From: Candidatus Gastranaerophilales bacterium | Lineage (GTDB): Bacteria > Cyanobacteriota > Vampirovibrionia > Gastranaerophilales > Gastranaerophilaceae | DNA: 64,000 nucleotides | NCBI GenBank assembly: GCA_944322665.1 | Contig: CALUPM010000001.1 | Span: 7,201 to 71,200, forward strand | Reading direction: 5' to 3' | In this document: positions 1 to 64,000 of the stretch, one piece after another | Layout of the letters: every line of letters begins with the position of its first letter | Position numbering within the stretch: position 1 is the first letter of the stretch | Notes under the pieces: model-generated | Databases searched by the model: none | What the model was told of the DNA's origin: nothing | Seen by the model: only the letters and a program-made list of their open reading frames with translations | Position numbers and translations under genes: made by a program

Positions 1-260
1 CACAGATGCGCGCTCAATTCGTCCTTCGGTGCATATCTTTCAAGCAGAAGCCTTAAGATATACTCGTTATTTTCGTTTGCGTTGTTGAGTTCTTTATAGA
101 GTATTTTAACAATTGTTTTTTTGTCGTTCTGTGCATCAAGAATGTCTATATTAAGATTTTTCAGCGCAGAAAGGTCGCTTATTCCGCTGAATTTTGCAAT
201 CATATCCAGTATAAGCGTTTTTACTTCAAACGGATTTAACTGTTTGAAAATCCCCGTCAT
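1..260 (-). CDS. hypothetical protein, N-terminal part only (gene runs off left edge)
   Basis: Minus-strand frame stays open from ATG at 260-258 to position 1 (MTGIFKQLNPFEVKTLILDMIAKF...). Its ATG overlaps the TGA of the upstream gene (ATGA), suggesting translational coupling. No family recognised. Confidence 0.5.
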   Translation of the reverse strand, partial: MTGIFKQLNPFEVKTLILDMIAKFSGISDLSALKNLNIDILDAQNDKKTIVKILYKELNNANENNEYILRLLLERYAPKDELSAHL

Positions 261-541
261 CTTTTTGCTTTCCCCCAGAAGGCGTCAAGAATTTTCTGTG
301 CGTCTGCCGACGGCATCCTGTCGTTTAAAATCAGGTATTGTACCGCTATCATTGCGCATTCCGAGCAAATATTTACGCCGGGCCCTTTTACCATTTTCAG
401 AACCTGAGTGTTAGGTCTGCCGCAAAAGCTGCAATATACAGGTTCAAAGCCTTTTTCTTCTTCTTTTTCCTTTGGCTCGTTTTCATGTTTTGGCGTATGT
501 TCGCGTTTTTCCCCTAACCTGATTACTTTTTCTTCGGACAT
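257..541 (-). CDS. stand-alone ClpX-type C4 zinc-finger (ZBD) protein
   Basis: YCSFCGRPNTQVLKMVKGPGVNICSECAMIAVQYL matches the CxxC-N18-CxxC zinc-binding domain at the ClpX N-terminus. There is no AAA+ module. GGAG RBS upstream. Confidence 0.75.
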   Translation of the reverse strand: MSEEKVIRLGEKREHTPKHENEPKEKEEEKGFEPVYCSFCGRPNTQVLKMVKGPGVNICSECAMIAVQYLILNDRMPSADAQKILDAFWGKAKR

Positions 542-722
542 TTTTTTCTCCTGTTTTTGCCCACGTTACTATTTTGTTACAAACTCATATTTCTAAAAAT
601 AGTTTACATGGACGGTTATTTTTTTATATGTTAATTGTAACTTAAATTTATAAAATTTGCCAAATTTTTATGCTTATTTTATAATTCGTTTACATCAATT
701 AATATAAGAGGATGATGAGTAT

Positions 723-1310
723 ATGAAAAAAGCGCTTCTGCTTGTAAGTATATTGTTTATATCGGTTGTTTCAACTGCTTGTATTAATAAGTTTGCGGTT
801 CAGGAGCTTAACAACAAAGCTAAAAGTTATATTGAACAGGGTGATTATGAAAACGCGATTGAGCGTCTTAAGTCTAGTGCGGATTTGGACGGCAGTGTTT
901 TTGAAACCCATTACAATCTTGCTGTTGCTTACACGCAGGCAGAAGATTATCAGAATGCCATTAATTCTTTCCGCAAAGCGATTGAACTTAATCCTGAATT
1001 TGCTGATGCTTATTATTCTCTTGCTGTGGCGGAAGAAGATTTCTCAATTGATCTTGCAAAAGGTGTTCTGACAATTGACGAAAACGGCGCTGTTGTCAGG
1101 GTTGATGAAGAAACCCTTCAAAATCAGGACAAAATTACGCTTTCAGATACTGCAAAGCAGATGATTAATGATTTGCTTTCTGATGCCGTGAATAATTACA
1201 ACCTTTACCTTGAAAAAGGGCAGAACCTGCAGGATGGCGACGAGGTTAGGCAAAAAATACAGAAGCTTATTGAAGAGCAAAACGAAAATCAGCAAAATAC
1301 GGAAGGTTAG
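723..1310 (+). CDS. TPR-repeat lipoprotein
   Basis: Signal peptide with lipobox (VVSTAC). TPR-like repeats (YNLAVAYTQAEDYQNAINSFRKAIELNPEFADAYYSLA). GAGGA RBS. Confidence 0.8.
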   Translation: MKKALLLVSILFISVVSTACINKFAVQELNNKAKSYIEQGDYENAIERLKSSADLDGSVFETHYNLAVAYTQAEDYQNAINSFRKAIELNPEFADAYYSLAVAEEDFSIDLAKGVLTIDENGAVVRVDEETLQNQDKITLSDTAKQMINDLLSDAVNNYNLYLEKGQNLQDGDEVRQKIQKLIEEQNENQQNTEG

Positions 1311-1313
1311 ATT

Positions 1314-2117
1314 ATGACCTTTCAATCCCCCGGAGATGTTGCGTTTGAGGTGTTTGGTTTTCCGGTGTACTGGTACGGAATAATTCTTGCATCTGCCTGT
1401 CTGGTTGCAGTTTGTGCTGCAAGAGTTTTGTATTCTTTTGTCTACAAAGACGGAAAGGGCGATATGATCTGGGATGCGGCGCCTTTTGTCGTAATCCTCG
1501 GAATAATCGGTGCACGGCTTTATTATTGCCTCGTAAATATTGATTATTATTTCTTTCATCCTTTGGAAATTTTTTACATAAGAGGCGGCGGACTTTCTAT
1601 CCACGGAGGTTTGATTGCGGGAATTCTCGGGCTTTTGTGGGCAGCGAAAAAATATAAGGTCTCTTTTTTAAGGCTTCTTGACCTCTTTTCTGCCGGAACT
1701 GTTCTTGCGCAAAGCTTTGGAAGATGGGGAAATTTTTTTAACAATGAAGCTTTCGGGCTGCCGTATGACGGTTTTTTTAAGCTTTACATCCCGCCGGCGT
1801 TCAGACCGGAAGGGTTTGCGGCTTTTGAATATTATCATCCTGCCTTTCTCTATGAAAGTGCTGCGGATTTTGTTATCTTTTTTATTCTTGTTTTTACTCT
1901 GAAGCGTTTCGGTGTTAAGTTTGAAGGGCTTACTCTCTGTTTATACCTTATGTTGTATTCTTTAGCAAGATTTTTTATAGAAGGTATAAGGCTTGACAGT
2001 GCTTTGAATCTCGGAAACCTTCATATAGCGCAAATAATTTCGGTCTGTATATTCGCAGGTGCACTTGCAGGGTTCGTGTTTATTCTTTTTAAGCGTAAAA
2101 CATTAAAGTCTGATTGA
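1314..2117 (+). CDS. lgt: prolipoprotein diacylglyceryl transferase
   Basis: Lgt signatures: FPVYWYGIILA, GGLSIHGGLIAG, GRWGNFFNNEAFG. Polytopic membrane profile. Confidence 0.93.
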   Translation: MTFQSPGDVAFEVFGFPVYWYGIILASACLVAVCAARVLYSFVYKDGKGDMIWDAAPFVVILGIIGARLYYCLVNIDYYFFHPLEIFYIRGGGLSIHGGLIAGILGLLWAAKKYKVSFLRLLDLFSAGTVLAQSFGRWGNFFNNEAFGLPYDGFFKLYIPPAFRPEGFAAFEYYHPAFLYESAADFVIFFILVFTLKRFGVKFEGLTLCLYLMLYSLARFFIEGIRLDSALNLGNLHIAQIISVCIFAGALAGFVFILFKRKTLKSD

Positions 2118-2148
2118 TTTAACCTTATTTTTGGTGTTTTATATAAGT

Positions 2149-3324
2149 ATGAGAAATTTTACACCAAAACACCCCGTTCTGTGGCTTAATCAGGCTCATC
2201 TGGTTAATGATATCTACACAGGTATGCTGAACCCGATTATGCCGTTTATCGCAGGTAAACTCGGTATTTCAATGGCTTTTGCGACTGTTATTCTGAGTTT
2301 GTCGCATATATTTTCGTCGCTTTTGCAGCCGCTGTTCGGATTTTTTGCGGATAATATAGTAAAAAGAGTTTTTATTTTCTGGGGATTGATTTTTACGTCA
2401 ATTTTCATATCTCTTGCGCCGGCATCGCATGACGTATGGATTTTGATTTTGTGCATAATTCTCGGAAGCCTCGGTTCAAGCTTTTTTCACCCGCAGGCAC
2501 TCGGGCTTATCGTAAAATTTGCACAGAGCGACAAAGCTAAAATCATGGGAATTTTTATTGCAATGGGTTCTATCGGCTTTTCTCTGGGGCCTGTTCTTTC
2601 AGCTTGTGTCGCGCAGTTTCTCGGGCTGAAAAACATGCCTTTCCTCTGTATTCCCGGGTTATTTACAGCTTTTATGATGTTCTTTCTTGTGCCCAAAATT
2701 CCGGCTGTAATTTCTCAAAAATCAAATATGAAATTTATTGATGCTTTCGGAGATATTCTCAAAAACAAAAAGCTTCAAATCCTTATTACCATTGCTATTT
2801 TAAAAACACTGATTACAACTTCGTGCTCAATTCTACTGCCTTTTCTTTGGAAAAGCATGGGGTACAAACCTTTTTATATCGGATGTATTTTGTTCGGATT
2901 TATATTTGCCGGAGGCTTGGGGTCTGCTTTAAGCCGGTATTTTGAAAAGAAAGCAGGAACTGCAAATATATTCTACATGTCCATGACGTCAACTCTTCCG
3001 CTGATGATTTTGTTTGCGCTGACTTACAGAACGTTGCCGCATCTTTCGGAGGCAATCTTTATTTTAATAGGTTTTATAACAATGCTTGCCCAGCCAGTTA
3101 CAATGGTGATGGCGCAGGGCGTGCTTCCACAGTATAAGAGTATTATCGGCGGGTTTATAAACGGTTTTTCGTGGGGGATTGTTGCGATATTCATGTCTGC
3201 AATCGGGTTTGCAGCGCAGGCAAAAGGTATTATTCCCGTACTTGTAACTGTTTCTGTCGTGCCGGTTCTCTTTTCAAGGCTTGTGAGGTATTTGTTTATT
3301 GAACATGAAAGCTCTGAGGCTTAG
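2149..3324 (+). CDS. MFS transporter (Fsr/fosmidomycin-resistance-like)
   Basis: About 12 TM segments and an MFS-like N-terminus (NDIYTGMLNPIMPFI). The track ORF starts at TTG 2131; ATG 2149 is preferred, but the start is uncertain. Confidence 0.8.
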   Translation: MRNFTPKHPVLWLNQAHLVNDIYTGMLNPIMPFIAGKLGISMAFATVILSLSHIFSSLLQPLFGFFADNIVKRVFIFWGLIFTSIFISLAPASHDVWILILCIILGSLGSSFFHPQALGLIVKFAQSDKAKIMGIFIAMGSIGFSLGPVLSACVAQFLGLKNMPFLCIPGLFTAFMMFFLVPKIPAVISQKSNMKFIDAFGDILKNKKLQILITIAILKTLITTSCSILLPFLWKSMGYKPFYIGCILFGFIFAGGLGSALSRYFEKKAGTANIFYMSMTSTLPLMILFALTYRTLPHLSEAIFILIGFITMLAQPVTMVMAQGVLPQYKSIIGGFINGFSWGIVAIFMSAIGFAAQAKGIIPVLVTVSVVPVLFSRLVRYLFIEHESSEA

Positions 3325-3518
3325 CTGCCGTCATAAAAGAATAGCCGTTTGCGACGTTATAAAAATCGCCGGATTGTATAGGACTTTTGGCATAACATGG
3401 TTGTATGTAATGTTCAATAATTCCGTATAATCAGCATTCACAGAGCATGCAAAATCCTGCATAGCTCTTAATATATGATTTAGAACAAATAAACACAAAA
3501 GCTCAAAGACCGGAAAAA

Positions 3519-3797
3519 TTAAGCAAGTACAGAAAATCTGCCGTTTTTAATATCATCAGCCTGTTGTTTTGCTGCCATTTTTTCCTGAAGGCTTGCAATT
3601 TTAAAGAGCATACTGTTGGATGCTAAATCAAGACTGAGTTTTTTGTCCATTTCATGCAGCATTGTAAGGTCGTTTTCTCCTCCGAATGTGTGATTGGAAA
3701 GAATATTATTCATTTGATTGTATGTTTGCATAATACCGAATGCAGCATTGTTCATGCTTTGCGCAGCGTTAAATCTTACTATTGACGAAACTAGCAT
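3519..3797 (-). CDS. hypothetical small Gln/Asn/Met-rich helical protein (92 aa)
   Basis: ORF with GAGGG RBS. A TTTATATA box lies about 105 nt upstream (3903-3910). No family recognised. Confidence 0.6.
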   Translation of the reverse strand: MLVSSIVRFNAAQSMNNAAFGIMQTYNQMNNILSNHTFGGENDLTMLHEMDKKLSLDLASNSMLFKIASLQEKMAAKQQADDIKNGRFSVLA

Positions 3798-3936
3798 TTA
3801 CCCTCACTAACCGGGTTTGGAAAGACCACCCAAATCCATGTTTTTACCTTTATATTTTAGAACAGTTATTTTTATTTTTCAAGTACATAAAAGTATAATT
3901 TATATATAAAGTTTTGTAACGAAATTAGCAAGTTGT

Positions 3937-3967
3937 GAAATTTGATAAAACTTATATACTTTATATA
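3937..3967 (+). promoter_or_regulatory. shared motif copy: GAAAT-N18-TTTATATA (drives the candidate sRNA)
   Basis: GAAAT at 3937-3941 and TTTATATA at 3960-3967. A back-to-back TTTATATA box on the minus strand at 3903-3910 faces gene 3519..3797. Confidence 0.5.
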
Positions 3968-3974
3968 TATGTAA

Positions 3975-4142
3975 GACGAAACGAAAGAGAGCAGCATAAA
4001 TAACCACGAGTGATATTAAGAGACATAAGTAAGAGAGATAGAGAAAAAAGAAAAGAGATTATCCGTTAAATAAATAAGAGAGATGTTTATTCCTTCCTTC
4101 CTAAAAAAAGTATAGCCCCTTAAAAAAGGGGCTTTTTCTTTT
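3975..4142 (+). ncRNA. candidate small RNA (purine-rich body, UUCCUUCCUUCC tract, intrinsic terminator)
   Basis: A full copy of the shared promoter motif (GAAAT-N18-TTTATATA, 3937-3967) points into a stretch with no ORF longer than 19 codons. The stretch ends at hairpin AGCCCCT/AGGGGCT plus T-run (4114-4142). The 5' end is inferred, not observed. Confidence 0.3.
4114..4142. terminator. bidirectional intrinsic terminator (pyk / candidate sRNA)
   Basis: AGCCCCT-TAAAAA-AGGGGCT flanked by A-run and T-run. Confidence 0.7.
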
Positions 4143-4167
4143 GTTTTAACATCGAATTTTTCTAAGA

Positions 4168-5610
4168 CTAGTTGGCAGATCCGATTGTGTGTATTTTAAT
4201 AAAATTTGTGCCGCCTACAAGAAGCTCGGGAACAGAACCTGAGAATATCACGGTATCGCCGTTTTTAAGCCCGAGTTTTTGTATCATAAATTTGTCTGCA
4301 CTCTGCAGTGCCGCACGGTCTATATTTCCGTCAAAATCAACTATAACAGGAAATACGCCTCTGTAAAGCTTCAAATCCCTGCAAATGTTTTTCTTCGGGC
4401 AGCAGGCGTAAATCGGAACGCTCAGACGGCCTTCTGATAAAAATTGTGCTGTAAATCCGCTTCCTGTAAGCGCCACAACTGCTTTGATATCCATTTTCTT
4501 TGACATATCTGCTATAGACATGCCTATTGCCATTGCCTGACTGTCTTTTTCTTCTTCTATCATTTTGCGCGGGAATTTGTTTTTGCGCATAAAAGGTGAA
4601 TTTTCTACGGTATCGGATATCTTTTTCATCATAGCAACTGCTTCTACAGGGTAAGCACCGGCAGCAGTTTCGCCTGACAGCATAATTGCATCAGTGCCGT
4701 CAAGAATTGCATTTGCAACGTCGCTGGTTTCAGCCCTTGTCGGAATCGGATTTTCTATCATGCTCTCAAGCATCTGGGTTGCGACAATTACGACTTTACG
4801 CTTGATATTTGCTTTTCTGATAATTGTCTTTTGGACAATCGGAACTTTTTCGGTCGAAATCTCAATGCCTAAATCCCCTCTTGCAACCATAATTCCGTCG
4901 GAAACTTCTATGATTTTATCTATGTTTTCGACTGCCTGTGGCTTTTCTATTTTTGAAATAATTTTGATGACGTTGTTATTGTAAGATTTTAAAAGTTCTC
5001 TCAACTGAACAACATCATCGGCATGCCTTACAAAAGAGAGCCCGAGATAGTCTACGTCATTTTCTGCTGCGAATTTAACGAACTTAATATCTCTTTCTGT
5101 CAGGACATCGATGCTGCCTGTTGAACCGGGAATATTTATACCTTTTCTCTGTTTTAAAAGCCCGTCTGTCAAAACTTTTGCGTAGATAACATCATCTTCA
5201 ACTTTTTGAACCTCAAGCTGAATTTTGCCGTCATCAATAAGAATCATTTCGCCTGATTTAACGTCATTGGCCATGCCTTTGTAATCAACAGGAATAATAT
5301 CTCCGGTCATTTCGTTCTGGTGGCGGAATTTAAGAACCTCGCCTTTCTTTAATTCAATCGGGTTGTCAAGACACCCGATTCTGATTTTCGGCCCCTGAAG
5401 GTCAAGAAGCACGGGAATTAAAGTCCCTTCTTCCTTTTCAATTTCACGGATGAATTTAAGATTTTGCTTGTGCATCTCTACATCACCGTGCGAAGAGTTC
5501 AATCTGAACATTGTTACACCTGTTTTATAAAGTGTACGTATCATTTCCTTTGTGTTGCTGGCAGGCCCGAGGGTTGCCACAATCTTTGTCATGTTAAAGT
5601 TTTCCATCAT
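4168..5610 (-). CDS. pyk: pyruvate kinase
   Basis: TKIVATLGPAS, MFRLNSSHG, MVARGDLGIE motifs. Typical length of 480 aa. Confidence 0.95.
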   Translation of the reverse strand: MMENFNMTKIVATLGPASNTKEMIRTLYKTGVTMFRLNSSHGDVEMHKQNLKFIREIEKEEGTLIPVLLDLQGPKIRIGCLDNPIELKKGEVLKFRHQNEMTGDIIPVDYKGMANDVKSGEMILIDDGKIQLEVQKVEDDVIYAKVLTDGLLKQRKGINIPGSTGSIDVLTERDIKFVKFAAENDVDYLGLSFVRHADDVVQLRELLKSYNNNVIKIISKIEKPQAVENIDKIIEVSDGIMVARGDLGIEISTEKVPIVQKTIIRKANIKRKVVIVATQMLESMIENPIPTRAETSDVANAILDGTDAIMLSGETAAGAYPVEAVAMMKKISDTVENSPFMRKNKFPRKMIEEEKDSQAMAIGMSIADMSKKMDIKAVVALTGSGFTAQFLSEGRLSVPIYACCPKKNICRDLKLYRGVFPVIVDFDGNIDRAALQSADKFMIQKLGLKNGDTVIFSGSVPELLVGGTNFIKIHTIGSAN

Positions 5611-5667
5611 CTTCCTCTTGCGGAAATCCGCTATTTATATAACTATCTAAAATAAACTTTAAAATAC

Positions 5668-5696
5668 TTTACAAAAATAAGTATTTTATTTATAAT
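5668..5696 (+). promoter_or_regulatory. sigma70-type promoter TTTACA-N17-TATAAT (SLH gene)
   Basis: Direct reading. Confidence 0.5.
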
Positions 5697-5752
5697 TCTA
5701 ATGTTATCATAAAAAAAAATCTTGTTGTAGTAAAGATGAGGAATTGAGATTT

Positions 5753-7024
5753 ATGAAAAACTTTTTAGCAACATTGACGGCATTATGCTTAACAGCATTC
5801 ATGGTCGTTCCGGCTTTCGCTTCCTCTAAAATTAATGACGTGAGCGACGGCTACTGGGCTCAGAAAGAAATCCTTGATGTGGTTTCAAACGACATCATGA
5901 ATCTTGATGAGAACAACAATTTTAATCCTGAAAAGGATGTTCCGAGAATCTGCTTTGTTAAGTCACTTTTGAAATTGTTATCAAATGACAATTTGAATGT
6001 TTCTATTTCAAATTCATTCTCGGATGTTGCTGCTGACGACAAAAATTATGATGATATTTTGCGTTCTCAGCAGTTAGGCCTTGTTTACGGCTATCCGGAC
6101 GGGACATTCAAGGCTTCAAAACTTATGACAAGAGCTGAAACACAGTCTGTAATCAGCCACATCACTCAGGACAAAGTCTCTGACACTTCTGCCCTTGCGT
6201 CTTTCTCTGATGCAAACAAAATTCCCTGCTGGGCAAAACAGGTTTACGCAAAAACTCTTGACTACGGTATTTACGTAAACTATCCGAACGAAAATGAACT
6301 TCGTCCGAATGACAACCTGACCAGAGCTGAAGCTGCTGTTCTTCTTTCAAGACTTAAGGCAAAGCTCGCTCTTGTTAAGAGAGAATACAAAGGTGAAGCT
6401 GTTGAACACTTGAAAGTTAAAAGAAATGCTCCGAACAACGAAGTTTATGTCCTTGAAAATTCTAACGTAATCAAAGAAGGTAACGTTCTTGAAGTTGCTT
6501 TCACTGACAAGTTCAGATCAGAAGAAGCTTCTGCAGGTCAGGCTGTTTACTTCGTAAACGAGGAGCCTATCTACACTGAAGAAGGAACTCTTATTGTTCC
6601 GGCAAATTCAAAATTCAACGGTTCTGTTGTAGCTATTGAAAACGAAAAATGGTTCAACAAAAATGCAAGAGTTTACGTTCAGTTGACAGAAATCGTTACT
6701 CCGGACGGCAAAACAACTTCTTTAAATGCTAAACCTTTCTACAAAAATTACGCATTAAAAGAAGGTCCGTGGATGACTGCAGGTAAATTGTTGCTCTATA
6801 CAGCAGGCGGTGCGGCTATCGGTACCGGTGCAGGTGTCGGCTTTGCATTCATTCCTGACCCTGTTAAAGTAGGTACAGGTGTTGCTATCGGTACTCCTGT
6901 AGGTGCGGGTGTCGGCCTTGTAACAGGTCTTGTAACTAAGGGGCTTAAATACCATGCAAAATCAGGTGAAGAAATTTATATAATTCTTCTTGATGATGCT
7001 GCTGTTGCAAAACAAGCTTTATAA
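5753..7024 (+). CDS. SLH-domain envelope protein with C-terminal glycine-zipper segment
   Basis: Signal peptide (VVPAFA/SSK). Three SLH-like repeats (SDGYWAQKEI..., FSDVAADDKNYDDI...YGYPDGTFKA, FSDANKIPCWAKQ...RPNDNLTRAEAAVLL). C-terminal AGGAAIGTGAGVGFAFIP...GTPVGAGVGLVTGLV. ATG 5753 sits behind GAGGAA; the track starts at TTG 5744. Confidence 0.85.
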   Translation: MKNFLATLTALCLTAFMVVPAFASSKINDVSDGYWAQKEILDVVSNDIMNLDENNNFNPEKDVPRICFVKSLLKLLSNDNLNVSISNSFSDVAADDKNYDDILRSQQLGLVYGYPDGTFKASKLMTRAETQSVISHITQDKVSDTSALASFSDANKIPCWAKQVYAKTLDYGIYVNYPNENELRPNDNLTRAEAAVLLSRLKAKLALVKREYKGEAVEHLKVKRNAPNNEVYVLENSNVIKEGNVLEVAFTDKFRSEEASAGQAVYFVNEEPIYTEEGTLIVPANSKFNGSVVAIENEKWFNKNARVYVQLTEIVTPDGKTTSLNAKPFYKNYALKEGPWMTAGKLLLYTAGGAAIGTGAGVGFAFIPDPVKVGTGVAIGTPVGAGVGLVTGLVTKGLKYHAKSGEEIYIILLDDAAVAKQAL

Positions 7025-7046
7025 TCAAAATTAAAAAGCTTTTAAA

Positions 7047-7078
7047 AGACCGGTTCATTTATGAGCCGGTCTTTTTTC
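7047..7078 (+). terminator. intrinsic terminator after the SLH gene
   Basis: GACCGGTTCAT...ATGAGCCGGTC followed by TTTTTT. Confidence 0.75.
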
Positions 7079-7211
7079 GTATAAACCGCCATTTAGTATT
7101 AGCTCTATCGGAGAAGTCTGTAGCGCCGTCGGGTATCGTAAATTTATTCAAAAACTTTAAAATAAAAATGTGGATAGCTTTTTATCCGTAAAATTTTAAA
7201 GGAGAATATGT

Positions 7212-7508
7212 ATGAAAAGATTATTTATGATGATGGCTCTGTTCGGACTCTTTTTAATTCCGGCACAAAGCGCAAATGCTTGGTCTGTCAGCCAGTTGAA
7301 CCCGCTTCCTTACATCGGAATAGGGCACAATTCAAGCTCATTCAGTCTGAATCCGTTCACAGGGTTCAAAAACTGTAATCCGTGTAAAGTTAAAAAATCT
7401 GACTGCGACCCGTGCAGGGCAAGAATGGTAGTAAATCCCTGCGACAGATGCGTTAAAGCCTTTCCTGAAGCTCCGTGCCCGTGTCAGAGAATAATTTATG
7501 ATTATTAA
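7212..7508 (+). CDS. small secreted Cys-rich protein (98 aa)
   Basis: Signal peptide ending AQSANA. The mature C-terminal half has 10 Cys in (N/D)PC, DRC and APCPC motifs. AAGGAG RBS. Confidence 0.65.
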   Translation: MKRLFMMMALFGLFLIPAQSANAWSVSQLNPLPYIGIGHNSSSFSLNPFTGFKNCNPCKVKKSDCDPCRARMVVNPCDRCVKAFPEAPCPCQRIIYDY

Positions 7509-7540
7509 TTGTGCAGCTTTTATAACTGCTGTACAGGTAC

Positions 7541-7579
7541 AAAAAGGAAATTCTTTTTAAAAAAGAGTTTCCTTTTTTG
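7541..7579. terminator. bidirectional terminator between convergent genes 7212..7508 and 7580..8416
   Basis: Long AAAAAGGAAATTCTTTT / AAAAGAGTTTCCTTTTT hairpin. Confidence 0.65.
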
Positions 7580-8416
7580 TTAATAAACAATTTCTTCAAG
7601 TGTTTTGAAAATTTTATCAGTAATCTGCCTGATATATTCCTGACTGACCATACCGTTTATGACAGCGTCTGATATCTGGTATGCAGGGCGGATGTACTCC
7701 TGAGCGGTTTTGTTTACGTCAGCAAACTGTAAATCAGCGGCTTTTCCGGTTTTGCCTCTGAGGGCTGCGCGTTTGTACCAGCGTTCTTTAATCACGTCAA
7801 GCGGGGTGAAAACGTAAACTTTTACGTCCATAATTTCTCTTAAACCTTCATTCAAAACGTACAAACCTTCCGTCAAAATGACTTTTGCCGGTTTTTTGAG
7901 TTCTCCGTCCGGATTGCTCACGCAGGTTACGAAATCATATAAGGGGGATTTAATTTCCTTTCCGCGTTTTAAATCCAGAAGGTGTTTTTTCATTAACTTG
8001 AGATTTATGGCTTCCGGAGTATCAAAGCTGAAGCCTGTTTTAAACAGCTCTTCATAACTTCCTGCTTCAAGAAGTTCTTTTGAAGTATCTTTATAATAGT
8101 CATCACAGCGGATTACCGTATATATTCCTTCTTTTTTCTCTTTAACGCAGGCTTTAATGGTGTTGTCTACGAAAACGGTTTTGCCGGAAGCACTTTCGCC
8201 GGTAATTCCTATCAAAAATGTTTTCTTCTTTTCCTGAACAACCATACGCGCAATATTCAGTATAAGATTGTCCGATGTCTTTAAAAACAGCGGCTGGGGC
8301 CGGGTTTTGTCTTCTTCAAGAATTTTTTTTAATGCTTCGACAATTGTCGAAATCATTTCCATATCGCGTCTTGATGAATAATAATCATAACTTGTCAGCT
8401 GAAAGTCCGTTTTCAT
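7580..8416 (-). CDS. uridine kinase / phosphoribulokinase-family P-loop kinase
   Basis: Walker A in LIGITGESASGKTVFVDN. Collinear with the PRK/URK family. About 60 aa of extra N-terminus. Confidence 0.75.
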   Translation of the reverse strand: MKTDFQLTSYDYYSSRRDMEMISTIVEALKKILEEDKTRPQPLFLKTSDNLILNIARMVVQEKKKTFLIGITGESASGKTVFVDNTIKACVKEKKEGIYTVIRCDDYYKDTSKELLEAGSYEELFKTGFSFDTPEAINLKLMKKHLLDLKRGKEIKSPLYDFVTCVSNPDGELKKPAKVILTEGLYVLNEGLREIMDVKVYVFTPLDVIKERWYKRAALRGKTGKAADLQFADVNKTAQEYIRPAYQISDAVINGMVSQEYIRQITDKIFKTLEEIVY

Positions 8417-8576
8417 ATTTCCTTTAACCCTTTAAAAATCTTATTTTAATATTGTACTTTAAACCATTTTTAATTTCCGCTAATAATAAATTTTGTAACA
8501 AAAATATTTAAAAATTTAAAGAAACGGGCAAAATATCCGTAAAGGATTTATGTAGAGATAATTGGAGTATGTAAAT

Positions 8577-8750
8577 ATGTACAAGGACGAAATTTTTGAA
8601 AATGCACTACGTGAAAAAAGAGAGCAGAATTACACACAGCTGAAAACCGAAATTTCATCAATGGAATTGGCCATTGAAAAGTTTTTGAACAGTGTACTTG
8701 AATGTACAGCTTCTGTATCGGAAAGAGATTTTCATGTCACGACACTATAG
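8577..8750 (+). CDS. hypothetical small protein (57 aa)
   Basis: ATG 8577 lies 9 nt after GGAG; the track uses TTG 8562. The 3' end lies inside a 12-bp perfect hairpin terminator. Confidence 0.4.
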   Translation: MYKDEIFENALREKREQNYTQLKTEISSMELAIEKFLNSVLECTASVSERDFHVTTL

Positions 8751-8773
8751 TTTTAAACTATAGTGTCGTTTTG
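8739..8773 (+). terminator. 12-bp perfect hairpin ACGACACTATAG/CTATAGTGTCGT plus TTTT
   Basis: Direct reading. Lies between convergent genes. Confidence 0.7.
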
Positions 8774-8776
8774 ACT

Positions 8777-10567
8777 TTATGCATACATTCCGCTGTTGAA
8801 CGGCATCATAAACGGGTTGTTAAAACTCATCGGGTTGTAGAATATCCCGCTCATACCTCCTGTAGCCGGATTTTTTAAAGATTGAAGCATATTAAGAATA
8901 TAATCAAGTTTTGCGATTGTGTTTTGGTATTTTTCGCTGTTGCCGGTTTCTGTTTTATCATCATTTTTATCTTCTGATTTCTTATCAGGATTGTCAGCAG
9001 GTTTTGTTTCGGAAGGTTTTTCTGCTGCTTGAGGATTTTGTGCTGCTCCTGATGTTTGAGAGGCTGCCTGTTGTGCGGAATATTGTGTCTGTGCATGAGT
9101 AGTTTCATCTGAAGAAGGAGTTCCTTCAGGCTTTGTAAGTTCTCTTGACTGTGAAGCTGTGCCGAGATCCCCTTGTTGATATGCTGTTACAACATTTTTG
9201 TAAGCTTTTTTAATGTCTTTGTTTTCTGCAGGATCCTGTTCGTATCTTGCTCTAGCAGTCCGGAGAACTTCTTCCAGTACCTCATCATTCTGTTGTGCCT
9301 GCAGCGCCAGTTGTTCCGCCGGTTTGTTTGTAGTCCTGTCCTGAAGCTGGTCAAGTTCTGATTTACCGACAACTTTTTTCATAGCTTTACCGGCAAGCCA
9401 GCTTGTCAGCAAACCAACGCCAAGACCTACAACAGCTCCGATTGCAGTTCCTACACCCGGTGCAACAGAACCTAACGCTGCACCTTTAGCTGCCCATGCT
9501 GCAGCTACTGCTGCAGTGCCGACTTTGGCTCCTATTGCGTAAGCCGCAACCTGAGCACCTGCTGTTGCAACAACACGTCCTGTCTGCTTAAGTGCCATTT
9601 CTGTACCTTTGCCTTCTCCTGGTTTTACAGGGTTGCCGTTTTCGTCGACCTGATCAAAGGTTTGTTTTGTTGCAATAATTTCCGGAACAGCGAGCGCAAG
9701 ATCTAAACTTACTGCTGTCAAAGCATTTGACCTTCCGAATTTTGCAATGGTTCTTAACTTAGAAGATTTGGTAAGTGCGGTATTAACGACTTCTTTACCT
9801 TTATTGTAGCCTGTTGCTTTTTTTACTCCGTTCCATACTTTTCCGCTTTTAGAAACCGGCTTCAAACTGCCTTTTGTTTTTTCAATATGAACTTTTTGAT
9901 TAGCGTCTGCAATTGCTTTGTCAATTTCTTTCATCTTATCGGCATAATCTTTGCCTTTAAGAGTTTTAGCTTCTCCGATTAGATGTCTTACATTATCATA
10001 GTATTTTGATTGATTAAACTGATTTAAGGCTTTTTTTGCATTATTAATCTGTTTTGCAAGTTTTTTGTCTGTAAGTTCAGTTAAAAATTTTTTTGCTTCT
10101 TGTTTGCTCATCCCTTGCGATTTCATAAAATCTGCAAGTGCCTGCTGCAATTCTCTGCCTTTTTGCATTTTAGCAGTGCCTGTAAGTTTTTTGTATTCTT
10201 TTGCGAGATTTCTTATATTTTCTGCCTTCTGGAGTTTTTGCAACTCCTGAGCCGGATTGCCTGTCATCGGACGGAATCTTCTTTCAAGCTCCTGTATTTC
10301 AAGATTGCGCTGAAAATTTGTGTATGATTCTCTAAAATTTGCGCCTTTCAAACTCTGCTCTGTGGCTTTTATATTATTCCATGTTCCTTTCGGGTCTTTC
10401 ATGTCCTGAAATATTGAAGGGGCTGTTCTTGCAGCTTTTTCAATCGCAATTGTTGCCGGAATAGTGCCGGGAGTAATAATAGAAATTTCTTCTTCTTCCG
10501 GTGTAAGACCCATTGCATAACGTGTTAATAATTTTACATCACTGTTTACTTTGATGCTGTCACTCAT
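8777..10567 (-). CDS. hypothetical 596-aa protein: coiled-coil, glycine-zipper membrane core, low-complexity N/M/P/G/F tail
   Basis: Long ORF with its own promoter motif (10603-10633). Core: GRVVATAGAQVAAYAIGAKVGTAAVAAAWAAKGAALGSVAPGVGTAIGAVVGLGVGLLTSWLAGKAM. Tail: NPATGGMSGIFYNPMSFNNPFMMPFNSGMYA. Paralogous to the next gene. Confidence 0.8.
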   Translation of the reverse strand: MSDSIKVNSDVKLLTRYAMGLTPEEEEISIITPGTIPATIAIEKAARTAPSIFQDMKDPKGTWNNIKATEQSLKGANFRESYTNFQRNLEIQELERRFRPMTGNPAQELQKLQKAENIRNLAKEYKKLTGTAKMQKGRELQQALADFMKSQGMSKQEAKKFLTELTDKKLAKQINNAKKALNQFNQSKYYDNVRHLIGEAKTLKGKDYADKMKEIDKAIADANQKVHIEKTKGSLKPVSKSGKVWNGVKKATGYNKGKEVVNTALTKSSKLRTIAKFGRSNALTAVSLDLALAVPEIIATKQTFDQVDENGNPVKPGEGKGTEMALKQTGRVVATAGAQVAAYAIGAKVGTAAVAAAWAAKGAALGSVAPGVGTAIGAVVGLGVGLLTSWLAGKAMKKVVGKSELDQLQDRTTNKPAEQLALQAQQNDEVLEEVLRTARARYEQDPAENKDIKKAYKNVVTAYQQGDLGTASQSRELTKPEGTPSSDETTHAQTQYSAQQAASQTSGAAQNPQAAEKPSETKPADNPDKKSEDKNDDKTETGNSEKYQNTIAKLDYILNMLQSLKNPATGGMSGIFYNPMSFNNPFMMPFNSGMYA

Positions 10568-10602
10568 AACTTTTCCTCTAAGATTTTTCCCCTGTTTATA
10601 TT

Positions 10603-10633
10603 TATATAAAGTGTTTTGTTTAAGAAAAATTGC
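10603..10633 (-). promoter_or_regulatory. shared motif copy: GCAAT-N18-TTTATATA upstream of 8777..10567
   Basis: Read on the minus strand. The box ends 35 nt before the ATG. Confidence 0.55.
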
Positions 10634-10646
10634 TTTAAAACGTGAA

Positions 10647-10685
10647 AAAGTACTAAGTTTTGTTAAGAACTTAGTACTTTCATCC
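10647..10685 (-). terminator. 13-bp-arm perfect hairpin separating the two Gly-zipper paralogues
   Basis: AAAGTACTAAGTT-N8-AACTTAGTACTTT, followed by a T-run on the minus strand. Confidence 0.7.
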
Positions 10686-10714
10686 CTAGGGTTGCAGGGG
10701 ATTTGGAGTTAAAC

Positions 10715-11551
10715 CTACATAAGGGTATTGAAATTACCGTAAGGGTTCGTGATATTGCCGCCTGTTAAATTCATATTGTTATTCTGTCCCGAAGCCTGCA
10801 TATAAGCCTGCTGGAGTTTTTGAAATTCTTCGTCATTTGCAAAACTGCCTCCGCCGTACGGGATTGTTGATGTATCTATTGTGAACGGGTTGTTTGAGCC
10901 TCCTGCAGCGGCTTGTTCTGTGGCTTTCTTTTCTGTGTATGATTTTCCTACGATGAATCTGCCAAGAAAATCACCTGCAACAAAGCCTACCATACCGCCT
11001 AAGAACGGAATTGGAATTATTGCCTGTGTAATTGCGCCCAGAAGCGTGCTGATACCCAGCCTTACGCCTGTTTTGGCAGTTTCTCCGGCTCCGGTCAGAA
11101 CCCCTTCATTTGCAGTTGCTTTTATTATGTTCGGCAGTTCAAACGCAAGAGTAAGTGCAGCTCCTATAAGCGGCATTCTTTTACCTAGAACTTTCCCGAC
11201 ACTTCCGAGTCTTGCCAGAAATTTTGATTTATTTGCGGTTTTTGCGGTTTCGCCGGCAGCTTTCCAGCCGTCTCTTAAATCAGGCCAGATGCTTGTGATA
11301 CTCTTTTTAGTTGCTTGCCAGAAGGAGCCGTTGTTTTCACTCAGCAGTTGTTGATGGGCTGTTGCTGCAGCTGTATTCCCCGCTTTAAATGCACCGGTAA
11401 ACCTGTCTTTAAATTTAAGAGCTTTGCCGGCTTCCCAACTTTTCCGGAACCCTTCGGAGTATGTATCAAATCCTGTTCCGAAAACAACGTAAGGATACAT
11501 TTTTGTGTATTTCCAAGCTGTACCTAAAGCACTATCTACAGTCACAGTCAT
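10715..11551 (-). CDS. hypothetical 278-aa paralogue of 8777..10567 (glycine-zipper core, N/G/P-rich tail)
   Basis: Shares LAFELPNIIKAT / LALAVPEIIAT and FLGRFIVGKS / LAGKAMKKVVGKS with its neighbour. Start moved to ATG 11551 (MTVTVDSAL, AGGT RBS) because the shared promoter motif (11585-11615) lies inside the longer track ORF. Confidence 0.75.
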   Translation of the reverse strand: MTVTVDSALGTAWKYTKMYPYVVFGTGFDTYSEGFRKSWEAGKALKFKDRFTGAFKAGNTAAATAHQQLLSENNGSFWQATKKSITSIWPDLRDGWKAAGETAKTANKSKFLARLGSVGKVLGKRMPLIGAALTLAFELPNIIKATANEGVLTGAGETAKTGVRLGISTLLGAITQAIIPIPFLGGMVGFVAGDFLGRFIVGKSYTEKKATEQAAAGGSNNPFTIDTSTIPYGGGSFANDEEFQKLQQAYMQASGQNNNMNLTGGNITNPYGNFNTLM

Positions 11552-11584
11552 TTTAAACCTACCTGTTTTAAACCTAACCTTACT

Positions 11585-11615
11585 TATATAAAATATTTTG
11601 CCTGATGAAAATTGC
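11585..11615 (-). promoter_or_regulatory. shared motif copy: GCAAT-N18-TTTATATA upstream of 10715..11551
   Basis: The box ends 33 nt before ATG 11551. It shares the extended ATGCGCAAT with the 24160-24190 copy. Confidence 0.55.
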
Positions 11616-11659
11616 GCATTCAAAAGTTTTTGTTACGAAATGTTACAAAGCCTGCGATA

Positions 11660-11688
11660 TTTACAAACAGGCATAAGCGCTGTATAAT
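11660..11688 (+). promoter_or_regulatory. sigma70-type promoter TTTACA-N17-TATAAT ending 6 nt before ATG 11695 (leaderless prediction)
   Basis: Direct reading. Confidence 0.45.
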
Positions 11689-11694
11689 TAAGCT

Positions 11695-11898
11695 ATGTAC
11701 AGCAAAAATTCAAAAGTTTTTATAGAAGACGATGATTTATGCATAACCTGCGAAAACTATGTAAAGGAGATAGATTGCCCGCTGTTGGCGGCGCTTGCTC
11801 TCGGGGATGTTTTTCTTGAAGATTCCCTGCAGGTTACAAGCTGCGGATTTTACAGAGAGTTTAAGAGAAATTTGCGTATTGTGAAAGGCGATGAATAA
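11695..11898 (+). CDS. hypothetical small Cys-containing protein (67 aa), coupled to the icd-like gene
   Basis: Contains CITC...C...C. Its TAA overlaps the icd ATG (ATGAATAA). TTTACA-N17-TATAAT ends 6 nt before the ATG, which predicts a leaderless mRNA. Confidence 0.45.
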   Translation: MYSKNSKVFIEDDDLCITCENYVKEIDCPLLAALALGDVFLEDSLQVTSCGFYREFKRNLRIVKGDE

Positions 11899-12892
11899 AG
11901 TGCATAATATTACATTGATTAACGGTGACGGAATAGGGCCTGAAATTAGCGACGCTGTTGTGAAAATTATAGAAGCATCAGGTTTAAAAATTAACTGGGA
12001 TTTGCAGACAGCAGGTGAAGATGTCATTGAAAAAGAGGGTGTTCCGCTTCCTCAGCGTGTTTTAAATTCAATACGCAAAAATCAGATCGCTCTGAAAGCA
12101 CCTGTGACAACACCCATCGGAAAAGGATTCAGGTCTGTAAATGTGCAGTTAAGAAAAGAGCTTGATTTGTATGCAAACCTCAGACCCTGCAAAAATCTTC
12201 CGAATGTAAAAACCAGATTTGATAATGTTGATATCGTGGTTGTAAGAGAGAATACAGAAGATTTGTACGCCGGAATTGAGCGGCAGGTTGATGCGAATAC
12301 CGCGGAGAGTATAAAAATTATTACGCGCAGCGCAACTGAAAGAATTTGCAAATTTGCGTTTGATTATGCCGTTAAAAACAACCGTAAAGAAGTCTGTGTT
12401 GTTACAAAAGCAAACATTATGAAGCTTTCTGACGGGTTGTTTTTAGATACTTACCGCAGTATTGCTGAAAATTATCCTCAGATAAAACCGCGGGAAATTC
12501 TTGTCGATAACCTTTGCATGCAGCTTGTACAAAAGCCTGAACAGTTTGATGTTCTTGTATTGCCGAATTTGTACGGCGATATAGTATCAGACCTTTGCGC
12601 GGGGCTAATCGGAGGTTTAGGCATTGCGCAGGGTGCAAATATCGGTGAAAATTGCGCTGTCTTTGAACCTGTTCACGGCTCGGCACCTGACATAAAAGGT
12701 CAAAATAAAGCAAATCCTGCAGCACTTCTGCTTTCTGCAATAGAGATGCTCAAATACATCGGCGAAAATCTGTATGCGCAAAAAATTGAAAACGCATTAT
12801 TTTATACCCTTAAAAGCGGGAAATGCACGGCTGACTTAGGCGGGACTCTCGGCACAAAAGAGTTTGCGGATGAAATAATTACAAATCTTTAA
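11891..12892 (+). CDS. icd: NAD-dependent isocitrate dehydrogenase (isocitrate/isopropylmalate dehydrogenase family)
   Basis: ITLINGDGIGPEI, NVQLRKELDLYANLRPC, NLYGDIVSDL, HGSAPDI motifs. 333 aa, typical of IDH3-like enzymes. Substrate is assigned by resemblance only. Confidence 0.85.
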   Translation: MNKVHNITLINGDGIGPEISDAVVKIIEASGLKINWDLQTAGEDVIEKEGVPLPQRVLNSIRKNQIALKAPVTTPIGKGFRSVNVQLRKELDLYANLRPCKNLPNVKTRFDNVDIVVVRENTEDLYAGIERQVDANTAESIKIITRSATERICKFAFDYAVKNNRKEVCVVTKANIMKLSDGLFLDTYRSIAENYPQIKPREILVDNLCMQLVQKPEQFDVLVLPNLYGDIVSDLCAGLIGGLGIAQGANIGENCAVFEPVHGSAPDIKGQNKANPAALLLSAIEMLKYIGENLYAQKIENALFYTLKSGKCTADLGGTLGTKEFADEIITNL

Positions 12893-12923
12893 TTATCCGG
12901 AATTTTTAAATAATTCTGAGAGT

Positions 12924-13256
12924 TTAAATAAGTCCTAAATCCCGCAAAAAACGCTGGTTGTCCGCAAGTTCCGCAAGTTTTTCATCCTCGAACGGGTCAA
13001 CAATCTTGCCCTGCTTAATCATTTCCTGAGTCATTTCTATGTGCGAGGTGTTTTCAGGATCGGAAAGTACAAGTTTTGAAAAGTTTTTGATGTCGCATTT
13101 TTTCTCAAACATTTCAACAGCGCGCTTTGATAGTTCATCAAGAAATTCGTTTTTATTATCTTCTGACTCAAGCACAACCGGATTTAGCATTCCCTGAACC
13201 GCTTTTTGCTTTCTTTGATTATCAAATTTAGAAACCAGTTTTCTGAACATCTGCAT
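12924..13256 (-). CDS. hypothetical protein (about 110 aa)
   Basis: ORF behind AGGGGGA. Start chosen at the second ATG (MQMFRKL). No family recognised. Confidence 0.5.
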   Translation of the reverse strand: MQMFRKLVSKFDNQRKQKAVQGMLNPVVLESEDNKNEFLDELSKRAVEMFEKKCDIKNFSKLVLSDPENTSHIEMTQEMIKQGKIVDPFEDEKLAELADNQRFLRDLGLI

Positions 13257-13403
13257 ACACATTCCCCCTATACATATTATGCACTTTTTTTGCTGGAATG
13301 CAATCATTCTTAAGATTTAGCTAAAGATTGATTAAATCTTGATTATAATATGTCTTTAAATTATAATATTTTTGCTGAAAAAATAAGATGAAAGAGGTCT
13401 GAA

Positions 13404-14669
13404 ATGCTTGATATTAAACTAATTCGTGAAAACCCGGAAAAAATAAACGAACTTTTAAAAAGAAGAAACCCCGAACTTTCAATAGACGAAGTTATTAAGA
13501 TTGATGAAGAAAGACGTAAAATTCAGACGCAGGCTGACGAATTAAGAGCCAAACGCAAAAAAGATTCGCAAATGATAGGCGAATTGAAGAAAAAAGGCGA
13601 AAATACAGACGCCGTGCAGGAAGAAGTTCGTAAAATCGGCGACGATATAAAAGAACTTGAAGAAAAGCAAACAGAACTTGACGAAAAACAACGCAATATT
13701 CTTTTGCATATTCCGAATATTCCGGACGAAACAACACCAATCGGGGCATCAGAAGATGACAATGTTGAGGTTTACAAATGGGGCGAGCCGAGAAAATTTG
13801 ATTTTGAATTTAAACCGCACTGGGATTTGTGCGAAGAAAAAGGGCTTGTTGACTTTGAGCGCGGAGTAAAGCTTTCGCAGAGCCGCTTTACACTATACAG
13901 AGGCAAAGGTGCAAAACTTGAAAGGGCAATCATTAACTTTTTCCTTGATTATCACTGCGGAGAGCAGGGATATGAGGAAATCCTGCCGCCTTTTATGGCA
14001 AACGCTGCCACTATGACAGGCACAGGACAGCTGCCGAAGTTTGCGGAAGATATGTACAAATGCGTTGATGAAGACCTTTATCTTATTCCGACTGCAGAAG
14101 TTCCGGTGACAAACATATATGCAGGCGAAATCTTGAGCGAAGATGATCTTCCAAAATATATGACCGCCTACACTCCGTGCTTCCGCCGTGAAGCAGGGTC
14201 TGCAGGAAAAGACACCAGAGGATTAATACGTGTTCACCAGTTTAATAAAGTTGAACTTGTTAAGCTTACTACACCTGAAACGAGTAAAGACGAACACGAA
14301 AAATTAACCGAAGACGCGGAAAAGATGCTTCAGTTGTTAGAACTTCCTTACCGCAGAGAAGCTCTCTGCACGGCTGACATCGGATTTTCAGCAAACAAAT
14401 GCTGGGATCTGGAAGTCTGGATGCCGTCTTACGGTACTTATAAAGAAATTTCAAGCTGCTCAAATTACGGCGACTATCAGGCTAGACGCGCAAACATCCG
14501 CTACAGAGAAAAAGCTACAGGCAAAACTAGACTTGTTCATACTATAAACGGCTCAGGGCTTGCCGTCGGAAGAACTTTTGCGGCAATTGTCGAAAATTAC
14601 CAGCAAAAAGACGGAACAATTATAATTCCTGAAGTTTTAAGAAAATATACAGGATTTGATAAAATATAA
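13404..14669 (+). CDS. serS: seryl-tRNA synthetase
   Basis: N-terminal coiled-coil arm plus class II motifs ([30 protein letters not shown]). Confidence 0.95.
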
Positions 14670-14676
14670 TAAAAAT

Positions 14677-14699
14677 GCTCCCGAAGAGGGAGCTTTTTA
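14677..14699 (+). terminator. intrinsic terminator after serS
   Basis: GCTCCC-GAAGA-GGGAGC followed by TTTTT. Confidence 0.8.
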
Positions 14700-14729
14700 T
14701 TGTCTTTATTTCTTGCGAATAAAATATGT

Positions 14730-15068
14730 TTACTTATTTAGTTTGCTCAGATATTTGTCCGCCTTTTTACAGCATTTTTCAAGAAATTTTATCGGGCTTC
14801 CGAAAGCCATGTTATAGTAGCTGTCTGCAAGACATTCGTAAATGTGATTTTTATCATTACGAATTTCTGCCGTTAATGTACGTATATTACAACAATCAAT
14901 ATCTATTGATACAGGGTTTGAAGCCTGGGAGTCCTGAAGTTTTTGCATTCTTGTTATTTCGTTATCTTTTAAAAGCGGCTTTTTTAAAAGATTTTTAGCT
15001 TCTTTTGTGAATCTCATACTCATTCCGAAATTCTGGTTTTGCTGATGCGTATTTAAATTTACCTGCAT
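14730..15068 (-). CDS. hypothetical protein (112 aa)
   Basis: ORF with AAGGAG RBS. No family recognised. Confidence 0.5.
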   Translation of the reverse strand: MQVNLNTHQQNQNFGMSMRFTKEAKNLLKKPLLKDNEITRMQKLQDSQASNPVSIDIDCCNIRTLTAEIRNDKNHIYECLADSYYNMAFGSPIKFLEKCCKKADKYLSKLNK

Positions 15069-15214
15069 TTTATTCTCCTTTTGTTATTATTGTGCAGCTG
15101 ATATTTTAATTAAAATACGTAAAAATATTTTTTGCCTTAAATTATGTAATAATTTTACAAATATTCATTTTTAGGGCATAATAAGTATGGAAAAAGCTTT
15201 TTTAAAGGATTAAG

Positions 15215-17500
15215 ATGAACGAATTTCCTTTTGAACTGGATGACTTTCAAAAAGAAGCCTGTAATTTTATAGATGATGGCAAAAGTGTGGTAGTCTGCGC
15301 GCCGACAGGTGCCGGAAAAACCGTAATAGCCGAACACGCAATTCATAGAGCACTTGAAAACGGCGCAAGAGTTTTTTACACAACCCCTCTGAAAGCGCTT
15401 TCAAATCAAAAGTTTTATGATTTTGCCGGAAAATTCGGTCAGGATAATGTCGGGCTTTTGACCGGAGATACTTCAATCAATCGTAATGCACAGATTGTCG
15501 TTATGACAACGGAAGTTTTCAGAAATATGCTCTATGGCACAAACTTCGGTGCAGTTGCGGATAATATGAAGGATGTAAGGTATGTTGTGCTTGATGAAGT
15601 TCATTATATGAACGACGAGCAGCGCGGAACTGTCTGGGAAGAAAGTATAATTTACTGCCCGACGAATGTCCAGATTATAGCGCTTTCGGCAACCGTTGCA
15701 AACGCGGATGAACTTACAGACTGGATAAATACAGTTCACTCTAAAACAGAGCTTGTAAATACGGATTTTCGTCCTGTGCCTTTGAAATTCTACTATTTTG
15801 ACAGTTCACAGCCGGATAAACTTCTTCCGCTTTTGACGCCTTCGGGTGCTCTTAATAACCGGATTAAACCTGAGCGCAGGAAGTTTGCGCACGGAAAATT
15901 GAAGCAAAAGTCTTATGTAAAAGAAGTTGTGAGAAATCTTCAGGAAAAAGATATGCTTCCCGCTATCTATTTCACATTTTCACGGCGAAAATGCGACGAA
16001 CAAATGGAAAAATGCGCGGGATTAGAGCTTGTAACGCCTTCAGAGCGTGCACAAATCCGGCAGTTTATTGATGATTACATTGCGGAAAATCCGTACCTTT
16101 ATAACAACAAGCATATTGAATATCTTCTCTGCGGAGTTGCCTCGCACCACGCAGGGCTTCTTCCGTCGTGGAAACTTCTGGTTGAAAAACTTTTCCAGAA
16201 AGGGCTTATAAAAGTTGTTTTTGCAACGGAAACTCTAGCCGCAGGTATAAATATGCCCGCACGTTCTACAGTCATAAGCTCTACAAGCAAACGCACGGAC
16301 AGCGGCCACCGTATGCTGACAGCCAGCGAATTTTTACAGATGTCAGGGCGCGCCGGCCGACGTGGAATGGATGAAGTCGGATACGTTACAATTGTCGGAA
16401 CTCCTTTCCAGTCACCGGAAGAAGTGGCAGAACTGGTTTTGAGTGATGCTAATCCTCTTGAAAGCCGTTTTTCGCCGAGCTATTCTATGGTCTTGAACCT
16501 CCTTCAGCGCTTCAGCCTCGATGAAGCTAAAGAATTAATACTCAAAAGTTTCGGGTATTTTTCAACAGGCACAAGGCTTCATCCTATTTTAAAACAAATA
16601 GAAATGAACAATCGTGAAATTGCTGAAAGAACTTTTGCCTGTCCTTACAAATATTCAGATGGAAATTTAATCGAATACGACAAAATCCGCAATATTTATG
16701 TCCAGAATCGCCAGACCTACAAAAAAATCTGCAAGCAGGAAAAAGCCAAAAATCGGCCGCTTTCTCCCGAAGCCGTTCAATTCGGGCGCGAAACTAAAGC
16801 AATGCTTGCCAAAATGCACGAATTCCACTGTGATATCTGCAAGCTTTACAAAAAACATTCTAAAAACATTGAAGTTATTGAACGTTTGAATATAAAACAG
16901 AAAAAACTTGAAAAAGAGGTTGAAAAACAGCGTGACATTTTCTGGAACAAGTTTCTGGCACACAGAAGTGTGCTGATTGATTTCGGATATCTTGAAAATG
17001 ATTATCCGACGCCTAAAGGAATTACAACGTCGCAAATCCGCTCTGAAAATGAACTTTATATAGCCGAAATTATATTTTCCGGCATTTTGGAAAATCTGAC
17101 CCCTTCTCAATTATCAGCAGTAATTTGCGCAGTTGTGACAGAAGATTTGAGAATTGAAATCCCTTATATTCCGTTCTCAGAGCCTGTCAGAAAAACACTT
17201 AATCTCATACGCAACATCCGCCGCAAAATTGAAAAAGTTCAAAATAACCGTGATGTAGATGCTCCTTTGTACATAAATCCTTATTTCTCATCTCTTATTG
17301 AACTCTGGGTTGAAGGAGCGGAATGGGAGTCAATCTGCGGACAGATTGATATCGGCGAAGGCGATATTGTAAGAGCTTTCAAGCGTGTAGTCGATGTTTT
17401 AAGGCAATTCACTACAATAGAAAATGTCCCTGAGGCACTTGTTTTTACTGCCAGAGAGGCTATCGACAAAATTCAAAGAGAACCTGTTGATCTTGATTAA
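15215..17500 (+). CDS. Ski2/HelY-like DEVH-box superfamily II RNA helicase
   Basis: APTGAGKT, DEVH, SAT, QMSGRAGRRG motifs. The C-terminal region resembles a DSHCT domain. Confidence 0.88.
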   Translation: MNEFPFELDDFQKEACNFIDDGKSVVVCAPTGAGKTVIAEHAIHRALENGARVFYTTPLKALSNQKFYDFAGKFGQDNVGLLTGDTSINRNAQIVVMTTEVFRNMLYGTNFGAVADNMKDVRYVVLDEVHYMNDEQRGTVWEESIIYCPTNVQIIALSATVANADELTDWINTVHSKTELVNTDFRPVPLKFYYFDSSQPDKLLPLLTPSGALNNRIKPERRKFAHGKLKQKSYVKEVVRNLQEKDMLPAIYFTFSRRKCDEQMEKCAGLELVTPSERAQIRQFIDDYIAENPYLYNNKHIEYLLCGVASHHAGLLPSWKLLVEKLFQKGLIKVVFATETLAAGINMPARSTVISSTSKRTDSGHRMLTASEFLQMSGRAGRRGMDEVGYVTIVGTPFQSPEEVAELVLSDANPLESRFSPSYSMVLNLLQRFSLDEAKELILKSFGYFSTGTRLHPILKQIEMNNREIAERTFACPYKYSDGNLIEYDKIRNIYVQNRQTYKKICKQEKAKNRPLSPEAVQFGRETKAMLAKMHEFHCDICKLYKKHSKNIEVIERLNIKQKKLEKEVEKQRDIFWNKFLAHRSVLIDFGYLENDYPTPKGITTSQIRSENELYIAEIIFSGILENLTPSQLSAVICAVVTEDLRIEIPYIPFSEPVRKTLNLIRNIRRKIEKVQNNRDVDAPLYINPYFSSLIELWVEGAEWESICGQIDIGEGDIVRAFKRVVDVLRQFTTIENVPEALVFTAREAIDKIQREPVDLD

Positions 17501-17513
17501 GTAGGAGTGAAAA

Positions 17514-18089
17514 ATGGAAGAAGAATTTAATATGCAAACTCAATCTGATGAAATAACCGGAAAATTAAGCGGGATTTTGCAGCAGGGTTACAATCCTGAC
17601 AGCAGCAAGTTGTGTTTCCCGTCCGCACCGATCTGGAAAATTGCATATTTAAGCATTATATCCTTTGGAATTTATGAAATAATCTACTTTTATATAATGT
17701 GGAAAACTCTGAAAAATAATTTCGGCTATAAAGTGCACGCAGGTGCAAGAGGCTTGTTTGCGTGTATTACGAACTTTTGGCTCTTCCCGATTCTGGAAAA
17801 ATATTTCAGCGCATTAGGCGAAAAAAAATTCATCGGAATTTTAGCAGCCTGTTTATATTTTATCATTAATTTTTCATCTAACCTGCCGGATTATTACTGG
17901 TTAATATCATTCGGCACTATTGCTTTCCCTGTATATATACAGATAAAGCTTAACAGGATAAACAAGAATAATTTTCCTGATGCTCCGCACAACAACTGGA
18001 GCACTGCAAATACAATCTGGGCAATTCTTTTAACCCCGCTCTTTTTACTTTGTGTGCTCAGCGTAATTGCGGAGTTTTCAAGTAAATAA
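17514..18089 (+). CDS. hypothetical integral membrane protein
   Basis: Several TM segments and AGGAG RBS, 13 nt after the helicase stop. Weak DUF4234-like feel (GIYEIIYFYIMWKTL). Confidence 0.55.
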   Translation: MEEEFNMQTQSDEITGKLSGILQQGYNPDSSKLCFPSAPIWKIAYLSIISFGIYEIIYFYIMWKTLKNNFGYKVHAGARGLFACITNFWLFPILEKYFSALGEKKFIGILAACLYFIINFSSNLPDYYWLISFGTIAFPVYIQIKLNRINKNNFPDAPHNNWSTANTIWAILLTPLFLLCVLSVIAEFSSK

Positions 18090-18148
18090 GTGTAAAATTG
18101 CCTCTATTTAGTTTTGTAAAAACTTTGTTGCTTTTGCAACAAAGAATA

Positions 18149-18177
18149 TTGAGAAATATGTAAATTTATGTTACAAT
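18149..18177 (+). promoter_or_regulatory. sigma70-type promoter TTGAGA-N17-TACAAT with TGn extension
   Basis: Direct reading. Followed by a leader of about 120 nt before ATG 18300. Confidence 0.5.
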
Positions 18178-18299
18178 GATAGTAGAGGGGCGTTAAATGC
18201 CCTCAAAGTGGTTTTTTATACACCCCTTGACGAGTGTTATTCCCCGCACCACTCTTTAATAAAAAAGGTATCCGTTACTTCAACCAGTGAGGTCGACCT

Positions 18300-19616
18300 A
18301 TGGATACTATTTTGTCACGCAAAAATTTGGTTATGTCAGGCTTAATTGAAAAGGCATTTTGTCTTTCTGTTATACTGGGAGTGGTTTGTTTGCAGGCGCT
18401 TGTACTGCCCGAACCAATTATGGCAGATGATGTTATTCTTGCTCATAACACTGCACCTGCTGTTGATGTCAAAGACCTGAAAGAAAAAATTCTGCTTGAA
18501 CTTTCGCCTGAAGTAAGAAAGAAAAAATTCAACGATTACATTAAAGAAAAATACCCCGAAGCAGTTATTACAGACGTTCAGGAAGGCGTTAAGCACATAA
18601 AACTCACAAACTACTATAACGGACGTCCGGTCAGAATTAATATTATAGAAGCAGACCTGAAAATTGCCAAAAATCTGGAGGTTATGCCGGTTCTTTCAAA
18701 CTCTGGCAGACTTCAGGGAAGGCGCACAATTACAACGATTGCTAAATCTAAAAATGCAATCGCCGCAATCAACGGAACTTACTTTAAATTTCAATCCGGT
18801 GTTCCTCTCGGAACTCTGATGATAGATGAAAAAGTTTATACAGGCCCTGTTTACGACAGGGTAGCAATGGGAATTTTTGATGACGGCTTTGATGTCGCAA
18901 GAGTTCAGCTTAATGCAAACATCGAAGGAAGCGGCGCAAAAGTCAAAATTGACAACATAAATCAGCCGAGAATGCTTTCAACGCATGTTCTTGTTTACAC
19001 TCCGGAGTGGGGCAGGTATTCTCCCTATGCTCCGAAGTACGGTATGAGTTTGAGGGTGGCGGACGGTAAGATTACAAAAGCCTCCGCCAACCCGATCGAT
19101 ATCCCTGAGAACGGTTACGTAATTTCCGGCCCGAAAAAGCTTCTTCAGCCGCTATTGAAAGATAAAGATGTGAAACTCAGCATAAAAACAACTCCGGAAT
19201 GGAATGGAGTAAAACATATTATTAGCGGCGGCCCGTATCTTGTTAAAAACGGTGAAGTTTTCGTTGATATGACAGCCCAGAAGCTCGGCGCAATCGGCGG
19301 GCGCAACCCCAGAACCGCTGTAGGATACACTTCTGATAATAATCTGATTTTGCTGACGGCAGACGGACGCGAAGGCAGTTCTATCGGTATGACTTTGATG
19401 GAGCTTGCGCGGTTTATGAAATCTCTCGGCTGCATAGGAGCTATTAACCTTGACGGAGGCGGTTCAACCGTCATGTATGTCAATGGTAATGTAGTAAACA
19501 AACCGCAGGCACGAGGCGGAATTCCGCTTTCAAATGCGCTTGTGCTCTCTGTTGTTGATGATGAAAAGGACGACAGCGGGACAGAAATTACGCAAAAAGA
19601 AGAAAATCACTCATAA
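18300..19616 (+). CDS. phosphodiester glycosidase family protein (DUF2233/NAGPA-like)
   Basis: AINGTYF and INLDGGGSTVMY signatures. N-terminal membrane anchor. Confidence 0.8.
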   Translation: MDTILSRKNLVMSGLIEKAFCLSVILGVVCLQALVLPEPIMADDVILAHNTAPAVDVKDLKEKILLELSPEVRKKKFNDYIKEKYPEAVITDVQEGVKHIKLTNYYNGRPVRINIIEADLKIAKNLEVMPVLSNSGRLQGRRTITTIAKSKNAIAAINGTYFKFQSGVPLGTLMIDEKVYTGPVYDRVAMGIFDDGFDVARVQLNANIEGSGAKVKIDNINQPRMLSTHVLVYTPEWGRYSPYAPKYGMSLRVADGKITKASANPIDIPENGYVISGPKKLLQPLLKDKDVKLSIKTTPEWNGVKHIISGGPYLVKNGEVFVDMTAQKLGAIGGRNPRTAVGYTSDNNLILLTADGREGSSIGMTLMELARFMKSLGCIGAINLDGGGSTVMYVNGNVVNKPQARGGIPLSNALVLSVVDDEKDDSGTEITQKEENHS

Positions 19617-19676
19617 AAATGCATAATTCTCATACCTTTTGTTCATATAAGTTACATTCTTACTCGATTAGCACCT

Positions 19677-19708
19677 TCCCTGCGCCAATACCCCGCAGGG
19701 ATTTTTTT
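19677..19708 (+). terminator. intrinsic terminator after 18300..19616
   Basis: TCCCTGCG-N9-CGCAGGGA followed by TTTTTTT. Confidence 0.8.
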
Positions 19709-19709
19709 A

Positions 19710-20114
19710 TTATACATTTCTGTCTATGATATCTGAAATAAAAGGAACTCTGCCGTATAATCCCATAAATGATGTTATTGCAAGGTAGAAAAGCAGAATA
19801 TAAATTGCCGTCTGTATAATTGAGTAGCCAAAGATTAAAGGCATATTAAAGAAAAGCGCAATCTGTGCCGCAACTATATTCAAAATAGGAATCATGCTCA
19901 GCATATTCAATATAAATCCGAAAATAAGGCATAATAAAACATATCCGATTGAAATAAAAATAGACTGAAATATGTGGTATTGAAGGAACTTTGTAATATT
20001 CGAACGTCTGATAAGCCCGATTATAAGCCAGATGAACCCTGCAAACCCCATGGTTAAATAGCTTAAACCTGCAACAATACGTTCTATCATATAAGGTTTT
20101 TCATGATGATACAT
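19710..20114 (-). CDS. small 4-TM membrane protein
   Basis: Hydrophobic profile. Starts 2 nt after the TPR gene stop, so likely an operon. A Tic20/DUF4870-like assignment is only a guess. Confidence 0.5.
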   Translation of the reverse strand: MYHHEKPYMIERIVAGLSYLTMGFAGFIWLIIGLIRRSNITKFLQYHIFQSIFISIGYVLLCLIFGFILNMLSMIPILNIVAAQIALFFNMPLIFGYSIIQTAIYILLFYLAITSFMGLYGRVPFISDIIDRNV

Positions 20115-20116
20115 AA

Positions 20117-21196
20117 TTATGCGCTTTCTTCAATTTCACCATTGCGCTTTTTATCAATATATTCATCCAGCACCTGAATATAGACAAGTTTATGTTCGTC
20201 GTTATCCGGTTCAATTTTAATCGCGGCGCGGTATGAAGCAATAGCTTTTTCAATTTCGCCTTTGAGGTAGTGTGCGTTGCCTAAAAACATGTAAGCTGCG
20301 GCGCTGTTCGGTGAAATTTGGAGAACCTGTTTATAAAGCTCCATTGCATCATCAAGTCTGTTAAGGTTTGTATAAAGGTTTGCAAGAAGAAGATAAGCGT
20401 TTACTTCTTTCGGCTGGCAATCAATTGCACGTTTGTACATCTCAATTGCAATTTCATATTCTCTAAATTCTGAAAGCGCGATTGAATAACAGATGTAGGC
20501 TTTATAGTTGTCCCCTTCCATCTTGAGAGCTTTTTCAAAGTAGTTGTATGCTTTTTCTCTTTCTCTCATTAGGGTTAGAGTATTGCCAATGCAAATTGCA
20601 ACGATTTTGTTGTCCGGATTAAGCGCAAACACTTTTTTATAAAGTTCAAGTGCCTTCGGGTAGTCAAAAAGTTTGAAGCAGACATTACCCATATCAACAA
20701 GAGCTGTTATATTTTCAGGATCAAGTGAGAGTGCTTTTTCATAATATGCTCTGGACTCTATGTATTCTTCAAAATCCTGATAGAGAAGTGCGATTGCATT
20801 GTAAATTTCAGGGTTTGAAGAACACAGGTCAATTGCTCTGTTATAGTAAAACAGGGCTTTTGAGAAGTTTTTCCATTCCGCAAAAACATTTCCGATATTG
20901 TAATAAATCAGGTAGTTTTTAGGATTAATCTCAAGCGCTTTGTTGTAGTAAGAGAGAGATTTTCTAAAATCTCTTTCATAAAACCACATTGTCCCCATGC
21001 CGATTAAAGCTTCAACGTCATTCGGCTCAAGAGTCAAAAGACTCTCCAAAACGGACATAACCTTGTCATAGTCTTCAAGTTCAAGGTAAAGTTTTGACAA
21101 AGCGTGATAATTAGCAATATTTTTAGGATCCTTTGCCATTGCAAGGATTAAGTCTTCAATTTGTCTTTCCAGATCTTTTTTCTTTACATTTTCCAT
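20117..21196 (-). CDS. TPR-repeat protein
   Basis: About 9 tandem TPR units (e.g. AIASYRAAIKIEPDNDE, ALSYYNKALEINPKNY). Confidence 0.85.
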   Translation of the reverse strand: MENVKKKDLERQIEDLILAMAKDPKNIANYHALSKLYLELEDYDKVMSVLESLLTLEPNDVEALIGMGTMWFYERDFRKSLSYYNKALEINPKNYLIYYNIGNVFAEWKNFSKALFYYNRAIDLCSSNPEIYNAIALLYQDFEEYIESRAYYEKALSLDPENITALVDMGNVCFKLFDYPKALELYKKVFALNPDNKIVAICIGNTLTLMREREKAYNYFEKALKMEGDNYKAYICYSIALSEFREYEIAIEMYKRAIDCQPKEVNAYLLLANLYTNLNRLDDAMELYKQVLQISPNSAAAYMFLGNAHYLKGEIEKAIASYRAAIKIEPDNDEHKLVYIQVLDEYIDKKRNGEIEESA

Positions 21197-21277
21197 GATT
21201 TATATTCTAACCTATATGTGTGTTTTTGTAAAACTATTGCGAAATGTAACGGGTATGAAAATCATACCCGCCTCATT

Positions 21278-21673
21278 TTAGTTGTTATATTTGCTGTAAC
21301 CTTTAGAGTTTTCACGCCATTCGGCTTCAGGAATACTGAAAGCGTTGCTCCAGAATTTTTCTATTGCGTAGGTTTCACGCTCATCCTTGTGCAGAATATG
21401 AACTACGACATCTCCGAAATCCAGAAGATTCCATCTGTTTTTGGCGTCGTTTTCCACTCTTAAAGGAGCTCTGTTGAGTTCTTTTTTTGTACGTTCTCTG
21501 ATCGTTTCCATCAAAGCTTTGACGTGCGGAGTCGAGTCGCCTGTAACAATTACGAAATAGTCCGCAAGCGAGGATACGTGGCTTATATTTAAAATAGAAA
21601 TATCTTTGCCCAACTTATCGTCAAGCATAGCTGCAATTATGCATGCTAGTTTGTGTGATGTTAAATCTTCCAC
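21278..21673 (-). CDS. rsfS: ribosomal silencing factor RsfS (iojap-like)
   Basis: LADYFVIVTGDSTPHVKAL and WNLLDFGDVVVHILHKDERETYAIEKFW. GTG start behind AAGGA. Confidence 0.9.
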   Translation of the reverse strand: MEDLTSHKLACIIAAMLDDKLGKDISILNISHVSSLADYFVIVTGDSTPHVKALMETIRERTKKELNRAPLRVENDAKNRWNLLDFGDVVVHILHKDERETYAIEKFWSNAFSIPEAEWRENSKGYSKYNN

Positions 21674-21685
21674 TTTTTCACGTCC

Positions 21686-22120
21686 TTACTCAATCAAATC
21701 TACTCTGCGTTTGTGTCTGCCGCCTTCAAAGCCTGTTTTCAGCCAGATATCAACAATATCAAGTGCTAAGTGTTCGCCGATTACGCGCTGACCGAGGCAG
21801 AGAACGTTTGCATTGTTGTGCGCTCTTGAAACTCTTGCTGAATAAGTATCCCCGCAGAGAGCGGCTCTTATGCCCCTGACTTTGTTTGCAGCAATCGACA
21901 TACCGATACCTGTCCCGCAAACCAGAATTCCTCTGTTTGATTTGCCTGAAATTACTCTTTCGCACACAGCACGCGCAATTTCCGGATAGTCGCAGGCTTC
22001 CGGCGTGTGGGTGCCTAAATCAACATAAGGAATATTTCTTGCTTTTAAGTAGTCGATAATCTTCTCTTTATACTGAAACCCGCCGTGATCCGAGCCGATT
22101 GCCACTTTCAAATCTTCCAT
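21686..22120 (-). CDS. rpiB: ribose-5-phosphate isomerase B
   Basis: KVAIGSDHGG and GILVCGTGIGMSIAANKVRGIRAA. 144 aa. Confidence 0.93.
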   Translation of the reverse strand: MEDLKVAIGSDHGGFQYKEKIIDYLKARNIPYVDLGTHTPEACDYPEIARAVCERVISGKSNRGILVCGTGIGMSIAANKVRGIRAALCGDTYSARVSRAHNNANVLCLGQRVIGEHLALDIVDIWLKTGFEGGRHKRRVDLIE

Positions 22121-22178
22121 ATAAACACCTCATTTCTTTTAAATAAGAACACAAGTTCTTAATATATTCTATAAATAT

Positions 22179-22207
22179 ATTATAATGTTTTTTCGCAGTT
22201 CTTGCAA
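22179..22207 (-). promoter_or_regulatory. sigma70-type promoter TTGCAA-N17-TATAAT (rpiB-rsfS)
   Basis: Direct reading on the minus strand. Confidence 0.55.
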
Positions 22208-22246
22208 ATATTAAACCTCTGTTTTGTTACAATTGATTTACGCACT

Positions 22247-22280
22247 AAAAAAGTGCTTTTTATAAAGCACTTTTTCTTTT
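22247..22280. terminator. hairpin AAAGTGCTTT-TTAT-AAAGCACTTT after gene 22298..23179
   Basis: Direct reading. T-runs on both sides. Confidence 0.65.
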
Positions 22281-22297
22281 GTTGTAAATTTTATTTA

Positions 22298-23179
22298 TTA
22301 TGCTTGTTCATTTTCTTCAGGTCTCTTTATTTCAACGTCATATTCTTCCATTTTATTTAACAGAGCATCAAGGCTTGATGAAGTAAGAGTTACAGTTTTT
22401 GTTGTCGGCTCCGCATCTGAACCTTCAGCTGCGGGTACGGTTGTTTCAATTTCAACGCTTAATTCACCACCCGAAGTAATCGAAATGTTATTTGCCATTG
22501 CGGTTGCGCGTTCATTATCTACTTCTTGCTGAATTTCCTGTTTTTTGGCTCTTATATCTTCCTTGCTGTTAGATTTAATTTGAATGTCCTTACCGTTCAG
22601 ATCTTTAACTGTCGTGCTGTAAGTTCCATCAGAATTTACAGTAATACCTTCTTTTGCAAGTTCAAGTTTTTCTGATTCAAGCTTACGCTGCTGAACTTCT
22701 CTGACTTTTTCACTTTGTACGGCAGCTCTTGTTCCTTGTGTTTCAACAGACGCTTCCGGGTTAGTTTCGGGATTAGTTTCCGGCTGTTCTGTACCGCCGG
22801 CTCCGTCGGTTTTTTTCTGTGCTATAGCTCCAGCAAGGGCTCCTAATGTATTGAAAATCGTGCCAACCGTAGCTGCTGTAGTGCCGGCTCCGCCTCCGTA
22901 GCAGTCGCCGTATAATCCTCCCATAGGGTACATACCCATACCACCCATCATCATTGGATTGTACATGCCCATCATGCCGCCCATCATCATTGGATTGTAC
23001 ATGCCCATCATGCCGCCCATCATCATTTGAGAATATATGCTTGCGTCCATACCCATTCCCATCGTGCCAAAATTATTTATGTTAGTTTTTTCGGCATGAA
23101 TGTTGACATTAGGCGAACTGTCTAAATTCAATCTTCCTGTTGGTACTGTGTAATGATTTCGACCTATCATCCAAGACAT
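22298..23179 (-). CDS. hypothetical protein: NINNFG motif, Met/Gly-rich repeats, TM-like segment, acidic linker, C-terminal domain
   Basis: NIHAEKTNINNFG, then MMMGGMMGMYNPMMMGGMMGMYNPMMMGGMGMYPMGG, then TVGTIFNTLGALAGAIA. AAGGAG RBS. Lies 37 nt downstream of its paralogue. Confidence 0.75.
   Translation of the reverse strand: MSWMIGRNHYTVPTGRLNLDSSPNVNIHAEKTNINNFGTMGMGMDASIYSQMMMGGMMGMYNPMMMGGMMGMYNPMMMGGMGMYPMGGLYGDCYGGGAGTTAATVGTIFNTLGALAGAIAQKKTDGAGGTEQPETNPETNPEASVETQGTRAAVQSEKVREVQQRKLESEKLELAKEGITVNSDGTYSTTVKDLNGKDIQIKSNSKEDIRAKKQEIQQEVDNERATAMANNISITSGGELSVEIETTVPAAEGSDAEPTTKTVTLTSSSLDALLNKMEEYDVEIKRPEENEQA
22945..23030. repeat. perfect 36-bp tandem duplication (2 full copies plus 14 nt) inside the Met/Gly-rich coding region
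   Basis: CCATCATCATTGGATTGTACATGCCCATCATGCCGC at 22945-22980 and 22981-23016 are identical. A third copy begins at 23017. The unit encodes GGMMGMYNPMMM. Confidence 0.9.
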
Positions 23180-23216
23180 TTTTATCTTCTCCTTGCGGGT
23201 GTTATTAGTGTGCTAT

Positions 23217-24131
23217 TTATTTACTTTCTTCGCTTTTTCTGCGCTCGATTTCTTTTTTTGCTGCATCTATTGCTTCTTTTTCAGAATCATATACAGCGGT
23301 TCCGACGCGTTCGCGGTCGATTGTCGGATACCATTTACCGTCAACCTGTTTTGCGGAATACGAATATGTTGAAATATTTGCAAGAGTGTACTCTGCTTTA
23401 GGAGGAACATCTTCCGATTTAACGCTGGTATCGCATTTATATGTTTTACCATCCGGTGTTGTAACTTCAAGCGGGAGTTTTATTGTTCCTGTGGGTAATG
23501 CTTTACCTTTAAATATTTCGGCACAAATAGCATCTACTTCAGCGCGTGTCAGCGGTTGTCCATCCTCTGTTTTGTATTTTGCAGCAACAATATCAAAACC
23601 GGTGTGTCCTCTATACTTATTTGTACCTTTGATTTTCTCAGCCTTAACTGTAAATTCATCGTACTGCTGTTCAGAAGGAAGCCGTTCCGCACTAGCTACA
23701 GGAGCTGTAGAATTATCCGGTTTCTCTGTTTCATCAGGTTTTACTGTTTGAGTTACAGGATTTGTGTCAGCCGGCTCTTCTGTTACTTTAACATCATCCG
23801 AAACTTCCGGTCTTGTAACCTGAGTTTGCGGTTTTACGGTTGTCTGATCTGCTGTTACTTCTTCAGTACCGCCGCCTTTGCCTCCTTTACTGCCCATGAA
23901 AGCTGTTACAAAGGTAGTCGCCAAACCAAGCACACCTGTTATGCCGAGCCCCCATTTTGCTCCTTTTGAGAGTCCCGGATCACAATACACGTAATTGTAA
24001 GGCATCGACCAAATACTGCCAAAATTGTTAATATTTGTTTCTTTGTGGTAAATATTAATGCTTCCTTGTGGTCTGCGCCATGAATGCAAACCAACTCTAA
24101 GCGGTTGTGGTCCGTATGGAGGATCGCCCAT
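23217..24131 (-). CDS. hypothetical protein, paralogue of 22298..23179 in the N-terminal module (NINNFG motif, TM-like segment, Gly-rich stretch, T/P/E linker, C-terminal domain)
   Basis: NIYHKETNINNFG, WGLGITGVLGLATTFVTAFMG, SKGGKGGGTE. AAGGAG RBS. Shared promoter motif at 24160-24190. Confidence 0.75.
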   Translation of the reverse strand: MGDPPYGPQPLRVGLHSWRRPQGSINIYHKETNINNFGSIWSMPYNYVYCDPGLSKGAKWGLGITGVLGLATTFVTAFMGSKGGKGGGTEEVTADQTTVKPQTQVTRPEVSDDVKVTEEPADTNPVTQTVKPDETEKPDNSTAPVASAERLPSEQQYDEFTVKAEKIKGTNKYRGHTGFDIVAAKYKTEDGQPLTRAEVDAICAEIFKGKALPTGTIKLPLEVTTPDGKTYKCDTSVKSEDVPPKAEYTLANISTYSYSAKQVDGKWYPTIDRERVGTAVYDSEKEAIDAAKKEIERRKSEESK

Positions 24132-24159
24132 ATCAAGCTCCTTTATATTACTTCTTATA

Positions 24160-24190
24160 TATATAAAGTATATAACTGTTTATATATTGC
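24160..24190 (-). promoter_or_regulatory. shared motif copy: GCAAT-N18-TTTATATA upstream of 23217..24131
   Basis: The box ends 28 nt before the ATG. TATACTTTATATATAT is identical to the 3952-3967 copy. Confidence 0.55.
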
Positions 24191-24280
24191 GCATGTTTGT
24201 ATATTTTGTTACAATACTTAATATTTATAGAAGCTATGTATTTTATATATGCCCGAAATTAATGACTTTTATTCGCTTTG

Positions 24281-24390
24281 GGGATTTGTATAGCCAATTC
24301 CACCAAAAATTTTCAAAACGACATCATACTGAGCGTTAGCGAAGTATCTAAATAAATGAGATTCTTCGGGCTAAAGCCCTCAGAATGACA
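24281..24390. repeat. truncated copy of the MITE/REP-like hairpin element
   Basis: GGGATTTGTATAGCCAATTCCACCAAAAATTTTCAAAACG aligns to 34870-34909. GATTCTTCGGGCTAAAGCCCTCAGAATGAC is identical to 35091-35120. The right terminal repeat is absent. Confidence 0.75.
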
Positions 24391-24471
24391 TAACGGACAA
24401 AATGGGTCGGTATTTTATCATAAAGAACTTTTCGTCATTACGTCTTATTGTCTTGCAGACTTACCGCCTAT

Positions 24472-26862
24472 CTATATATCCAGCCCCGTGAAAAGCTGTA
24501 GGCTTGAGGCATTGTTCAGTGCAGGATAAGAGTTTATGTCATAAGTATTTATAAAATTAATCGCTTCATAGCGTGCTTTTTCTAAAATTTCGGCATCTCT
24601 TACAATATCCGAGATGATTAAATCAGGCAGACCTGACTGTCTTGTGCCTAAAAATTCTCCGGGGCCTCTTAATTGCAAATCTTTTTCGGCAATGACAAAA
24701 CCGTCATTTGTCTGCGTCATAATTCCGAGGCGTTCACGGGTTTCCTGAGAGCGCGATGAGGAAACAAGAATGCAATAGGATTGAAGGCTGCTTCTGCCGA
24801 CACGTCCTCTAAGCTGATGAAGCTGGCTTAATCCGAATCTTTCCGCATTTTCAATTACCATGACGGTTGCGTTCGGAACATCAACCCCGACTTCCACAAC
24901 GGTTGTCGACACAAGAATGTTGTATTTGCCGTTTTTGAAATCATCCATGACCTGTTCTTTTTCGTCGTTTTTAAGTTTGCCGTGAAGAAGTCCTATTTTC
25001 ATATTGGGAAAAACTTCTGATTGAAGGCGTTCAGCTTCTTTTGTGGCGGCTTTTGCAGAAAGAGTTTCACTTTCATCAATCAGCGGGTACACAACATAAG
25101 CCTGACGTCCTGCGTCGACCTCCTGTTTTATCAGGTCATAAACGCTTTTGTGTGAGGAGGTCAGGTAAGTTTTTATCGGAAGTCTGCCTTTTGGAAGTTC
25201 GTCTATTATTGTTAAATCAAGGTCGCCGTGAACTGTAAGCGCAAGAGTTCTTGGAATCGGGGTGGCTGTCATCGTCAGCATCTGCGGGTTTTGAGATTTT
25301 TTCTTTAAGACATTCCGCTGTTTTACGCCGAACCTGTGCTGTTCATCAACAACGATTGCGCCTAGATTTTGAAAGTCTGTTGTGTCCTGAATTAGGGCGT
25401 GGGTTCCTACTGCTATATTTGTCTGACCGTTTCTTAAATCAGTCTGGAACTTTTCTCTTGTCTTTTTATTCTGGCTGCCGAGGAACAGTCCGACACTTAA
25501 TCCTAGCGGTGTCAGCCAGTTTACAAGGTTGTTATAATGCTGCTGTGCTAAGATTTCCGTCGGTGCCATCAGTGCGCCCTGATAGCCGTTTTCAACTCCT
25601 GCCAGAAGCATAATACATGCAACAACGGTTTTTCCGCTGCCGACATCTCCCTGCAGAAGTCTTGCCATTGGTTTTTCAGAGTGAAGGTCGTTCAAAATCT
25701 CGTTCACAGCCCTTTTCTGTCCGCCCGTAAGTTCAAACGGCAGACTGTCAATGAATTTCTGCACAAGTCCATCGCGTTTGACCTCCAGCGCAATTGCAGA
25801 GTGTTTGTTGTTTTCGTTTCTTAGCCTTACCATTTTTAGCTGGACAATAAAAAGTTCTTCAAAAATCAGACTGAAGCGGGCTTTTTCTAGTAGTTCCTGA
25901 TTTTCTGGGAAATGAATCTGCTCTATTGCAGTTTTTTTGTCAAGTAAATCGTATTTTTCTTTCAGGTATTGCGGAAGAATGTCCGGAATTGAGTCTTTAT
26001 AAAGCTGAATTGCATTGAATATTGCCTTGCGGAGAGTTTTGACATTCAAATTTTCGCAGACAGCGTAAATCGGAACAATACGCGCCATATTAAGGTTTGA
26101 GGTGCTGTTTTCAAGAAATTCGCCTGTCATAATTGAGTATGACGGTTTGTCGAAAGTCAGGCGATGATCGTAGTTGTTCATTTTAACGGTTCCTGAAACC
26201 ATAATGCCGGCATTAACAGGAAACTGGGCTTTCGTCCTTTCCAGCGTAAATCTGTTTCCTTTTGCATTGAAAAATCCGAGTTCAATAAATCCTGTTTCGT
26301 CAGCGATTTTGACTTTTACGACAGACAGATTGTTTCTGGAATTGAAAGCTGAAACGGATTTTACATATCCGAAAATAGTTGTGGACTGCCCTTCTTCAAG
26401 GTCGCGTATAAGGGTTCTGCTAGAGTAGTCGATATGCTTTCGCGGAAGATAAAAAATCAAATCCTGCGCCGTATAAATCCCGAGTTTATTCAGCATATAG
26501 GCAACTTTTGGCCCGACGCCTTTAACATAAGTGACATCGGTTTCTGCAGGATTTTTAAGATGTTTTTCGGAAGAGGCGCTTTCGGTCCGAGTCTGAGGCT
26601 GAGCCTGATTGATTTCGGATCGGATAACTTTTACAAGGTGTTCAATGGAGCGGCGCCTTTCCGGAACCGAGGCGACCGGATAGTGTGCAAAGGTTTCTGC
26701 GATAACCTGCCACTTGGGATTTTTTTTTGAAAGTTTGTAGTATTTGTTTGCCTCGGAGATTATAAACTTTGAAAAACATTTTGTTTTTCCTCTGATATCA
26801 ATGTAGCGGTGCTTTACCTCCACATCAATCGCAAGTTTAAGTTTTTCCAGATCTTCAATCAT
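24472..26862 (-). CDS. recG: ATP-dependent DNA helicase RecG
   Basis: GDVGSGKT, DEQHRFGV, TATPIPRTL, QLRGRVGR motifs and a wedge/OB region. Long N-terminal extension. Confidence 0.93.
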   Translation of the reverse strand: MIEDLEKLKLAIDVEVKHRYIDIRGKTKCFSKFIISEANKYYKLSKKNPKWQVIAETFAHYPVASVPERRRSIEHLVKVIRSEINQAQPQTRTESASSEKHLKNPAETDVTYVKGVGPKVAYMLNKLGIYTAQDLIFYLPRKHIDYSSRTLIRDLEEGQSTTIFGYVKSVSAFNSRNNLSVVKVKIADETGFIELGFFNAKGNRFTLERTKAQFPVNAGIMVSGTVKMNNYDHRLTFDKPSYSIMTGEFLENSTSNLNMARIVPIYAVCENLNVKTLRKAIFNAIQLYKDSIPDILPQYLKEKYDLLDKKTAIEQIHFPENQELLEKARFSLIFEELFIVQLKMVRLRNENNKHSAIALEVKRDGLVQKFIDSLPFELTGGQKRAVNEILNDLHSEKPMARLLQGDVGSGKTVVACIMLLAGVENGYQGALMAPTEILAQQHYNNLVNWLTPLGLSVGLFLGSQNKKTREKFQTDLRNGQTNIAVGTHALIQDTTDFQNLGAIVVDEQHRFGVKQRNVLKKKSQNPQMLTMTATPIPRTLALTVHGDLDLTIIDELPKGRLPIKTYLTSSHKSVYDLIKQEVDAGRQAYVVYPLIDESETLSAKAATKEAERLQSEVFPNMKIGLLHGKLKNDEKEQVMDDFKNGKYNILVSTTVVEVGVDVPNATVMVIENAERFGLSQLHQLRGRVGRSSLQSYCILVSSSRSQETRERLGIMTQTNDGFVIAEKDLQLRGPGEFLGTRQSGLPDLIISDIVRDAEILEKARYEAINFINTYDINSYPALNNASSLQLFTGLDI

Positions 26863-26889
26863 AAATAAATTGTATCATAATTTATTATT

Positions 26890-27564
26890 TTAGCGCCACG
26901 GGTAATCGTCGCGTATTTCCCAGCCGTCATACATAATTAATGCTCCGCATGAAGCTTGCTGGTCAACACTTCTTGGGGTTTTGCAGCGTTCAAGTAAAAT
27001 AGGTCTTACAGCGCCTTCATCAACAAGTTTTACTTCAGGATAAGCGTACATGTAAAATATGTCTATTCCTATTGTATTAGGCTTTTGTCTCCCGTTAATG
27101 TCAACTCTGAGCTGAATATATTTATTTGCACCATAATTCGCGTTAAAGTGCAGATAAACTCCGTTTATCAGAGCAATACTGTAGTGAGTATGTCCGTCCG
27201 ATTCAACTTTTTGTCCGTCATTTGTATAGTAGTAATAATCATAAGGTGAATCTGACGTAGGCATTTTTTCACTGTGAATTGTCTGTAAATACGGCTCGTA
27301 GTACATTTTGACAAAAGTTTCAGTGGCTGTGGTATCGCCGGCGCCAGTATAGGAAGGTGTAATCCAGTCTTCTATATCTCCGTTCTTTACTTCAGACAGC
27401 ATTACTGCCTGCTGGAGCATTGAGTATGTCTGCTTAAGACATTCAACTGTAACTTTTTTCTGATAATTTTTTATAACACCCGGCATTGTCATGCAGGCTA
27501 CAATGCCTATTATTCCTAAAGTTATCAATACTTCAGCCATTGTAAATGCTTTAATCTTTTCCAC
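26890..27564 (-). CDS. prepilin-type N-terminal cleavage/methylation domain protein (pseudopilin-like)
   Basis: GTG start behind GGAGG. Leader MEKIKAFTMAEVLITLGIIGIVA is a classic type IV prepilin signal. Confidence 0.85.
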   Translation of the reverse strand: MEKIKAFTMAEVLITLGIIGIVACMTMPGVIKNYQKKVTVECLKQTYSMLQQAVMLSEVKNGDIEDWITPSYTGAGDTTATETFVKMYYEPYLQTIHSEKMPTSDSPYDYYYYTNDGQKVESDGHTHYSIALINGVYLHFNANYGANKYIQLRVDINGRQKPNTIGIDIFYMYAYPEVKLVDEGAVRPILLERCKTPRSVDQQASCGALIMYDGWEIRDDYPWR

Positions 27565-27665
27565 GTCGCCTCCGTCGTAATTATAAATATATAGATTTTA
27601 TAACATCATATTTGCTATAATAACGTATTGTTGTTATTATGTCAAAATGTTAATATAACGACATT

Positions 27666-27899
27666 ATGGGTAATATATCAACATTAGCAAAGAAGTTTTC
27701 AACAAGGGTAAAATTTGAACGTACAAAACGCAGGTATTCTCAGGAGAAACTCGCAGAACTTGCAGGAATCGGCAGATCAACTTTGACCCAGATTGAGGCG
27801 CAAACTTCTTCACCTACTCTTGATGTTGTTGAAAAAATTGCTAATGCACTTGAATACGAACCTTATGAATTATTGATATTTAAAAATCTTGAAATTTAA
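27666..27899 (+). CDS. XRE-family helix-turn-helix transcriptional regulator
   Basis: YSQEKLAELAGIGRSTLTQIEAQTSSPTLDVVEKIANAL. Confidence 0.85.
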   Translation: MGNISTLAKKFSTRVKFERTKRRYSQEKLAELAGIGRSTLTQIEAQTSSPTLDVVEKIANALEYEPYELLIFKNLEI

Positions 27900-27915
27900 C
27901 TTACTCTAAAATCTT

Positions 27916-29868
27916 TTAACTAAGCCGAAGAACTTCGTATATATCCATTTTCTTTGCCTTACCGCGGATTGTAACTTCGCTGATTTTAATTACATCTGCT
28001 ATGTTACTTACGTAGGAGTAAGTTGAACTGCTTATAAGAAAATTGGTGCGGTAAACTTTGTTGTAGCTTTCAATACGGCTTGCAAGGTTTACTGTGTCGC
28101 CGATTACGGTGTATTCAAGGCGTTTTTCTGAACCTATATTTCCGACAAAGGCGTCGCCTGTGTTAATCCCGATACCGATTTCAATCTTGGGTTTACCTTC
28201 AAAAAGCCATTTGTCCCTCAGTTCATCAACTTTTTTTAGCATTTCATAAGCGCATTTGACGGCATTAACAGGGTGATTCAAATCTTGTATTGGTTCTCCG
28301 AAGATTGCCATAACTGCGTCGCCTATAAATTTGTTGATAACCCCGTTGTATTTTGTGATTATAGGCTCAATTTCCGTGAAATATTCGTTCAGAATTTTTG
28401 AAACTTCTTCTGCGGTCATCTTTTCGCTCATGCTTGTAAATCCGCGGATATCAGCAAACAATACCGTTACATTCGCACGTTTGCCGCCTAGTTTAATGTC
28501 GTCAATGTTTTTTACAACATTTTGCATAATATCCTGTGAAAGATATTTGCCCATTGCCTGTTTAATTTTCTCTTTATTTTTGCCCTCAACGATAAATCTG
28601 TAAGAATAAGCAAAAATCATAGTTACAAGCTGAATTCCGAGCGGGGTCACAACATTTACCCCGAAATCATGCCTGTAGCAGATAACAGTAAATCCGAGAT
28701 ACCCGAGTGCTGTTAATATAAGGAGAAGTATTGATTTGAATACCGAAAACCGGCTTATAATTACAAAAGTTAGAATGCTTAAAATCAAAATTACGCAAAT
28801 ATCAAATTTTAACGAACTTATCTTCATAATGTCGTTGTTTATAAAATTGCTTAAATTTACAGCCTGAATATCTACTCCCGGATGCTCATGAAGCATGGGG
28901 GTCGGCTGTGCATCTATAACTTTTATTGCCGAAGCCTTTGCGTTTGCACCTACAAATACTATTTTGTCTTTAAATTCTTCAGGGCTTATAACAGGCGGCT
29001 TGCCGGATTTTATGTTATCCAGCGAGTCTATTAAATCTACCGCAGAATATTTTTTGAAGGAATATGAGGTTCTGTCCTGAATTCTGTAGTATTTGATGTA
29101 ATTGTGAAGTCCGTTATAGCTTACGAATGTAGGAATTTTTAAGCCGGTTTTGTCAACCTCCACACGATCGTCATACATTGTTGCTTTGTCCGCATCATTA
29201 AGCAGCATGTACATCTTTAACGACAGCGAAGGGTAAAATTTTTTGTTCAGCGAAACTATCAGATCGTTAAAAATCAGGTATCCGTTAAGAGGGGAGCGTG
29301 TAGAATTTACCGAACCTGCGTATTTTACAGAGTTAAAATACCCGTCAGGATATCTCATAAAGCTGCCGTACTTTGAAGGGTACTTGAATTTAACACGTTT
29401 ATCCTCAATTGTTGTGCCGAATTTGTTATAAAACTTCTCTTCGTAAAGTTCACCTGAATTTTTATCAGCAGGTTTTTCGTCAATGAGGCTGAAGCCAACT
29501 ACCAGATTTTCCATCTGTTTTACAGTATCAAACAGTTTTTTATCAGCCTGCGGCGCTTCCCTGTCAAGCGTTGCAAATATTGCATCAAATCCGATTATCT
29601 GTGTATCGCAGTATGTGTTTAAATATTCAAAAATTTTCGCATACAAATCTCTTTTCCAAGGCCAGCGGTATCTTGATGTGGATTTATCATCAATTACAAC
29701 AACTGCAATTTTATCTGAGGCGTTTTCAACAGCAGAAAAATTCTTGACCATGAAATTGTAGGCACCTGCCTCCAGTATCTGCCATGATATTAATACCAGA
29801 ATAAATGACAGAATTACGTAAAATATAAACGAATATATAAAAAACGCTTTGGATTTTAAGTTTTTCAT
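27916..29868 (-). CDS. CHASE2-sensor class III adenylate/guanylate cyclase
   Basis: N-terminal TM, periplasmic CHASE2-like region, 3 TM segments, then cyclase domain (VTVLFADIRGFTSMSE, FIGDAVMAIFG, GIGINTGDAFVGNIGS, YTVIGDTVNLASRIE). Confidence 0.88.
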   Translation of the reverse strand: MKNLKSKAFFIYSFIFYVILSFILVLISWQILEAGAYNFMVKNFSAVENASDKIAVVVIDDKSTSRYRWPWKRDLYAKIFEYLNTYCDTQIIGFDAIFATLDREAPQADKKLFDTVKQMENLVVGFSLIDEKPADKNSGELYEEKFYNKFGTTIEDKRVKFKYPSKYGSFMRYPDGYFNSVKYAGSVNSTRSPLNGYLIFNDLIVSLNKKFYPSLSLKMYMLLNDADKATMYDDRVEVDKTGLKIPTFVSYNGLHNYIKYYRIQDRTSYSFKKYSAVDLIDSLDNIKSGKPPVISPEEFKDKIVFVGANAKASAIKVIDAQPTPMLHEHPGVDIQAVNLSNFINNDIMKISSLKFDICVILILSILTFVIISRFSVFKSILLLILTALGYLGFTVICYRHDFGVNVVTPLGIQLVTMIFAYSYRFIVEGKNKEKIKQAMGKYLSQDIMQNVVKNIDDIKLGGKRANVTVLFADIRGFTSMSEKMTAEEVSKILNEYFTEIEPIITKYNGVINKFIGDAVMAIFGEPIQDLNHPVNAVKCAYEMLKKVDELRDKWLFEGKPKIEIGIGINTGDAFVGNIGSEKRLEYTVIGDTVNLASRIESYNKVYRTNFLISSSTYSYVSNIADVIKISEVTIRGKAKKMDIYEVLRLS

Positions 29869-29916
29869 ACCCCTCCTTATTTTATGATATAATAAATTAT
29901 AAAAAAAGGATAGATT

Positions 29917-30525
29917 ATGAACGAAAATTTAGTAAAAATATTGTCAGAACAAAAGTTGTTTCCTATATTAAGAAGCAGAGATCCTGAAAAAGTTAAAAAT
30001 ACTGCTTATGCGCTTATTGAAGGCGGCGTAAAATTTATGGAAATAAACGTAGTTAATCCGGAGATTTATTATGTGATTGACGAAATCTCAAAGCATGCTA
30101 AAGTCTGTGCGGGCGGCATTATAACTTCCCTTCAGGCGCAAACAGCCGTTGATGCAGGGGCTGAAGTTTTATCTTCCCCTATTTTTCAGATGAACCTTGT
30201 TAAGTTTTCTAAAGACAGACAGGTTCCGTTTATTGCAGGTGCTTCTACCGCTAATGAAGCTTATTCGGCATGGAAAGCAAGGGTTCAGTTGATTAAGATA
30301 TTTCCTATTACGGCGCTTGGCGGAGTTTCTTATCTTGAAAACCTTTTAAGACCCATGCCGTTTTTGAACATTGTGCCGATGGGAGCGGCAAAGCTTTCAG
30401 AGATTAAAGATTACATAAGTGCAGGTGCCGTTGCGGTCGGTGTCGGAAGAGATTTGCTGAGCGGTTATTCATATTCTGAAATTACAAAACGCGTTAAAAA
30501 TGCGCTTGATGAATTAAAGGACTAA
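29917..30525 (+). CDS. eda: KDPG/KHG aldolase
   Basis: LFPILRSRDPEK..., IEGGVKFMEIN and FPITALGG are typical of the Eda family. Confidence 0.85.
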   Translation: MNENLVKILSEQKLFPILRSRDPEKVKNTAYALIEGGVKFMEINVVNPEIYYVIDEISKHAKVCAGGIITSLQAQTAVDAGAEVLSSPIFQMNLVKFSKDRQVPFIAGASTANEAYSAWKARVQLIKIFPITALGGVSYLENLLRPMPFLNIVPMGAAKLSEIKDYISAGAVAVGVGRDLLSGYSYSEITKRVKNALDELKD

Positions 30526-30526
30526 T

Positions 30527-31477
30527 ATGGAAAAAAATCTTGATATCATAACAATTGGCGAAAGTCTTATTGAACTTTCAAGCGATACTCATTTAAGTGA
30601 GGCAGATTGTCTTAAAAAGTATTACGGCGGAGATGCGCTTGCGGCGGCTGTTGCGGCAGCCAGAGAAGGTTCAAATGTCGGTTTTATCACAAGAGTCGGT
30701 GAAGATGTATTTAAGGATTATCTGGTTAAAAGCTGGAAAGATGAAGGACTTGATATATCTCAGGTAAAATCTGCTCCGGATCCAAACGGTGTCTATTTTA
30801 TAGCACGTCCGGGCGGGTGTAAAAAAGAATTTGCATATTATAGAAAACGTATAGCGCCTTCAAGATTGTCGATTGATGATATTTCAGAAGAATATATTTC
30901 AAATTCCAAAGTAGTGTATGCTTCAGGAGTTACCCAGTCGCTTTCAATTTCAGCAAAAGAAGCCGTTTCTGCCGCGTTTAAATTTGCAAAAGAAAACGAC
31001 GTTACAACTGCTTATGACCCTAACTATTCTTCAAAAATTACTACTCCCGAAAATGCCAGAGAAGATTTTAACAGTATTATAAACAATGTAGACATTCTTT
31101 TTATGAGTGCTAAATACGATACAGTGAATATTCTGGAAATTGATTCTCTTGAAAATATTATGAAAAAAATCTGGGATATGGGAGTAAGCGTCATTGTTAT
31201 TAAAGATTCCAATGCGGGCGGGTATTACACAGGCTATAACGGAAATATAATTTTCAGTGAGTTGTATGCCCAGGATTTAATTTAGACAACCTGCTCGGGA
31301 GATGCTTTTAACGTCGGATTTTTACATGCAATTACACACGGGCTGACTCCGTTTGAAGCAACCCGTTTTGCCTCAATCGTTGCAGGGCTTCAGGCTAAAG
31401 GTATCGGCGCTATTAAATCTATTCCGTATAAGGATGAGGTATATTCTATCTTTGAAAAAGGAGGAATTGATGCCTAA
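30527..31477 (+). pseudogene. kdgK: 2-keto-3-deoxygluconate kinase-like PfkB sugar kinase interrupted by one in-frame TAG (31283-31285)
   Basis: The N-terminal 252 codons are PfkB-like (YYGGDALAAAVAAAREG). The same frame continues after the TAG as TTCSGDAFNVGFLHAITHGL..., the conserved DTxGAGDAF anion-hole motif, and ends at TAA 31475-31477. The total of 316 codons is normal for KdgK. Confidence 0.8.
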
Positions 31478-32492
31478 AAAAGTTGTTATATCGGGTTATT
31501 ACGGGTTTGACAACTTTGGCGACGACGCAATTCTTTCTGTTCTGTGCGACAAATTAAAATCTTTGAATGCAGGTGTTACCGTAATATCTTCTAACCCGTC
31601 AAAAACAGCTAATGACTACGGCGTTAAGGCTGTTAAAAATTTCGATATAAAAACTCTTGTTAAGACAATTAAATCTTCTGATATTCTCATCTCGGGCGGC
31701 GGAAGTCTGCTGCAGGATGTTACCAGCCTGAAAAGTCTGCTTTATTACTCTTTTGTCATAGCATGCGCACAGTTTTTCAAAAAAGATGTGATTATTTTTG
31801 CGCAGGGCATAGGCCCTTTGAAACGGAAAATTTCTCAAAATATAGTTAAAAATTTAATCTCTAAAGCAAAATTTGTTTCTGTTCGCGATAAAAAAAGTCT
31901 TGAACTCCTTCAAAATTGGGGAATAAATGCATACCTTGTCAATGACCCTGTTTTTAATATTAAAATCAAAGATGTGCCTAAAAATTATGCGGTCGGTATT
32001 CAACTGAGAGATTTTCCGTCTTTGTCCGAAGCTTTCTTAAATAATCTTGCGGATAATGTTTTAAAATATTTTAATGGCCGGAAAATTGAACTTTTTGTCT
32101 TTCAAAAATCCCTTGACACAGTTGTTTGTAAACACTTTGAGCGAATTTTAAAAACAAAGAATCCGCAGGTTGATACAAAAATTATTTACTACAAAAACAG
32201 AACAGAAACTTTTAAGAGAATTTCCCAGCTTGATTGCATGATAGCAATGCGTTTTCACGCGGTTATTGCAGCTTTGAAGGCCGGTGTAAAAACTGCAGGT
32301 ATAAATTATGACGTGAAGGTTCAAAAACTTGCTGAAGAGGCTGATATTCCGCTTATCTCACTCAAATCATCCGGAAATGATTATGAAAAAATATTCGGAC
32401 AATTAAAATCGCTTAACCCGCTGATATTAAGCAATTTTGCATCTTCAAAACATCTTGACTGGAGCGGAATAGAAAAATTATTCTCCGTATAA
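31470..32492 (+). CDS. csaB: polysaccharide pyruvyl transferase CsaB
   Basis: MPKKVVISGYYGFDNFGDDAILS, GGGSLLQD and RFHAVIAAL. Start set at ATG 31470 behind AAGGAGG; the track's upstream extension is the kdgK 3' region. Confidence 0.85.
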   Translation: MPKKVVISGYYGFDNFGDDAILSVLCDKLKSLNAGVTVISSNPSKTANDYGVKAVKNFDIKTLVKTIKSSDILISGGGSLLQDVTSLKSLLYYSFVIACAQFFKKDVIIFAQGIGPLKRKISQNIVKNLISKAKFVSVRDKKSLELLQNWGINAYLVNDPVFNIKIKDVPKNYAVGIQLRDFPSLSEAFLNNLADNVLKYFNGRKIELFVFQKSLDTVVCKHFERILKTKNPQVDTKIIYYKNRTETFKRISQLDCMIAMRFHAVIAALKAGVKTAGINYDVKVQKLAEEADIPLISLKSSGNDYEKIFGQLKSLNPLILSNFASSKHLDWSGIEKLFSV

Positions 32493-33338
32493 TTCGTTGT
32501 GGAGCTCCTGAAGTTTTGTAGTCATTTCGTTACTGCTTGCAAATGAGACAAGTGTATTTAAAAATCCCTGCCTTGTTATTTTTCCGTCTTTTTGTCCGTC
32601 AGCGGCTAAATCTATATATGCTAGTAATGCACTCATTTCATCCTTGCTTATTGTGCCGTCGCTGTTAAGATTTAGTTTATTAAACGCATTTTCTATTGTT
32701 TGTCTGTCAAATTTATTAATATTGCTTCCAAGAGTCCTTGTTAAATAATCGGTAAACTCCTCTTTTGTCAGGCTGCCGTCTTCGTTTCCGTACTCTTTAT
32801 CTAAATAATTTGTATAGGATTCTCCTGCAGTTTTGACAGATGTCCGGTAGACATTTTCTAATTGTTCTTGCTCGGCTTCTGTTTTATTTTCTTTGTTAAA
32901 CAACTCATTATATGCTGAGGTTGTCATTGAATATTCACCATTTTGGTCTACAATTGCACTTTGAATCTGTTCTCCAGATTCAGTAGATGTTTGTTGTATT
33001 GGCTGTTGAAGCGGATTAAGATACGGATTCTGTTGCTCCAGCTTTTTAAAATGTTCGTAAGCCTGATCAAATATTGCTTTACCCTGAGCTGCAGCTGTCA
33101 TCATTCCCTGCTGTGTTAAATATGGATTGGTTGACATATCTCCGTACATCGGATGCCATATATTCAAGGGAGGAGTGCAGCCGCCCGGCATAAATCCGCA
33201 GCCCCAAACGCTCGTACGGTACAGACCGCCGCGGTGAATCATGCTTGTCGTATTCATAAGAATACCGCCCTGAATCATGCTCTGACCAAGCTTTTGTAAA
33301 TTTTGTCCGAATGTTTGTAGATCAAATTTAAAAGTCAT
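32478..33338 (-). CDS. hypothetical EF-hand/dockerin-like Ca-binding protein with M/G/Q/P-rich N-terminal half
   Basis: EF loops NLNSDGTISKDE, GNEDGSLTKEEF, DGQKDGKITRQG. The N-terminal half is low complexity (NPYLTQQGMM, QQNPYLNPLQQPIQQ). A promoter-motif variant lies at 33368-33397. Confidence 0.75.
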   Translation of the reverse strand: MTFKFDLQTFGQNLQKLGQSMIQGGILMNTTSMIHRGGLYRTSVWGCGFMPGGCTPPLNIWHPMYGDMSTNPYLTQQGMMTAAAQGKAIFDQAYEHFKKLEQQNPYLNPLQQPIQQTSTESGEQIQSAIVDQNGEYSMTTSAYNELFNKENKTEAEQEQLENVYRTSVKTAGESYTNYLDKEYGNEDGSLTKEEFTDYLTRTLGSNINKFDRQTIENAFNKLNLNSDGTISKDEMSALLAYIDLAADGQKDGKITRQGFLNTLVSFASSNEMTTKLQELHNELYGE

Positions 33339-33367
33339 TTTATACTCTCGAATTATATATTATATAT

Positions 33368-33397
33368 ATTATAAATATATAATTCCTTAAAAATTGC
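33368..33397 (-). promoter_or_regulatory. shared motif variant: GCAAT-N17-TTTATAAT upstream of 32478..33338
   Basis: The box ends 29 nt before the ATG. Confidence 0.4.
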
Positions 33398-33437
33398 TTT
33401 TTTTAGCGGCGTAATTTACAAAACTTAATAAAAAAGA

Positions 33438-33460
33438 CTTTCCGTTAAGGAAAGCCTTTT
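33438..33460 (-). terminator. terminator downstream of tRNA-Leu
   Basis: CTTTCC-GTTAA-GGAAAG with a T-run on the minus strand. Confidence 0.55.
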
Positions 33461-33463
33461 ATT

Positions 33464-33550
33464 TGCCCTAAGCCAGACTTGAACTGGCACTGGGTTATTC
33501 GCCCAATTGGATTTTAAGTCCAACGCGTCTACCGATTCCGCCATTAGGGC
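33464..33550 (-). tRNA. tRNA-Leu (anticodon UAA), 87 nt, long variable arm, no intron, CCA not encoded
   Basis: Manual cloverleaf. Acceptor GCCCTAA/TTAGGGC. Anticodon stem TTGGA/TCCAA with loop CTTAAAA. T arm GCCAG-TTCAAGT-CTGGC. Variable arm TGGGCGAATAACCCA. Confidence 0.9.
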
Positions 33551-33604
33551 TTAAAGTAACTTATTTATTTTATTCAAAAAATAATGTATTGTCAATAAAT
33601 ATTT

Positions 33605-34822
33605 CTATATCGCACATGCCGTCTTATATTCTTCCAAATAGTCAGACAGCTCTGCTGTTTTTGATTTTATTGAAGCTAGAATTACATTTAATTTATCCAT
33701 AACTTCATCGGCTTTATTCAGGGTTGTTTTACCGAAAAGTGCCGGATAATCAATGTTTTCAAAAAAGCTTTTTTGAAAATCAGAAATTCCTTTATAAATT
33801 TTCAATTCAATAAATTCTTTATATTCACTCAAATCAATAAACAATTCGGCTGTAAGGGATTTAGCTTTTTGTATATTTAATCGTTTCAGGTGTTTTTGAA
33901 TTTTCAGAAGTTTTTCAAGAACATCTTTGTAAATGTTCAGAAGACGTTCTTTTTTTACAGGCAATGTTTTCTTAAAATATTCTATTGTCTGATTATAACC
34001 TGTTGTCATTAAATCTTTGCGTTTGTCCTCTGGCATGTTAAAATCTACGATGTTTGTTTCTCCGGTGTTTATTACAATATAATCAAACATGTCTTTTTGT
34101 CCGTAAATATCAATAATAAATTTAGTGGCCATTGAAGTAGTGAAGGCATAAAGTGAATTTAAATATTCAACCATGTTTTTGTCATTGCCTTCAAAGTCAC
34201 CCTCAAGTCTGAATTCAAGAATTCTGTTTTCTACAGGAGCAAGGTGTTTTGATAATTTCCACATAGGCCAGCTTTTTTGAAGATCTCCGTCAACGAGAAT
34301 TCTGTTATTATATTCAACAGGGCGCATTAACCCGGGCATTCCGCAGGATATTCTGATGGCTGAAGCTATTTCATAATCAGGAGTTTCCCATCTCGAAAAC
34401 TCTTTACACTCAAAACTCGATAAATCGGTCGTTATTATAACAAGATTTTTGCTGATATCCTTGAAAGTAACGGCTTTATGTGTTCCTTTTTTGTATTTTG
34501 CGCCATAATACTTCTGCTCTATCAAATCCCTTATCCATTCAAGGAAGAGTTCTCCTTTGCTGATTGCAAATTTCGGCCCTAAAGCAAGCTGAACATCACG
34601 GAAAACTTCAAAATTTATTTTTAAGAAAATATCTTCGGTTTCTTTTGCACTATAGCCGACAGCAAGGAGACCTGCTATAACCGAACCTACAGATGAACCT
34701 GCAAGAGTTTGAGGGTTTATGCCGAGTTCCTCCATTGCTTTTGCTGTTCCTGCGTAAGCTGCTCCTCTGATTGCACCGCCGCCGAAAAGACATGTGTATT
34801 GTAGTGATTTTTTTGTTTCCAT
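33605..34822 (-). CDS. patatin-like phospholipase
   Basis: FGGGAIRGAAYAG oxyanion motif, GSSVGS (GxSxG), and VDGD-type catalytic Asp (ILVDGDL). Confidence 0.88.
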   Translation of the reverse strand: METKKSLQYTCLFGGGAIRGAAYAGTAKAMEELGINPQTLAGSSVGSVIAGLLAVGYSAKETEDIFLKINFEVFRDVQLALGPKFAISKGELFLEWIRDLIEQKYYGAKYKKGTHKAVTFKDISKNLVIITTDLSSFECKEFSRWETPDYEIASAIRISCGMPGLMRPVEYNNRILVDGDLQKSWPMWKLSKHLAPVENRILEFRLEGDFEGNDKNMVEYLNSLYAFTTSMATKFIIDIYGQKDMFDYIVINTGETNIVDFNMPEDKRKDLMTTGYNQTIEYFKKTLPVKKERLLNIYKDVLEKLLKIQKHLKRLNIQKAKSLTAELFIDLSEYKEFIELKIYKGISDFQKSFFENIDYPALFGKTTLNKADEVMDKLNVILASIKSKTAELSDYLEEYKTACAI

Positions 34823-34869
34823 AAGCTGATTATAACATTATTTATTTTTTTTGTGAATATAAAATAATA

Positions 34870-35147
34870 GGGATTTATATAGGAAATTCCACAAAAATTT
34901 TCAAAACAGCGTCATCCTGAGCCGCAAGCGAAGACACCCTAAAACCGCAAGGGGATTCTTCGGACTAGCGTCCTCAGAATGACGTAAAACCATGATGTCA
35001 TCCTGAGCCGCACGAGCAGAGAGTGAAAGGCGTTAGCCGTACCCGTTTATCGTGAGTGCGAATGCGAAGGATCCCCTGAAAACGAAAGCTGATTCTTCGG
35101 GCTAAAGCCCTCAGAATGACGTGCTTTTTATAATATTTGTGGAATTT
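34870..35147. mobile_element. MITE/REP-like non-coding element, about 278 bp, with 12-bp terminal inverted repeats and two internal GTCATCCTGAGC...CTCAGAATGAC hairpin modules
   Basis: TIR AAATTCCACAAA (34884-34895) pairs with TTTGTGGAATTT (35136-35147). Two modules at about 34908-34990 and 34993-35124. A related copy lies at 24281-24390. No ORF inside. Confidence 0.75.
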
Positions 35148-35154
35148 TCTAATA

Positions 35155-35185
35155 ATAAAAAAGCCACCCGTCAGGATGGCTTTTT
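35155..35185. terminator. bidirectional terminator after 35206..35490
   Basis: AAAAAAGCCACCCGTCAGGATGGCTTTTT. Confidence 0.7.
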
Positions 35186-35205
35186 CATTATGAAAACTTG
35201 ATTAT

Positions 35206-35490
35206 TTATGCGGCAATTTCGCCTTTTATTTCACGAATCAGGTATTCAGCAACCCATTCAAAATCTTTATTTTGTTTTGCAGCATTCTCAAGATACTTGA
35301 TTGAAGCATCGCCCAATCTGATAAGAGTCATAGCTACAACACCTCTTTTAATTCCTCTTACTACCTGAAGCTGATCTACAAGTTGAGGAAGAGCTGATGT
35401 GCCACATTTTACGAGCATGTTTTCTACTTCATTTTTAATTGTGTTATCTGCATTTTCTAATTTTGTAAGGATTTCTTTTACTGATTCCAT
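35206..35490 (-). CDS. hypothetical small helical (HEAT-like) protein
   Basis: ATG 35490 lies 7 nt after GGAG; the track uses TTG 35502. SALPQLVDQLQVVRGIKRGVVAMTLIRLGDASIKYL resembles a HEAT/PBS-lyase repeat. Confidence 0.55.
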   Translation of the reverse strand: MESVKEILTKLENADNTIKNEVENMLVKCGTSALPQLVDQLQVVRGIKRGVVAMTLIRLGDASIKYLENAAKQNKDFEWVAEYLIREIKGEIAA

Positions 35491-35557
35491 GATAATCTCC
35501 AATTTCTTTCTTAACTATATTATTATTATAGTCGAAATTTGAGCATATCAGGATTTC

Positions 35558-35595
35558 CTTACATAATCTTTATATCGTTAAAGATTATGTAAAGA
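35558..35595. terminator. 13-bp hairpin TTACATAATCTTT / AAAGATTATGTAA downstream of the 682-aa gene
   Basis: Direct reading. A T-run is present only on the plus side, so the function is uncertain. Confidence 0.35.
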
Positions 35596-35625
35596 TTTTT
35601 GTAAAATCACTCTGCCGACTTAGTT

Positions 35626-37674
35626 TTAGCTGAAGTATTTAAAGTGTCTTTCAACGTTTTTGTCCAGTGCTGATTTTATTGAATCATATTCTGTCTGAAG
35701 CGCTTCGTGCTCTGTATCAATATTCTTAAGTTCAAGGTCATAAAGTTTGTCTTTTGCCTGAATTTTATTTGTTTCACGCGTATATTCGGCTTCAGCCTGA
35801 GTAATCATCAAGTCGACGGTATCTTCAGTAATATCACTGCAGTTTGAATACATTGTAGAAACCCACTGAAATTCGTCATCTACCTGAATCATGCTTAATA
35901 ATCCGCTTTCAAATGCATATTTAATCCAGTCCGGATCTTTTGCAAGTTCAGCCGAAATGGATTGATATCCATCTTCATTCATTTTATTAAAGATGTTAGT
36001 GTACCACTGGGCTTTTGCATCTGCATTTTCATCGGGATTTGTTTTATCGACCCAGGTGTACTTCGGTGCACCGAGCAAATCAATCATACTTTCGATCAAA
36101 TAAACATCAAGGACTGCCTCAAAATTTGTTTGATATGAAACTTGCTGGGAAGCCCCGCCGATAACCTGATCAATAACTACGGTAGATGTGCTGTCAAGGT
36201 TTGTGGTCGGAATGCCTGACTCAAGAATCCATTCCATATCATCAAGTTTATCGTAATCCTGAGAACCTATGTCATATCCAAAAATAAAGATAGATAACTG
36301 CTTTGCAGCTGCTTCATACGCAGCTTTTTCAGTAGGCGCAGAGTCTGCAAATTTATCTCTGTCCATCTGAGAAAGTACGTTCTGGTTAAAATATTTGTAA
36401 ATATATTTTACTTGATGAGCTATTTCATCAGCATTTGCTTCTTCCTCCATAATTGCAACTCCGCTGGTTGGAGAAAAAGTACAGGTTCCGCTTTTTGTAG
36501 ATGTAGTTGTTGAACCATCTTCCTCATCGACTTCGGTTTCTGTACAGGTGTAGGTAAAGGAGTAAGTTCCATCCCCGTTATCAACTACCGCACCCGGTGA
36601 ATATGATGTTGAGCCTGACTCTCCTTCAGATGATGAGCCTGCAACCGAATATGGAGGAGTGCTGCCTTCATTATAAGTTACAATAAAGGCTCCATCATTT
36701 ATTGAATACTGATTGTTCCCTTCATCTGTAAAGTCTGTGCTGGTTGTTATAGTCGCTGAACTACCGCTGCTGTCAAATTCAATACTTTCATTTAACAAAT
36801 AATTCATGTTATCATAGAAGACGGTGTTCATTGTATTTCCGTCAGCATCAGTAGTTTCAGTAATTATATAATCATCACCTGTCAATTCATTAAATAATAA
36901 GTTAATGTAGTTTAGAGCCTCAAAAGAACCTGTAACCTGATCTGTTTTTGTGCCTCCGACTACATCGTTATACATATCTTCATAACCGGTTGTATAACCA
37001 TTTGGTTTATATTCAAAAAGGAAAGTTTTCATTTCTTTGATAACAGCATTTGTGTAAGCGTTATCGGCCTTTGTATAATCATCAAGAAGGCGTTCATAAA
37101 CTCCCATTTCGGTTGAAGTCTTCGACATTTCGTAACCGTAATGTAAGCCTGAAATTCTGTTGCCCTCGGCATCATATTCAATATCACCTTCATAACGGGT
37201 TTTCATATCATCCGTAAGCCCGTAGTCAGTAATTATAGTGTTAAGAACATTTGCATTTGTTTCCCAGTATGTAGAGGTATCCTTTTCAATACCGTATAGT
37301 TTCAAAAATTCTGTTAAAGCATCTGTATCTTCATTACCTTCAGCCGCAGCTATTGCCTGCTCATATTTTGCGGCATCAAGTTCGCTTACAACCATTTCTC
37401 CGGATTTGTTTATAAGTCCGTACTGGTTATTGTAAGAGCTGTATGCTGTTAAATTATTAAACGTCAACTGCTGGTAAAGATCGTTACCTTGTGCGTCTTT
37501 ATTGGACATCATTAATTGTGTCTGGTTCAGTGCGCTGATATACTTTTCGCTTGCCTTTGAAGAATCTTCGGTAAGGCGTATTTTTGCATTATTAATCAAC
37601 TGCGCCCGCAATTCATTGTCTGAAAGACGGGAGGTTATTGATAATAATCTGGCCTGTGATGCTGCCATTCCCAT
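35626..37674 (-). CDS. hypothetical 682-aa protein: helical N- and C-termini flanking a T/S/G/D/N/Y-rich central region
   Basis: N-terminus MGMAASQARLLSITSRLSDNELRAQLINNAKIRL. C-terminus KDKLYDLELKNIDTEHEALQTEYDSIKSALDKNVERHFKYF. The centre contains stretches such as GSSSEGESGSTSYSPGAVVDNGDGTYSFTYTCTETEVDEEDGSTTTSTKSG. No family recognised. Confidence 0.8.
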   Translation of the reverse strand: MGMAASQARLLSITSRLSDNELRAQLINNAKIRLTEDSSKASEKYISALNQTQLMMSNKDAQGNDLYQQLTFNNLTAYSSYNNQYGLINKSGEMVVSELDAAKYEQAIAAAEGNEDTDALTEFLKLYGIEKDTSTYWETNANVLNTIITDYGLTDDMKTRYEGDIEYDAEGNRISGLHYGYEMSKTSTEMGVYERLLDDYTKADNAYTNAVIKEMKTFLFEYKPNGYTTGYEDMYNDVVGGTKTDQVTGSFEALNYINLLFNELTGDDYIITETTDADGNTMNTVFYDNMNYLLNESIEFDSSGSSATITTSTDFTDEGNNQYSINDGAFIVTYNEGSTPPYSVAGSSSEGESGSTSYSPGAVVDNGDGTYSFTYTCTETEVDEEDGSTTTSTKSGTCTFSPTSGVAIMEEEANADEIAHQVKYIYKYFNQNVLSQMDRDKFADSAPTEKAAYEAAAKQLSIFIFGYDIGSQDYDKLDDMEWILESGIPTTNLDSTSTVVIDQVIGGASQQVSYQTNFEAVLDVYLIESMIDLLGAPKYTWVDKTNPDENADAKAQWYTNIFNKMNEDGYQSISAELAKDPDWIKYAFESGLLSMIQVDDEFQWVSTMYSNCSDITEDTVDLMITQAEAEYTRETNKIQAKDKLYDLELKNIDTEHEALQTEYDSIKSALDKNVERHFKYFS

Positions 37675-37719
37675 AGTTTTACGCCTTTTCCTTTCAAGTT
37701 AGTACTATTCTTATCTATG

Positions 37720-37747
37720 GTATCGGCTATATCCGGCTGTTTCTTTA
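37720..37747 (-). promoter_or_regulatory. sigma28 (FliA/SigD)-like promoter TAAA-N16-GCCGATAC upstream of the 682-aa gene
   Basis: The minus strand reads TTAAAGAAACAGCCGGATATAGCCGATACC. The consensus is TAAA-N15-GCCGATAA. The site lies about 47 nt before the ATG. Confidence 0.35.
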
Positions 37748-37775
37748 ATAAATATCCCCAATTTATTACAATTTG

Positions 37776-38819
37776 TTACAATTTTAATAATGCTTTTTTT
37801 AATCTATCCAGCTTTTTTATGTCGGTTCCTATTCCGCAGAGCAAAAGGGTTGAAATTTCGTTTGTCCGTTCGTCTTCTATTCCATATTTGTTGTAAAGTT
37901 TGCCGGATAGCTCTTCTCCTGACATTCCGGCTGTTTTTATCAGTATTTTGGTTATATCATCCCCTCCAAAAGTAATATTCGGGCAGGAGGCTTTCATATT
38001 TTCAATATTTTCAATTAACTCTTCAATTTTTTTCTTGCCTCCTGGGCTGTTTAGAAATTTTATGTTTGCTTCAATCGTTGCAAGAAGAGGATATGAAGGG
38101 GAGGTTGTGTTTATCATTTTAAGAGCATTTTCGGGATTTATTTCGCAATTTGAATGTAAAAGTGCTGTCGGATTTAAGCCGCCTGCGGTTTTGTGAAGGG
38201 ATTGAACCGTAAAATCCGAAATTTTCACTGCACTTTCCGGCAATTTTTCTGAAAACGGGTATAGAGCACCGTGAGCTTCATCCGTAATTAAAAATGCTCC
38301 GTATTTATGACAGAGGTCTTTAATTGCTGTAATATCCGAAACAAAACCCTCATAAGTCGGTGAGGTTATAATTACTGCTTTTATTTTGTGATTTTTTAAA
38401 TACGGCTCAAGAATTTCCGGCGAATTTTTGTCGTAAACGCCCCAGTCTTTTTTTAGAGGCAGTTTGTAGAATACAGGGTTGCAGCCTGCGAGTTTAACCG
38501 CATTAAGATGTGACGGATGCGCATCTTCGTGTAATAAAACGTTGTCTCCTTTTTCTGCTGCGGCAAGAACAGATGCTATAATGCCGCTTGAAGAGCCATT
38601 TGTCAAAAATAAAGTATAATTTACACCGTAAATTTTTGCCGCATTATCCTGAGATTTTTTTAGGGCTTCTTCAGGATTGTGGGTGTCAGTTTCTGAAATG
38701 TCAAATTTGTAAAACTGTCTGAATTTGTGTACTATAAAAAATTTCCGGCTGTGCGAAGGGGTTGTAAACAACGTGTTTGTCGTTTTTTTACGGAAAAGTT
38801 CCAGAAGACTCAACTTCAA
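37776..38819 (-). CDS. PLP-dependent Orn/Lys/Arg decarboxylase-family enzyme (short form)
   Basis: FTTPSHSRK, TNGSSSGI, DEAHGA, QSLHKTAGG (PLP lysine). TTG start; the start is uncertain. Confidence 0.75.
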   Translation of the reverse strand: MKLSLLELFRKKTTNTLFTTPSHSRKFFIVHKFRQFYKFDISETDTHNPEEALKKSQDNAAKIYGVNYTLFLTNGSSSGIIASVLAAAEKGDNVLLHEDAHPSHLNAVKLAGCNPVFYKLPLKKDWGVYDKNSPEILEPYLKNHKIKAVIITSPTYEGFVSDITAIKDLCHKYGAFLITDEAHGALYPFSEKLPESAVKISDFTVQSLHKTAGGLNPTALLHSNCEINPENALKMINTTSPSYPLLATIEANIKFLNSPGGKKKIEELIENIENMKASCPNITFGGDDITKILIKTAGMSGEELSGKLYNKYGIEDERTNEISTLLLCGIGTDIKKLDRLKKALLKL

Positions 38820-38824
38820 ACCCT

Positions 38825-39421
38825 CTATTTATTTGCTATTTCAAGACTGCGTTTTGAGCAGTACTGGATTATAGTAAGTTTAACTTTGTTATCGGAATAT
38901 TTGAATTCGCCTGAAAGTGTGTAACCGCCTTCTCCATTCAGATTTTTTTCAATTCTTATCGGTGAAAATACACAATCAACACTCATTTCATCAGACAACG
39001 GAAGTGTAATATTGTATTCTTTATCAATATCTATACTGCAGTTTGTCACAAATTTCATACCGCCTGCAGATATATCAAGAGTTGAAATATCATAAGAATT
39101 ACCTTCACAAATAAGTTTCAGGTCATGCATATATTTAATACGGGTAAAACGACGCCTTTGCAGGAACTTATGCTTGGCAGGACTAGCAATTGTTACTCTG
39201 CGGCCGTCGATGTCTTTTGCATAAGAGTCAAAATATAGAATCCCGTTGGATGTTTGTGTGTAAAATTCACAGTAGTTGCTTTTTAAGACACCTTTAGGAT
39301 CATAGTCAAGTTCTATTGTAAAATTGTCTGGCTGAACATCAACAATTGTACCCTTATTTGCATTTCTGAAATCATAAGTAACCATTGTTATACGTTGATT
39401 GTTTTCTATTAGTTCTCTCAT
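38825..39421 (-). CDS. PilZ-domain c-di-GMP receptor (YcgR-like two-domain layout)
   Basis: RRRFTR (RxxxR) and DISAGG (DxSxxG) motifs in the C-terminal half. Confidence 0.8.
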   Translation of the reverse strand: MRELIENNQRITMVTYDFRNANKGTIVDVQPDNFTIELDYDPKGVLKSNYCEFYTQTSNGILYFDSYAKDIDGRRVTIASPAKHKFLQRRRFTRIKYMHDLKLICEGNSYDISTLDISAGGMKFVTNCSIDIDKEYNITLPLSDEMSVDCVFSPIRIEKNLNGEGGYTLSGEFKYSDNKVKLTIIQYCSKRSLEIANK

Positions 39422-39498
39422 GTATTTACCCTTTCAATGATATTATGTTGCTATAATACATTATTTTAGTGAGAAATGCAAAAAAATTAACAATTTGT

Positions 39499-39523
39499 AA
39501 AAGAAAAGCCCCTGATAAGGGGC
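39499..39523 (-). terminator. intrinsic terminator GCCCCT-GATA-AGGGGC
   Basis: Followed by TTTTCTTTT on the minus strand. This is the second terminator downstream of secY. Confidence 0.6.
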
Positions 39524-39616
39524 ATAAACTGAGCAATCAGAAGAGTTGAGGATTTACATTCTTATAATAGCGTTTTTCTCTTTGCTGTTCATTGCTTGAA
39601 TTATCTAAATTAGTAC

Positions 39617-39647
39617 AAAAAAATAGCCCCAAAGTTTATGAGGCTAT
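39617..39647 (-). terminator. intrinsic terminator after secY
   Basis: ATAGCC...GGCTAT hairpin followed by TTTTTT on the minus strand. Confidence 0.6.
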
Positions 39648-39672
39648 TTTCTAAGTTTTTTGTTTAAACAAA

Positions 39673-41010
39673 TTACTCTTTCAGGAAGGATTCGTAATTT
39701 CTTGCAAGAAGGTGTGTTCTAACCTGATTTATAAGATCAAGAGCAACACCGACCATAATTATCAGAGAGGTAGCTCCGATACCCTGAAGAGTTTTGATGT
39801 TTGTAATGTAGCTTGCAAAAGACGGAACCAGAGCAATAATGCCAAGCCCCATTGCGCCTATGAAGGTTGTTTTCGATAAAATTTTATCAAGCGCATCTGC
39901 CGTAGGCTTGCCGGGTTTTACGCCCGGTATCGAGGAGCCGTATTTTTTCAAATTATTTGCAATGTCTTTCGGCTGCATATTCGGCATAATTGACGCGTAG
40001 AAAAATGTCAACGCAACAATTAATAAGAAATACAACGCGTAATAAACAATTCCGTCAGGACTCATTATTGTTGTCAATTTAACAACAAAGTTCTTAACGG
40101 CAACAGAATTAAAGTTTGCCTGCCCGACAATACTCAAAACAGTTGAAGGGAAAAGCAAAATTGCTATTGCAAAGATAATCGGCATAACGCCGCCCGGATT
40201 CAGTTTGAACGGGATATAAGAGTTCATACCGCCGTAAACTTTGTTTCCTACCTGACGTTTCGGGTTTACTATGATAACTTTTCTTACTGCTTCCTGCATA
40301 ATAACAATGAAAATCATTGTTACAAAGAAAATTGCAAGAAGCCCGAGCAATCCTAGCTGCATAGCCGTGCTTTTTTGAACCATTTCAAATGTTCTTGAGG
40401 CATATACAGGAATTCCAGATAAAATACCAACAAAAATTATCAAAGATCCGCCGTTTCCGATACCTTTTTCCGTAATAAGTTCGGAAATCCACATTACAAG
40501 TATTGAACCCGCTGTAAGTACGGCAATTGAACTTATGTAAAACATAAAATGGTTTACATTCGGCGCAATTGCACCCGGAAGATGTCTCATAAACATCATG
40601 AAAATTATAGCCTGAAACATTGCCAGAACTACAGTAAATACACGGGTATATTGTGACAATTTACGTCTGCCTGCTTCACCTTCTTCTTTCTGAAGTTTTT
40701 CCAGCGAAGGAACAACAACAGAAATAAGCTGCATAATGATTGATGCCGTAATGTAAGGGCCGATACCAAGCGCAAATATTGATACTTTACCTAAAGCACC
40801 ACCGGAAAACAAATCCAGAAATCCTATAATATTGTTTCCCTGCGCAATATTTGAGAACACCTGATTGTTAATGCCGTATAGCGGCATCTGAACCCCGAAG
40901 CGGAATGCGGCTATCATTAAAAATGTGAAAATGATTTTCTGCTTCAAGCCTGAAGCCTGCCACATTGACATCAAATCATCGGTTGTAGGCATTTTTATTC
41001 CCTGTGCCAT
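39673..41010 (-). CDS. secY: preprotein translocase subunit SecY
   Basis: 10-TM profile with GIGPYITASII and GIMPIIFA-type motifs. The ATG overlaps the rplO stop. Confidence 0.95.
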   Translation of the reverse strand: MAQGIKMPTTDDLMSMWQASGLKQKIIFTFLMIAAFRFGVQMPLYGINNQVFSNIAQGNNIIGFLDLFSGGALGKVSIFALGIGPYITASIIMQLISVVVPSLEKLQKEEGEAGRRKLSQYTRVFTVVLAMFQAIIFMMFMRHLPGAIAPNVNHFMFYISSIAVLTAGSILVMWISELITEKGIGNGGSLIIFVGILSGIPVYASRTFEMVQKSTAMQLGLLGLLAIFFVTMIFIVIMQEAVRKVIIVNPKRQVGNKVYGGMNSYIPFKLNPGGVMPIIFAIAILLFPSTVLSIVGQANFNSVAVKNFVVKLTTIMSPDGIVYYALYFLLIVALTFFYASIMPNMQPKDIANNLKKYGSSIPGVKPGKPTADALDKILSKTTFIGAMGLGIIALVPSFASYITNIKTLQGIGATSLIIMVGVALDLINQVRTHLLARNYESFLKE

Positions 41011-41462
41011 TATACTAACTCAACCTTTCCGCCTGCTTTTTCGATTTTTTCTTTTGCCGATGGTGTAACATAGTTTGCTTTAACAGTGATAGCTTCTGTA
41101 ATTTCACCGTTGCCGAGAATTCTCAATAAATCTGCGGACGGATGAGCTTTGCCGGCTTCTTTAAGTGCTGCAAGAGTAACTTCTTTAATACCGAGCTGTG
41201 CAAGTCTGCCGACATTGATTTCTGCGGAAACAGGCTTTTTGTAAACCTGAAATCCTTTCAATTTCGGCAATCTTCTGTATGAAGGCATCTGACCTCCTTC
41301 AAAACCTCTTTTTGAAGAGCTTCCTGATCTCTGTCCTTCGCCGTTATGGCCGCGGCAGGATGTTTTTCCTCTGCCTGATGAACGGCCTCTGCCTACTCTT
41401 TTAATTTTGTGAGTTGAGCCTTCTGCAGGCTGCAAGTTTTCTAATGTAATCATATCTGTCAT
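41010..41462 (-). CDS. rplO: 50S ribosomal protein L15
   Basis: KRVGRGRSSGRGKTSCRGHNGEGQRSG. Confidence 0.93.
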   Translation of the reverse strand: MTDMITLENLQPAEGSTHKIKRVGRGRSSGRGKTSCRGHNGEGQRSGSSSKRGFEGGQMPSYRRLPKLKGFQVYKKPVSAEINVGRLAQLGIKEVTLAALKEAGKAHPSADLLRILGNGEITEAITVKANYVTPSAKEKIEKAGGKVELV

Positions 41463-41517
41463 TTTTCTTTTCCTTTATTTTTAATGTGTACCGCTCGCGT
41501 GAACTTACGCAGTAATG

Positions 41518-41700
41518 TTATTCCGCTACTTCAAGAAGGTGCGGAACTTTGTTAATCATACCTCTGATTGTTGCGCTGTCTGCGTGTTCAACAACCTGAT
41601 CTTTCTTTGTAAAGCCAAGGCCTCTTACAACTTTTCTCTGGGCTTCTGAAGCGCCTATCAGGCTTTTTACCAATTTAATTTTTAATTTTTTATCTGCCAT
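41518..41700 (-). CDS. rpmD: 50S ribosomal protein L30
   Basis: KIKLVKSLIGASEAQRKVVRGLGF. 60 aa. Confidence 0.9.
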   Translation of the reverse strand: MADKKLKIKLVKSLIGASEAQRKVVRGLGFTKKDQVVEHADSATIRGMINKVPHLLEVAE

Positions 41701-41760
41701 TTGTTAATTCCTTTTATTTTATAATCTTTACTAAATTCTTTAAAACAATTAACCGTCAGG

Positions 41761-42417
41761 TTAGTTTAAAAGTTCAGCCATTGTAAGACCGCGTTTTTTA
41801 GCAACATCGCTGAACGGAGTAAGAGCCTTCAGAGCTGCTATTGTTGCATTTGCTGCGTTTAGCGGAGATTTTGAACCGAGAGATTTTGAAAGAATATTTT
41901 CAATACCAGCAAGTTCAAGAACTGAGCGAACAGCACCGCCTGCAATAATACCTGTACCCTGTGAAGCAGGTCTTAACATAACTTCGCCTGCGCCTGAACG
42001 TCCGACAATCGGGTGCGGAATTGTTGTTTTGAAAATAGGAACCGTTACGAGGTTTTTACGTCCGTCAGCGATTGCCTTCTGGATTGCAATGATAACTTCT
42101 GCTGCTTTTGCACATCCGACGCCTACCTGACCTTTCTGGTTGCCGACGATTACAATTGCGCGGAAGCTTAATTTTTTACCGCCTTTTACAACTTTTGTAA
42201 CACGGCTGATCTGGACAACTCTTTCTGTCCATTCGCTCTGCGGTTTTTCTTCAACTGTTTCTATTTTCTGTTTTCTGCCGCGACCTTTTCTGCCTCTTGC
42301 GGGTCTTTCTTCTTCCGGTGTTTCAACTGCTTCTGAGATTGCTTCTGTTTCAGAAACTGTTTCTGAAATGTTTTCCGTTACTTCTGAAGAAATTTCTTCT
42401 TTGTTTTCTAAATCCAT
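41761..42417 (-). CDS. rpsE: 30S ribosomal protein S5 with acidic N-terminal extension
   Basis: [34 protein letters not shown] and a C-terminal S5 domain. About 50 aa of extra E/T/S-rich N-terminus. Confidence 0.92.
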
Positions 42418-42574
42418 TGATTTTTACCTTTCATTTTCTTTAATAAACAAATTTTGATATTTTTTCGAACATGCCAAAATAAAGCTGATTAGAGCTATTG
42501 GAATTCATATTCGTGAGTAACTTTTCTGACAGAGTTATATTAACATCAAAAAAAATATAAATCAAGCATTTCTG

Positions 42575-43165
42575 TTATTTTTCTTCGTTTTTATTGGCTG
42601 CTGCCTGAACGCATCTTACGCCTAAAAGTTTTATATTGTCTGCATACGCATTTGTCATACCGTTTATGAAGTTTGCGCTGTAGTGTCCGTTACGGTCATA
42701 TCTGTCTTTAAGCCAGTAATTTCCGTATCTGAACACTTTTTCGTCCAGAAACAGCAAGTCTTTATCAGGCGCGCAGAAATAATTAACCTGATTTGACGGA
42801 ACAAGGCAATTTTTATCAAGGTTGTGGCAGGATTTTATAAACGTATTCTTATCTTTGATTATATGGTTATTCAAAACCATTGAAATTTTGCAGTTGGCAG
42901 AAGCTCTCCACATTTCCCATGCCTGTTCGCGGGTCGGAAGTTCCATCCCGCGTCTTTTGCAGTAATATTCAGCAGATTCAAAATCCATCGGGCCTGCATT
43001 TCTGTCATCAACGTAAAAACTGTCGTTTAAAAGCGTCATTCCCGATCCGTTTGAATTATTAAAACTATCGTACGGCTCAAATTCTCCGCTTGTCGAAAAC
43101 ATCAGAATTATTAAGGCTAAACTTAACAGACCAATTATAATTGTATTCTTTTCACTATCGTTCAT
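42575..43165 (-). CDS. hypothetical membrane-anchored protein, DUF1566/Lcl-C-like fold suspected
   Basis: N-terminal TM. FESAEYYCKRRGMELPTREQAWEMW resembles the DUF1566 core. Starts 4 nt after the PMM/PGM stop. Confidence 0.45.
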   Translation of the reverse strand: MNDSEKNTIIIGLLSLALIILMFSTSGEFEPYDSFNNSNGSGMTLLNDSFYVDDRNAGPMDFESAEYYCKRRGMELPTREQAWEMWRASANCKISMVLNNHIIKDKNTFIKSCHNLDKNCLVPSNQVNYFCAPDKDLLFLDEKVFRYGNYWLKDRYDRNGHYSANFINGMTNAYADNIKLLGVRCVQAAANKNEEK

Positions 43166-43169
43166 AATT

Positions 43170-44624
43170 CTATTTTAGTACACTTTCCAGAGTTTTAATC
43201 ATACATGTTTTGTATCTTTCGCAGTCATCTTTTGTTTTGCCTTCAAATCTGAGTGTAAAAACAGGTTCGGTGTTGCTCTGGCGGATAAGTGCAAACCCGC
43301 CGTCAAAAACTATTCTCATCCCGTCGAGGGTGATTATATCCTTAATTTTGCTGCCAAAGAGGTCTTGATTATTTTCAATACAGCTTTTAACTTTTTCAAG
43401 TGTTTCTTTTTTCTTCTCGTTTGGACAGGGGAAGCGCACTTCATCGGAAGAACACACAGCATCAAAGGGTTTCAGCATATCCTGAAGTTTAAAGGACGAA
43501 TTTTTCTTTTTGTTTCCGGAAATTATTTCAATAATTCTGCACCCTGCGTAAATTGCATCGTCAAAGCCGTAGTAGCGGTCTTTAAAGAATGTATGCCCGC
43601 TCATTTCGCCTGCCAGAAGCGCGTTTGTTTCTTTCATTTTGTCTTTAATATAGCCGTGGCCGGTTTTGCACATAACAGCGTGAGCGCCTTTGTTATTAAT
43701 TGTATCAAACAACACCTGAGAACATTTAACTTCGCTCACGACAGTCAATTTGCTTTTGTCGGCGATTGTATCGAGAATGTCCTGCGCGTAAATCAAAAGA
43801 AGTTTATCGCCTGTAAGCGGTTTGCCGTCGGGTGTAATTACCCCTATTCTGTCGCTGTCGCCGTCATAGGCTATTCCGACATCGGCTTTATTTTCAACAA
43901 CTGTTTCTTCAATGACTTTCAAGGTTTTCAAATCGCTCGGATTCGGGTGGTGGTTCGGAAAATTTCCGTCGGGGGCAGAAAACAGTTCTATAACTTCGCA
44001 CCCCAGTTCTCTGTAAAGCTGAGGCCCGACAACTCCGCCTGTTGCGTTTGCGCTGTCAACAACGACTTTTACCCCTCTGCCTGTTTCGCCGAAGCGTTTT
44101 TTCATATCCTTTATGTAGTCCGGAATAATGTTATATTCAATGACTTTTCCATTTTGAGAACAACTTTTATTATTAAGTTCTTTAAATGCGTATTCTTTAA
44201 CCTCTTTAATCTGGCTTTCGTTTAAAGTTCTTCCGCCGTAAGTCATTTTTAGTCCGTTGTATTCTTTCGGGTTGTGGCTTGCGGTAATAATCATGGCAGA
44301 CAGAATTTTCTCACCGCCCGTTATATTTTCGGGAACACCGGCCGCTTCGCTGTAATAGCCGATTGGTGTCGGCGCAAGCCCGAGGTCAACAACATTTGCA
44401 CCTGTTGAGGTTACGCCTTGAATAAGTGCTTTTGCAAGCGACGGAGAATGAGTTCTGGCATCACGTGCTACTGTCACCCAGATTTTGTTTTCGGGTTTTG
44501 ACGTGAGCATTTTCAAATATTCAACAAACCCGCGTCCTGTTGCATGAAAAATTTCCTCTGTTACATCTTCCCCGTAAATTCCTCTTATGTCGTTTTTGCC
44601 GAAGGCGTGTTCATATTTTTTCAT
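43170..44624 (-). CDS. phosphomannomutase/phosphoglucomutase
   Basis: ITASHNPKEYNG (active-site Ser), AYDGDSDRIG (Mg site), GEMSGH. Confidence 0.92.
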   Translation of the reverse strand: MKKYEHAFGKNDIRGIYGEDVTEEIFHATGRGFVEYLKMLTSKPENKIWVTVARDARTHSPSLAKALIQGVTSTGANVVDLGLAPTPIGYYSEAAGVPENITGGEKILSAMIITASHNPKEYNGLKMTYGGRTLNESQIKEVKEYAFKELNNKSCSQNGKVIEYNIIPDYIKDMKKRFGETGRGVKVVVDSANATGGVVGPQLYRELGCEVIELFSAPDGNFPNHHPNPSDLKTLKVIEETVVENKADVGIAYDGDSDRIGVITPDGKPLTGDKLLLIYAQDILDTIADKSKLTVVSEVKCSQVLFDTINNKGAHAVMCKTGHGYIKDKMKETNALLAGEMSGHTFFKDRYYGFDDAIYAGCRIIEIISGNKKKNSSFKLQDMLKPFDAVCSSDEVRFPCPNEKKKETLEKVKSCIENNQDLFGSKIKDIITLDGMRIVFDGGFALIRQSNTEPVFTLRFEGKTKDDCERYKTCMIKTLESVLK

Positions 44625-44666
44625 ATTACCTTTCTCCCCTGATATTTAAACTATAATAAATATAGC

Positions 44667-45557
44667 ATGGACATAAAAAAAATTATCACTGAATCGGCTA
44701 ATAACCCGAAATTTGCGGGCTGGCTTTTTGTTCTGCCGGCTGTTGCCGGTATTCTTATCTTTATAATAATCCCTGTAATCTGCTCTTTCGGATTGAGTTT
44801 TGCAAAGTGGGATTTAATCAACCCGATTGAATTTGCAGGACTTGAGAATTACAGAGTAATTTTTACTGAACCTCTTTTCTTTAAAATTCTTGTAAATACT
44901 GTTGTGTTTGCCATTTCTACTTCAATATTCGGCGTTATTATACCGTTAATCTTAGCCTGTATTTTGAATTCTAAAATCAGAGGAGCAGAATTTTTTAAAA
45001 CTGCGTATTTCCTTCCGTTTATTACACCTATGATTGTTATCGGGATTGTCTGGGAGTGGATTTTTGACCCTAACATCGGGCTTCTTGCAAACGTTTTAAA
45101 CCTTCATATAAACTGGCTTTATGATACAACTTTTGCAATGCCGGCGCTTATTATTGTCACGGTCTGGAAGCTCATCGGTTACAATATGATTATATTTTTG
45201 TCGTCTTTAAGCGGAATTTCAAACAGCATGTTTGAGGCGGCAAAAATTGACGGCGCTGACCTGTTTCAAACTTTTTGCAATGTGACGGTTCCGCTAATGG
45301 CGCCTTCTATATTCTTTGTTGTAATCATTACTGCTGTAAGCTCTTTTCAGGTGTTCGACCTGATTTATCTTATGACGCAGGGCGGGCCGCTCGACAGCAC
45401 TAATGTCCTTGTGTATGCTATTTATAAAAACGCTTTTGAATACTTTAATGTCGGTAAAGCCAGTGCAATTGCTTATGTTCTGTTCTTTATCATCCTTGTT
45501 CTGACGCTTTTGCAGTGGAGTTTGAGAAAAAAACTTGTCTATAATGAAACTGATTAG
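44667..45557 (+). CDS. carbohydrate ABC transporter permease (MalF/UgpA-type)
   Basis: 6 TM segments with an EAA-like loop (EAAKIDGADLFQTFCNVTVPLM). No partner ABC genes are adjacent. Confidence 0.85.
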   Translation: MDIKKIITESANNPKFAGWLFVLPAVAGILIFIIIPVICSFGLSFAKWDLINPIEFAGLENYRVIFTEPLFFKILVNTVVFAISTSIFGVIIPLILACILNSKIRGAEFFKTAYFLPFITPMIVIGIVWEWIFDPNIGLLANVLNLHINWLYDTTFAMPALIIVTVWKLIGYNMIIFLSSLSGISNSMFEAAKIDGADLFQTFCNVTVPLMAPSIFFVVIITAVSSFQVFDLIYLMTQGGPLDSTNVLVYAIYKNAFEYFNVGKASAIAYVLFFIILVLTLLQWSLRKKLVYNETD

Positions 45558-45901
45558 CCGAATAATTTTTGATATAGCGCGCTGTTACTGTCTTTTAAGC
45601 TGTTTAACAGCTGCATTGTGAATTCTATCGGATTTTTAATTTTAGAGGAAGTTTCGATAACTGAATACTTTTGTCCGTCTTTTTCATATTTTATTTCTGT
45701 CTTTGAAACATTGAGCATCCTGCTGTAAAGATGTTTTATATTAAATTCTTGATTGCCTGCGGTTTTAATTGAGTTATTAATTTCAGACATGAAATTTGGA
45801 ACGCCCTGTTCTTTTGCAAATTTATTAACTTCTGCTGTGGCTCTTGAGCTTAAAAATTTTGCGGTAAACACTTGCGGTTGAATGTTGTTTCTGATATCCA
45901 T
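45554..45901 (-). CDS. hypothetical protein (115 aa)
   Basis: AAGGAGG RBS. No family recognised. Confidence 0.5.
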   Translation of the reverse strand: MDIRNNIQPQVFTAKFLSSRATAEVNKFAKEQGVPNFMSEINNSIKTAGNQEFNIKHLYSRMLNVSKTEIKYEKDGQKYSVIETSSKIKNPIEFTMQLLNSLKDSNSALYQKLFG

Positions 45902-46051
45902 GCAGACCTCCTTTGTCTGCTATTAAACACGGTGAAAAATTATTTTTGCGTTAATCGCAGTAAATTTTTGTAACGATTAATACTTTTTCGTTAAAGAAAT
46001 CTTTCTTGCAGTCCGATATAAAATTTATCAGTTTATAGAGGGTTATGTATT

Positions 46052-46195
46052 ATGGATTTTGAAAACTTAAAAAACGAAAACATTATTATTGAAATAAGAG
46101 CACTGATTGATCAGAGCATTGACGATTTGGATGATATTGACAGCTATTGTGAATTTATGCGTGAGATGATTTTGAATACATCCGGCCTGAATTAA
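46052..46195 (+). CDS. hypothetical acidic small protein (47 aa; below the ORF-track cut-off)
   Basis: ATG lies 10 nt after GAGGG. Sequence MDFENLKNENIIIEIRALIDQSIDDLDDIDSYCEFMREMILNTSGLN. Fills an otherwise empty gap. Confidence 0.35.
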   Translation: MDFENLKNENIIIEIRALIDQSIDDLDDIDSYCEFMREMILNTSGLN

Positions 46196-46244
46196 TCTTT
46201 TGTGCAATGGAATATTAAAAATATTTGCTTATCATAAGAGTGTT

Positions 46245-47612
46245 ATGAAAATTGTAATACTCGGCGGTGTTGCGGCAGGCGCAAAAGCCGCAGCAAAAGC
46301 CAAAAGGCTTTTGCCGGATGCACAGATTGATTTATATACTGACGACACTCATGTCTCGTATTCAGCGTGCGGGCTTCCTTATTATATTGAGGGCAATTTT
46401 GAGGATTACAGGCTTCTGCTTGTAAGATCTCCCGGGGAATTTGAGCAGGACGGAATACACATTCATCTCAAAAACCGCGCAGTTAAAATTCTGTCTTCTA
46501 CAAAGCAGGTTTTAATTGAGGCGCTCGGAGAAAACAGGGCGTTTCTTGTTGATTATGACAAATTGATAATAGCAGTCGGAGCGCGCCCTGTTATCCCGCA
46601 AATAAGGAACGTTGATTTAAATAACGTCTTTACAGTGAGAAAAATTGAGGACGGAATTGCAATCAGAAAAAAGGCTGAAGAAAGTTCAAACGCTGTTATT
46701 ATCGGAGGCGGCTATATAGGAATTGAAATGCTTGAAGCTTTAGTCAGGCAAAATGTCCGAACGACTTTGATTGAATATGCGCCAACAATAATGCAAAATT
46801 TTGATGATGACATGTCTGAGCTTATATTAGTCGAACTAAACAAAATTTCCGGAGAAAGATTTGAAATTCTGACATCTGAAATAGCAACGGAATTTTCCGG
46901 CGACAACAGCGGGGTGAAGCTTGTAAGAACAGGTTCGGGCAAAGAAATACCGGTGGATTTTGCAGTAATTTGCGCGGGTGTAAAACCGAACATCGAAATT
47001 GCCAGAGACGCCGGAATTATGCTCGGTGAAACAGGTGCAATAAAAGTTAATAAACGTATGGAAACAAATATTCCGGATATTTATGCCTGCGGTGATTGTG
47101 TGGAAGAAAATTTAATTGTAACAAATACAAAAATCTGGCTTCCGCTCGGCACAAACGCTAACAAAGAAGGGAGAATTGCTGCAATAAGCGCCTGCGGCGG
47201 CAATGAAACCTTTGACGGGGTTCTGGGCTCTGCTGTTACAAGATGTTTGAATTTAAGCATGTCTATGACAGGACTTACAGAAAAGAAAGCACGCACCCTC
47301 GGCATAGAGCCTGTTTCCGTAACTGTCACCAAAAATGATAAAGTCGGCTATATGCCGGACGTGAACAATATCACTCTAAAACTTATTGCAGACAAAAATA
47401 CAGGTAAACTCCTCGGCTGTCAGGGGGTAGGCGCGGGTGATGCAGACAAAAGGGTTAATACAGTGACTTCTGCTCTCCTTGCAGGTTTGACGGCTGAAGA
47501 ATTTTTCAAAAATGATCTAACTTATGCCCCGCCGTTTTCGCCGACAATTGACCCTTTGCTGAATGCCGCGCAAATTCTGTCGGAAAAATTTTCAGCTTAC
47601 ACGGAATCCTGA
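46245..47612 (+). CDS. CoA-disulfide reductase / NADH oxidase family flavoprotein
   Basis: MKIVILGGVAAGAKAA (FAD fold), SYSACGLPYY (redox Cys), second GGGYIG dinucleotide fold. Start at ATG 46245, not TTG 46200. Confidence 0.85.
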   Translation: MKIVILGGVAAGAKAAAKAKRLLPDAQIDLYTDDTHVSYSACGLPYYIEGNFEDYRLLLVRSPGEFEQDGIHIHLKNRAVKILSSTKQVLIEALGENRAFLVDYDKLIIAVGARPVIPQIRNVDLNNVFTVRKIEDGIAIRKKAEESSNAVIIGGGYIGIEMLEALVRQNVRTTLIEYAPTIMQNFDDDMSELILVELNKISGERFEILTSEIATEFSGDNSGVKLVRTGSGKEIPVDFAVICAGVKPNIEIARDAGIMLGETGAIKVNKRMETNIPDIYACGDCVEENLIVTNTKIWLPLGTNANKEGRIAAISACGGNETFDGVLGSAVTRCLNLSMSMTGLTEKKARTLGIEPVSVTVTKNDKVGYMPDVNNITLKLIADKNTGKLLGCQGVGAGDADKRVNTVTSALLAGLTAEEFFKNDLTYAPPFSPTIDPLLNAAQILSEKFSAYTES

Positions 47613-48910
47613 GATTTTTCACATTCTGCAAGGTATTTTCCAAGACCAACGCCCATTGAAAAACAGCATGCCTGAACCCTTATTGCCCCCTGTGCCATAA
47701 AGTCTGCCGAAATGCACCGCCCTGCAGCATAAAGGTTGTCAATGTCCGCTGACATAAGGCTTTCGAGCGGAAGCTGGTAGTCTTTTACAATTCTAAGTGT
47801 GGATTTCCCTTTTTCCGTGCTGTGAACATCTATAGGATAGTTTGAAATGGCTACTGGATGGTCGAATTTTTTGCCTGAGATTATGTCGTCTGCAGTGTAG
47901 ACGTATTTGCCTTTAATACGCCTTGAAACCCTTATTCCGAGCATATCAGCAATGTTTGATATATAAGCCTTCTCAAACCCCGGGAAATAAATTTTGCAGA
48001 AATTCGACAGTCTGAAGATGCTTCTGCGGGCAAGCTGCAATGCTTTTGACATGTTCTTAACCTTTATTGTGTCCGTGTAATCTATAATCCGTGGACAATT
48101 AAAGGCAATATTAGTAGGCATTCCGGCAACCGTAAATATCTGAAAATAGTTCCAATCGTGCTTCTTGAGAATTTTTTTCTGCACAGCATCCTCAAACAAA
48201 GGCGCTAAAGCCCATTCTTTGTCTTTATCCCACGTACAGGCAGTAGAAAGGTGTATAAAACCGTTAATATCCTCTACAGTCGTTACATTACGGTTTTTGT
48301 CAAACTCCTCAAGCCACTTTGCAAACTTCGGAACATCCACCCCGCCCATCAAAAACCTTAAACTGACAGGCTGCTGTTCTTCTTTTTTGTCTAAAAATTC
48401 GCAATTGCAAAGTTTTCCGATTTCACAATTTCCTGTTGCGTCTATATAATATTTCGCTTCGATATATTCCGATAAATCCTTGTCTATTTCTTCTAACGTT
48501 TCGTTATATACAGATAACATTTCTTTAGAAATTTTTATTCGCATAATGCGGCGCCCTTGAACTGTTACATCCTGTATGTGCGTGTCAAAAAAGACTTCCA
48601 CAGCGGCTTTCCGCATCAGGTTGTCCAGAGCAATCTTTGTAAGCTCAGGATTAAACCAGCCTTCATTACCCTCATAAGTCGCCTGTCCGCCCATAGTCTT
48701 TAATTCTGCAACAAGTGCTTCATAAAATTCGGTGTTAATCTGATGTTCACCGCACTTCATAGCCGGAACAACCAGCGCAGACGTAATTGTGCCGCCTAGA
48801 TGTATGCTTTTTTCAATCAGCAAAACCTTCAGCCCTGCCATTCCTGCTGCATAAGCAGCTGCACAGCCTGCTGTTCCTCCTCCGATTACGACGACATCAA
48901 ATTTATACAT
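47597..48910 (-). CDS. FAD-dependent oxidoreductase (PF12831-like)
   Basis: FDVVVIGGGTAGCAAAYAAGMAGLKVLLIEK and a C-terminal AAGRCIS motif. Confidence 0.75.
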   Translation of the reverse strand: MYKFDVVVIGGGTAGCAAAYAAGMAGLKVLLIEKSIHLGGTITSALVVPAMKCGEHQINTEFYEALVAELKTMGGQATYEGNEGWFNPELTKIALDNLMRKAAVEVFFDTHIQDVTVQGRRIMRIKISKEMLSVYNETLEEIDKDLSEYIEAKYYIDATGNCEIGKLCNCEFLDKKEEQQPVSLRFLMGGVDVPKFAKWLEEFDKNRNVTTVEDINGFIHLSTACTWDKDKEWALAPLFEDAVQKKILKKHDWNYFQIFTVAGMPTNIAFNCPRIIDYTDTIKVKNMSKALQLARRSIFRLSNFCKIYFPGFEKAYISNIADMLGIRVSRRIKGKYVYTADDIISGKKFDHPVAISNYPIDVHSTEKGKSTLRIVKDYQLPLESLMSADIDNLYAAGRCISADFMAQGAIRVQACCFSMGVGLGKYLAECEKSQDSV

Positions 48911-49028
48911 AAAATTATTTTAATTTTCAATTTAAAAAAATGCAAAATTTTAAAATTTATTAATTAAGAATTTTTACTTTATACTTTATAACGTTACGCT
49001 ATATTCAAATAAAATTTCTGAAGATCTA

Positions 49029-50432
49029 TTAAGAACTTTTACGGGAAAATGCTTTTATAAATCTGGAACTTGATATTTTATTACTCGTTTCAACCTCTAT
49101 TTTGTGAGCGGCGATTATAGCCTCATTAGAGAGGTCTAAATTTTCGTCACGGTAAAATATACCCGCCTTTGAATTTATCAGTCCTAAATCATATTCTGAG
49201 AGTTCATGTTTTATAAGTGATTTATTTTTTACGGCGATTGTGCCTGTATATTTATTAATTTCAGGATTATAAATTTTTCCGGCAAAAAATCCCGCATTAA
49301 TCATGGCGTTTCTGACAGCAGCGGAATTGGAGTAAGTTAAAATCATTCCATTTTTATCAAGATGCTCATAGAGCAGCTTAAAAAATTCCAGTGACCAGAG
49401 CGCGGGACATTTTGCAGGAGTAAAAGCGTCAAGAAATATAAAATTGTATATGTTTTTATCGCTCTTAAGAGATATCCTCGCGTCTGCCCTTTCCGGCTCA
49501 AAAATAAAATCATCTAAATTCAGGCTATTCAGCGCCTTTTTATAACGTATTGAAATATACTTATAATATATATTATGTAAGAAGGCGTTTAATCTGCATC
49601 GAGGCATAGAATTTAATGTTTTGTTTTTTAAAGCCCTTAAAAAGGCTGTTAATTTACAGTCAAAAAATGGCTTGTATTTTTTTGACTCTATAATCTGCCA
49701 GAATTCAATGTTATCAAATATTTCAGGCATTTTTTCGGTTATGTTTTTGAAAATAATCAAATTGACTTCGGGTTTCAATTTGTATTTTTGACGAAATTCG
49801 CAATTTAAAAGTTTGTTTATTTTTTCATATTCAAAATCCAATTTATTATACTTTTTGTCATTTTCTTTGCCCTGTCTAAAAAACGGCGAAAAGTAAAACA
49901 ATTTTTCATCAACATCAATTGCTTTTACAAAAATTTTGCAATTTTGAAGGTTACTTGCAGAATTTATATGTGAAATATTATTAGAATGTATCGTTTCGCT
50001 ATTTGTTATAATAGCATGTTTATTTTTAGATTGTGTTTCAGAGTAAACTTTATCTGAATATATCATATCGCTAGAATTATTATTAGAATATGTCGTAACG
50101 TTACATAATTTAGATTCATTATTATTAGTATATATCGAAACGATATTTTCTTTCTTGCTGAAAAATTTTTTATTTTTGTTTTTTATTTTTAAAATATTTT
50201 TTTCTAATAAAAAATTTAAAAAACTTTTTGTGTTGTATCCGATTCCGTAGCAGATATCAAGAACTTTTATTTCAGAATTATTTTCAAAATATTTTTCAAG
50301 TTCAGCCGGCAGAATAAACTTTTCATAGGCTTCAGAGAGCGCACCGTAGGTTGAGTGGTAGATGTCGTCCGCTTCAGGGCTGAATAGACCGACCGAGCCG
50401 TCGTTGGTAAAGTAGGGATGAATTTTGTACAT
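49029..50432 (-). CDS. MnmC-type (DUF752) tRNA mnm5s2U methyltransferase-domain protein with large Asn/Ser-rich insertion
   Basis: DGSVGLFSPEADDIYHSTYGALSEA, VLDICYGIGYNT, IFLDAFTPAKCPALWSLEFF, GMILTYSNSAAVRNAMINAGF. An insertion of about 120 aa is built from degenerate repeats. Confidence 0.75.
   Translation of the reverse strand: MYKIHPYFTNDGSVGLFSPEADDIYHSTYGALSEAYEKFILPAELEKYFENNSEIKVLDICYGIGYNTKSFLNFLLEKNILKIKNKNKKFFSKKENIVSIYTNNNESKLCNVTTYSNNNSSDMIYSDKVYSETQSKNKHAIITNSETIHSNNISHINSASNLQNCKIFVKAIDVDEKLFYFSPFFRQGKENDKKYNKLDFEYEKINKLLNCEFRQKYKLKPEVNLIIFKNITEKMPEIFDNIEFWQIIESKKYKPFFDCKLTAFLRALKNKTLNSMPRCRLNAFLHNIYYKYISIRYKKALNSLNLDDFIFEPERADARISLKSDKNIYNFIFLDAFTPAKCPALWSLEFFKLLYEHLDKNGMILTYSNSAAVRNAMINAGFFAGKIYNPEINKYTGTIAVKNKSLIKHELSEYDLGLINSKAGIFYRDENLDLSNEAIIAAHKIEVETSNKISSSRFIKAFSRKSS
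49975..50150. repeat. degenerate tandem repeats (about 4 units, core ATTATTAGAATRTRTCGNNNCG) encoding the Asn/Ser-rich insertion
   Basis: Units seen at about 49978, 50056, 50076 and 50119. They encode IHSNNISH, MIYSD, TTYSNNNSS and SIYTNNNES. Confidence 0.6.
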
Positions 50433-50554
50433 AAACCAATTATAGCGCGGATTTGAGGTGGTTCAAGTTCTTTAAAAATCTCAATATTTTTGTGCTGTTT
50501 GTCGAAAAAATCTCTTTGTGGTATGATATTTTCGGAAATATCTAAAGAGGAAAT

Positions 50555-51499
50555 ATGAAAGTAAGCGTAAAAGTGCCGGCGACAACGGCAAATTTAGGGC
50601 CCGGCTTTGATTGTATGGGAATGGCACTGCCGGTGTATAATACTGTAACAATTGAAGAAACTGTACTTCCGGGAACCGGTGTAGAGATAAATGTAATTTC
50701 TGAAGACGATAAAGCGGATGAATTGTCACTTGAGCATATACCGATGGATGAAAACAGCATTATTTATAAGGCAGTTGAGCTTTTATACAATTCAATCGGA
50801 CAGACTCCGAGTGAGTTAAAAATAACAATTCACACACAAATTCCAGTTGCGCGCGGGCTTGGAAGCAGCGCATCAGTGATTGTAGGCGGGCTTCTGGCTG
50901 CAAATGAACTTCTCGGGCATCCTGCGGATGAAGCGGCTTTATTGTCAATAGCAACAGAGGTTGAAGGTCATCCGGATAATGTTACTCCTGCAATTGTCGG
51001 GGGTCTGGTATTGACTTCCAGTGAAGATGACGGAAGTATTGTTTACAGAAAGCTGGAGTGGCCGAAAGAATGGTCAATAACTGTCTGTATTCCTGAATAT
51101 GAACTTGCGACAGATATTTCGCGTTCCGTTCTTCCGAAAGAAGTTCCGATACAGGATGCTGTATTTAACGCCAAAAGGCTCGGTATGTTTGTTCATGCCC
51201 TGCACACAAAAGATTCTGCTCTGATGAAGCTTGCTCTTAAAGATAAACTTCACCAGCCATACAGGATGAAACTTGTTCCGGGGCTTGAAAAAATTACGGA
51301 AAATTTAAAACACGAGGAAAATGTCCTCGGCTGCGTATTGAGCGGCGCAGGGCCTGCAATCCTCGTTATCAGCGAAAAGAACAACCTTGATAAAATTAAA
51401 TCAATCGTAAGAGATACATGGAATGATTTGAACGTAAAGGCTGAAATATTAACGCTTCCGGTTGAAGAACAAGGTGCCCAAATTATTAAAATTGATTAG
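50555..51499 (+). CDS. thrB: homoserine kinase
   Basis: PATTANLGPGFDCMG and RGLGSSAS (GHMP motif). Confidence 0.93.
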   Translation: MKVSVKVPATTANLGPGFDCMGMALPVYNTVTIEETVLPGTGVEINVISEDDKADELSLEHIPMDENSIIYKAVELLYNSIGQTPSELKITIHTQIPVARGLGSSASVIVGGLLAANELLGHPADEAALLSIATEVEGHPDNVTPAIVGGLVLTSSEDDGSIVYRKLEWPKEWSITVCIPEYELATDISRSVLPKEVPIQDAVFNAKRLGMFVHALHTKDSALMKLALKDKLHQPYRMKLVPGLEKITENLKHEENVLGCVLSGAGPAILVISEKNNLDKIKSIVRDTWNDLNVKAEILTLPVEEQGAQIIKID

Positions 51500-51560
51500 C
51501 CCGAAATTATAATGAAAATGACTTCAAAAACGTAAATACTTGTAAATAAAGCAGGTTTTT

Positions 51561-51743
51561 ATGTTTGTTACAGTTTCTGACAGTTGCATAGGCTGTGGAG
51601 TCTGCTCCATGATTAGCCCCGAAGTCTTTGAAATCCGCACTACTTTTGCAGTTCCTGATATCGCAAAAATAAGCGGACGTGAAGAAAGCTGCATTGATGC
51701 TGCATTAAGTTGTCCTGTAGGGGCAATATTTGTGGATGAATGA
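51561..51743 (+). CDS. small single-cluster ferredoxin
   Basis: CIGCGVC...C pattern. 60 aa. Confidence 0.8.
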   Translation: MFVTVSDSCIGCGVCSMISPEVFEIRTTFAVPDIAKISGREESCIDAALSCPVGAIFVDE

Positions 51744-51754
51744 TTTTAACAATT

Positions 51755-51792
51755 AAAAAAGCCCCCTTGCTTTAAGCAAGGGGGCTAAAAAT
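51755..51792. terminator. bidirectional terminator (ferredoxin gene / 51796..52317)
   Basis: 10-bp perfect stem GCCCCCTTGC / GCAAGGGGGC flanked by A6 and A/T runs. Confidence 0.8.
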
Positions 51793-51795
51793 TTA

Positions 51796-52317
51796 TTAAC
51801 CCTGTCCCGAGTACTGCGGTGTGAAATCCTGTGCCGAAGATTTTGTCATGCTTTCTGCAGCTTTTTCCTGTTCTTCGATAAGTCTCAGTCTGGATTCTAT
51901 ATTTGTTTTTCTGATAGTCAGGCTTTCTTCCTTGCTCTTGAGCGGTTCAAGCTGCGCTTCACGATAATACTCAAATTGATTAGCCCAGATTGATTGAGCC
52001 TGCGCATATCTATATTGTGCTTCTTGTTGTGCATAGTTAAAAGCTTGCACTGCAGCAGAATCTAATTTTGTTAATGAGGTTGGATCGTTAGGATTAACCC
52101 CGTAATGCTCTTCTAAACCGGCCCATATACTAGTCTGAGTTTGCTGACGCAATGCAAGGTCTGCGTTCCTCTGCTGGGACGCAAGCATCTTTTCCATCTG
52201 ACCCATCTGTTTGGTCACTTGGTTTAACTGCGACATTATGGATGTCAACTGGTGCTGCAGTTGAATACGCATTCGCGCTGATTGCATTTTTAGGTATGTA
52301 CCGGTTAGGAAACCCAT
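51796..52317 (-). CDS. hypothetical Gln-rich coiled-coil protein (173 aa)
   Basis: Heptad-like Q/L/M-rich sequence. Internal repeat TSIWAGLEEHY / QSIWANQFEYY. Shared promoter motif at 52348-52378. Confidence 0.7.
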   Translation of the reverse strand: MGFLTGTYLKMQSARMRIQLQHQLTSIMSQLNQVTKQMGQMEKMLASQQRNADLALRQQTQTSIWAGLEEHYGVNPNDPTSLTKLDSAAVQAFNYAQQEAQYRYAQAQSIWANQFEYYREAQLEPLKSKEESLTIRKTNIESRLRLIEEQEKAAESMTKSSAQDFTPQYSGQG

Positions 52318-52347
52318 GTTAAACCTCTATTTTTAGTCCTCGTTAAA

Positions 52348-52378
52348 TATATAAAGTATATTTTTATATGAAAATTGA
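52348..52378 (-). promoter_or_regulatory. shared motif copy: TCAAT-N18-TTTATATA upstream of 51796..52317
   Basis: The box ends 30 nt before the ATG. CAATTTTCAT is shared with the 11585-11615 copy. Confidence 0.5.
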
Positions 52379-52507
52379 CGTTAGATGTTTATAATTTTAC
52401 ATAACTTAACAAAATTGTTACAATTTATTATATTTTTCTTTACAATTGAAAAAAATGTGTTTTATTGATAAACTTTATTAGTATTAATTTTAAGAAAGGC
52501 AGAGCAC

Positions 52508-53560
52508 ATGATTTCACGTTTTTTTTCCGTTAAAAATATAGCTTTTATCGCCGGAATTGTTATATTGCTTTTAATTCTTCCTAAAATTTCAGGAATTGTA
52601 CTTTTGTTTTTTGCGGCTTACGTTCTTGCCTGCGCTATGGATCCTTTTGTTGTGAAATTGCAGTGTAAGCTTAAAAATAACCGGATTCTTGCTTCAGTTA
52701 TAACTGTTTTTGGCGGTATTCTTGCTTTGTTTGCTCTGTTTGCACCGATTATTGCAATCGCTTATAAAGAAATAAAAACATTTATTAAAGTTTTTCCGGA
52801 CAAAATTATGGATGCGGCGAATTATGTGACAACCTTAAAGATTTACGGACACAAAATTGCCGACCTTGTGAATTTTACATCAATTTTTGACACAAATCCT
52901 GACTTTGCCCAGAACCTGTTCAGCCAGTCATGGAATATTACAATAGGCGTTTTTCAGTTTTTTGTAGTGACAGTTGCTATAGGAATGATTATCTTCTACC
53001 TGCTTGTGGATAAAGAATATCTGGTGGAAAAATTTCTGGAACTTTTCCCGCAAAATCTTAAAGAACGTGCTGATTTTATATTTAATACGATTAGCAGCAA
53101 AGTCGGCGGATACGTGAGAGCGCAAATTCTTTCAATGCTGGCGATAGGTATTATGCAGATGCTTGTACTTATGATGCTCGGTGTGGATTATGCACTTTTA
53201 TTAGGCTTGATAACAGGGATTATGGATATTGTACCGGTTTTGGGGCCTACAATCGCTCTTGTTGTAATCCTTCTGGTGGCTTATCCTGTAGGAATTGTGA
53301 AGTTTATTTTAATTCTTGTGACCTTCTTCCTGATTCAACAGGCGTCTAATATTATTGTCAGACCTTTACTGTTCGGCAAATTTATGAAGCTTCACCCGCT
53401 TACAATCTTCTTTGCTCTGTTTGTATGCGAACAATTTATGGGGTTCTGGGGCGTTATTCTTTCACCAGCAATCGCTTCAACTATCTGCGTTTTGATTGAC
53501 GAACTTTACATCAAACCCATAAACGAAAAAAACGAAGAGTCTCCGGAGGAAAATGCCTGA
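52508..53560 (+). CDS. AI-2E family transporter (PerM/UPF0118)
   Basis: 8-TM profile and a typical C-terminal half (IPVLGPTIALV..., GFWGVILSPAIAS). Confidence 0.85.
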   Translation: MISRFFSVKNIAFIAGIVILLLILPKISGIVLLFFAAYVLACAMDPFVVKLQCKLKNNRILASVITVFGGILALFALFAPIIAIAYKEIKTFIKVFPDKIMDAANYVTTLKIYGHKIADLVNFTSIFDTNPDFAQNLFSQSWNITIGVFQFFVVTVAIGMIIFYLLVDKEYLVEKFLELFPQNLKERADFIFNTISSKVGGYVRAQILSMLAIGIMQMLVLMMLGVDYALLLGLITGIMDIVPVLGPTIALVVILLVAYPVGIVKFILILVTFFLIQQASNIIVRPLLFGKFMKLHPLTIFFALFVCEQFMGFWGVILSPAIASTICVLIDELYIKPINEKNEESPEENA

Positions 53561-55091
53561 GTCTGATATTTATCTGTATAAAAGAAATATTTCCCAAAAT
53601 GCTGACTACACAGTTTGGCTGGCATTTCCCGGTGTTAAGTCTTTTGCGCTTTCGTCACTCGGTTTTTTGTGGATGTTTAAAGAAATAGACGAAATGCCTG
53701 ACGTAAATATAGAAATGCTCTGCTCTGATACCGCAAAAACCCTGTACAGAGCTGAAACTGTAGGATTAATCGGCTTTTCGTTTACCTTTGACACTGATTT
53801 TTTGACAATTTTTTCAATGCTTGAAAAACAGTCAATACCTTTAAAAGCGTCCGACAGAGCCGATGATTACCCGTTAATCTTTGCCGGAGGGCCTGTTGTC
53901 AGCGCCAATCCCGTTCCATATAAGGATTTTTTTGATTTTATAATCATCGGTGACGGAGAGGATATCAACCGTAAAGTTGTAGAAATTTGCAAAAACAATA
54001 AGAATAAACCTAAGAAATACGTGCTGGAGTGTCTTGCAGAACTTGAAGGGGTTTATGTGCCGGTTCTTGCACAAAAAGCTGTTAAAAAGCTTACTAAGCG
54101 TCTGGACGGGTGTGTATATTCCCCGATTATAAGTAATGAGGCATTTTTTAAAAATACATTTATAGCTGAACTCTCGCGCGGGTGCGCAAACCGCTGCGGA
54201 TTTTGTCTTGCGTCATATATGAATCTTCCGCTCAGATGTGCGCCTTATGACAGCGTTGTTGCGGCTATTGAAACAGGGCTTAATTATACAAATAAAATTG
54301 CGCTTCTCGGTGCTCAGATAAGTGCCCATCCTGCTTTTGACGAAATTTTCAAGCTTATTGACAGCAAGATTAAGTCTGGAAAAAAAATTGAAATGAGTGT
54401 TTCATCTCTAAGAGTTGATGCTATAAAACCGGAAATTGTTAAAACTCTTACGGATGCCGGTCAGAAAAACATAACACTTGCTATTGAAGCCGGCAGCGAA
54501 CGGCTCAGAAAAGTTATAAATAAAAATCTTAACGAAAATAAAATTATGGAATCAGTGAAAATTTCAGCGGAAGCAGGTTTAAGAGGGCTTAAGTTTTACG
54601 GTATGATTGGGCTTCCGACAGAAACTGAAGATGATATACAAGCTTTGATTAAACTGGCAGAAAAAATAAAAAAATCCTGCAAAGGTTTTGATATATCGTT
54701 CGGATTTTCAAGCTTCGTGCCCAAGCCGAACACTCCTTTTCAGTGGATTGGAAGGGAAAACACAAAATTACTTGAGGCTAAAGCCGCTTATCTGAAAAAA
54801 GAAATGCACAAACTCGGGGTTCACACTAATTTTTCAAGCATAAAATGGGATTACTGGCAGGCGGTTTTATCAAGAGGCGGAGAGGGTTTTTCTGATTTTC
54901 TAATTGACACTTACAGAGCAGGCGGAAAACTCGGAGATTTCAAAAAAGCCGCCCGAAACAACAATATTGATACGGATTTTTATGCGCTTGAAAACCTGCC
55001 TTTTGAATCTGATTTGCCGTGGAATTTTATAGATGTCAAACCCGGCAGAGATTTTCTAATTAAAGAAAACAAAAGGCTCCTATCGCTTTAA
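53553..55091 (+). CDS. radical SAM protein with N-terminal B12-binding-like domain
   Basis: CANRCGFC (CxxxCxxC), an upstream Rossmann-like region, and GGEG. Overlaps the upstream gene by 8 nt. Confidence 0.85.
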   Translation: MPESDIYLYKRNISQNADYTVWLAFPGVKSFALSSLGFLWMFKEIDEMPDVNIEMLCSDTAKTLYRAETVGLIGFSFTFDTDFLTIFSMLEKQSIPLKASDRADDYPLIFAGGPVVSANPVPYKDFFDFIIIGDGEDINRKVVEICKNNKNKPKKYVLECLAELEGVYVPVLAQKAVKKLTKRLDGCVYSPIISNEAFFKNTFIAELSRGCANRCGFCLASYMNLPLRCAPYDSVVAAIETGLNYTNKIALLGAQISAHPAFDEIFKLIDSKIKSGKKIEMSVSSLRVDAIKPEIVKTLTDAGQKNITLAIEAGSERLRKVINKNLNENKIMESVKISAEAGLRGLKFYGMIGLPTETEDDIQALIKLAEKIKKSCKGFDISFGFSSFVPKPNTPFQWIGRENTKLLEAKAAYLKKEMHKLGVHTNFSSIKWDYWQAVLSRGGEGFSDFLIDTYRAGGKLGDFKKAARNNNIDTDFYALENLPFESDLPWNFIDVKPGRDFLIKENKRLLSL

Positions 55092-55108
55092 CGGCAGCAG
55101 CATAGCTT

Positions 55109-55732
55109 TTACAGAGGCGTGTAGCCCGAGTAAATTAAGCTTTTCCAGCTTTCAAAGTAGCTTATCTGCGTAGCACTTCCCGTTCTTATATAAATCCCCG
55201 GCATTGAAGCAGGAGGAATGTTTAAAGCGTCGCAGATTGCAGCTTTAATTACATCTGGGTGGGTTACAATAATCACGCGGTTTTGAATGTTCTCTTCCAC
55301 AATTTTGTTAATTATTCCGCTGGTTCTTTTGATAAAATCTGAAACGGATTCAGCATCATCAGGCGTAGCCACCGTTGGATCCGTCATAAGCCGTTTAAAT
55401 TCTTCCGGATATTTCTGCTCTATCTGTTCATAAGTAAGCCCGTTAAATGCACCGCATTTTCGCGGAGTCAGGTCATCTATTATTTCATAATTTTTTTTAT
55501 ATAGTTTTGCAACTACTTCTGCGGTTTGAAGCGTCCTTGTAGCCGGAGAAGAATAAATTTTGTCATTTTTAATGGCCCTGAGTCTTAAATATTCGGTAAT
55601 TTTTTCAACCTCGTTCTGACCTGCATCATTAAGCGGCGGATAATTCAAAACATCTGAAAATCTGCCCTCTTCCGAATATATCGTTGCCCCGTGGCATATA
55701 AAAGTTATTTTGCATTTTCTGCTAAAGTACAT
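55109..55732 (-). CDS. histidine phosphatase (phosphoglycerate mutase-like) family protein with CHG in place of RHG
   Basis: ITFICHGAT, IYSSPATRTLQTAE, VTHPDVIKA. Confidence 0.75.
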   Translation of the reverse strand: MYFSRKCKITFICHGATIYSEEGRFSDVLNYPPLNDAGQNEVEKITEYLRLRAIKNDKIYSSPATRTLQTAEVVAKLYKKNYEIIDDLTPRKCGAFNGLTYEQIEQKYPEEFKRLMTDPTVATPDDAESVSDFIKRTSGIINKIVEENIQNRVIIVTHPDVIKAAICDALNIPPASMPGIYIRTGSATQISYFESWKSLIYSGYTPL

Positions 55733-55821
55733 AATCTCAACCTCTTTATCTTAATTTTTTAACAATTATATCACATAATCTTATTTTTTTGTAGTATTAT
55801 GGAGAAAACAAGGAGGAAATC

Positions 55822-56319
55822 ATGAGAGGAAAAGCCTTTAAATTCGGTGATAACATTTCAACAGACCATATAGCTCCGGGAAGATTGTTCCATTTACGCT
55901 CAAATCTTGAAGAATTTGCAAAACACGTTCTTGAGGATGCAGATGAAACGTTTGCATCAAGAATGCATAAAGGCGATTTTGTTGTAGCCGGAAACAACTT
56001 CGGGCTTGGTTCCTCGCGTGAACATGCTCCTCAGATTATTAAAATTGCAGGTGTGGGAGCTGTTATTGCAAAATCTTTTGCGAGAATTTTTTACAGAAAC
56101 GCAATAAATATCGGGCTTTTAGCTATAGAATGCGACACTGACGCAATTAATGACGGCGATGAACTTGATGTTGACATTGAAAAAGGAATAATAACTGACG
56201 TTACAAACGGAGCCATTATTCAAATAGAGCCTATCCCTCCTGTTATGCGTAAAATGCTTTCAGACGGCGGTCTTGTAGAACATATTAAAAAACACGGCGA
56301 TTTTAAACTTGATGATTAA
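55822..56319 (+). CDS. leuD: aconitase-family small subunit (LeuD/HacB-like)
   Basis: GDNISTDHIAPGR, GSSREHAP. 165 aa short type. No large subunit is adjacent. Confidence 0.85.
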   Translation: MRGKAFKFGDNISTDHIAPGRLFHLRSNLEEFAKHVLEDADETFASRMHKGDFVVAGNNFGLGSSREHAPQIIKIAGVGAVIAKSFARIFYRNAINIGLLAIECDTDAINDGDELDVDIEKGIITDVTNGAIIQIEPIPPVMRKMLSDGGLVEHIKKHGDFKLDD

Positions 56320-56976
56320 TTACCACAATTTGTAATCATCAAGGAGTTTTTTAGCCTTTGCCACATCTCTGGTGTCCAGAATTACATATTCATTTGTTTT
56401 GTTATTGATAATACAGAATGTTTTTGCGCATTCTTTGTGGAAAGCTTTTACAGCATCAATTCGAGCTTTTTTCTCAAACATATCATTAATGTGTTTTTTT
56501 GAATCTTCATCTTTAGGTATGTAGCTGGCAGCCTCAACTGTTTTTAAAATATTTTTTTCATACGTGTTTGCGCCGTAATCAGTAACAAATTTGTTTTTGT
56601 AATTTCCATCATACCGGACAGTTTTTAAATATTTATCAATTTCTGTATGGAACTTTTCGCTGTCTGATGGCAGGGTCGAGCCTTTTCTAAACTGGTAAAC
56701 TACCGATTTTTTATTCGGGTTAAGGAAAAGGTAATAATAAAAATCATTTTCTTTCGCGCCGGTCAAAACATCTTCCGGAATCGGTTTTGGCAGGTATTCA
56801 GGAATATATTCATAAATATTAGGATCCCCGACTGTAACTTTTTTTATATGAACGGTTGGAGGAAGCTTATCTTTTTCTTCTACTTTGTAATCATCTTTCA
56901 TTATAAATAGCGCATACAGAAAAAAACCTGTCAAAAATGCTATAACTATCATATATATTTTAAATTTTTTATTCAT
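56320..56976 (-). CDS. hypothetical membrane-anchored protein
   Basis: N-terminal TM. GGAG RBS with ATG at 56976. TTGAAA-N17-TATAAT upstream. Confidence 0.55.
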   Translation of the reverse strand: MNKKFKIYMIVIAFLTGFFLYALFIMKDDYKVEEKDKLPPTVHIKKVTVGDPNIYEYIPEYLPKPIPEDVLTGAKENDFYYYLFLNPNKKSVVYQFRKGSTLPSDSEKFHTEIDKYLKTVRYDGNYKNKFVTDYGANTYEKNILKTVEAASYIPKDEDSKKHINDMFEKKARIDAVKAFHKECAKTFCIINNKTNEYVILDTRDVAKAKKLLDDYKLW

Positions 56977-57059
56977 CACAAATCTCCATATAAATAATAT
57001 TTATTATAAACTTAAACTCTTTAATTTTCAAGATTCTTAACGAAAAACGTTTACCCTGC

Positions 57060-57088
57060 TTGACATAACACGCTGTTTGAATTTAAAT
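57060..57088 (+). promoter_or_regulatory. sigma70-type promoter TTGACA-N17-TTAAAT (rpsL-rpsG)
   Basis: Direct reading. Confidence 0.55.
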
Positions 57089-57257
57089 AATAACAGACAT
57101 AGCCGGAATTTTCGTGCTGGAATAACGGTTAGTCAGGCAAAACCAGGACGTAGGGGCAGCACAAACACAAGCCCGGCAGTCCAGTCATAGCCGGAATGCG
57201 TAAGGGTTTCAGGATATGATTTTGCCGGAACATAGTACTAAACAAAAGGAGAAACAA
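57089..57257 (+). promoter_or_regulatory. long (about 160 nt) structured leader of rpsL-rpsG
   Basis: Exact 12-nt direct repeat CATAGCCGGAAT at 57098-57109 and 57186-57197, with a related GCCGGAACATAG at 57224-57235. GTGCTG (57114-57119) can pair with CAGCAC (57157-57162). Confidence 0.35.
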
Positions 57258-57644
57258 ATGCCTACAATTAACCAGCTTGTACGTCGTGAACGTAAAAAGC
57301 TTACAGACAAAACAAAATCTCCCGCTTTGATGGATTGTCCGCAAAGAAGGGGTGTATGCACAAGGGTTTACACAACTACCCCCAAAAAACCTAACTCAGC
57401 TTTGAGAAAAGTTGCAAGGGTTCGTTTAACCAACGGATTTGAAGTTACTTCATATATTCCGGGTATCGGTCACAACCTTCAGGAACACAGTGTTGTTCTT
57501 ATCAGAGGCGGAAGGGTTAAAGATCTTCCGGGTGTTCGTTACCACATCGTAAGAGGCACCCTTGATACTGCCGGTGTTGCTAACAGAACACAGAGCAGAT
57601 CTAAATACGGTGCTAAAAAGAATGCAAAAGGAGGTAAGAAGTAA
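57258..57644 (+). CDS. rpsL: 30S ribosomal protein S12
   Basis: [14 protein letters not shown]..., [17 protein letters not shown]. Start at ATG 57258 behind AAGGAG. Confidence 0.96.
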
Positions 57645-58114
57645 TGTCAAGACGTTCTAAACCTGCAAAACGTGTTCCGTTAGCAGATCCGGTATATAAT
57701 AGTGTCGACGTTTCTAAATTCATCAACAGAATTATGAGACGCGGCAAAAAATCTCTCGCTGAAAAGATTTTCTATTCAGTTATGGACAGAATTAAAGAAA
57801 GAACAAATCAGGATCCGATGGAAATTTTCCAGAAAGGTCTTACAAACGCAACTCCGCTTCTTGAAGTTAAAGCAAGACGTATCGGCGGTTCTACTTATCA
57901 GGTTCCGATTGAAGTTAAAGCTGACAGAGGTTTTGCTCTCTCTTCAAGCTGGATTATAGAATACGCTAAAAAACGCGGCGGAAAATCTATCATTGAAAAA
58001 TTAACAAACGAAATTATTGATGCTTCAAACGGCGCGGGTGCAGCTTGCAAAAAACGCGAAGATACCCACAAAATGGCTGAAGCTAACAAAGCGTTTGCTC
58101 ATTACAGATATTAA
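57644..58114 (+). CDS. rpsG: 30S ribosomal protein S7
   Basis: DPVYNSVDVSKFINRIMRRGKKSLAEKI..., EVKARRIGGSTYQVPIEV. Confidence 0.96.
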   Translation: MSRRSKPAKRVPLADPVYNSVDVSKFINRIMRRGKKSLAEKIFYSVMDRIKERTNQDPMEIFQKGLTNATPLLEVKARRIGGSTYQVPIEVKADRGFALSSSWIIEYAKKRGGKSIIEKLTNEIIDASNGAGAACKKREDTHKMAEANKAFAHYRY

Positions 58115-58135
58115 TTTTCTGTTTATATATATGCA

Positions 58136-58172
58136 AAATCCCGTCTTTATAAGGCGGGATTTTGTTGTTTTA
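58136..58172 (+). terminator. intrinsic terminator directly after rpsG
   Basis: AAATCCCGTC-N7-GGCGGGATTT followed by TTGTTGTTTT. Confidence 0.75.
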
Positions 58173-59771
58173 TTCATAAATAATCTTTAAATCCTCTTCA
58201 ACGTTTGAGGCCTGATGAATGCCGTAAATATTTTTGAGAGCGCTCTGGATATTAGGATTTATTACATAAGGCGGGCACAAAGTCAGAAAAATCTTTTTAG
58301 CGCCGGAGTTATGAAGATTTATTATATTTGATACAGAAGGAGGGTCGCATTTTGTAAAGAAAATGCTTAATCTGTCTGATTGTATGTCGATTTTTGAAAA
58401 TATTTTTTCCATAATTTCAAATACCGCAGGCAGGTTGTTTACAAGATTTATGAAAAGTTCATTATCCTTTCCGCTGCTATGAGAGAAGGTAATTACAAAC
58501 GTATCCGGCGTAAGGCGTTTAAATAATTTTCTAAAATATTCGTCCTGAGTTCCTGAAAAATCTGACATTCCGATAATTATAAGATTTTTTATTTTGAAAT
58601 TATTAAATTCATTACAGATATTGTCCAGTTTTCCGTCAAGTTCTTTTTCTGCGTATCCGACTGTGGTTGAGGGCATTTCCCTGCCTTTTGTAAAGCCTTT
58701 TGAAGTAAGAGAGGCTTCAATAAGAGGTGAGTAGTCGTTGTTTTTAATTTTTATAACCCCTTTAGGCGCCATATCTTCTCCGGAGAACAGTTTTCCGCGG
58801 TAAAGATAGTCAATATGCGGAAAAGTGTTCTTTGTAAGCAGAATAGCGCCAGGAAATGTTGCAAAATCTACTATGCAATTAGTGAAACAGCTTCCGTAGT
58901 GGCCTTTGAGGGTCGGGAAATCTTGAAATCTTTCAAGCGCATGCGCAATTAAAAGATCAGAGTGGGTATAAACATCAATATCAATATTTGTAGTATTTTC
59001 AAGAACTTCATACAGGCTTTGAAGATTTGAACCTGATACCAGAAGCGCCTTGGCCGGTTTTGTAGAGCGGGAAACTTCGCGCTTAAGAATTGAACCGTAT
59101 GTTTCTTTCTGTGCCTTTACAAGCATTTTAACAATTTCTGTGTCTGTTGCAGATATAGAATCTATAATACGCTTAATTTTTACCGACGCAATGCGCTGAA
59201 AATTAAGGATGTTTAAGCCTTCCATCATCTCTTTTAAGGCTGCCGAATCAGATTTGCCATACTCTTTAAGTTTAAGAAGATTTGTACAGATGCTTTTTAT
59301 CGAAAGTATAAGGATTTCCCTCAATGTTTTTTGCCTTAGTGAAAGCTTTTTGTAGTTTTCAAGAAAGGCTTTCTCGCCTTCTCTGATAATTTCACTGAGC
59401 GTCATTTCAGGGCTTAAACGTGGAGATAATTTTAAATCTTCGCATTTTATGTTTTTAGATGTGCAGAAATTTTGGTATTCTTTTCTTGCATATAGAAGTT
59501 TTGAATAGATTTTGCTTATTATATCAAGAAGCTGTTCGTGAGAATATTCGGGTGTCGCAATAAGCGATATCACACCGTACATAACGGTTTCTTTATTCTC
59601 AAAATAAGCAATTTTAAGTTCTTCAGCTTTCAATTCGTAAAAAGCAAGCCGGCATGTAAAAATAAGTATAATTTCCTGAATTGCGCGGATTTCAGGAGAA
59701 ATTGAGCAGTTTCCCCTTGCAACGCACTCGTTATAATCTGTTCCTTCTGTGCTGTATTTGTTGAAAAACAT
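58170..59771 (-). CDS. hybrid-cluster-protein (Hcp/prismane) family protein, divergent
   Basis: ALLVSGSNLQSLYEVLE...IDVYTHSDLLIAHA...LKGHYGSCFTNC...FPGAILLTKN is collinear with the Hcp core. The N-terminal Cys cluster is reduced to ECVARGNC. Confidence 0.65.
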   Translation of the reverse strand: MFFNKYSTEGTDYNECVARGNCSISPEIRAIQEIILIFTCRLAFYELKAEELKIAYFENKETVMYGVISLIATPEYSHEQLLDIISKIYSKLLYARKEYQNFCTSKNIKCEDLKLSPRLSPEMTLSEIIREGEKAFLENYKKLSLRQKTLREILILSIKSICTNLLKLKEYGKSDSAALKEMMEGLNILNFQRIASVKIKRIIDSISATDTEIVKMLVKAQKETYGSILKREVSRSTKPAKALLVSGSNLQSLYEVLENTTNIDIDVYTHSDLLIAHALERFQDFPTLKGHYGSCFTNCIVDFATFPGAILLTKNTFPHIDYLYRGKLFSGEDMAPKGVIKIKNNDYSPLIEASLTSKGFTKGREMPSTTVGYAEKELDGKLDNICNEFNNFKIKNLIIIGMSDFSGTQDEYFRKLFKRLTPDTFVITFSHSSGKDNELFINLVNNLPAVFEIMEKIFSKIDIQSDRLSIFFTKCDPPSVSNIINLHNSGAKKIFLTLCPPYVINPNIQSALKNIYGIHQASNVEEDLKIIYE

Positions 59772-59772
59772 A

Positions 59773-60009
59773 TTACTCCTTCAATCCTCTCTTAAAATAA
59801 TCTATGATATCGTCTGATTCGTATAGTCTGACACCTTTTTCTCTGTCTTCAAGAAAAGGCACCTGAGATTTTCCGCCGATTTTTTGAAGATTGTCGTAAT
59901 TTTCTGGCTCAGACACGTCAAGTTTATTGTATTCTATGTTATTTTCATTCAAAAAATTCATAACTTTTCTGCAGTAAGGACAGCTTTCCAGTATGTATAA
60001 GTCAGCCAT
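59773..60009 (-). CDS. glutaredoxin-like protein
   Basis: CPYC active site. 78 aa. Stop lies 1 nt before the Hcp-like start, so likely an operon. Confidence 0.85.
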   Translation of the reverse strand: MADLYILESCPYCRKVMNFLNENNIEYNKLDVSEPENYDNLQKIGGKSQVPFLEDREKGVRLYESDDIIDYFKRGLKE

Positions 60010-60115
60010 GTTTTATCTCCTTTTCTTCTTTAATTTTATTTGTTAATTAATTTTTTATATTCTCTGACCGGTTTATAAGATTGCATATATATAATTTTGT
60101 TATAGAATTTAAGTT

Positions 60116-61240
60116 ATGGAGAGAAAAAACATACTTGTTGTTTTCGGAACAAGGCCGGAGGTTATAAAACTTGCGCCGGTAATTCTTGAGCTTAGAAAAT
60201 ATCCCGAACGGTTTAATGTAATCGTCTGCAATACAGAACAGCAGAAGGAACTTTCAAATCAGACACTTTCTTATTTCAATCTGAAAGCGGATTTAAACCT
60301 TGACTGTATGAAGCCTGACCAGTCGCTATTAGAGGTTCAGACTAGAATTTTAACCGCACTGAACAGGGTTTTTAATGCACATAAAATTGATGCAACAATT
60401 GTTCAGGGAGACACAATGACTGTTTTGTGCGCGGCTCTTGCAAGTTTTTATAACAAAATTCCGGTTTTTCATGTTGAGGCAGGATTAAGATCTTATGATA
60501 TTTATGAACCTTTTCCGGAAGAAATTATGCGCCAGATGACCTCCCGTGTGACTGCGCTTAATTTTGCGCCGACAGAAAAAAATAAACAGGCGCTTTTGAA
60601 AGAAAATATTTCTGAAAAAACAATATTTGTGACGGGAAACACGGTAATTGATGCGCTTTTCTGCCTGTCAGAAGAAACTCTAAATAAAAGCGCGGCATTT
60701 TATAAGAACAACAACATTGAAATTAATGACAGACTCGTTTTAATAACCGCCCACAGACGTGAAAACCACGGAGAACGTATCGACAGAATAATCTCTGCAA
60801 TAGAATTTCTGGCGTCAAAATATACATACCACACATTTATAATCCCTGTTCATCCTAATCCGAATGTCAAAGACAAGATTTACGGCAGGCTCAGCGGGTA
60901 TGTGAATATAAAACTTATGGCACCTCTGGATTACCCGAATCTTGTTTATTTAATGAAAAATGCAAAACTTATTCTGACAGATTCCGGCGGAATTCAGGAG
61001 GAAGCGCCGTCTTTCGGCTGTCCGACGCTGGTTATGCGTTACGAAACAGAACGTCAGGAAGGAATTGATGCCGGCGTTTCGGTTCTTGTCGGAGCTGATT
61101 ATGACAAAATCCTTGAATGCAGCGAAAAAATCCTTTCAAATTCTTTTGATTCAACAAGACTAAAGGCTGTAAACCCGTACGGCGACGGCAAAGCCGCCGA
61201 AAGAATCAAAAAATTTATTGAAGAATATTTCAAGCTTTAA
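60116..61240 (+). CDS. wecB: UDP-N-acetylglucosamine 2-epimerase (non-hydrolysing)
   Basis: VVFGTRPEVIKLAPV, VQGDTMT, HVEAGLRS, TDSGGIQEEAPSFG. Confidence 0.93.
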   Translation: MERKNILVVFGTRPEVIKLAPVILELRKYPERFNVIVCNTEQQKELSNQTLSYFNLKADLNLDCMKPDQSLLEVQTRILTALNRVFNAHKIDATIVQGDTMTVLCAALASFYNKIPVFHVEAGLRSYDIYEPFPEEIMRQMTSRVTALNFAPTEKNKQALLKENISEKTIFVTGNTVIDALFCLSEETLNKSAAFYKNNNIEINDRLVLITAHRRENHGERIDRIISAIEFLASKYTYHTFIIPVHPNPNVKDKIYGRLSGYVNIKLMAPLDYPNLVYLMKNAKLILTDSGGIQEEAPSFGCPTLVMRYETERQEGIDAGVSVLVGADYDKILECSEKILSNSFDSTRLKAVNPYGDGKAAERIKKFIEEYFKL

Positions 61241-61250
61241 AATAGTAATA

Positions 61251-61277
61251 AAACCGTCAATAACAGACGGTTTTATA
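61251..61277 (+). terminator. intrinsic terminator after wecB
   Basis: AAACCGTC-AATAACA-GACGGTTT followed by T. Confidence 0.65.
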
Positions 61278-61348
61278 CGGAAAATTCGGCCTGTACGGCG
61301 CAATGTTTGAACTATTTGCACCGGTGTTTGTAATTACTATATAAGTTT

Positions 61349-62005
61349 TTATTTCATAGACATTTTTTGTAAACTTCTTATTGTCTTTGCTCTTTGCGTG
61401 ATATTTGCAATCCGTGCTTTTGCAAGGTTTTCTCTAATTTTGTTGTCTATTCTGGCAGATGTAACAATATCAGACTTGTATTCTTTATAGAATTTTATTT
61501 CACGTTCGGTAAGATCGTTTTTGTAAGTAATACGCGCATCTTTCTCCGCAGACTTTCTGAAACTGCCTGCAGCAGCACATATCAGGATAAACGCCGCTGC
61601 TATCCATCCTATTTGCTTTTTTGAAATTCCGTCGCTTACAACAACCGGAGGAGCCGCAGGCGTGTCAAAAATTACATCTGTTCCGGCAGCATCTATGCCC
61701 TGAATATAAATATTTACCCCGTTATTTGAGGTGTTTTCAACTATCACGTTATCTATATTTCCGGCATTAATATACTTTGTGTCAAGATTTAGAGAAGTTG
61801 TGATATTTTTCAACTCCAACAAAAGCGTTCCGTCTGCAGGTACCGATTTTTTTATATTTGCAACCCTGTCAGTGCGCAAAACGACATTGTAGCTGTCCGG
61901 CGAAACGCCCTCAATTATTATTGAATTAAGGCTGTTATCAGAAGCAAAAGCCGTTGATGCCAGCATTGTTATTATCAGTATTAAATTAACAAACAGTTTT
62001 TTCAT
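61349..62005 (-). CDS. hypothetical secreted/membrane protein with AMIN-like N-terminal domain
   Basis: Signal peptide (ASTAFA). A beta-rich domain (IIIEGVSPDSYNVVLRTDR...LLLELKNIT), a TM segment, and a basic C-terminus. Confidence 0.55.
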   Translation of the reverse strand: MKKLFVNLILIITMLASTAFASDNSLNSIIIEGVSPDSYNVVLRTDRVANIKKSVPADGTLLLELKNITTSLNLDTKYINAGNIDNVIVENTSNNGVNIYIQGIDAAGTDVIFDTPAAPPVVVSDGISKKQIGWIAAAFILICAAAGSFRKSAEKDARITYKNDLTEREIKFYKEYKSDIVTSARIDNKIRENLAKARIANITQRAKTIRSLQKMSMK

Positions 62006-62158
62006 ATTTCCTCAATATTTCCCCAATCTGTTTTCACATTTAAAGCATATATGTTTCAAAGTCAAATGACATCAACCATAAGGACGTATTCACTCAATCA
62101 ATGGATTTATATTTTACGACTGTTTATGTAAACAAATGTTACAAAAAAAAGCCATGCT

Positions 62159-62189
62159 GAAATTAATAAGATTTAAAATTTTTTATATA
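62159..62189 (+). promoter_or_regulatory. shared motif copy: GAAAT-N18-TTTATATA upstream of 62219..62581
   Basis: The box ends 29 nt before the ATG. Confidence 0.5.
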
Positions 62190-62218
62190 AGTACCACGAG
62201 GCTTAAAGGAGTTATAAA

Positions 62219-62581
62219 ATGACAAACAACATTTTCGCACGCACTTCACAACAAACTTCAACACAGACTATTTCAACAAAGAAAACTGAAACAGCTGAAA
62301 CAGCAGGTTCTTTAGCTATGAAATCAGAAAAAAGCTATCTTGCAATGAATTCTTATGATGCTGTAGTATTCAGTACACCTCACGTGACAAATATAGATTA
62401 TTCAAATTATTCAACAAACGAAGCAGGCGCCGCAAATTCAGGATTTCTAAGCAGTTTTGCAAATGCAGTTGCGGTAATCGGAACTGACGGGGCTGGCGGC
62501 TTTGTCGGTGCAAGCGCCGGAGGCGGATGCGCAAGTTCAGGTTCATGCGGCGGTGGCGGCGGCTTTACCTCATTTGTATAA
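62219..62581 (+). CDS. hypothetical 120-aa protein with Gly/Cys/Ser-rich C-terminus
   Basis: AAGGAG RBS. Shared promoter motif at 62159-62189 and terminator at 62641-62670. C-terminus GTDGAGGFVGASAGGGCASSGSCGGGGGFTSFV. Confidence 0.7.
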   Translation: MTNNIFARTSQQTSTQTISTKKTETAETAGSLAMKSEKSYLAMNSYDAVVFSTPHVTNIDYSNYSTNEAGAANSGFLSSFANAVAVIGTDGAGGFVGASAGGGCASSGSCGGGGGFTSFV

Positions 62582-62640
62582 GGATTAAGAAAAAGAAAAA
62601 AGGTTTATTAATAAGTGAGAAAATGTAAGAAAAATAATTC

Positions 62641-62670
62641 AAGGCGATGATTTCAGATCGCCTTTTTTAT
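62641..62670 (+). terminator. intrinsic terminator after 62219..62581
   Basis: AAGGCGAT-N8-ATCGCCTT followed by TTTT. Confidence 0.75.
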
Positions 62671-62684
62671 TGTAAATTTTTGGT

Positions 62685-62936
62685 ATGAATAAAAAGTACT
62701 ATGTCTACTTGCTCCAGACAGAAGATAATACACTATACTGCGGGTTTACCGGCAATGTAGAAAAACGCTTTGAAGCCCACAGAAGCGGTAACGGCGCAAA
62801 ATACACACGCGCTCACAAGCCTGTAAAAATCGTCTACAGCCGCGAATTTGACACAAAGTCAGAGGCTATGAAAGAAGAATACAGGATAAAACATCTTAAA
62901 AAAGCTGATAAATTAAAACTTTTCGATGGATTTTAA
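62685..62936 (+). CDS. GIY-YIG nuclease family protein (UPF0213)
   Basis: YYVYLLQTEDNTLYCGFTGNVEKRFEAHRSG...Y. Confidence 0.85.
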   Translation: MNKKYYVYLLQTEDNTLYCGFTGNVEKRFEAHRSGNGAKYTRAHKPVKIVYSREFDTKSEAMKEEYRIKHLKKADKLKLFDGF

Positions 62937-64000
62937 AGATTCTGCGGGGTCTGATTTTCTTCTGCAGATGGAGCAGTTTGAGTATTGTTGTTTTTGCGCA
63001 GTTTTCTTTCAAGACGCCGCTGTTCGCGTGCTTCCTGCCTTTCTTTTGCCTTTTGTTCTTTTTCTAATCTTTTTTGCTCTGCGTTTTGAAGAACTTCTTC
63101 AACCTTTTCAACAGCGTCGTTTTGGGAAGTTGACCCCTGAACTTTTCCCCGGAGTTCATCTTTTTTAAGTTCAAATTCCAAATCTTTGTCAAGTTCTTTT
63201 AACTTTTGCTTGAGTTCTTTTTCTAAGGCTTCAATTTGTTCTTTTTCTTCTTTTTTCTTTTGTTTTTCGTCGTATTCATCAAGATATCTGTTGTGTTTTT
63301 CTTCCTGCTCTACAATTGATTTGGGCACAACGCCCGAGCGTATCATTTTTAAGCCGTTCATACTTATCTGAACTTTATTTTCAGGGTTAAGTGAATGCAA
63401 AAGCGCGCGTTCGCCCTTTGTATCAATGCTCCAGCTTCCTAAGAAAACAGGAGTGCCGCCAGTGTAGGCAAAAGCTGCAACTGCAATTCTGTCGGGATTT
63501 GCTGCTTCAAACCCGAGAGGATAAATATCCCACCTGAAGTCGTTTAAATTGAGATTTTTGTATTCCTGCCAGTAATATGTAATAGCATCACGGATTTCGT
63601 TGAGTTTGTAAGATGTATGAGTTGAAAAGTCATACACAATTGCGTTTGTCTGCCAGATTCCGTCGTTGTTGCTTCCTATTTTTTCTTTAATCAGAAGCTT
63701 TGTGCCGTCAAGATTAAAGTCTACCGGAGTCAGCGTTCTGAATATTCCGTATTCTTCCGTTGATTTCGCGGTCGACAAAATAGGTTCCTGATCTCTGTGC
63801 ATTACGTTTGCTTTTTTTATTCTTGTAAGCGCATTTCCTTTCTGTTCAAGCGGAATTACAAAAAGGTCGCAGGTAACATTGTTTTCTTTGTGGTAATAGT
63901 AAACCGACGGGTAAACGAGTATTGTGTAATCCGGAGATACAATTCCCTGAATATTCTGCTGTCTGCGCTGCTTAAAGTTTGTATTCAGTGAAATTTCGGG
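62933..64000 (-). CDS. hypothetical protein with K/E-rich coiled-coil C-terminus; N-terminus lies beyond the right edge
   Basis: The frame of the track ORF (62933..63802) stays open through 64000 (PEISLNTNFKQRRQQNIQGIVSPDYTILVYPSVYYYHKENNV...), so the true start is outside the window. Confidence 0.6.
   Translation of the reverse strand, partial: PEISLNTNFKQRRQQNIQGIVSPDYTILVYPSVYYYHKENNVTCDLFVIPLEQKGNALTRIKKANVMHRDQEPILSTAKSTEEYGIFRTLTPVDFNLDGTKLLIKEKIGSNNDGIWQTNAIVYDFSTHTSYKLNEIRDAITYYWQEYKNLNLNDFRWDIYPLGFEAANPDRIAVAAFAYTGGTPVFLGSWSIDTKGERALLHSLNPENKVQISMNGLKMIRSGVVPKSIVEQEEKHNRYLDEYDEKQKKKEEKEQIEALEKELKQKLKELDKDLEFELKKDELRGKVQGSTSQNDAVEKVEEVLQNAEQKRLEKEQKAKERQEAREQRRLERKLRKNNNTQTAPSAEENQTPQNL

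Follow-up and report, generated by a model that had tools for sequence, protein, structure and literature searches.

This locus raises the question of whether seven transcription units scattered over 64,000 nucleotides share a non-canonical promoter and form one co-regulated gene set. The window, i.e., the whole 64,000-nucleotide stretch that was analyzed, stems from a Candidatus Gastranaerophilales MAG and belongs to the non-photosynthetic Melainabacteria, uncultured gut relatives of the cyanobacteria. The original prediction had listed seven sites composed of a block G[C/A]AAT, a spacer of 18 nt and a box TTTATATA, and all seven were found where they had been placed.

Specificity of the Core Motif in the Window

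Exact matches to GMAAT-N18-TTTATATA were compared with 100 dinucleotide shuffles, and a weight matrix trained exclusively on sites from other species was run on the window with 100 Markov shuffles as background. Five exact matches were present versus 0.00 expected: GAAAT opens the sites at 3937-3967 (+; matrix score 33.9) and 62159-62189 (+; 31.2), and GCAAT those at 10603-10633 (-; 27.0), 11585-11615 (-; 27.1) and 24160-24190 (-; 36.9). The box by itself occurred 22 times versus 5.4 expected. As predicted, the site at 52348-52378 (-; 32.4) is a TCAAT variant. The last site, described as one nucleotide shorter, fits equal spacing better and reads GCAAT-N18-TTATAATA at 33367-33397 (-; 17.4); its orthologues carry GCAAT-N18-TTATTATA or GCAAT-N18-TTTATATA. 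These seven sites were the best seven matches in the window, with the score dropping to 13.1 at the eighth, while the maximum in the shuffles averaged 10.1 and reached 19.8 at its highest. The variant site, which precedes an EF-hand gene, is therefore marginal on score alone (17.4 versus the shuffle peak of 19.8), and its support comes from conservation in orthologues. A matrix scan of 20 kb flanking the window returned no further promoter sites.

The four housekeeping promoters named in the original prediction were confirmed as TTGACA/TTGCAA/TTTACA/TTGAGA-N17-TTAAAT/TATAAT/TATAAT/TACAAT, and the shared motif indeed has no TTGACA-like hexamer at 17 nt. While canonical promoters are thus present in the same window, no conserved TTG hexamer was found 16-18 nt from the box at the motif sites. 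The flanks said to be common to several sites also matched. The box ends 28-39 nt 5' of the start codon, with 28-35 nt to the ATG in the window's six coding cases as had been noted, or directly 5' of the conserved body of a small RNA.

Target Genes

Six of the units encode proteins which, apart from the EF-hand protein, belong to no Pfam or NCBIfam family, in line with the orphan status claimed for them. The site at 10603-10633 precedes the gene of a 596-aa orphan protein (8777-10567, -), predicted to be all-helical (pLDDT 61.6), to contain a hydrophobic helical hairpin of the Gly-zipper type and to be disordered in its C-terminal third. Its weak paralogue of 278 aa (10715-11551, -) follows the site at 11585-11615. 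The alignment of the original prediction would have put the upstream block at 10646-10681 (-); this is instead the hairpin that terminates the 278-aa gene (AAAGUACUAAGUU...AACUUAGUACUUU plus a U run), and it shows compensatory changes in L008, L010 and L012. An operon at 22298-24131 (-) encodes two orphan proteins (304 and 293 aa), both with an N-terminal NINNFG motif, and its second gene has its own ribosome-binding site and no own promoter. The further coding targets are a 286-aa protein with a C-terminal EF-hand pair (32478-33338, -), a 173-aa orphan protein predicted as a single long antiparallel helical hairpin (51796-52317, -; pLDDT 86) and a 120-aa Gly/Cys-rich orphan protein (62219-62581, +). 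No significant structural relatives were found for the predicted 596-aa and 173-aa models. The proposal of an envelope, matrix or filament programme found no support in these results.

The remaining target, downstream of 3937-3967, had been suspected to be non-coding, and no ORF was found on its transcribed strand. It is a candidate for a new small RNA of about 110-165 nt that is conserved and ends in a terminator (3974-4137, +, with the 5' end inferred). Alignment across species revealed a conserved core, CACGAGAGAUAUU...GAGAUUAUCCGUUAAAUAA...AUUCCUUCCUUCCUA, and the 3' end is marked by an intrinsic terminator at 4114-4133 followed by a T run, which reads as a terminator on both strands. A search of Rfam with this RNA returned no family.

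Conservation across Species and Copies in Phages

The comparison set comprised 24 related loci with 464 kb in total. Each of the 57 matrix matches in this set preceded an orthologue of one of the seven targets, none was off target, and conservation upstream of orthologues held for each of the seven targets in other species. The 18-nt spacing and the orientation towards the gene were kept without exception. Both blocks and their spacing persist at 29-45% protein identity while the letters of the spacer drift. The small RNA site recurs in loci L001-L012, and the TCAAT of the 173-aa promoter is GCAAT in L018-L020. In the family-weighted matrix, T never occurs at position 2 of the first block, and the conserved stretch spans -20 to -3. 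This numbering, here and below, assumes a transcription start about 7 nt past the box TTTATATA.

The complete composite promoter, including the upstream repeats described below, was also found before a gene in the phage contigs L025, L026, L046, L067, L112 and L138. In L046, the one contig examined, structural-type ORFs flank the small promoter-bearing gene, which is by itself on the opposite strand. Its family occurs with the same promoter in L067 and L112, and probably also in L025 and L026, at their cut ends. No family was retrieved for the gene product in a PHROG search. The promoter, taken by itself, would assign these phages to Gastranaerophilales hosts.

The original prediction of a genuine shared non-canonical promoter marking a co-regulated set is supported by this conservation in orthologues and by the constant spacing and orientation, as far as sequence comparison can tell. 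The GCAAT-N18-TTTATATA-type motif is very probably a functional shared promoter that defines a regulon. Because this unusual promoter is shared, kept across species and copied by phages, we infer that the seven scattered genes, six orphan-protein units and one small RNA, form a previously undescribed co-regulated set, whose members would be co-expressed.

HLR1-Like Repeats Upstream of the Core

A third element had been missed by the original prediction. At six of the seven promoters, TGTAA(A/C) is repeated in tandem every 10 bp, with the center near -62. These repeats resemble HLR1, defined as (G/T)TTACA(T/A)(T/A)-N2-(G/T)TTACA(T/A)(T/A) and activating when centered at -66 to -45 (PMC6525291). 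HLR1 matches of at least 14/16 numbered 19 in the window versus 6.8 ± 2.5 expected, and their density in the regulon promoter zones was 21 times that in other intergenic DNA. The element of the small RNA promoter (3903-3920, +; TATATAAAGTTTTGTAAC) matches at 15/16 on the opposite strand, with its center at about -62. Matches of 15/16 were also found for the 278-aa gene (11629-11649, -; TTTGTAAC-AT-TTCGTAAC) and the 120-aa gene (62125-62145, +; TATGTAAACAAATGTTAC). Those of the NINNFG operon (24198-24225, -; ..TTAAGTATTGTAAC..) and the EF-hand gene (33415-33432, -; TTTATTAAGTTTTGTAAA) reach 14/16 and recur in orthologues. The 173-aa gene has three TGTAA-type repeats with a period of 10-11 bp (52396-52434, -; 15/16 and 14/16).

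The center lies at -62.5/-63.5, or at -59.5 in the opposite orientation, in six target families, and its position at the small RNA promoter is kept in 12 of 12 species. In the EF-hand orthologues of L014 and L015, the repeat is displaced 10 bp further upstream and so stays on the same helix face. The repeats are AT-rich. They occur at other window promoters too (5658-5675, 18157-18174 and 37765-37782), and the 596-aa promoter lacks an HLR1-like element, with the terminator hairpin upstream in its place. With this composition and distribution, the repeats are therefore neither specific to the core nor required by it.

The repeats point to an OmpR-family response regulator such as an RpaB homologue. 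Melainabacteria, including gut Gastranaerophilales, were reported to possess homologues of RpaA, RpaB and NblS of unknown role (PMC3787301, PMC4040986). We rate the chance that an RpaB-type regulator binds here as even. If it does, RpaB could have a function in a lineage that does not photosynthesize. As a tentative but real alternative, the repeats may serve RpaA or another OmpR- or NarL-type regulator, or act as a generic AT-rich UP-like element. The sequence TTGTAAC is enriched window-wide, genes' interiors included (36 versus 9.9 expected), HLR1-like matches are found at unrelated promoters, a NarL-type regulator and a hybrid kinase are encoded about 2 kb beyond the 120-aa target, and no RpaB gene was detected in the roughly 460 kb searched. 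Against these observations stand the agreement with the published 8+2+8 definition at 14-16/16 positions, in a location within the activating window described for HLR1, the retention of the element across species with a shift of one helical turn, and the RpaB homologues reported in this order (PMC3787301, PMC4040986).

Possible Readers of the Core and Proposed Promoter Model

The odds that the core is read by an alternative sigma factor are slightly below even. A search of roughly 460 kb for sigma factor or OmpR-family regulator genes returned none. Since the -10 part is like an ordinary TATAAT-type element, the primary sigma factor could suffice. It would act on TATATA/TATAAT without a -35 element, and GCAAT, possibly with the ATAC flank, would be bound by a dedicated DNA-binding activator or repressor, by which the regulon is determined, in a class-II arrangement comparable to NtcA/PhoB. 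This possibility, which we regard as somewhat doubtful, agrees with the exact TATAAT at the window's EF-hand site and with the use of the promoter by phages, which suits a factor normally present in the cell. It is also favored by the conservation from -20 to -3, a stretch that exceeds what a sigma factor contacts at -10 and may take in the site of another protein. However, GCAAT is a single block of 5-6 bp that is neither repeated nor part of a dyad, an unusual site for a dimeric regulator, and an invariant 18 nt between it and the box would be expected if one polymerase-bound subunit touched both at once.

An ECF-type sigma factor could instead read TGTAAC as -35 and GCAAT as -10, which would make TTTATATA a conserved part of the 5' untranslated RNA. 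TGTAAC and GCAAT are 16-17 nt apart at five window sites, and TGTAAC-N16/17 with a short -10 block resembles B. subtilis sigma-X/W-type promoters. This reading is highly improbable, as the spacing is 27 nt in the EF-hand orthologues of L014 and L015, the 596-aa promoter has only a terminator hairpin and no TGTAAC, the repeats are found in either orientation, and conservation is seen in the RNA downstream of the box and not in the N18 that separates the box from GCAAT. Finally, chance in AT-rich intergenic DNA, or descent from a duplicated promoter cassette or mobile element, would suit the two pairs of weakly paralogous targets and certain identical flanks, but is already contradicted by the empty shuffles, the absence of off-target matches in 464 kb, the retention of blocks in orthologues despite diverging spacers, and the unrelated targets (small RNA, EF-hand, 173-aa, 120-aa) that share the blocks alone and differ in their spacers.

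As a whole, we moderately favor a composite promoter specific to Gastranaerophilales, with membership in the regulon of six mRNA units for orphan proteins and one small RNA being defined by the core. First, with the assumed start, a block G[C/A]AAT(T) occupies -37 to -32. Second, it is followed by a spacer of exactly 18 nt and free sequence. Third, an extended AT-rich block, (w)ATAC-TTTATATA-nnTA, spans -20 to -3 and would hold the -10 element TATATA (TATAAT in the variant). Fourth, in six of the seven promoters, (T)TGTAA(A/C) recurs two or three times as a direct repeat every 10 bp, centered at -60 to -63. RNA polymerase would read both core blocks jointly via a specificity subunit unlike the reader of TTGACA-N17-TATAAT, i.e., an alternative sigma factor or the primary sigma factor held by a GCAAT-bound factor. 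An OmpR-family response regulator would bind the repeats and activate from a class-I position; the likeliest candidate would be the RpaB homologue reportedly retained by Melainabacteria.

Comparison with Known Regulatory Systems

RpaB/HLR1-activated cyanobacterial promoters include those of the PSI genes and isiA in Synechocystis (PMC6525291). The upstream element fits their two imperfect 8-nt direct repeats, 2 nt apart, lies within the RpaB activating range, and occurs in a sister group of the cyanobacteria reported to keep RpaB and NblS. In contrast, the organism is non-photosynthetic, the putative regulon comprises orphan-protein genes and a small RNA instead of photosynthesis genes, the core GCAAT-N18-TTTATATA is outside the described HLR1 system, and one member has no HLR1-like element.

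Alternative sigma regulons (sigma-28/FliA, TAAA-N15-GCCGATAA; B. subtilis sigma-E/G/K) are similar in that two short blocks near -35 and -10 are rigidly spaced, the start codon follows after a short, constant interval, the units are monocistronic and scattered, and a housekeeping -35 is absent. However, the core consensus fits none of the described sigma consensus sequences compared, 20 nt separate GCAAT from the TATATA hexamer (18 nt from TTTATA), and the -10 block is housekeeping-like.

PhoB pho-box and NtcA type-2 promoters likewise lack TTGACA, have a good -10 element and carry a conserved block unlike a sigma site in the -35 region, with response-regulator-type direct repeats upstream. 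In pho-box promoters, though, the repeats themselves stand in for the -35 element, whereas here the -35 region is taken up by GCAAT, a distinct block that is not repeated, and the repeats are found two turns farther upstream. The gene in L046 is similar to phage morons with host-type promoters, being a lone small opposite-strand gene with its own complete promoter inside a co-oriented structural-type block; it differs in that its product has no PHROG family and its promoter is a lineage-specific composite.

A bipartite motif precedes seven transcription units in the window

In the window, which has a G+C content of 38% and encodes ordinary bacterial housekeeping genes, the pattern GMAAT-N18-TTTATATA was found five times (0.00 expected), and the box TTTATATA by itself 22 times (5.4 expected). 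By exact look-up, the proteins of the window belong to clusters in which the named members are Candidatus Gastranaerophilales MAGs. The core motif, G[C/A]AAT-N18-box, precedes a candidate small RNA (site 1, 3937-3967(+)), genes encoding proteins of 596 aa (site 2, 10603-10633(-)) and 278 aa (site 3, 11585-11615(-)), the NINNFG operon (304 + 293 aa; site 4, 24160-24190(-)), a 173-aa gene (site 5, 52348-52378(-)), a 120-aa Gly/Cys-rich gene (site 6, 62159-62189(+)) and a 286-aa EF-hand gene. The sites of the original prediction were present, including the TCAAT variant at site 5, and the distance of 28-35 nt between the end of the box and the start codon was confirmed in the six coding cases. 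The EF-hand site, described as one nucleotide shorter, was present as well, and is better aligned with the 18-nt spacing of the other sites, which gives GCAAT-N18-TTATAATA at 33367-33397(-). The four promoters that had been called canonical are indeed canonical.

A weight matrix over positions -38 to -2, trained solely on the sites of other species, was run across the window. The seven sites obtained the seven highest scores, from 36.9 down to 17.4, and the next best match scored 13.1. The mean maximum score of Markov shuffles (n = 100) was 10.1, and none was above 19.8. Since their scores exceed the shuffle maximum, six sites lie far outside the null. The EF-hand site is marginal on score, and the case for it rests on sequence conservation.

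The motif is conserved as a phylogenetic footprint

Identity to the 596-aa protein falls gradually from 69% to 28% among its homologues, all of which are gut MAG proteins. One genome per species was scanned, which yielded 13 loci, mostly from Gastranaerophilales/Melainabacteria MAGs, with a few from gut MAGs that are unclassified or carry another label. At these loci, GCAAT-N18-(C)TTTATATA precedes the 596-aa orthologues down to 29% protein identity; the same motif also precedes the adjoining 278-aa orthologue and occupies the position orthologous to the non-coding site 1. In further loci, retrieved via NINNFG and 173-aa homologues, it is likewise found ahead of the NINNFG operon and the EF-hand, 173-aa and 120-aa genes. 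The EF-hand orthologues carry GCAAT-N18-TTATTATA in loci L014 and L015 and the canonical GCAAT-N18-TTTATATA in locus L016. Conservation of the motif 5' of orthologues in related genomes, which had been proposed as a check, was thus found for all seven targets.

The sequence between the blocks varies from species to species and from target to target. Since the spacers vary while the blocks persist, the similarity is a phylogenetic footprint and not inherited. With the full matrix, 57 matches scoring >16 were found in 464 kb from 24 loci, all of them 5' of orthologues of the seven targets, at 26-39 nt from the ATG or ahead of the small RNA; off-target matches were absent from these 464 kb. In the same species, the full-matrix scan of the 20 kb adjoining the window revealed no new sites. 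The motif is very probably a functional shared promoter that defines a regulon.

The core promoter differs from the sigma consensus sequences compared

A family-weighted matrix was built from 45 aligned sites. The first block reads G(0.88) C/A(0.65/0.35) A A T(0.95) T(0.78), with T never at position 2, the second block runs well past the octamer as (w)A-T-A-C-TTTATATA-n-n-T-A, and the spacing between the blocks is invariant. The -10 hexamer is TATAAT-like, being TATATA at six sites and TATAAT at the EF-hand site. When TATATA is taken as the hexamer, GCAAT lies at -37 to -33, 20 nt upstream of it; when TTTATA is taken instead, the spacer is 18 nt. A TTGACA-like -35 element was not detected, as the 45 aligned sites have no conserved TTG hexamer 16-18 nt upstream of the -10 element, in agreement with the earlier observation that such a box is missing at 17 nt. 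Site 1 alone has an overlapping TTGTGA-N16-TATACT, which is not kept in its orthologues.

The rigid geometry at about -35/-10, the short fixed leader and the lack of a housekeeping -35 element argue for a polymerase-bound specificity subunit, which would contact both core blocks together. We rate the chance that an alternative sigma factor reads the core slightly below even. The other reading, in which the primary sigma factor acts with a factor bound at GCAAT, would fit the resemblance of the -10 element to TATAAT and the extended conservation from -20 to -3. An ECF reading, with TGTAAC as -35 and GCAAT as -10 element at a fixed 16-17 nt, was rejected, since this distance is 16-17 nt at some sites and 27 nt in L014 and L015, TGTAAC is absent from the 596-aa promoters, and the element is found in both orientations. 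The sigma-28 (FliA) signature TAAA-N15(+/-1)-GCCGATAA is absent from all seven sites, the aligned sites have no GG/GC pair of the sigma-54 type (GG at -24, GC at -12; TGGCAC-N5-TTGC), and an archaeal-style TATA box either gave no match or is inapplicable to bacteria. Thus, the core consensus is unlike the sigma-70 -35 element, sigma-28, sigma-54 and ECF, the sigma consensus sequences compared.

An HLR1-like element lies upstream of the core

Upstream of GCAAT, a third element is present, which consists of two or three (T)TGTAA(A/C) units repeated directly every 10 bp, e.g., TGTAAACATTTGTAAATTTTTGTAAA in locus L017. The distance from the repeats to GCAAT is 17 nt at most sites and 27 nt in the EF-hand orthologues of L014 and L015. 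HLR1, to which the OmpR-family regulator RpaB binds, is defined as two imperfect 8-nt direct repeats (G/T)TTACA(T/A)(T/A) with 2 nt between them, and RpaB activates from HLR1 centred at -66 to -45 (PMC6525291). The reverse complement of the repeats, (G/T)TTACA(T/A)(T/A)-NN-(G/T)TTACA(T/A)(T/A), matches this published definition, with 14-16 of 16 positions agreeing in every target family but the 596-aa one, where 11-13 agree.

Matches to HLR1 of >=14/16 numbered 19 in the window, compared with 6.8 ± 2.5 expected. Seven matches in the window reach >=15/16, all intergenic and four of them at regulon promoters. Per position-strand, the density of HLR1 matches was 7.4e-3 in regulon promoter zones, 3.5e-4 in other intergenic DNA and 2.7e-5 in coding DNA. 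With the transcription start placed 7 nt after the box, the element would be centred at -62.5/-63.5 in the promoters of the small RNA (12/12 species) and of the NINNFG, 173-aa, 120-aa and EF-hand units, and at -59.5, in the opposite orientation, in most 278-aa promoters. The 596-aa promoters lack an HLR1-like element. An apparent upstream block at site 2 proved to be the terminator hairpin of the upstream gene, which is kept by compensatory changes, and not a promoter element.

The repeats behave as a separate protein site: their position can move by one helical turn, both orientations are seen, and one member does without them. Binding of an RpaB-type regulator to them is a proposal for which we see an even chance. 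Homologues of RpaA, RpaB and NblS have been reported in Gastranaerophilales, where their role without photosynthesis is not known (Di Rienzi et al. 2013, PMC3787301; Soo et al. 2014, PMC4040986). No OmpR-family gene was found in the ~460 kb of fetched loci, in which tblastn with E. coli OmpR matched receiver domains alone.

HLR1-like elements (15/16) also overlap the -35 element or spacer of two canonical promoters in the window, at 5658-5675(+) for an SLH-domain gene (5744-7024) and at 18157-18174(-) for a NAGPA-domain gene (18300-19616). In Synechocystis, HLR1 over the -35 element or spacer is associated with repression by RpaB. Due to these elements on canonical promoters, the putative RpaB-type regulon may extend beyond the GCAAT/TTTATATA set. 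Another HLR1-like element (15/16) is located at 37765-37782, further upstream of the lone sigma-28-like match in the window (TAAA-N16-GCCGATA, 37721-37747(-); 1 versus 0.05 expected), which precedes a 682-aa orphan gene (35626-37674(-)). The heptamer TTGTAAC occurs 36 times in the window, with 9.9 expected, and within genes too; by this window count it was called over-represented genome-wide, beyond promoter elements.

Viral contigs carry the composite promoter

Exact-pattern scans of viral contigs gave mostly chance matches. Six viral contigs reach matrix scores of 30-37 and also have an HLR1-like repeat (14-15/16), spaced as expected from the core: L025 (80-116(-)), L026 (75-111(-)), L046 (5976-6012(-)), L067 (1625-1661(-)), L112 (274-310(+)) and L138 (988-1024(+)). 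Their composite promoter consists of the HLR1-like repeat and GGCAAT-N18-TTTATATA, and the contigs have a G+C content of 31-33%. In L046, L067 and L112, it lies ahead of a conserved gene of ~95 aa (MLFT...RFGNNFIA), the start of which, first residues only, is also present at the contig end in L025 and L026; in L138, it lies ahead of an unrelated 166-aa gene. A PHROG family was found for neither the ~95-aa nor the 166-aa phage proteins. L025 has terminase-like and other structural-type ORFs, as read by eye from the translations.

In L046, the 95-aa gene stands alone on the opposite strand amid co-oriented ORFs, an arrangement that, by analogy, is the layout of a moron. Because phage contigs carry the full composite promoter ahead of genes, the promoter would thus be a portable, self-sufficient unit working with host factors.

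Site 1 precedes a candidate small RNA

The view of one target as non-coding was upheld, as no ORF is present on the transcribed strand downstream of site 1. The candidate small RNA, at 3974-4137(+), is conserved in L001-L012, L021 and L022. Across 12 species, it is 111-167 nt long and finishes with a G+C-rich hairpin followed by a T run (4114-4133 plus tail); this terminator is bidirectional and also serves the convergent pyk gene. Among its invariant parts are CACGAGAGAUAUU, GAGAUUAUCCGUUAAAUAA, AAGAGAGA(U) as a purine repeat and the CU-rich AUUCCUUCCUUCCUA. The CU-rich stretch UUCCUUCCUUCC is anti-Shine-Dalgarno-like, with several AAGAGAGA repeats alongside. In the clade of the window, an insert of ~35-45 nt lies within a predicted long-range helix (ACG..GAUA / UAUC.CGU).

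As its pairing candidates are invariant, the small RNA shows no covariation. It belongs to no Rfam family: the best match on 3900-4200 reached 25 bits, compared with a gathering score of 55, and spans the terminator only, and anywhere in the window only tRNA-Leu passes the gathering score. Predicted pairing of the CU-rich stretch with the regulon mRNA leaders was not enriched (mean of -9.9 versus -9.2 kcal/mol, p = 0.23). In our view, this is a new candidate small RNA that shares the promoter of the six coding units.

The best duplex predicted for the CU region in the window is with the hcp leader (59772-59806, -19.1 kcal/mol; gene 58170-59771(-)) and spans the ribosome-binding site of this hybrid-cluster protein gene. 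A 92-aa ORF (3519-3797(-)) with a promoter-like sequence at 3882-3854(-) is divergent from the small-RNA promoter and is called as a gene in the near-identical same-species contigs L021/L022. The -35 element of this ORF is probably the conserved TTGCAAGTA/TTGAAAAA, which lies upstream of site 1.

Target proteins and leaders

The downstream genes had been described as orphans. This applies insofar as the regulon proteins have no Pfam/NCBIfam family, with the exception of the EF-hand pair. No sequence relatives were found in the PDB, and PHROG gave no informative match, the sole matches being weak and to families without assigned function. The 596-aa protein is a weak paralogue of the 278-aa protein (E = 0.003), and the NINNFG pair shares the N-terminal motif only. 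For the 596-aa family, AlphaFold predicts (pLDDT 61.6) a protein that is helical throughout, in which a hydrophobic hairpin of Gly-zipper helices is combined with a disordered tail; a Foldseek search with this model returned nothing at E < 1. For the 173-aa family, a long helical hairpin is confidently predicted (pLDDT 86). Its structural neighbours are generic coiled coils only (best CT398, E = 0.04), and a relationship between the 173-aa and 682-aa proteins was not found. Sec signal peptides were not seen when the N-termini were inspected by eye. Since sequence and structure searches, including those for families, PDB relatives and structural neighbours, gave no informative relatives, the suggested envelope, matrix or filament programme is unsupported, but may still hold.

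An (A/C)ACGAGG / ACGGGGAAA / CACGAGAGA motif is located 5-15 nt past the box in several leaders and in the small RNA (10580-10597, 52330-52345, 62194-62205 and 3990-4012, and in orthologues), and could be a shared RNA-level signal. CUCCAAAUCCCCUGCAACCCUAGGG, at 10682-10714(-) between the 278-aa stop codon and the terminator, is also present in L001-L012 upstream of the 596-aa gene; it is kept at the DNA level where the flanking proteins are ~30% identical, and forms a small CCCU/AGGG hairpin. A two-component system adjoins the 120-aa gene: ~0.4-6 kb beyond it, partly past the window end (10715-16260 in L023/L024), a 483-aa protein, a NarL/GerE-type response regulator, a hybrid histidine kinase and an FHIPEP (FlhA-like) export gate are encoded. 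The FHIPEP gene indicates that a flagellar or type-III export apparatus is present in the organism, at least in part.

Implications of a putative RpaB regulon outside photosynthesis

Gastranaerophilales, an order of gut bacteria within the non-photosynthetic Melainabacteria/Vampirovibrionia (sister to cyanobacteria), are common in the gut and, to our knowledge, without a cultured representative. Literature on promoters, regulons, sigma factors, transcriptomes or small RNAs of this lineage was not found. Seven loci that otherwise resist annotation are joined by a precise, highly specific DNA signature as a single regulatory unit; the signature also predicts a new small RNA and offers a means to recognise phages of the lineage.

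The link to RpaB is the part that could matter beyond Gastranaerophilales. RpaB/NblS in a non-photosynthetic lineage has been unexplained since 2013 (PMC3787301). As the HLR1-like element ties the regulon to RpaB/NblS, this puzzle becomes testable by binding and expression experiments. In the fullest scenario, which is speculative and rather unlikely, an NblS-RpaB system that Melainabacteria kept from the ancestor shared with cyanobacteria would act via HLR1 at -62 on the lineage-specific GCAAT-N18-TTTATATA core, possibly with a dedicated sigma factor, and switch on orphan membrane-active or secreted proteins and the small RNA, while phage morons would join the same switch. If true, this would be the first RpaB regulon assigned outside photosynthesis, and would show the job of RpaB before photosynthesis evolved. 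That a regulon is marked by a bipartite promoter and a response-regulator site is a well-known principle; the kind of system is familiar, and this member of it is new.

Follow-up and report, generated by a model that had tools for sequence, protein, structure and literature searches.

Phage tape-measure proteins are very long helical proteins whose length scales with that of the tail, usually several hundred to about 2,000 amino acids (aa), and their genes sit in the tail module, after those of the tail assembly chaperones and before those of the distal tail or baseplate. Glycine zippers common to a cellular protein and to tape measures mediate membrane permeabilization and translocation (PMC10240207). 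A cellular, tape-measure-like case is the N-terminal glycine zipper of the Agrobacterium type VI secretion system (T6SS) effector Tde1, which acts on membranes (PMC10240207); it is likened here by description to a pair of proteins that, unlike this T6SS-delivered toxin with its DNase domain, have neither an enzymatic domain nor a T6SS context. Glycine-zipper membrane proteins (Gly-zipper_Omp PF13488, Gly-zipper_YMGG PF13441, the N-terminal region of PdsO, ssl2009, and C19orf12-like proteins) have in common with our pair a GxxxG/AxxxG-type helix-packing stretch in a hydrophobic hairpin, and type III translocator pairs of the SseC/SseD, YopB/YopD, or IpaB/IpaC type resemble it in architecture, with adjacent genes encoding signal-peptide-less helical proteins with hydrophobic hairpins.

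The pair lies in a 64,000-nucleotide stretch of a Candidatus Gastranaerophilales genome (the window). Common in the gut, the Gastranaerophilaceae are related to cyanobacteria, and all members named in our search outputs are uncultured or metagenome-assembled. The first-pass annotation had described two tandem paralogues of 596 aa and 278 aa, and both open reading frames (ORFs) were confirmed, at 8777-10567(-) for P0001 and 10715-11551(-) for P0002. Their features are as follows, in the direction of transcription:

11585-11615, minus strand: P0002 promoter motif GCAATTTTCATCAGGCAAAATATTTTATATA (motif search).
10715-11551, minus strand: small paralogue P0002, 278 aa, stop codon included (ORF and translation).
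10937-11221, minus strand: P0002 conserved core, aa 111-205 (invariant columns in family alignment A1, hydropathy).
10718-10936, minus strand: P0002 tail, aa 206-278 (alignment A1, tail statistics).
10647-10680, minus strand: intrinsic-terminator-like hairpin between P0002 and P0001, with 13-nt perfect arms, an 8-nt loop, and a U-rich 3' flank.
10603-10633, minus strand: P0001 promoter motif GCAATTTTTCTTAAACAAAACACTTTATATA (motif search).
8777-10567, minus strand: large paralogue P0001, 596 aa, stop codon included (ORF and translation).
9863-10567, minus strand: P0001-specific N-terminal extension, aa 1-235, Lys-rich and helical (AF2 secondary structure).
9353-9862, minus strand: P0001 homologous core, aa 236-405 (hhalign register, invariant G/A/P columns in family alignment A2, hydropathy).
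8933-9163, minus strand: P0001 disordered linker, aa 469-545, T/A/S/Q/E/K/P-rich (pLDDT below 50, composition).
8780-8932, minus strand: P0001 tail, aa 546-596 (alignment A2, tail statistics).
8739-8769, no strand assigned: palindromic hairpin lying between P0001 and a 62-aa gene, whose 3' ends converge there (terminator scan, sequence read).

The reading frame of P0002 is open from a TTG (302 aa, 10715-11623(-)), and an internal ATG at 11551 gives the 278-aa form; translation probably begins at this ATG, given that a start at the TTG would place the promoter motif within the coding sequence and that homologues measure 265-300 aa. Searches returned 128 homologues of P0002 (and 491 clusters at 50% identity, E<=1e-3) and 61 of P0001, and neither protein has a signal peptide. 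The core of P0002, its best-conserved region with 72-88% identity to the closest relatives, consists of a helix, MPLIGAALTLAFELPNII, a loop with invariant G150, G154, E157, and K160, and a glycine-zipper hairpin ending in IVGKSY. The corresponding core of P0001 runs from ..LALAVPEII.. over a 30-aa insert into an Ala/Gly-zipper that extends up to VVGKSE. The AF2 model of P0002 is an all-helical bundle (pLDDT 69, pTM 0.55), while that of P0001 is helical at low confidence (pLDDT 55). As first described, the larger protein adds helical and linker segments; of the proposed Lys-rich coiled coil of about 280 aa, the Lys-rich helical region stood (residues 61-283, 17% K), but the coiled coil was not supported, the heptad signal being weak. 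The N-terminal extension is absent or replaced in the second genes of other genera, and the linker retains just 27-39% identity even among the closest relatives.

A shared central module had been proposed from the sequence, and the alignments bear this out. BLASTP places SKLRTIAKFG..LALAVPEII of P0001 in register with SKFLARLGSVG..LAFELPNII of P0002 (27% identity over 124 aa, E 0.003); taken alone, this value is marginal support for homology. Alignment of the two family profiles by hhalign (A2 versus A1) gave a probability of 94.1% and an E-value of 1.2e-7 over 155 columns, pairing P0001 residues 208-415 with P0002 residues 56-215, including ..LAGKAMKKVVGKSE with ..FLGRFIVGKSY. The two family hidden Markov models (HMMs) match reciprocally in orthologous loci, and the downstream gene in other genomes matches the small-protein HMM at 1e-50 to 1e-72; these cross-matches settle the homology, and by this measure P0001 and P0002 are true paralogues. 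Exactly two tandem copies were found in 75 of 86 loci, with the number varying from 1 to 4 in some genomes, and both HMMs, run with filters off, found no further paralogue in the same genome. A tree of the core domains, built to date the duplication, needs 2-4 label changes, the motif-based extraction behind it having dropped most second-gene sequences; it is compatible with one ancient duplication as well as with other histories.

The low-complexity tails with NP[FYM] units likewise recur across the family. The C-terminal 45 residues, analysed for 79 first-gene and 41 second-gene products, contain 14% N, 8-9% M, 7-8% P, 6-8% Y, and 5-7% F, compared with 4-5% N, 2% M, and 2-3% P in the bodies, and NP[FYMLI]/[FYM]NP units occur at 2.4-3.4 per 100 aa in tails versus 0.02 or less in bodies. 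In P0002, the tail starts with NNPF.., followed by a short helix, EEFQKLQQAYMQ, and ..ITNPYGNFNTLM; in P0001, it comprises an amphipathic helix, IAKLDYILNMLQSL, and an N/M/P/F/Y-rich end, ..FYNPMSFNNPFMMPFNSGMYA. Similar segments sit at the N-termini of P0181 and P0182, distant relatives of the second gene.

The two genes have separate conserved promoter motifs, with a terminator-like hairpin between them. GCAAT-N18-TTTATATA lies at 11585-11615 and 10603-10633, 33 and 35 nt ahead of the ATGs, and has 7 matches in the window where 0.86 are expected. Of 81 orthologous loci, 58 have a loose form of it ahead of the first gene, and in 36 of 72 the motif precedes the second gene, so that the individual promoter copy initially noted for each gene recurs at orthologous positions. 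The same is true of the perfect 13-bp-arm hairpin at 10647-10680 reported to separate the genes (arms 10647-10659 and 10668-10680), which is followed on the coding strand by UUUUUCACGUUUU and has a free energy of -21.8 kcal/mol (z -3.7): In 67 of 69 orthologous loci, the spacer between the genes forms a strong fold (below -10 kcal/mol). The hairpin at 8739-8769 has 14 pairs and a T-run on the plus strand only. A wider class of the motif, GMAAT-N17-19-TTTATATA, precedes approximately 30 mostly orphan proteins that on inspection lack an N-terminal signal peptide and include calpain-like, EF-hand, repeat, and low-complexity proteins; Pfam searches with ten proteins behind this motif gave mostly no match and none that was flagellar. 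Eight sigma-70-family matches were detected in the genome.

The pair is embedded in a six-gene block that is the same, and without phage genes, in most of approximately 80 loci. The other members of the block in the window are:

5744-7024, plus strand: SLH protein (Pfam SLH E 1.7e-22, TrbI E 5e-4; synteny).
7212-7508, plus strand: Cys-rich secreted 98-aa protein (synteny; signal-peptide-like N-terminus read from the sequence).
7580-8416, minus strand: PRK/uridine-kinase family gene (Pfam PF00485 E 6.6e-27; synteny).
8562-8750, plus strand: small gene on the opposite strand that always follows the pair (synteny), encoding 62 aa here and 57 aa in most relatives.

The 62-aa gene had no family match in Pfam, and further neighbours of the locus encode an isocitrate/isopropylmalate dehydrogenase and seryl-tRNA synthetase. 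The SLH protein combines a TrbI-like beta domain with a C-terminal glycine zipper. Its co-occurrence with the pair is uninformative because its C-terminal domain is class-wide (297 of 301 genomes of the class), whereas the pair is family-restricted, and the synteny may reflect low rearrangement rather than function. A phyletic profile, suggested at the outset as a check, found the pair in 85 of 98 sampled Gastranaerophilaceae genomes and confined almost entirely to that GTDB family. It evolves approximately 10 times faster than its PRK-family kinase and SLH neighbours, of which the kinase retains 79-99% identity across the family. Crude omega values of approximately 0.1-0.25 indicate purifying selection and are rough because synonymous sites are saturated even between the closest species; the dN/dS comparison pointed to neither allele replacement nor positive selection. 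Near-universal and at a single locus, the pair thus looks like a cellular core gene that has been inherited vertically rather than a mobile one.

The initial view that the proteins belong to no recognizable family held for curated families: Pfam and NCBIfam gave no match for P0001 or P0002, the PDB sequence search with both family profiles gave none below E 0.1, and Foldseek with the AF2 model of P0002 found no PDB match with E below 1 and a best BFVD match at E 0.11. A few tape measures are among these insignificant BFVD matches; the P0001 model was too poor for a Foldseek search. The view needs qualifying at the level of phage protein profiles, as most members of the small-protein family resemble those of tape measures and tail lysins. 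Over approximately 180-220 residues, 32 of 38 members match phrog_1047 (best 4e-11) and 14 of 38 match phrog_167 (best 1.2e-9), and in control searches with reversed, locally shuffled, and fully shuffled sequences, no E-value fell below 0.018. No PHROG matches P0002 itself below 0.01, and P0001 matches an unnamed PHROG only (5.5e-7); when the phrog_1047 profile was run against this genome, its sole two matches were the P0001 and P0002 genes, at the same profile region (745-937) with E 0.0125 and 0.23. The similarity to this module (PHROGs 167 and 1047, also 794, 934, and 4200) is order-specific and covers the amphipathic helices and the glycine-zipper hairpin, and the pair shares with tape measures an all-helical structure without signal peptide. 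Tape-measure models of Pfam and NCBIfam did not match, a tape-measure-like family member had no tblastn match in 50,697 phage records, and viral contigs scanned with the family alignment contained no relative.

We rejected the possibility that P0001 and P0002 are phage tape measures on grounds of non-phage context, size, tails, and duplication. At 278 and 596 aa (227-330 aa across the first-gene family), they compare with approximately 700-1900 aa for tape measures, and, unlike these, they have no phage genes nearby, occupy a fixed chromosomal locus across a bacterial family, exist as two paralogous copies with their own promoters, and carry low-complexity NP[FYM] tails. The core of the pair faintly resembles the membrane-entering segment of tape measures, a likeness that accounts for the core architecture only and not for the tails, size, non-phage context, or duplication.

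Neither protein has a Gly-zipper match at curated Pfam thresholds, and among relatives, 2 of 38 and 5 of 23 have sub-threshold Pfam matches. Over Pfam and NCBIfam together, the matches to glycine-zipper families are weak (PdsO best at 5.6e-7, others 1e-3 to 0.04) and cover the zipper only; the ELPNII helix, N-terminal helices, GKSY motif, and tails of the pair have no counterpart in these families. YtxH and gas-vesicle models of Pfam and NCBIfam matched none of the 61 members scanned. One homologue carries the source name "gas vesicle protein".

Hydropathy segments span residues 125-146 and 161-202 of P0002 and 280-301 and 332-396 of P0001, and the AF2 helices of P0002 (126-149, 151-178, and 182-201) fall exactly on them. 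Invariant glycines within these segments (G185, G189, G193, and G202 in A1; G371, G373, G377, G381, and G385 in A2) belong to an invariant Gly/Pro pattern and form part of a repeated small-xxx-small pattern in both families, in helices that would span the membrane. The N-terminal parts of the two proteins have net charges of +11 and +24, compared with -2 and -5 for the tails. Three moderately hydrophobic helices, the invariant glycine pattern, and the strongly basic N-terminal parts make a membrane or envelope role plausible.

We tentatively favor, at somewhat below an even chance, that the pair forms a resident, hetero-oligomeric membrane complex built on glycine zippers, with disordered tails for interaction, a predicted cellular variant of the tape-measure-like membrane module. 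The two signal-peptide-less helical paralogues would probably be cytoplasmic-membrane proteins that associate with one another, and each would have two anchors, a helix of marginal hydrophobicity (..MPLIG..ELPNII.. / ..LALAVPEII..) and a glycine-zipper helical hairpin ending in the conserved (V/I)VGKS(Y/E) motif. The N-terminal helices, amphipathic and strongly basic, would be on the cytoplasmic side, and a flexible linker would present the Asn/Met/Pro/Phe/Tyr-rich NP[FYM] tail as a partner-binding module. The glycine-zipper faces may drive oligomerization into a helix bundle that acts as a scaffold or resembles a pore; such an activity has been proposed for the homologous-looking hydrophobic module in phage tape measures. 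Insertion, topology, and any envelope role are conjectured from these features, and that P0001 and P0002 hetero-oligomerize with each other is something we purely infer.

Some of the same features can be read differently, since the hydrophobic helices could instead pack in a soluble bundle. The proteins would then be soluble or peripheral helical bundles with their Gly/Ala-rich helices packed inside, as those of tape measures are within the tail tube, and low-complexity tails driving a cytoplasmic or membrane-proximal meshwork or condensate. We consider this unlikely, though it draws on the moderate hydrophobicity (19-residue Kyte-Doolittle maxima of just 1.3-1.8), on conserved E138, N141, and D195 within the supposed membrane helices, and on the bundle predicted by AF2 at pTM 0.55. 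Genes that share the promoter motif are also somewhat enriched in N/M/P/F/Y-rich segments (odds ratio 4.3, p 0.0016, with a crude ORF set), besides those at the N-termini of P0181 and P0182. A 35-40-residue uncharged glycine-zipper hairpin with flanking basic residues is nevertheless typical of membrane hairpins, and several members match glycine-zipper membrane families.

Distinctly unlikely is that the proteins are exported pore-formers like a secretion-system translocon. As with the two hydrophobic translocators of type III systems or an ejected tape measure, they would exit with no Sec signal and enter the membrane of a target. The genome's reduced flagellar-type apparatus could serve as the export route, and the pair might be co-expressed with signal-peptide-less, effector-like proteins of the same promoter class. 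Two tandem hydrophobic helical proteins without signal peptides, their tape-measure-like module, their roughly 10-fold faster evolution, and the approximately 30 mostly orphan, signal-peptide-less proteins behind GMAAT-N17-19-TTTATATA would fit, as would a genome with FlhA, FliF, two rod-type matches, and two extra FHIPEP C-domain ORFs, few rod or hook matches, and no flagellin match. Soo et al. (2014, PMC4040986) report that the flagellar gene set is only partly retained in many Gastranaerophilales, but this metagenome-assembled genome is incomplete (96.6%, 102 contigs), so that flagellar genes could be hidden. Matches to SseC (0.048) and SseD (0.0016) are marginal, come from one member each, and lack an injectisome context. 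Chaperone, needle, and secretin genes are absent at the locus, with no chaperone-like or injectisome gene called within the block or recovered when its neighbours were scanned against Pfam; the promoter class has no link to any secretion gene; and the basic N-terminal regions are consistent with a position in the cytoplasm. The more specific proposal of a membrane-inserting, translocon-like component in an undescribed Gastranaerophilaceae export or host-interaction regulon, with the approximately 30 mostly orphan proteins leaving through a reduced flagellar-type apparatus devoid of a recognizable filament and the pair as conduit in the target or outer membrane, we regard as highly unlikely. 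Finally, profile similarity to tape-measure modules, fast evolution, and 1-4 tandem copies in some genomes could suggest a domesticated tape-measure fragment that blocks phage genome injection as a decoy (superinfection exclusion or defence), but near-universal, single-locus vertical inheritance unlike that of patchy defence genes, no defence or phage genes nearby, no close relatives in the 50,697 phage records or viral contigs, and omega well below 1 leave this reading with very little probability.

Conserved lineage-specific genes are among the few handles on the cell biology of Gastranaerophilaceae because the named members of this family are uncultured or metagenome-assembled. Almost every genome of the family has the pair, whose sequence evolution is unusually fast and whose own promoter motifs are of a class that marks a set of orphan proteins. 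As an apparent stand-alone, vertically inherited cellular version of a tape-measure-like hydrophobic module, it may bear on the origin of that module, and the small paralogue offers a tractable protein for studying what the module does in membranes.

The large paralogue P0001 and the small paralogue P0002 head a six-gene block that is present in most orthologous loci, with flanks that vary between genera. Its order is as follows:

10715-11551 (minus), small gene, P0002 read from ATG (278 aa); 10715-11623 (minus) if read from TTG
8777-10567 (minus), second gene, P0001 (596 aa)
57-62-aa gene, opposite strand
7580-8416 (minus), PRK-family kinase
Cys-rich secreted protein of ~98 aa, opposite strand
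5744-7024 (plus), SLH protein, opposite strand

Three points make ATG the likely P0002 start: the TTG extension contains a promoter motif, the ATG is preceded by a purine-rich AGGTAGG, and most homologues measure 265-300 aa. Over the whole window GC content stays level at ~0.39, and the region therefore bears no mark of foreign origin.

The proposal of tandem paralogues with a shared central module was borne out by profile comparison and, most strongly, by intermediates in other loci. By BLASTP the relationship is marginal (E 0.003, 27% identity over 124 residues), but SKLRTIAKFG..LALAVPEII is paired with SKFLARLGSVG..LAFELPNII in exactly the register of the first-pass annotation. Homologue collection gave 128 matches for P0002 and 61 for P0001, from which subsets of 38 and 23 were aligned as small-family (A1) and large-family (A2) profiles. 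Comparison of A2 with A1 by hhalign (E 1.2e-7, probability 94.1%, 155 columns) equates P0002 residues 56-215 with P0001 residues 208-415, spanning the ELPNII/VPEII helix, the Gly/Ala-zipper and VGKS(Y/E). Across 80 orthologous loci fetched from species-representative genomes, A1 itself often matches the gene that follows the small paralogue (1e-50 to 1e-72), and several proteins are matched by both HMMs, including the second genes of loci L038 (A1 7e-52, A2 5e-14) and L016 (A1 4e-10, A2 5e-56), so that the two families are joined by intermediates. Tandem copy number is exactly two in 75 of 86 loci and one, three or four in a few; a search of this genome with both HMMs found no third copy.

All named loci come from Gastranaerophilales / Melainabacteria MAGs, save a few obviously mis-binned contigs. 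In a class sample of 301 genomes, the small-family profile matches 85 of the 98 genomes of Gastranaerophilaceae, the window's own GTDB family, and elsewhere gives only weak partial matches (4 of 202 genomes). No phage genes were found within the conserved block. Its SLH protein combines a TrbI-like domain with a separate glycine zipper at the C-terminus, and since the SLH C-terminal domain is class-wide (297/301 genomes), co-occurrence with the pair is uninformative on a functional link. Genomes usually carry 2-6 copies of this non-SLH part (TrbI-like beta domain plus glycine zipper), an envelope module that occurs throughout the class and has no curated family above threshold.

Compared with the species of locus L009, identity is 99% for the PRK kinase, 91% for the SLH protein, 68% for the large and 60% for the small paralogue. 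The pair has a dN of 0.22-0.27, PRK one of 0.015-0.03 and SLH one of 0.05. Synonymous sites are saturated for all genes compared, which therefore speaks for old species splits and not allele swaps; with dS saturated, omega is a crude ~0.1-0.25 for the pair versus 0.02-0.07 for its neighbours. The core is best conserved (72-88% identity), the linker and tails least. The PRK / uridine-kinase family protein, which has an N-terminal extension of ~65 aa, is extremely constrained (dN 0.015 and 99% amino acid identity to a species with saturated synonymous sites).

Despite fast sequence drift, the low-complexity tails are conserved in both paralogues. In a set of 79 proteins from first genes and 41 from second genes, the C-terminal 45 residues contain 14% N, 8-9% M, 7-8% P, 6-8% Y and 5-7% F (protein bodies: 4-5% N, 2% M, 2-3% P), and the density of NP[FYMLI]/[FYM]NP units in tails is at least 100 times that in bodies, in agreement with the NP[FYM] units first described there. 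The Lys-rich coiled coil ascribed to the large protein held up as a Lys-rich region (residues 61-283, 17% Lys) that is helical in the AF2 model, but not as a coiled coil, the heptad signal being weak. Residues 469-545 of P0001 are T/A/S/Q/E/K/P-rich with pLDDT <50 and only 27-39% identical even to the closest species. Second genes of other genera lack the N-terminal extension and have short repeats of the type 'YTEEEI..L...G.TDEE' between core and tail; in several genera (L002:9093-10448, L034, L059, L084) these read YTEEEI..L...G(L/I)TDEE..(Q)..GY and look SHOCT-like.

Each gene has its own copy of the promoter motif, as first claimed: GCAAT-N18-TTTATATA is located 33 and 35 nt 5' of the two ATGs. 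It occurs 37 times in the genome and seven times in the window (0.86 expected):

3937-3967 (plus), motif site
10603-10633 (minus), motif site
11585-11615 (minus), motif site
17032-17062 (plus), motif site
24160-24190 (minus), motif site
52348-52378 (minus), motif site
62159-62189 (plus), motif site

A loose form recurs upstream of the first gene in 58/81 orthologous loci and of the second in 36/72, even where the proteins are only ~33% identical to those of the window. The perfect hairpin described between the genes is likewise present, with 13-nt arms (10647-10659 and 10668-10680; -21.8 kcal/mol, z -3.7) and a U-rich stretch directly 3' on the coding strand, and strong folding of the stretch between the two genes recurs in 67 of 69 orthologous loci. 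Because of these separate motifs and the hairpin between the genes, the best reading is that the pair would form two separate transcription units. Another palindromic hairpin (14 bp, 8739-8769) is found where the 3' ends of P0001 and the 62-aa gene converge, overlapping the last codons of the latter, with a T-run on the plus strand only.

More broadly, the promoter class GMAAT-N17-19-TTTATATA is found mostly 15-55 nt 5' of starts, mostly of orphan proteins without an N-terminal signal peptide on inspection; it is unlike the TTTACA-N17-TATAAT type at 11660-11688, and the genome has eight sigma-70-family matches. Behind the motif at 24160-24190 lies an operon-like pair of NINNFG-motif proteins (22298-23179 and 23217-24131, both minus), the downstream one carrying MMMGGMMGMYNP repeats that resemble the paralogues' tails in composition. 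Two further motif-preceded proteins without Pfam match or signal peptide (C26:23376, 172 aa; C38:9972, 221 aa) look on inspection like small outer-membrane beta-barrels, with an alternating pattern and C-terminal ..GFRF.

The initial statement that no family could be recognised holds for Pfam and NCBIfam, neither of which matched P0001 or P0002, and for PDB sequences searched with both family profiles. The AF2 model of P0002 is all-helical (11 helices, pLDDT 69, pTM 0.55), and Foldseek with it gave no confident known family (PDB none at E <1, BFVD none at E <0.1). Glycine-zipper families match weakly and over the zipper only (PF13488, PF13441, PdsO 5.6e-7, ssl2009 4e-4). PHROG profiles, against which we searched every A1 member, call for an amendment of that statement: phrog_1047 ('tail associated lysin') is matched by 32 of 38 (best 4.3e-11) and phrog_167 ('tail length tape measure protein') by 14 of 38 (1.2e-9), and several further tape-measure PHROGs also match. 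The matches cover ~180-220 protein residues, always on an internal profile stretch (~710-937 of 1251; 541-750 of 1555). Since helical Gly/Ala/Lys-rich sequences are prone to compositional artefacts, we searched reversed, locally shuffled and fully shuffled versions of best-matching members (n=10); nine gave no match and one reversed sequence gave two (E 0.018 and 0.036). Conversely, the phrog_1047 profile matches only P0002 (E 0.0125) and P0001 (E 0.23) in the whole genome, both at profile positions 745-937. P0002 itself has no PHROG match <0.01 and P0001 has one to an unnamed PHROG (5.5e-7, residues 340-466), and the window's own proteins are weak members of the relationship. BLAST-level similarity was absent among 50,697 phage records, and no relatives were found in viral contigs. 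We conclude from the profile matches that the family core is a putative distant relative of the hydrophobic module in the centre of tape-measure-type tail proteins. P0001 and P0002 were rejected as tape measures themselves because both genomic context and length fail: unlike phage tape measures, the pair lies in a non-phage chromosomal block, and the proteins are too short (278 and 596 aa).

Elsewhere in the genome, one motif-preceded helical protein of 455 aa (C39:13332-14003, plus) matches the N-terminal part of phrog_167 (5e-9), and several ORFs of 640-1200 aa on contigs C33, C68, C72, C51 and C82 match other parts; either the genome contains tape measures of prophages, or it has more cellular proteins of the tape-measure-like kind.

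Tape measures have a role in membrane passage. Glycine zippers mediate tight helix-helix packing and are found in channel-forming and membrane-translocating segments, some shared with tape measures (PMC10240207). Both paralogues have strongly basic N-terminal parts (net charge +11 over 125 residues in P0002, +24 over 283 in P0001) and slightly acidic tails, and by the positive-inside rule their N-termini should be cytoplasmic. The hydrophobic segments comprise a marginal first helix, in which E, P and N are conserved, and a Gly-zipper hairpin of 35-40 residues, with the helices of the P0002 model falling exactly on them. The tail could lie outside, after three membrane passes, or inside, with the hairpin alone in the membrane. 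We tentatively propose, at somewhat less than an even chance, that the zipper faces of both paralogues would assemble a hetero-oligomeric complex resident in the membrane, in which the disordered tails would serve as interaction modules.

It is unlikely that the pair instead forms a soluble bundle or condensate scaffold, a reading that draws on the only moderate hydrophobicity, the conserved charges within helices and a modest enrichment of N/M/P/F/Y-rich segments behind the motif (odds ratio 4.3 in a crude ORF set). Exported, translocon-like pore-formers are a distinctly doubtful reading. It draws on the promoter class, which precedes ~30 mostly orphan proteins with no N-terminal signal peptide on inspection, calpain-like and EF-hand ones included, and on the presence of FlhA, FliF, two rod-type matches and two extra FHIPEP C-domain ORFs in a genome with no flagellin match; there is no sign of export. 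This apparently reduced flagellar set comprises:

C24:14343-16331
C24:19336-19845
C12:2109-2556
C88:658-1692
C1:73933-75021, 2.7 kb past the window end

Only two Flg_bb_rod matches and no Flagellin_N match were found in the genome, and the two extra ORFs consist of the FHIPEP C-terminal domain alone. The set may represent an export apparatus without filament or a MAG gap, and it agrees with a published report that many Gastranaerophilales keep only part of the flagellar genes (PMC4040986). A tape-measure-derived anti-phage decoy is very improbable, as a core gene that is near-universal, inherited vertically and kept at a single locus is a poor match for such a role; the remaining probability falls to something else.

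The first-pass observation is confirmed and its interpretation partly supported. As judged from sequence, the pair is a family-restricted, unannotated set of predicted helical proteins of tape-measure-like type, which share conserved low-complexity tails and have a promoter class of their own. In the predicted role of a resident membrane complex, it would extend a known kind of membrane module and would not be a new kind of system.
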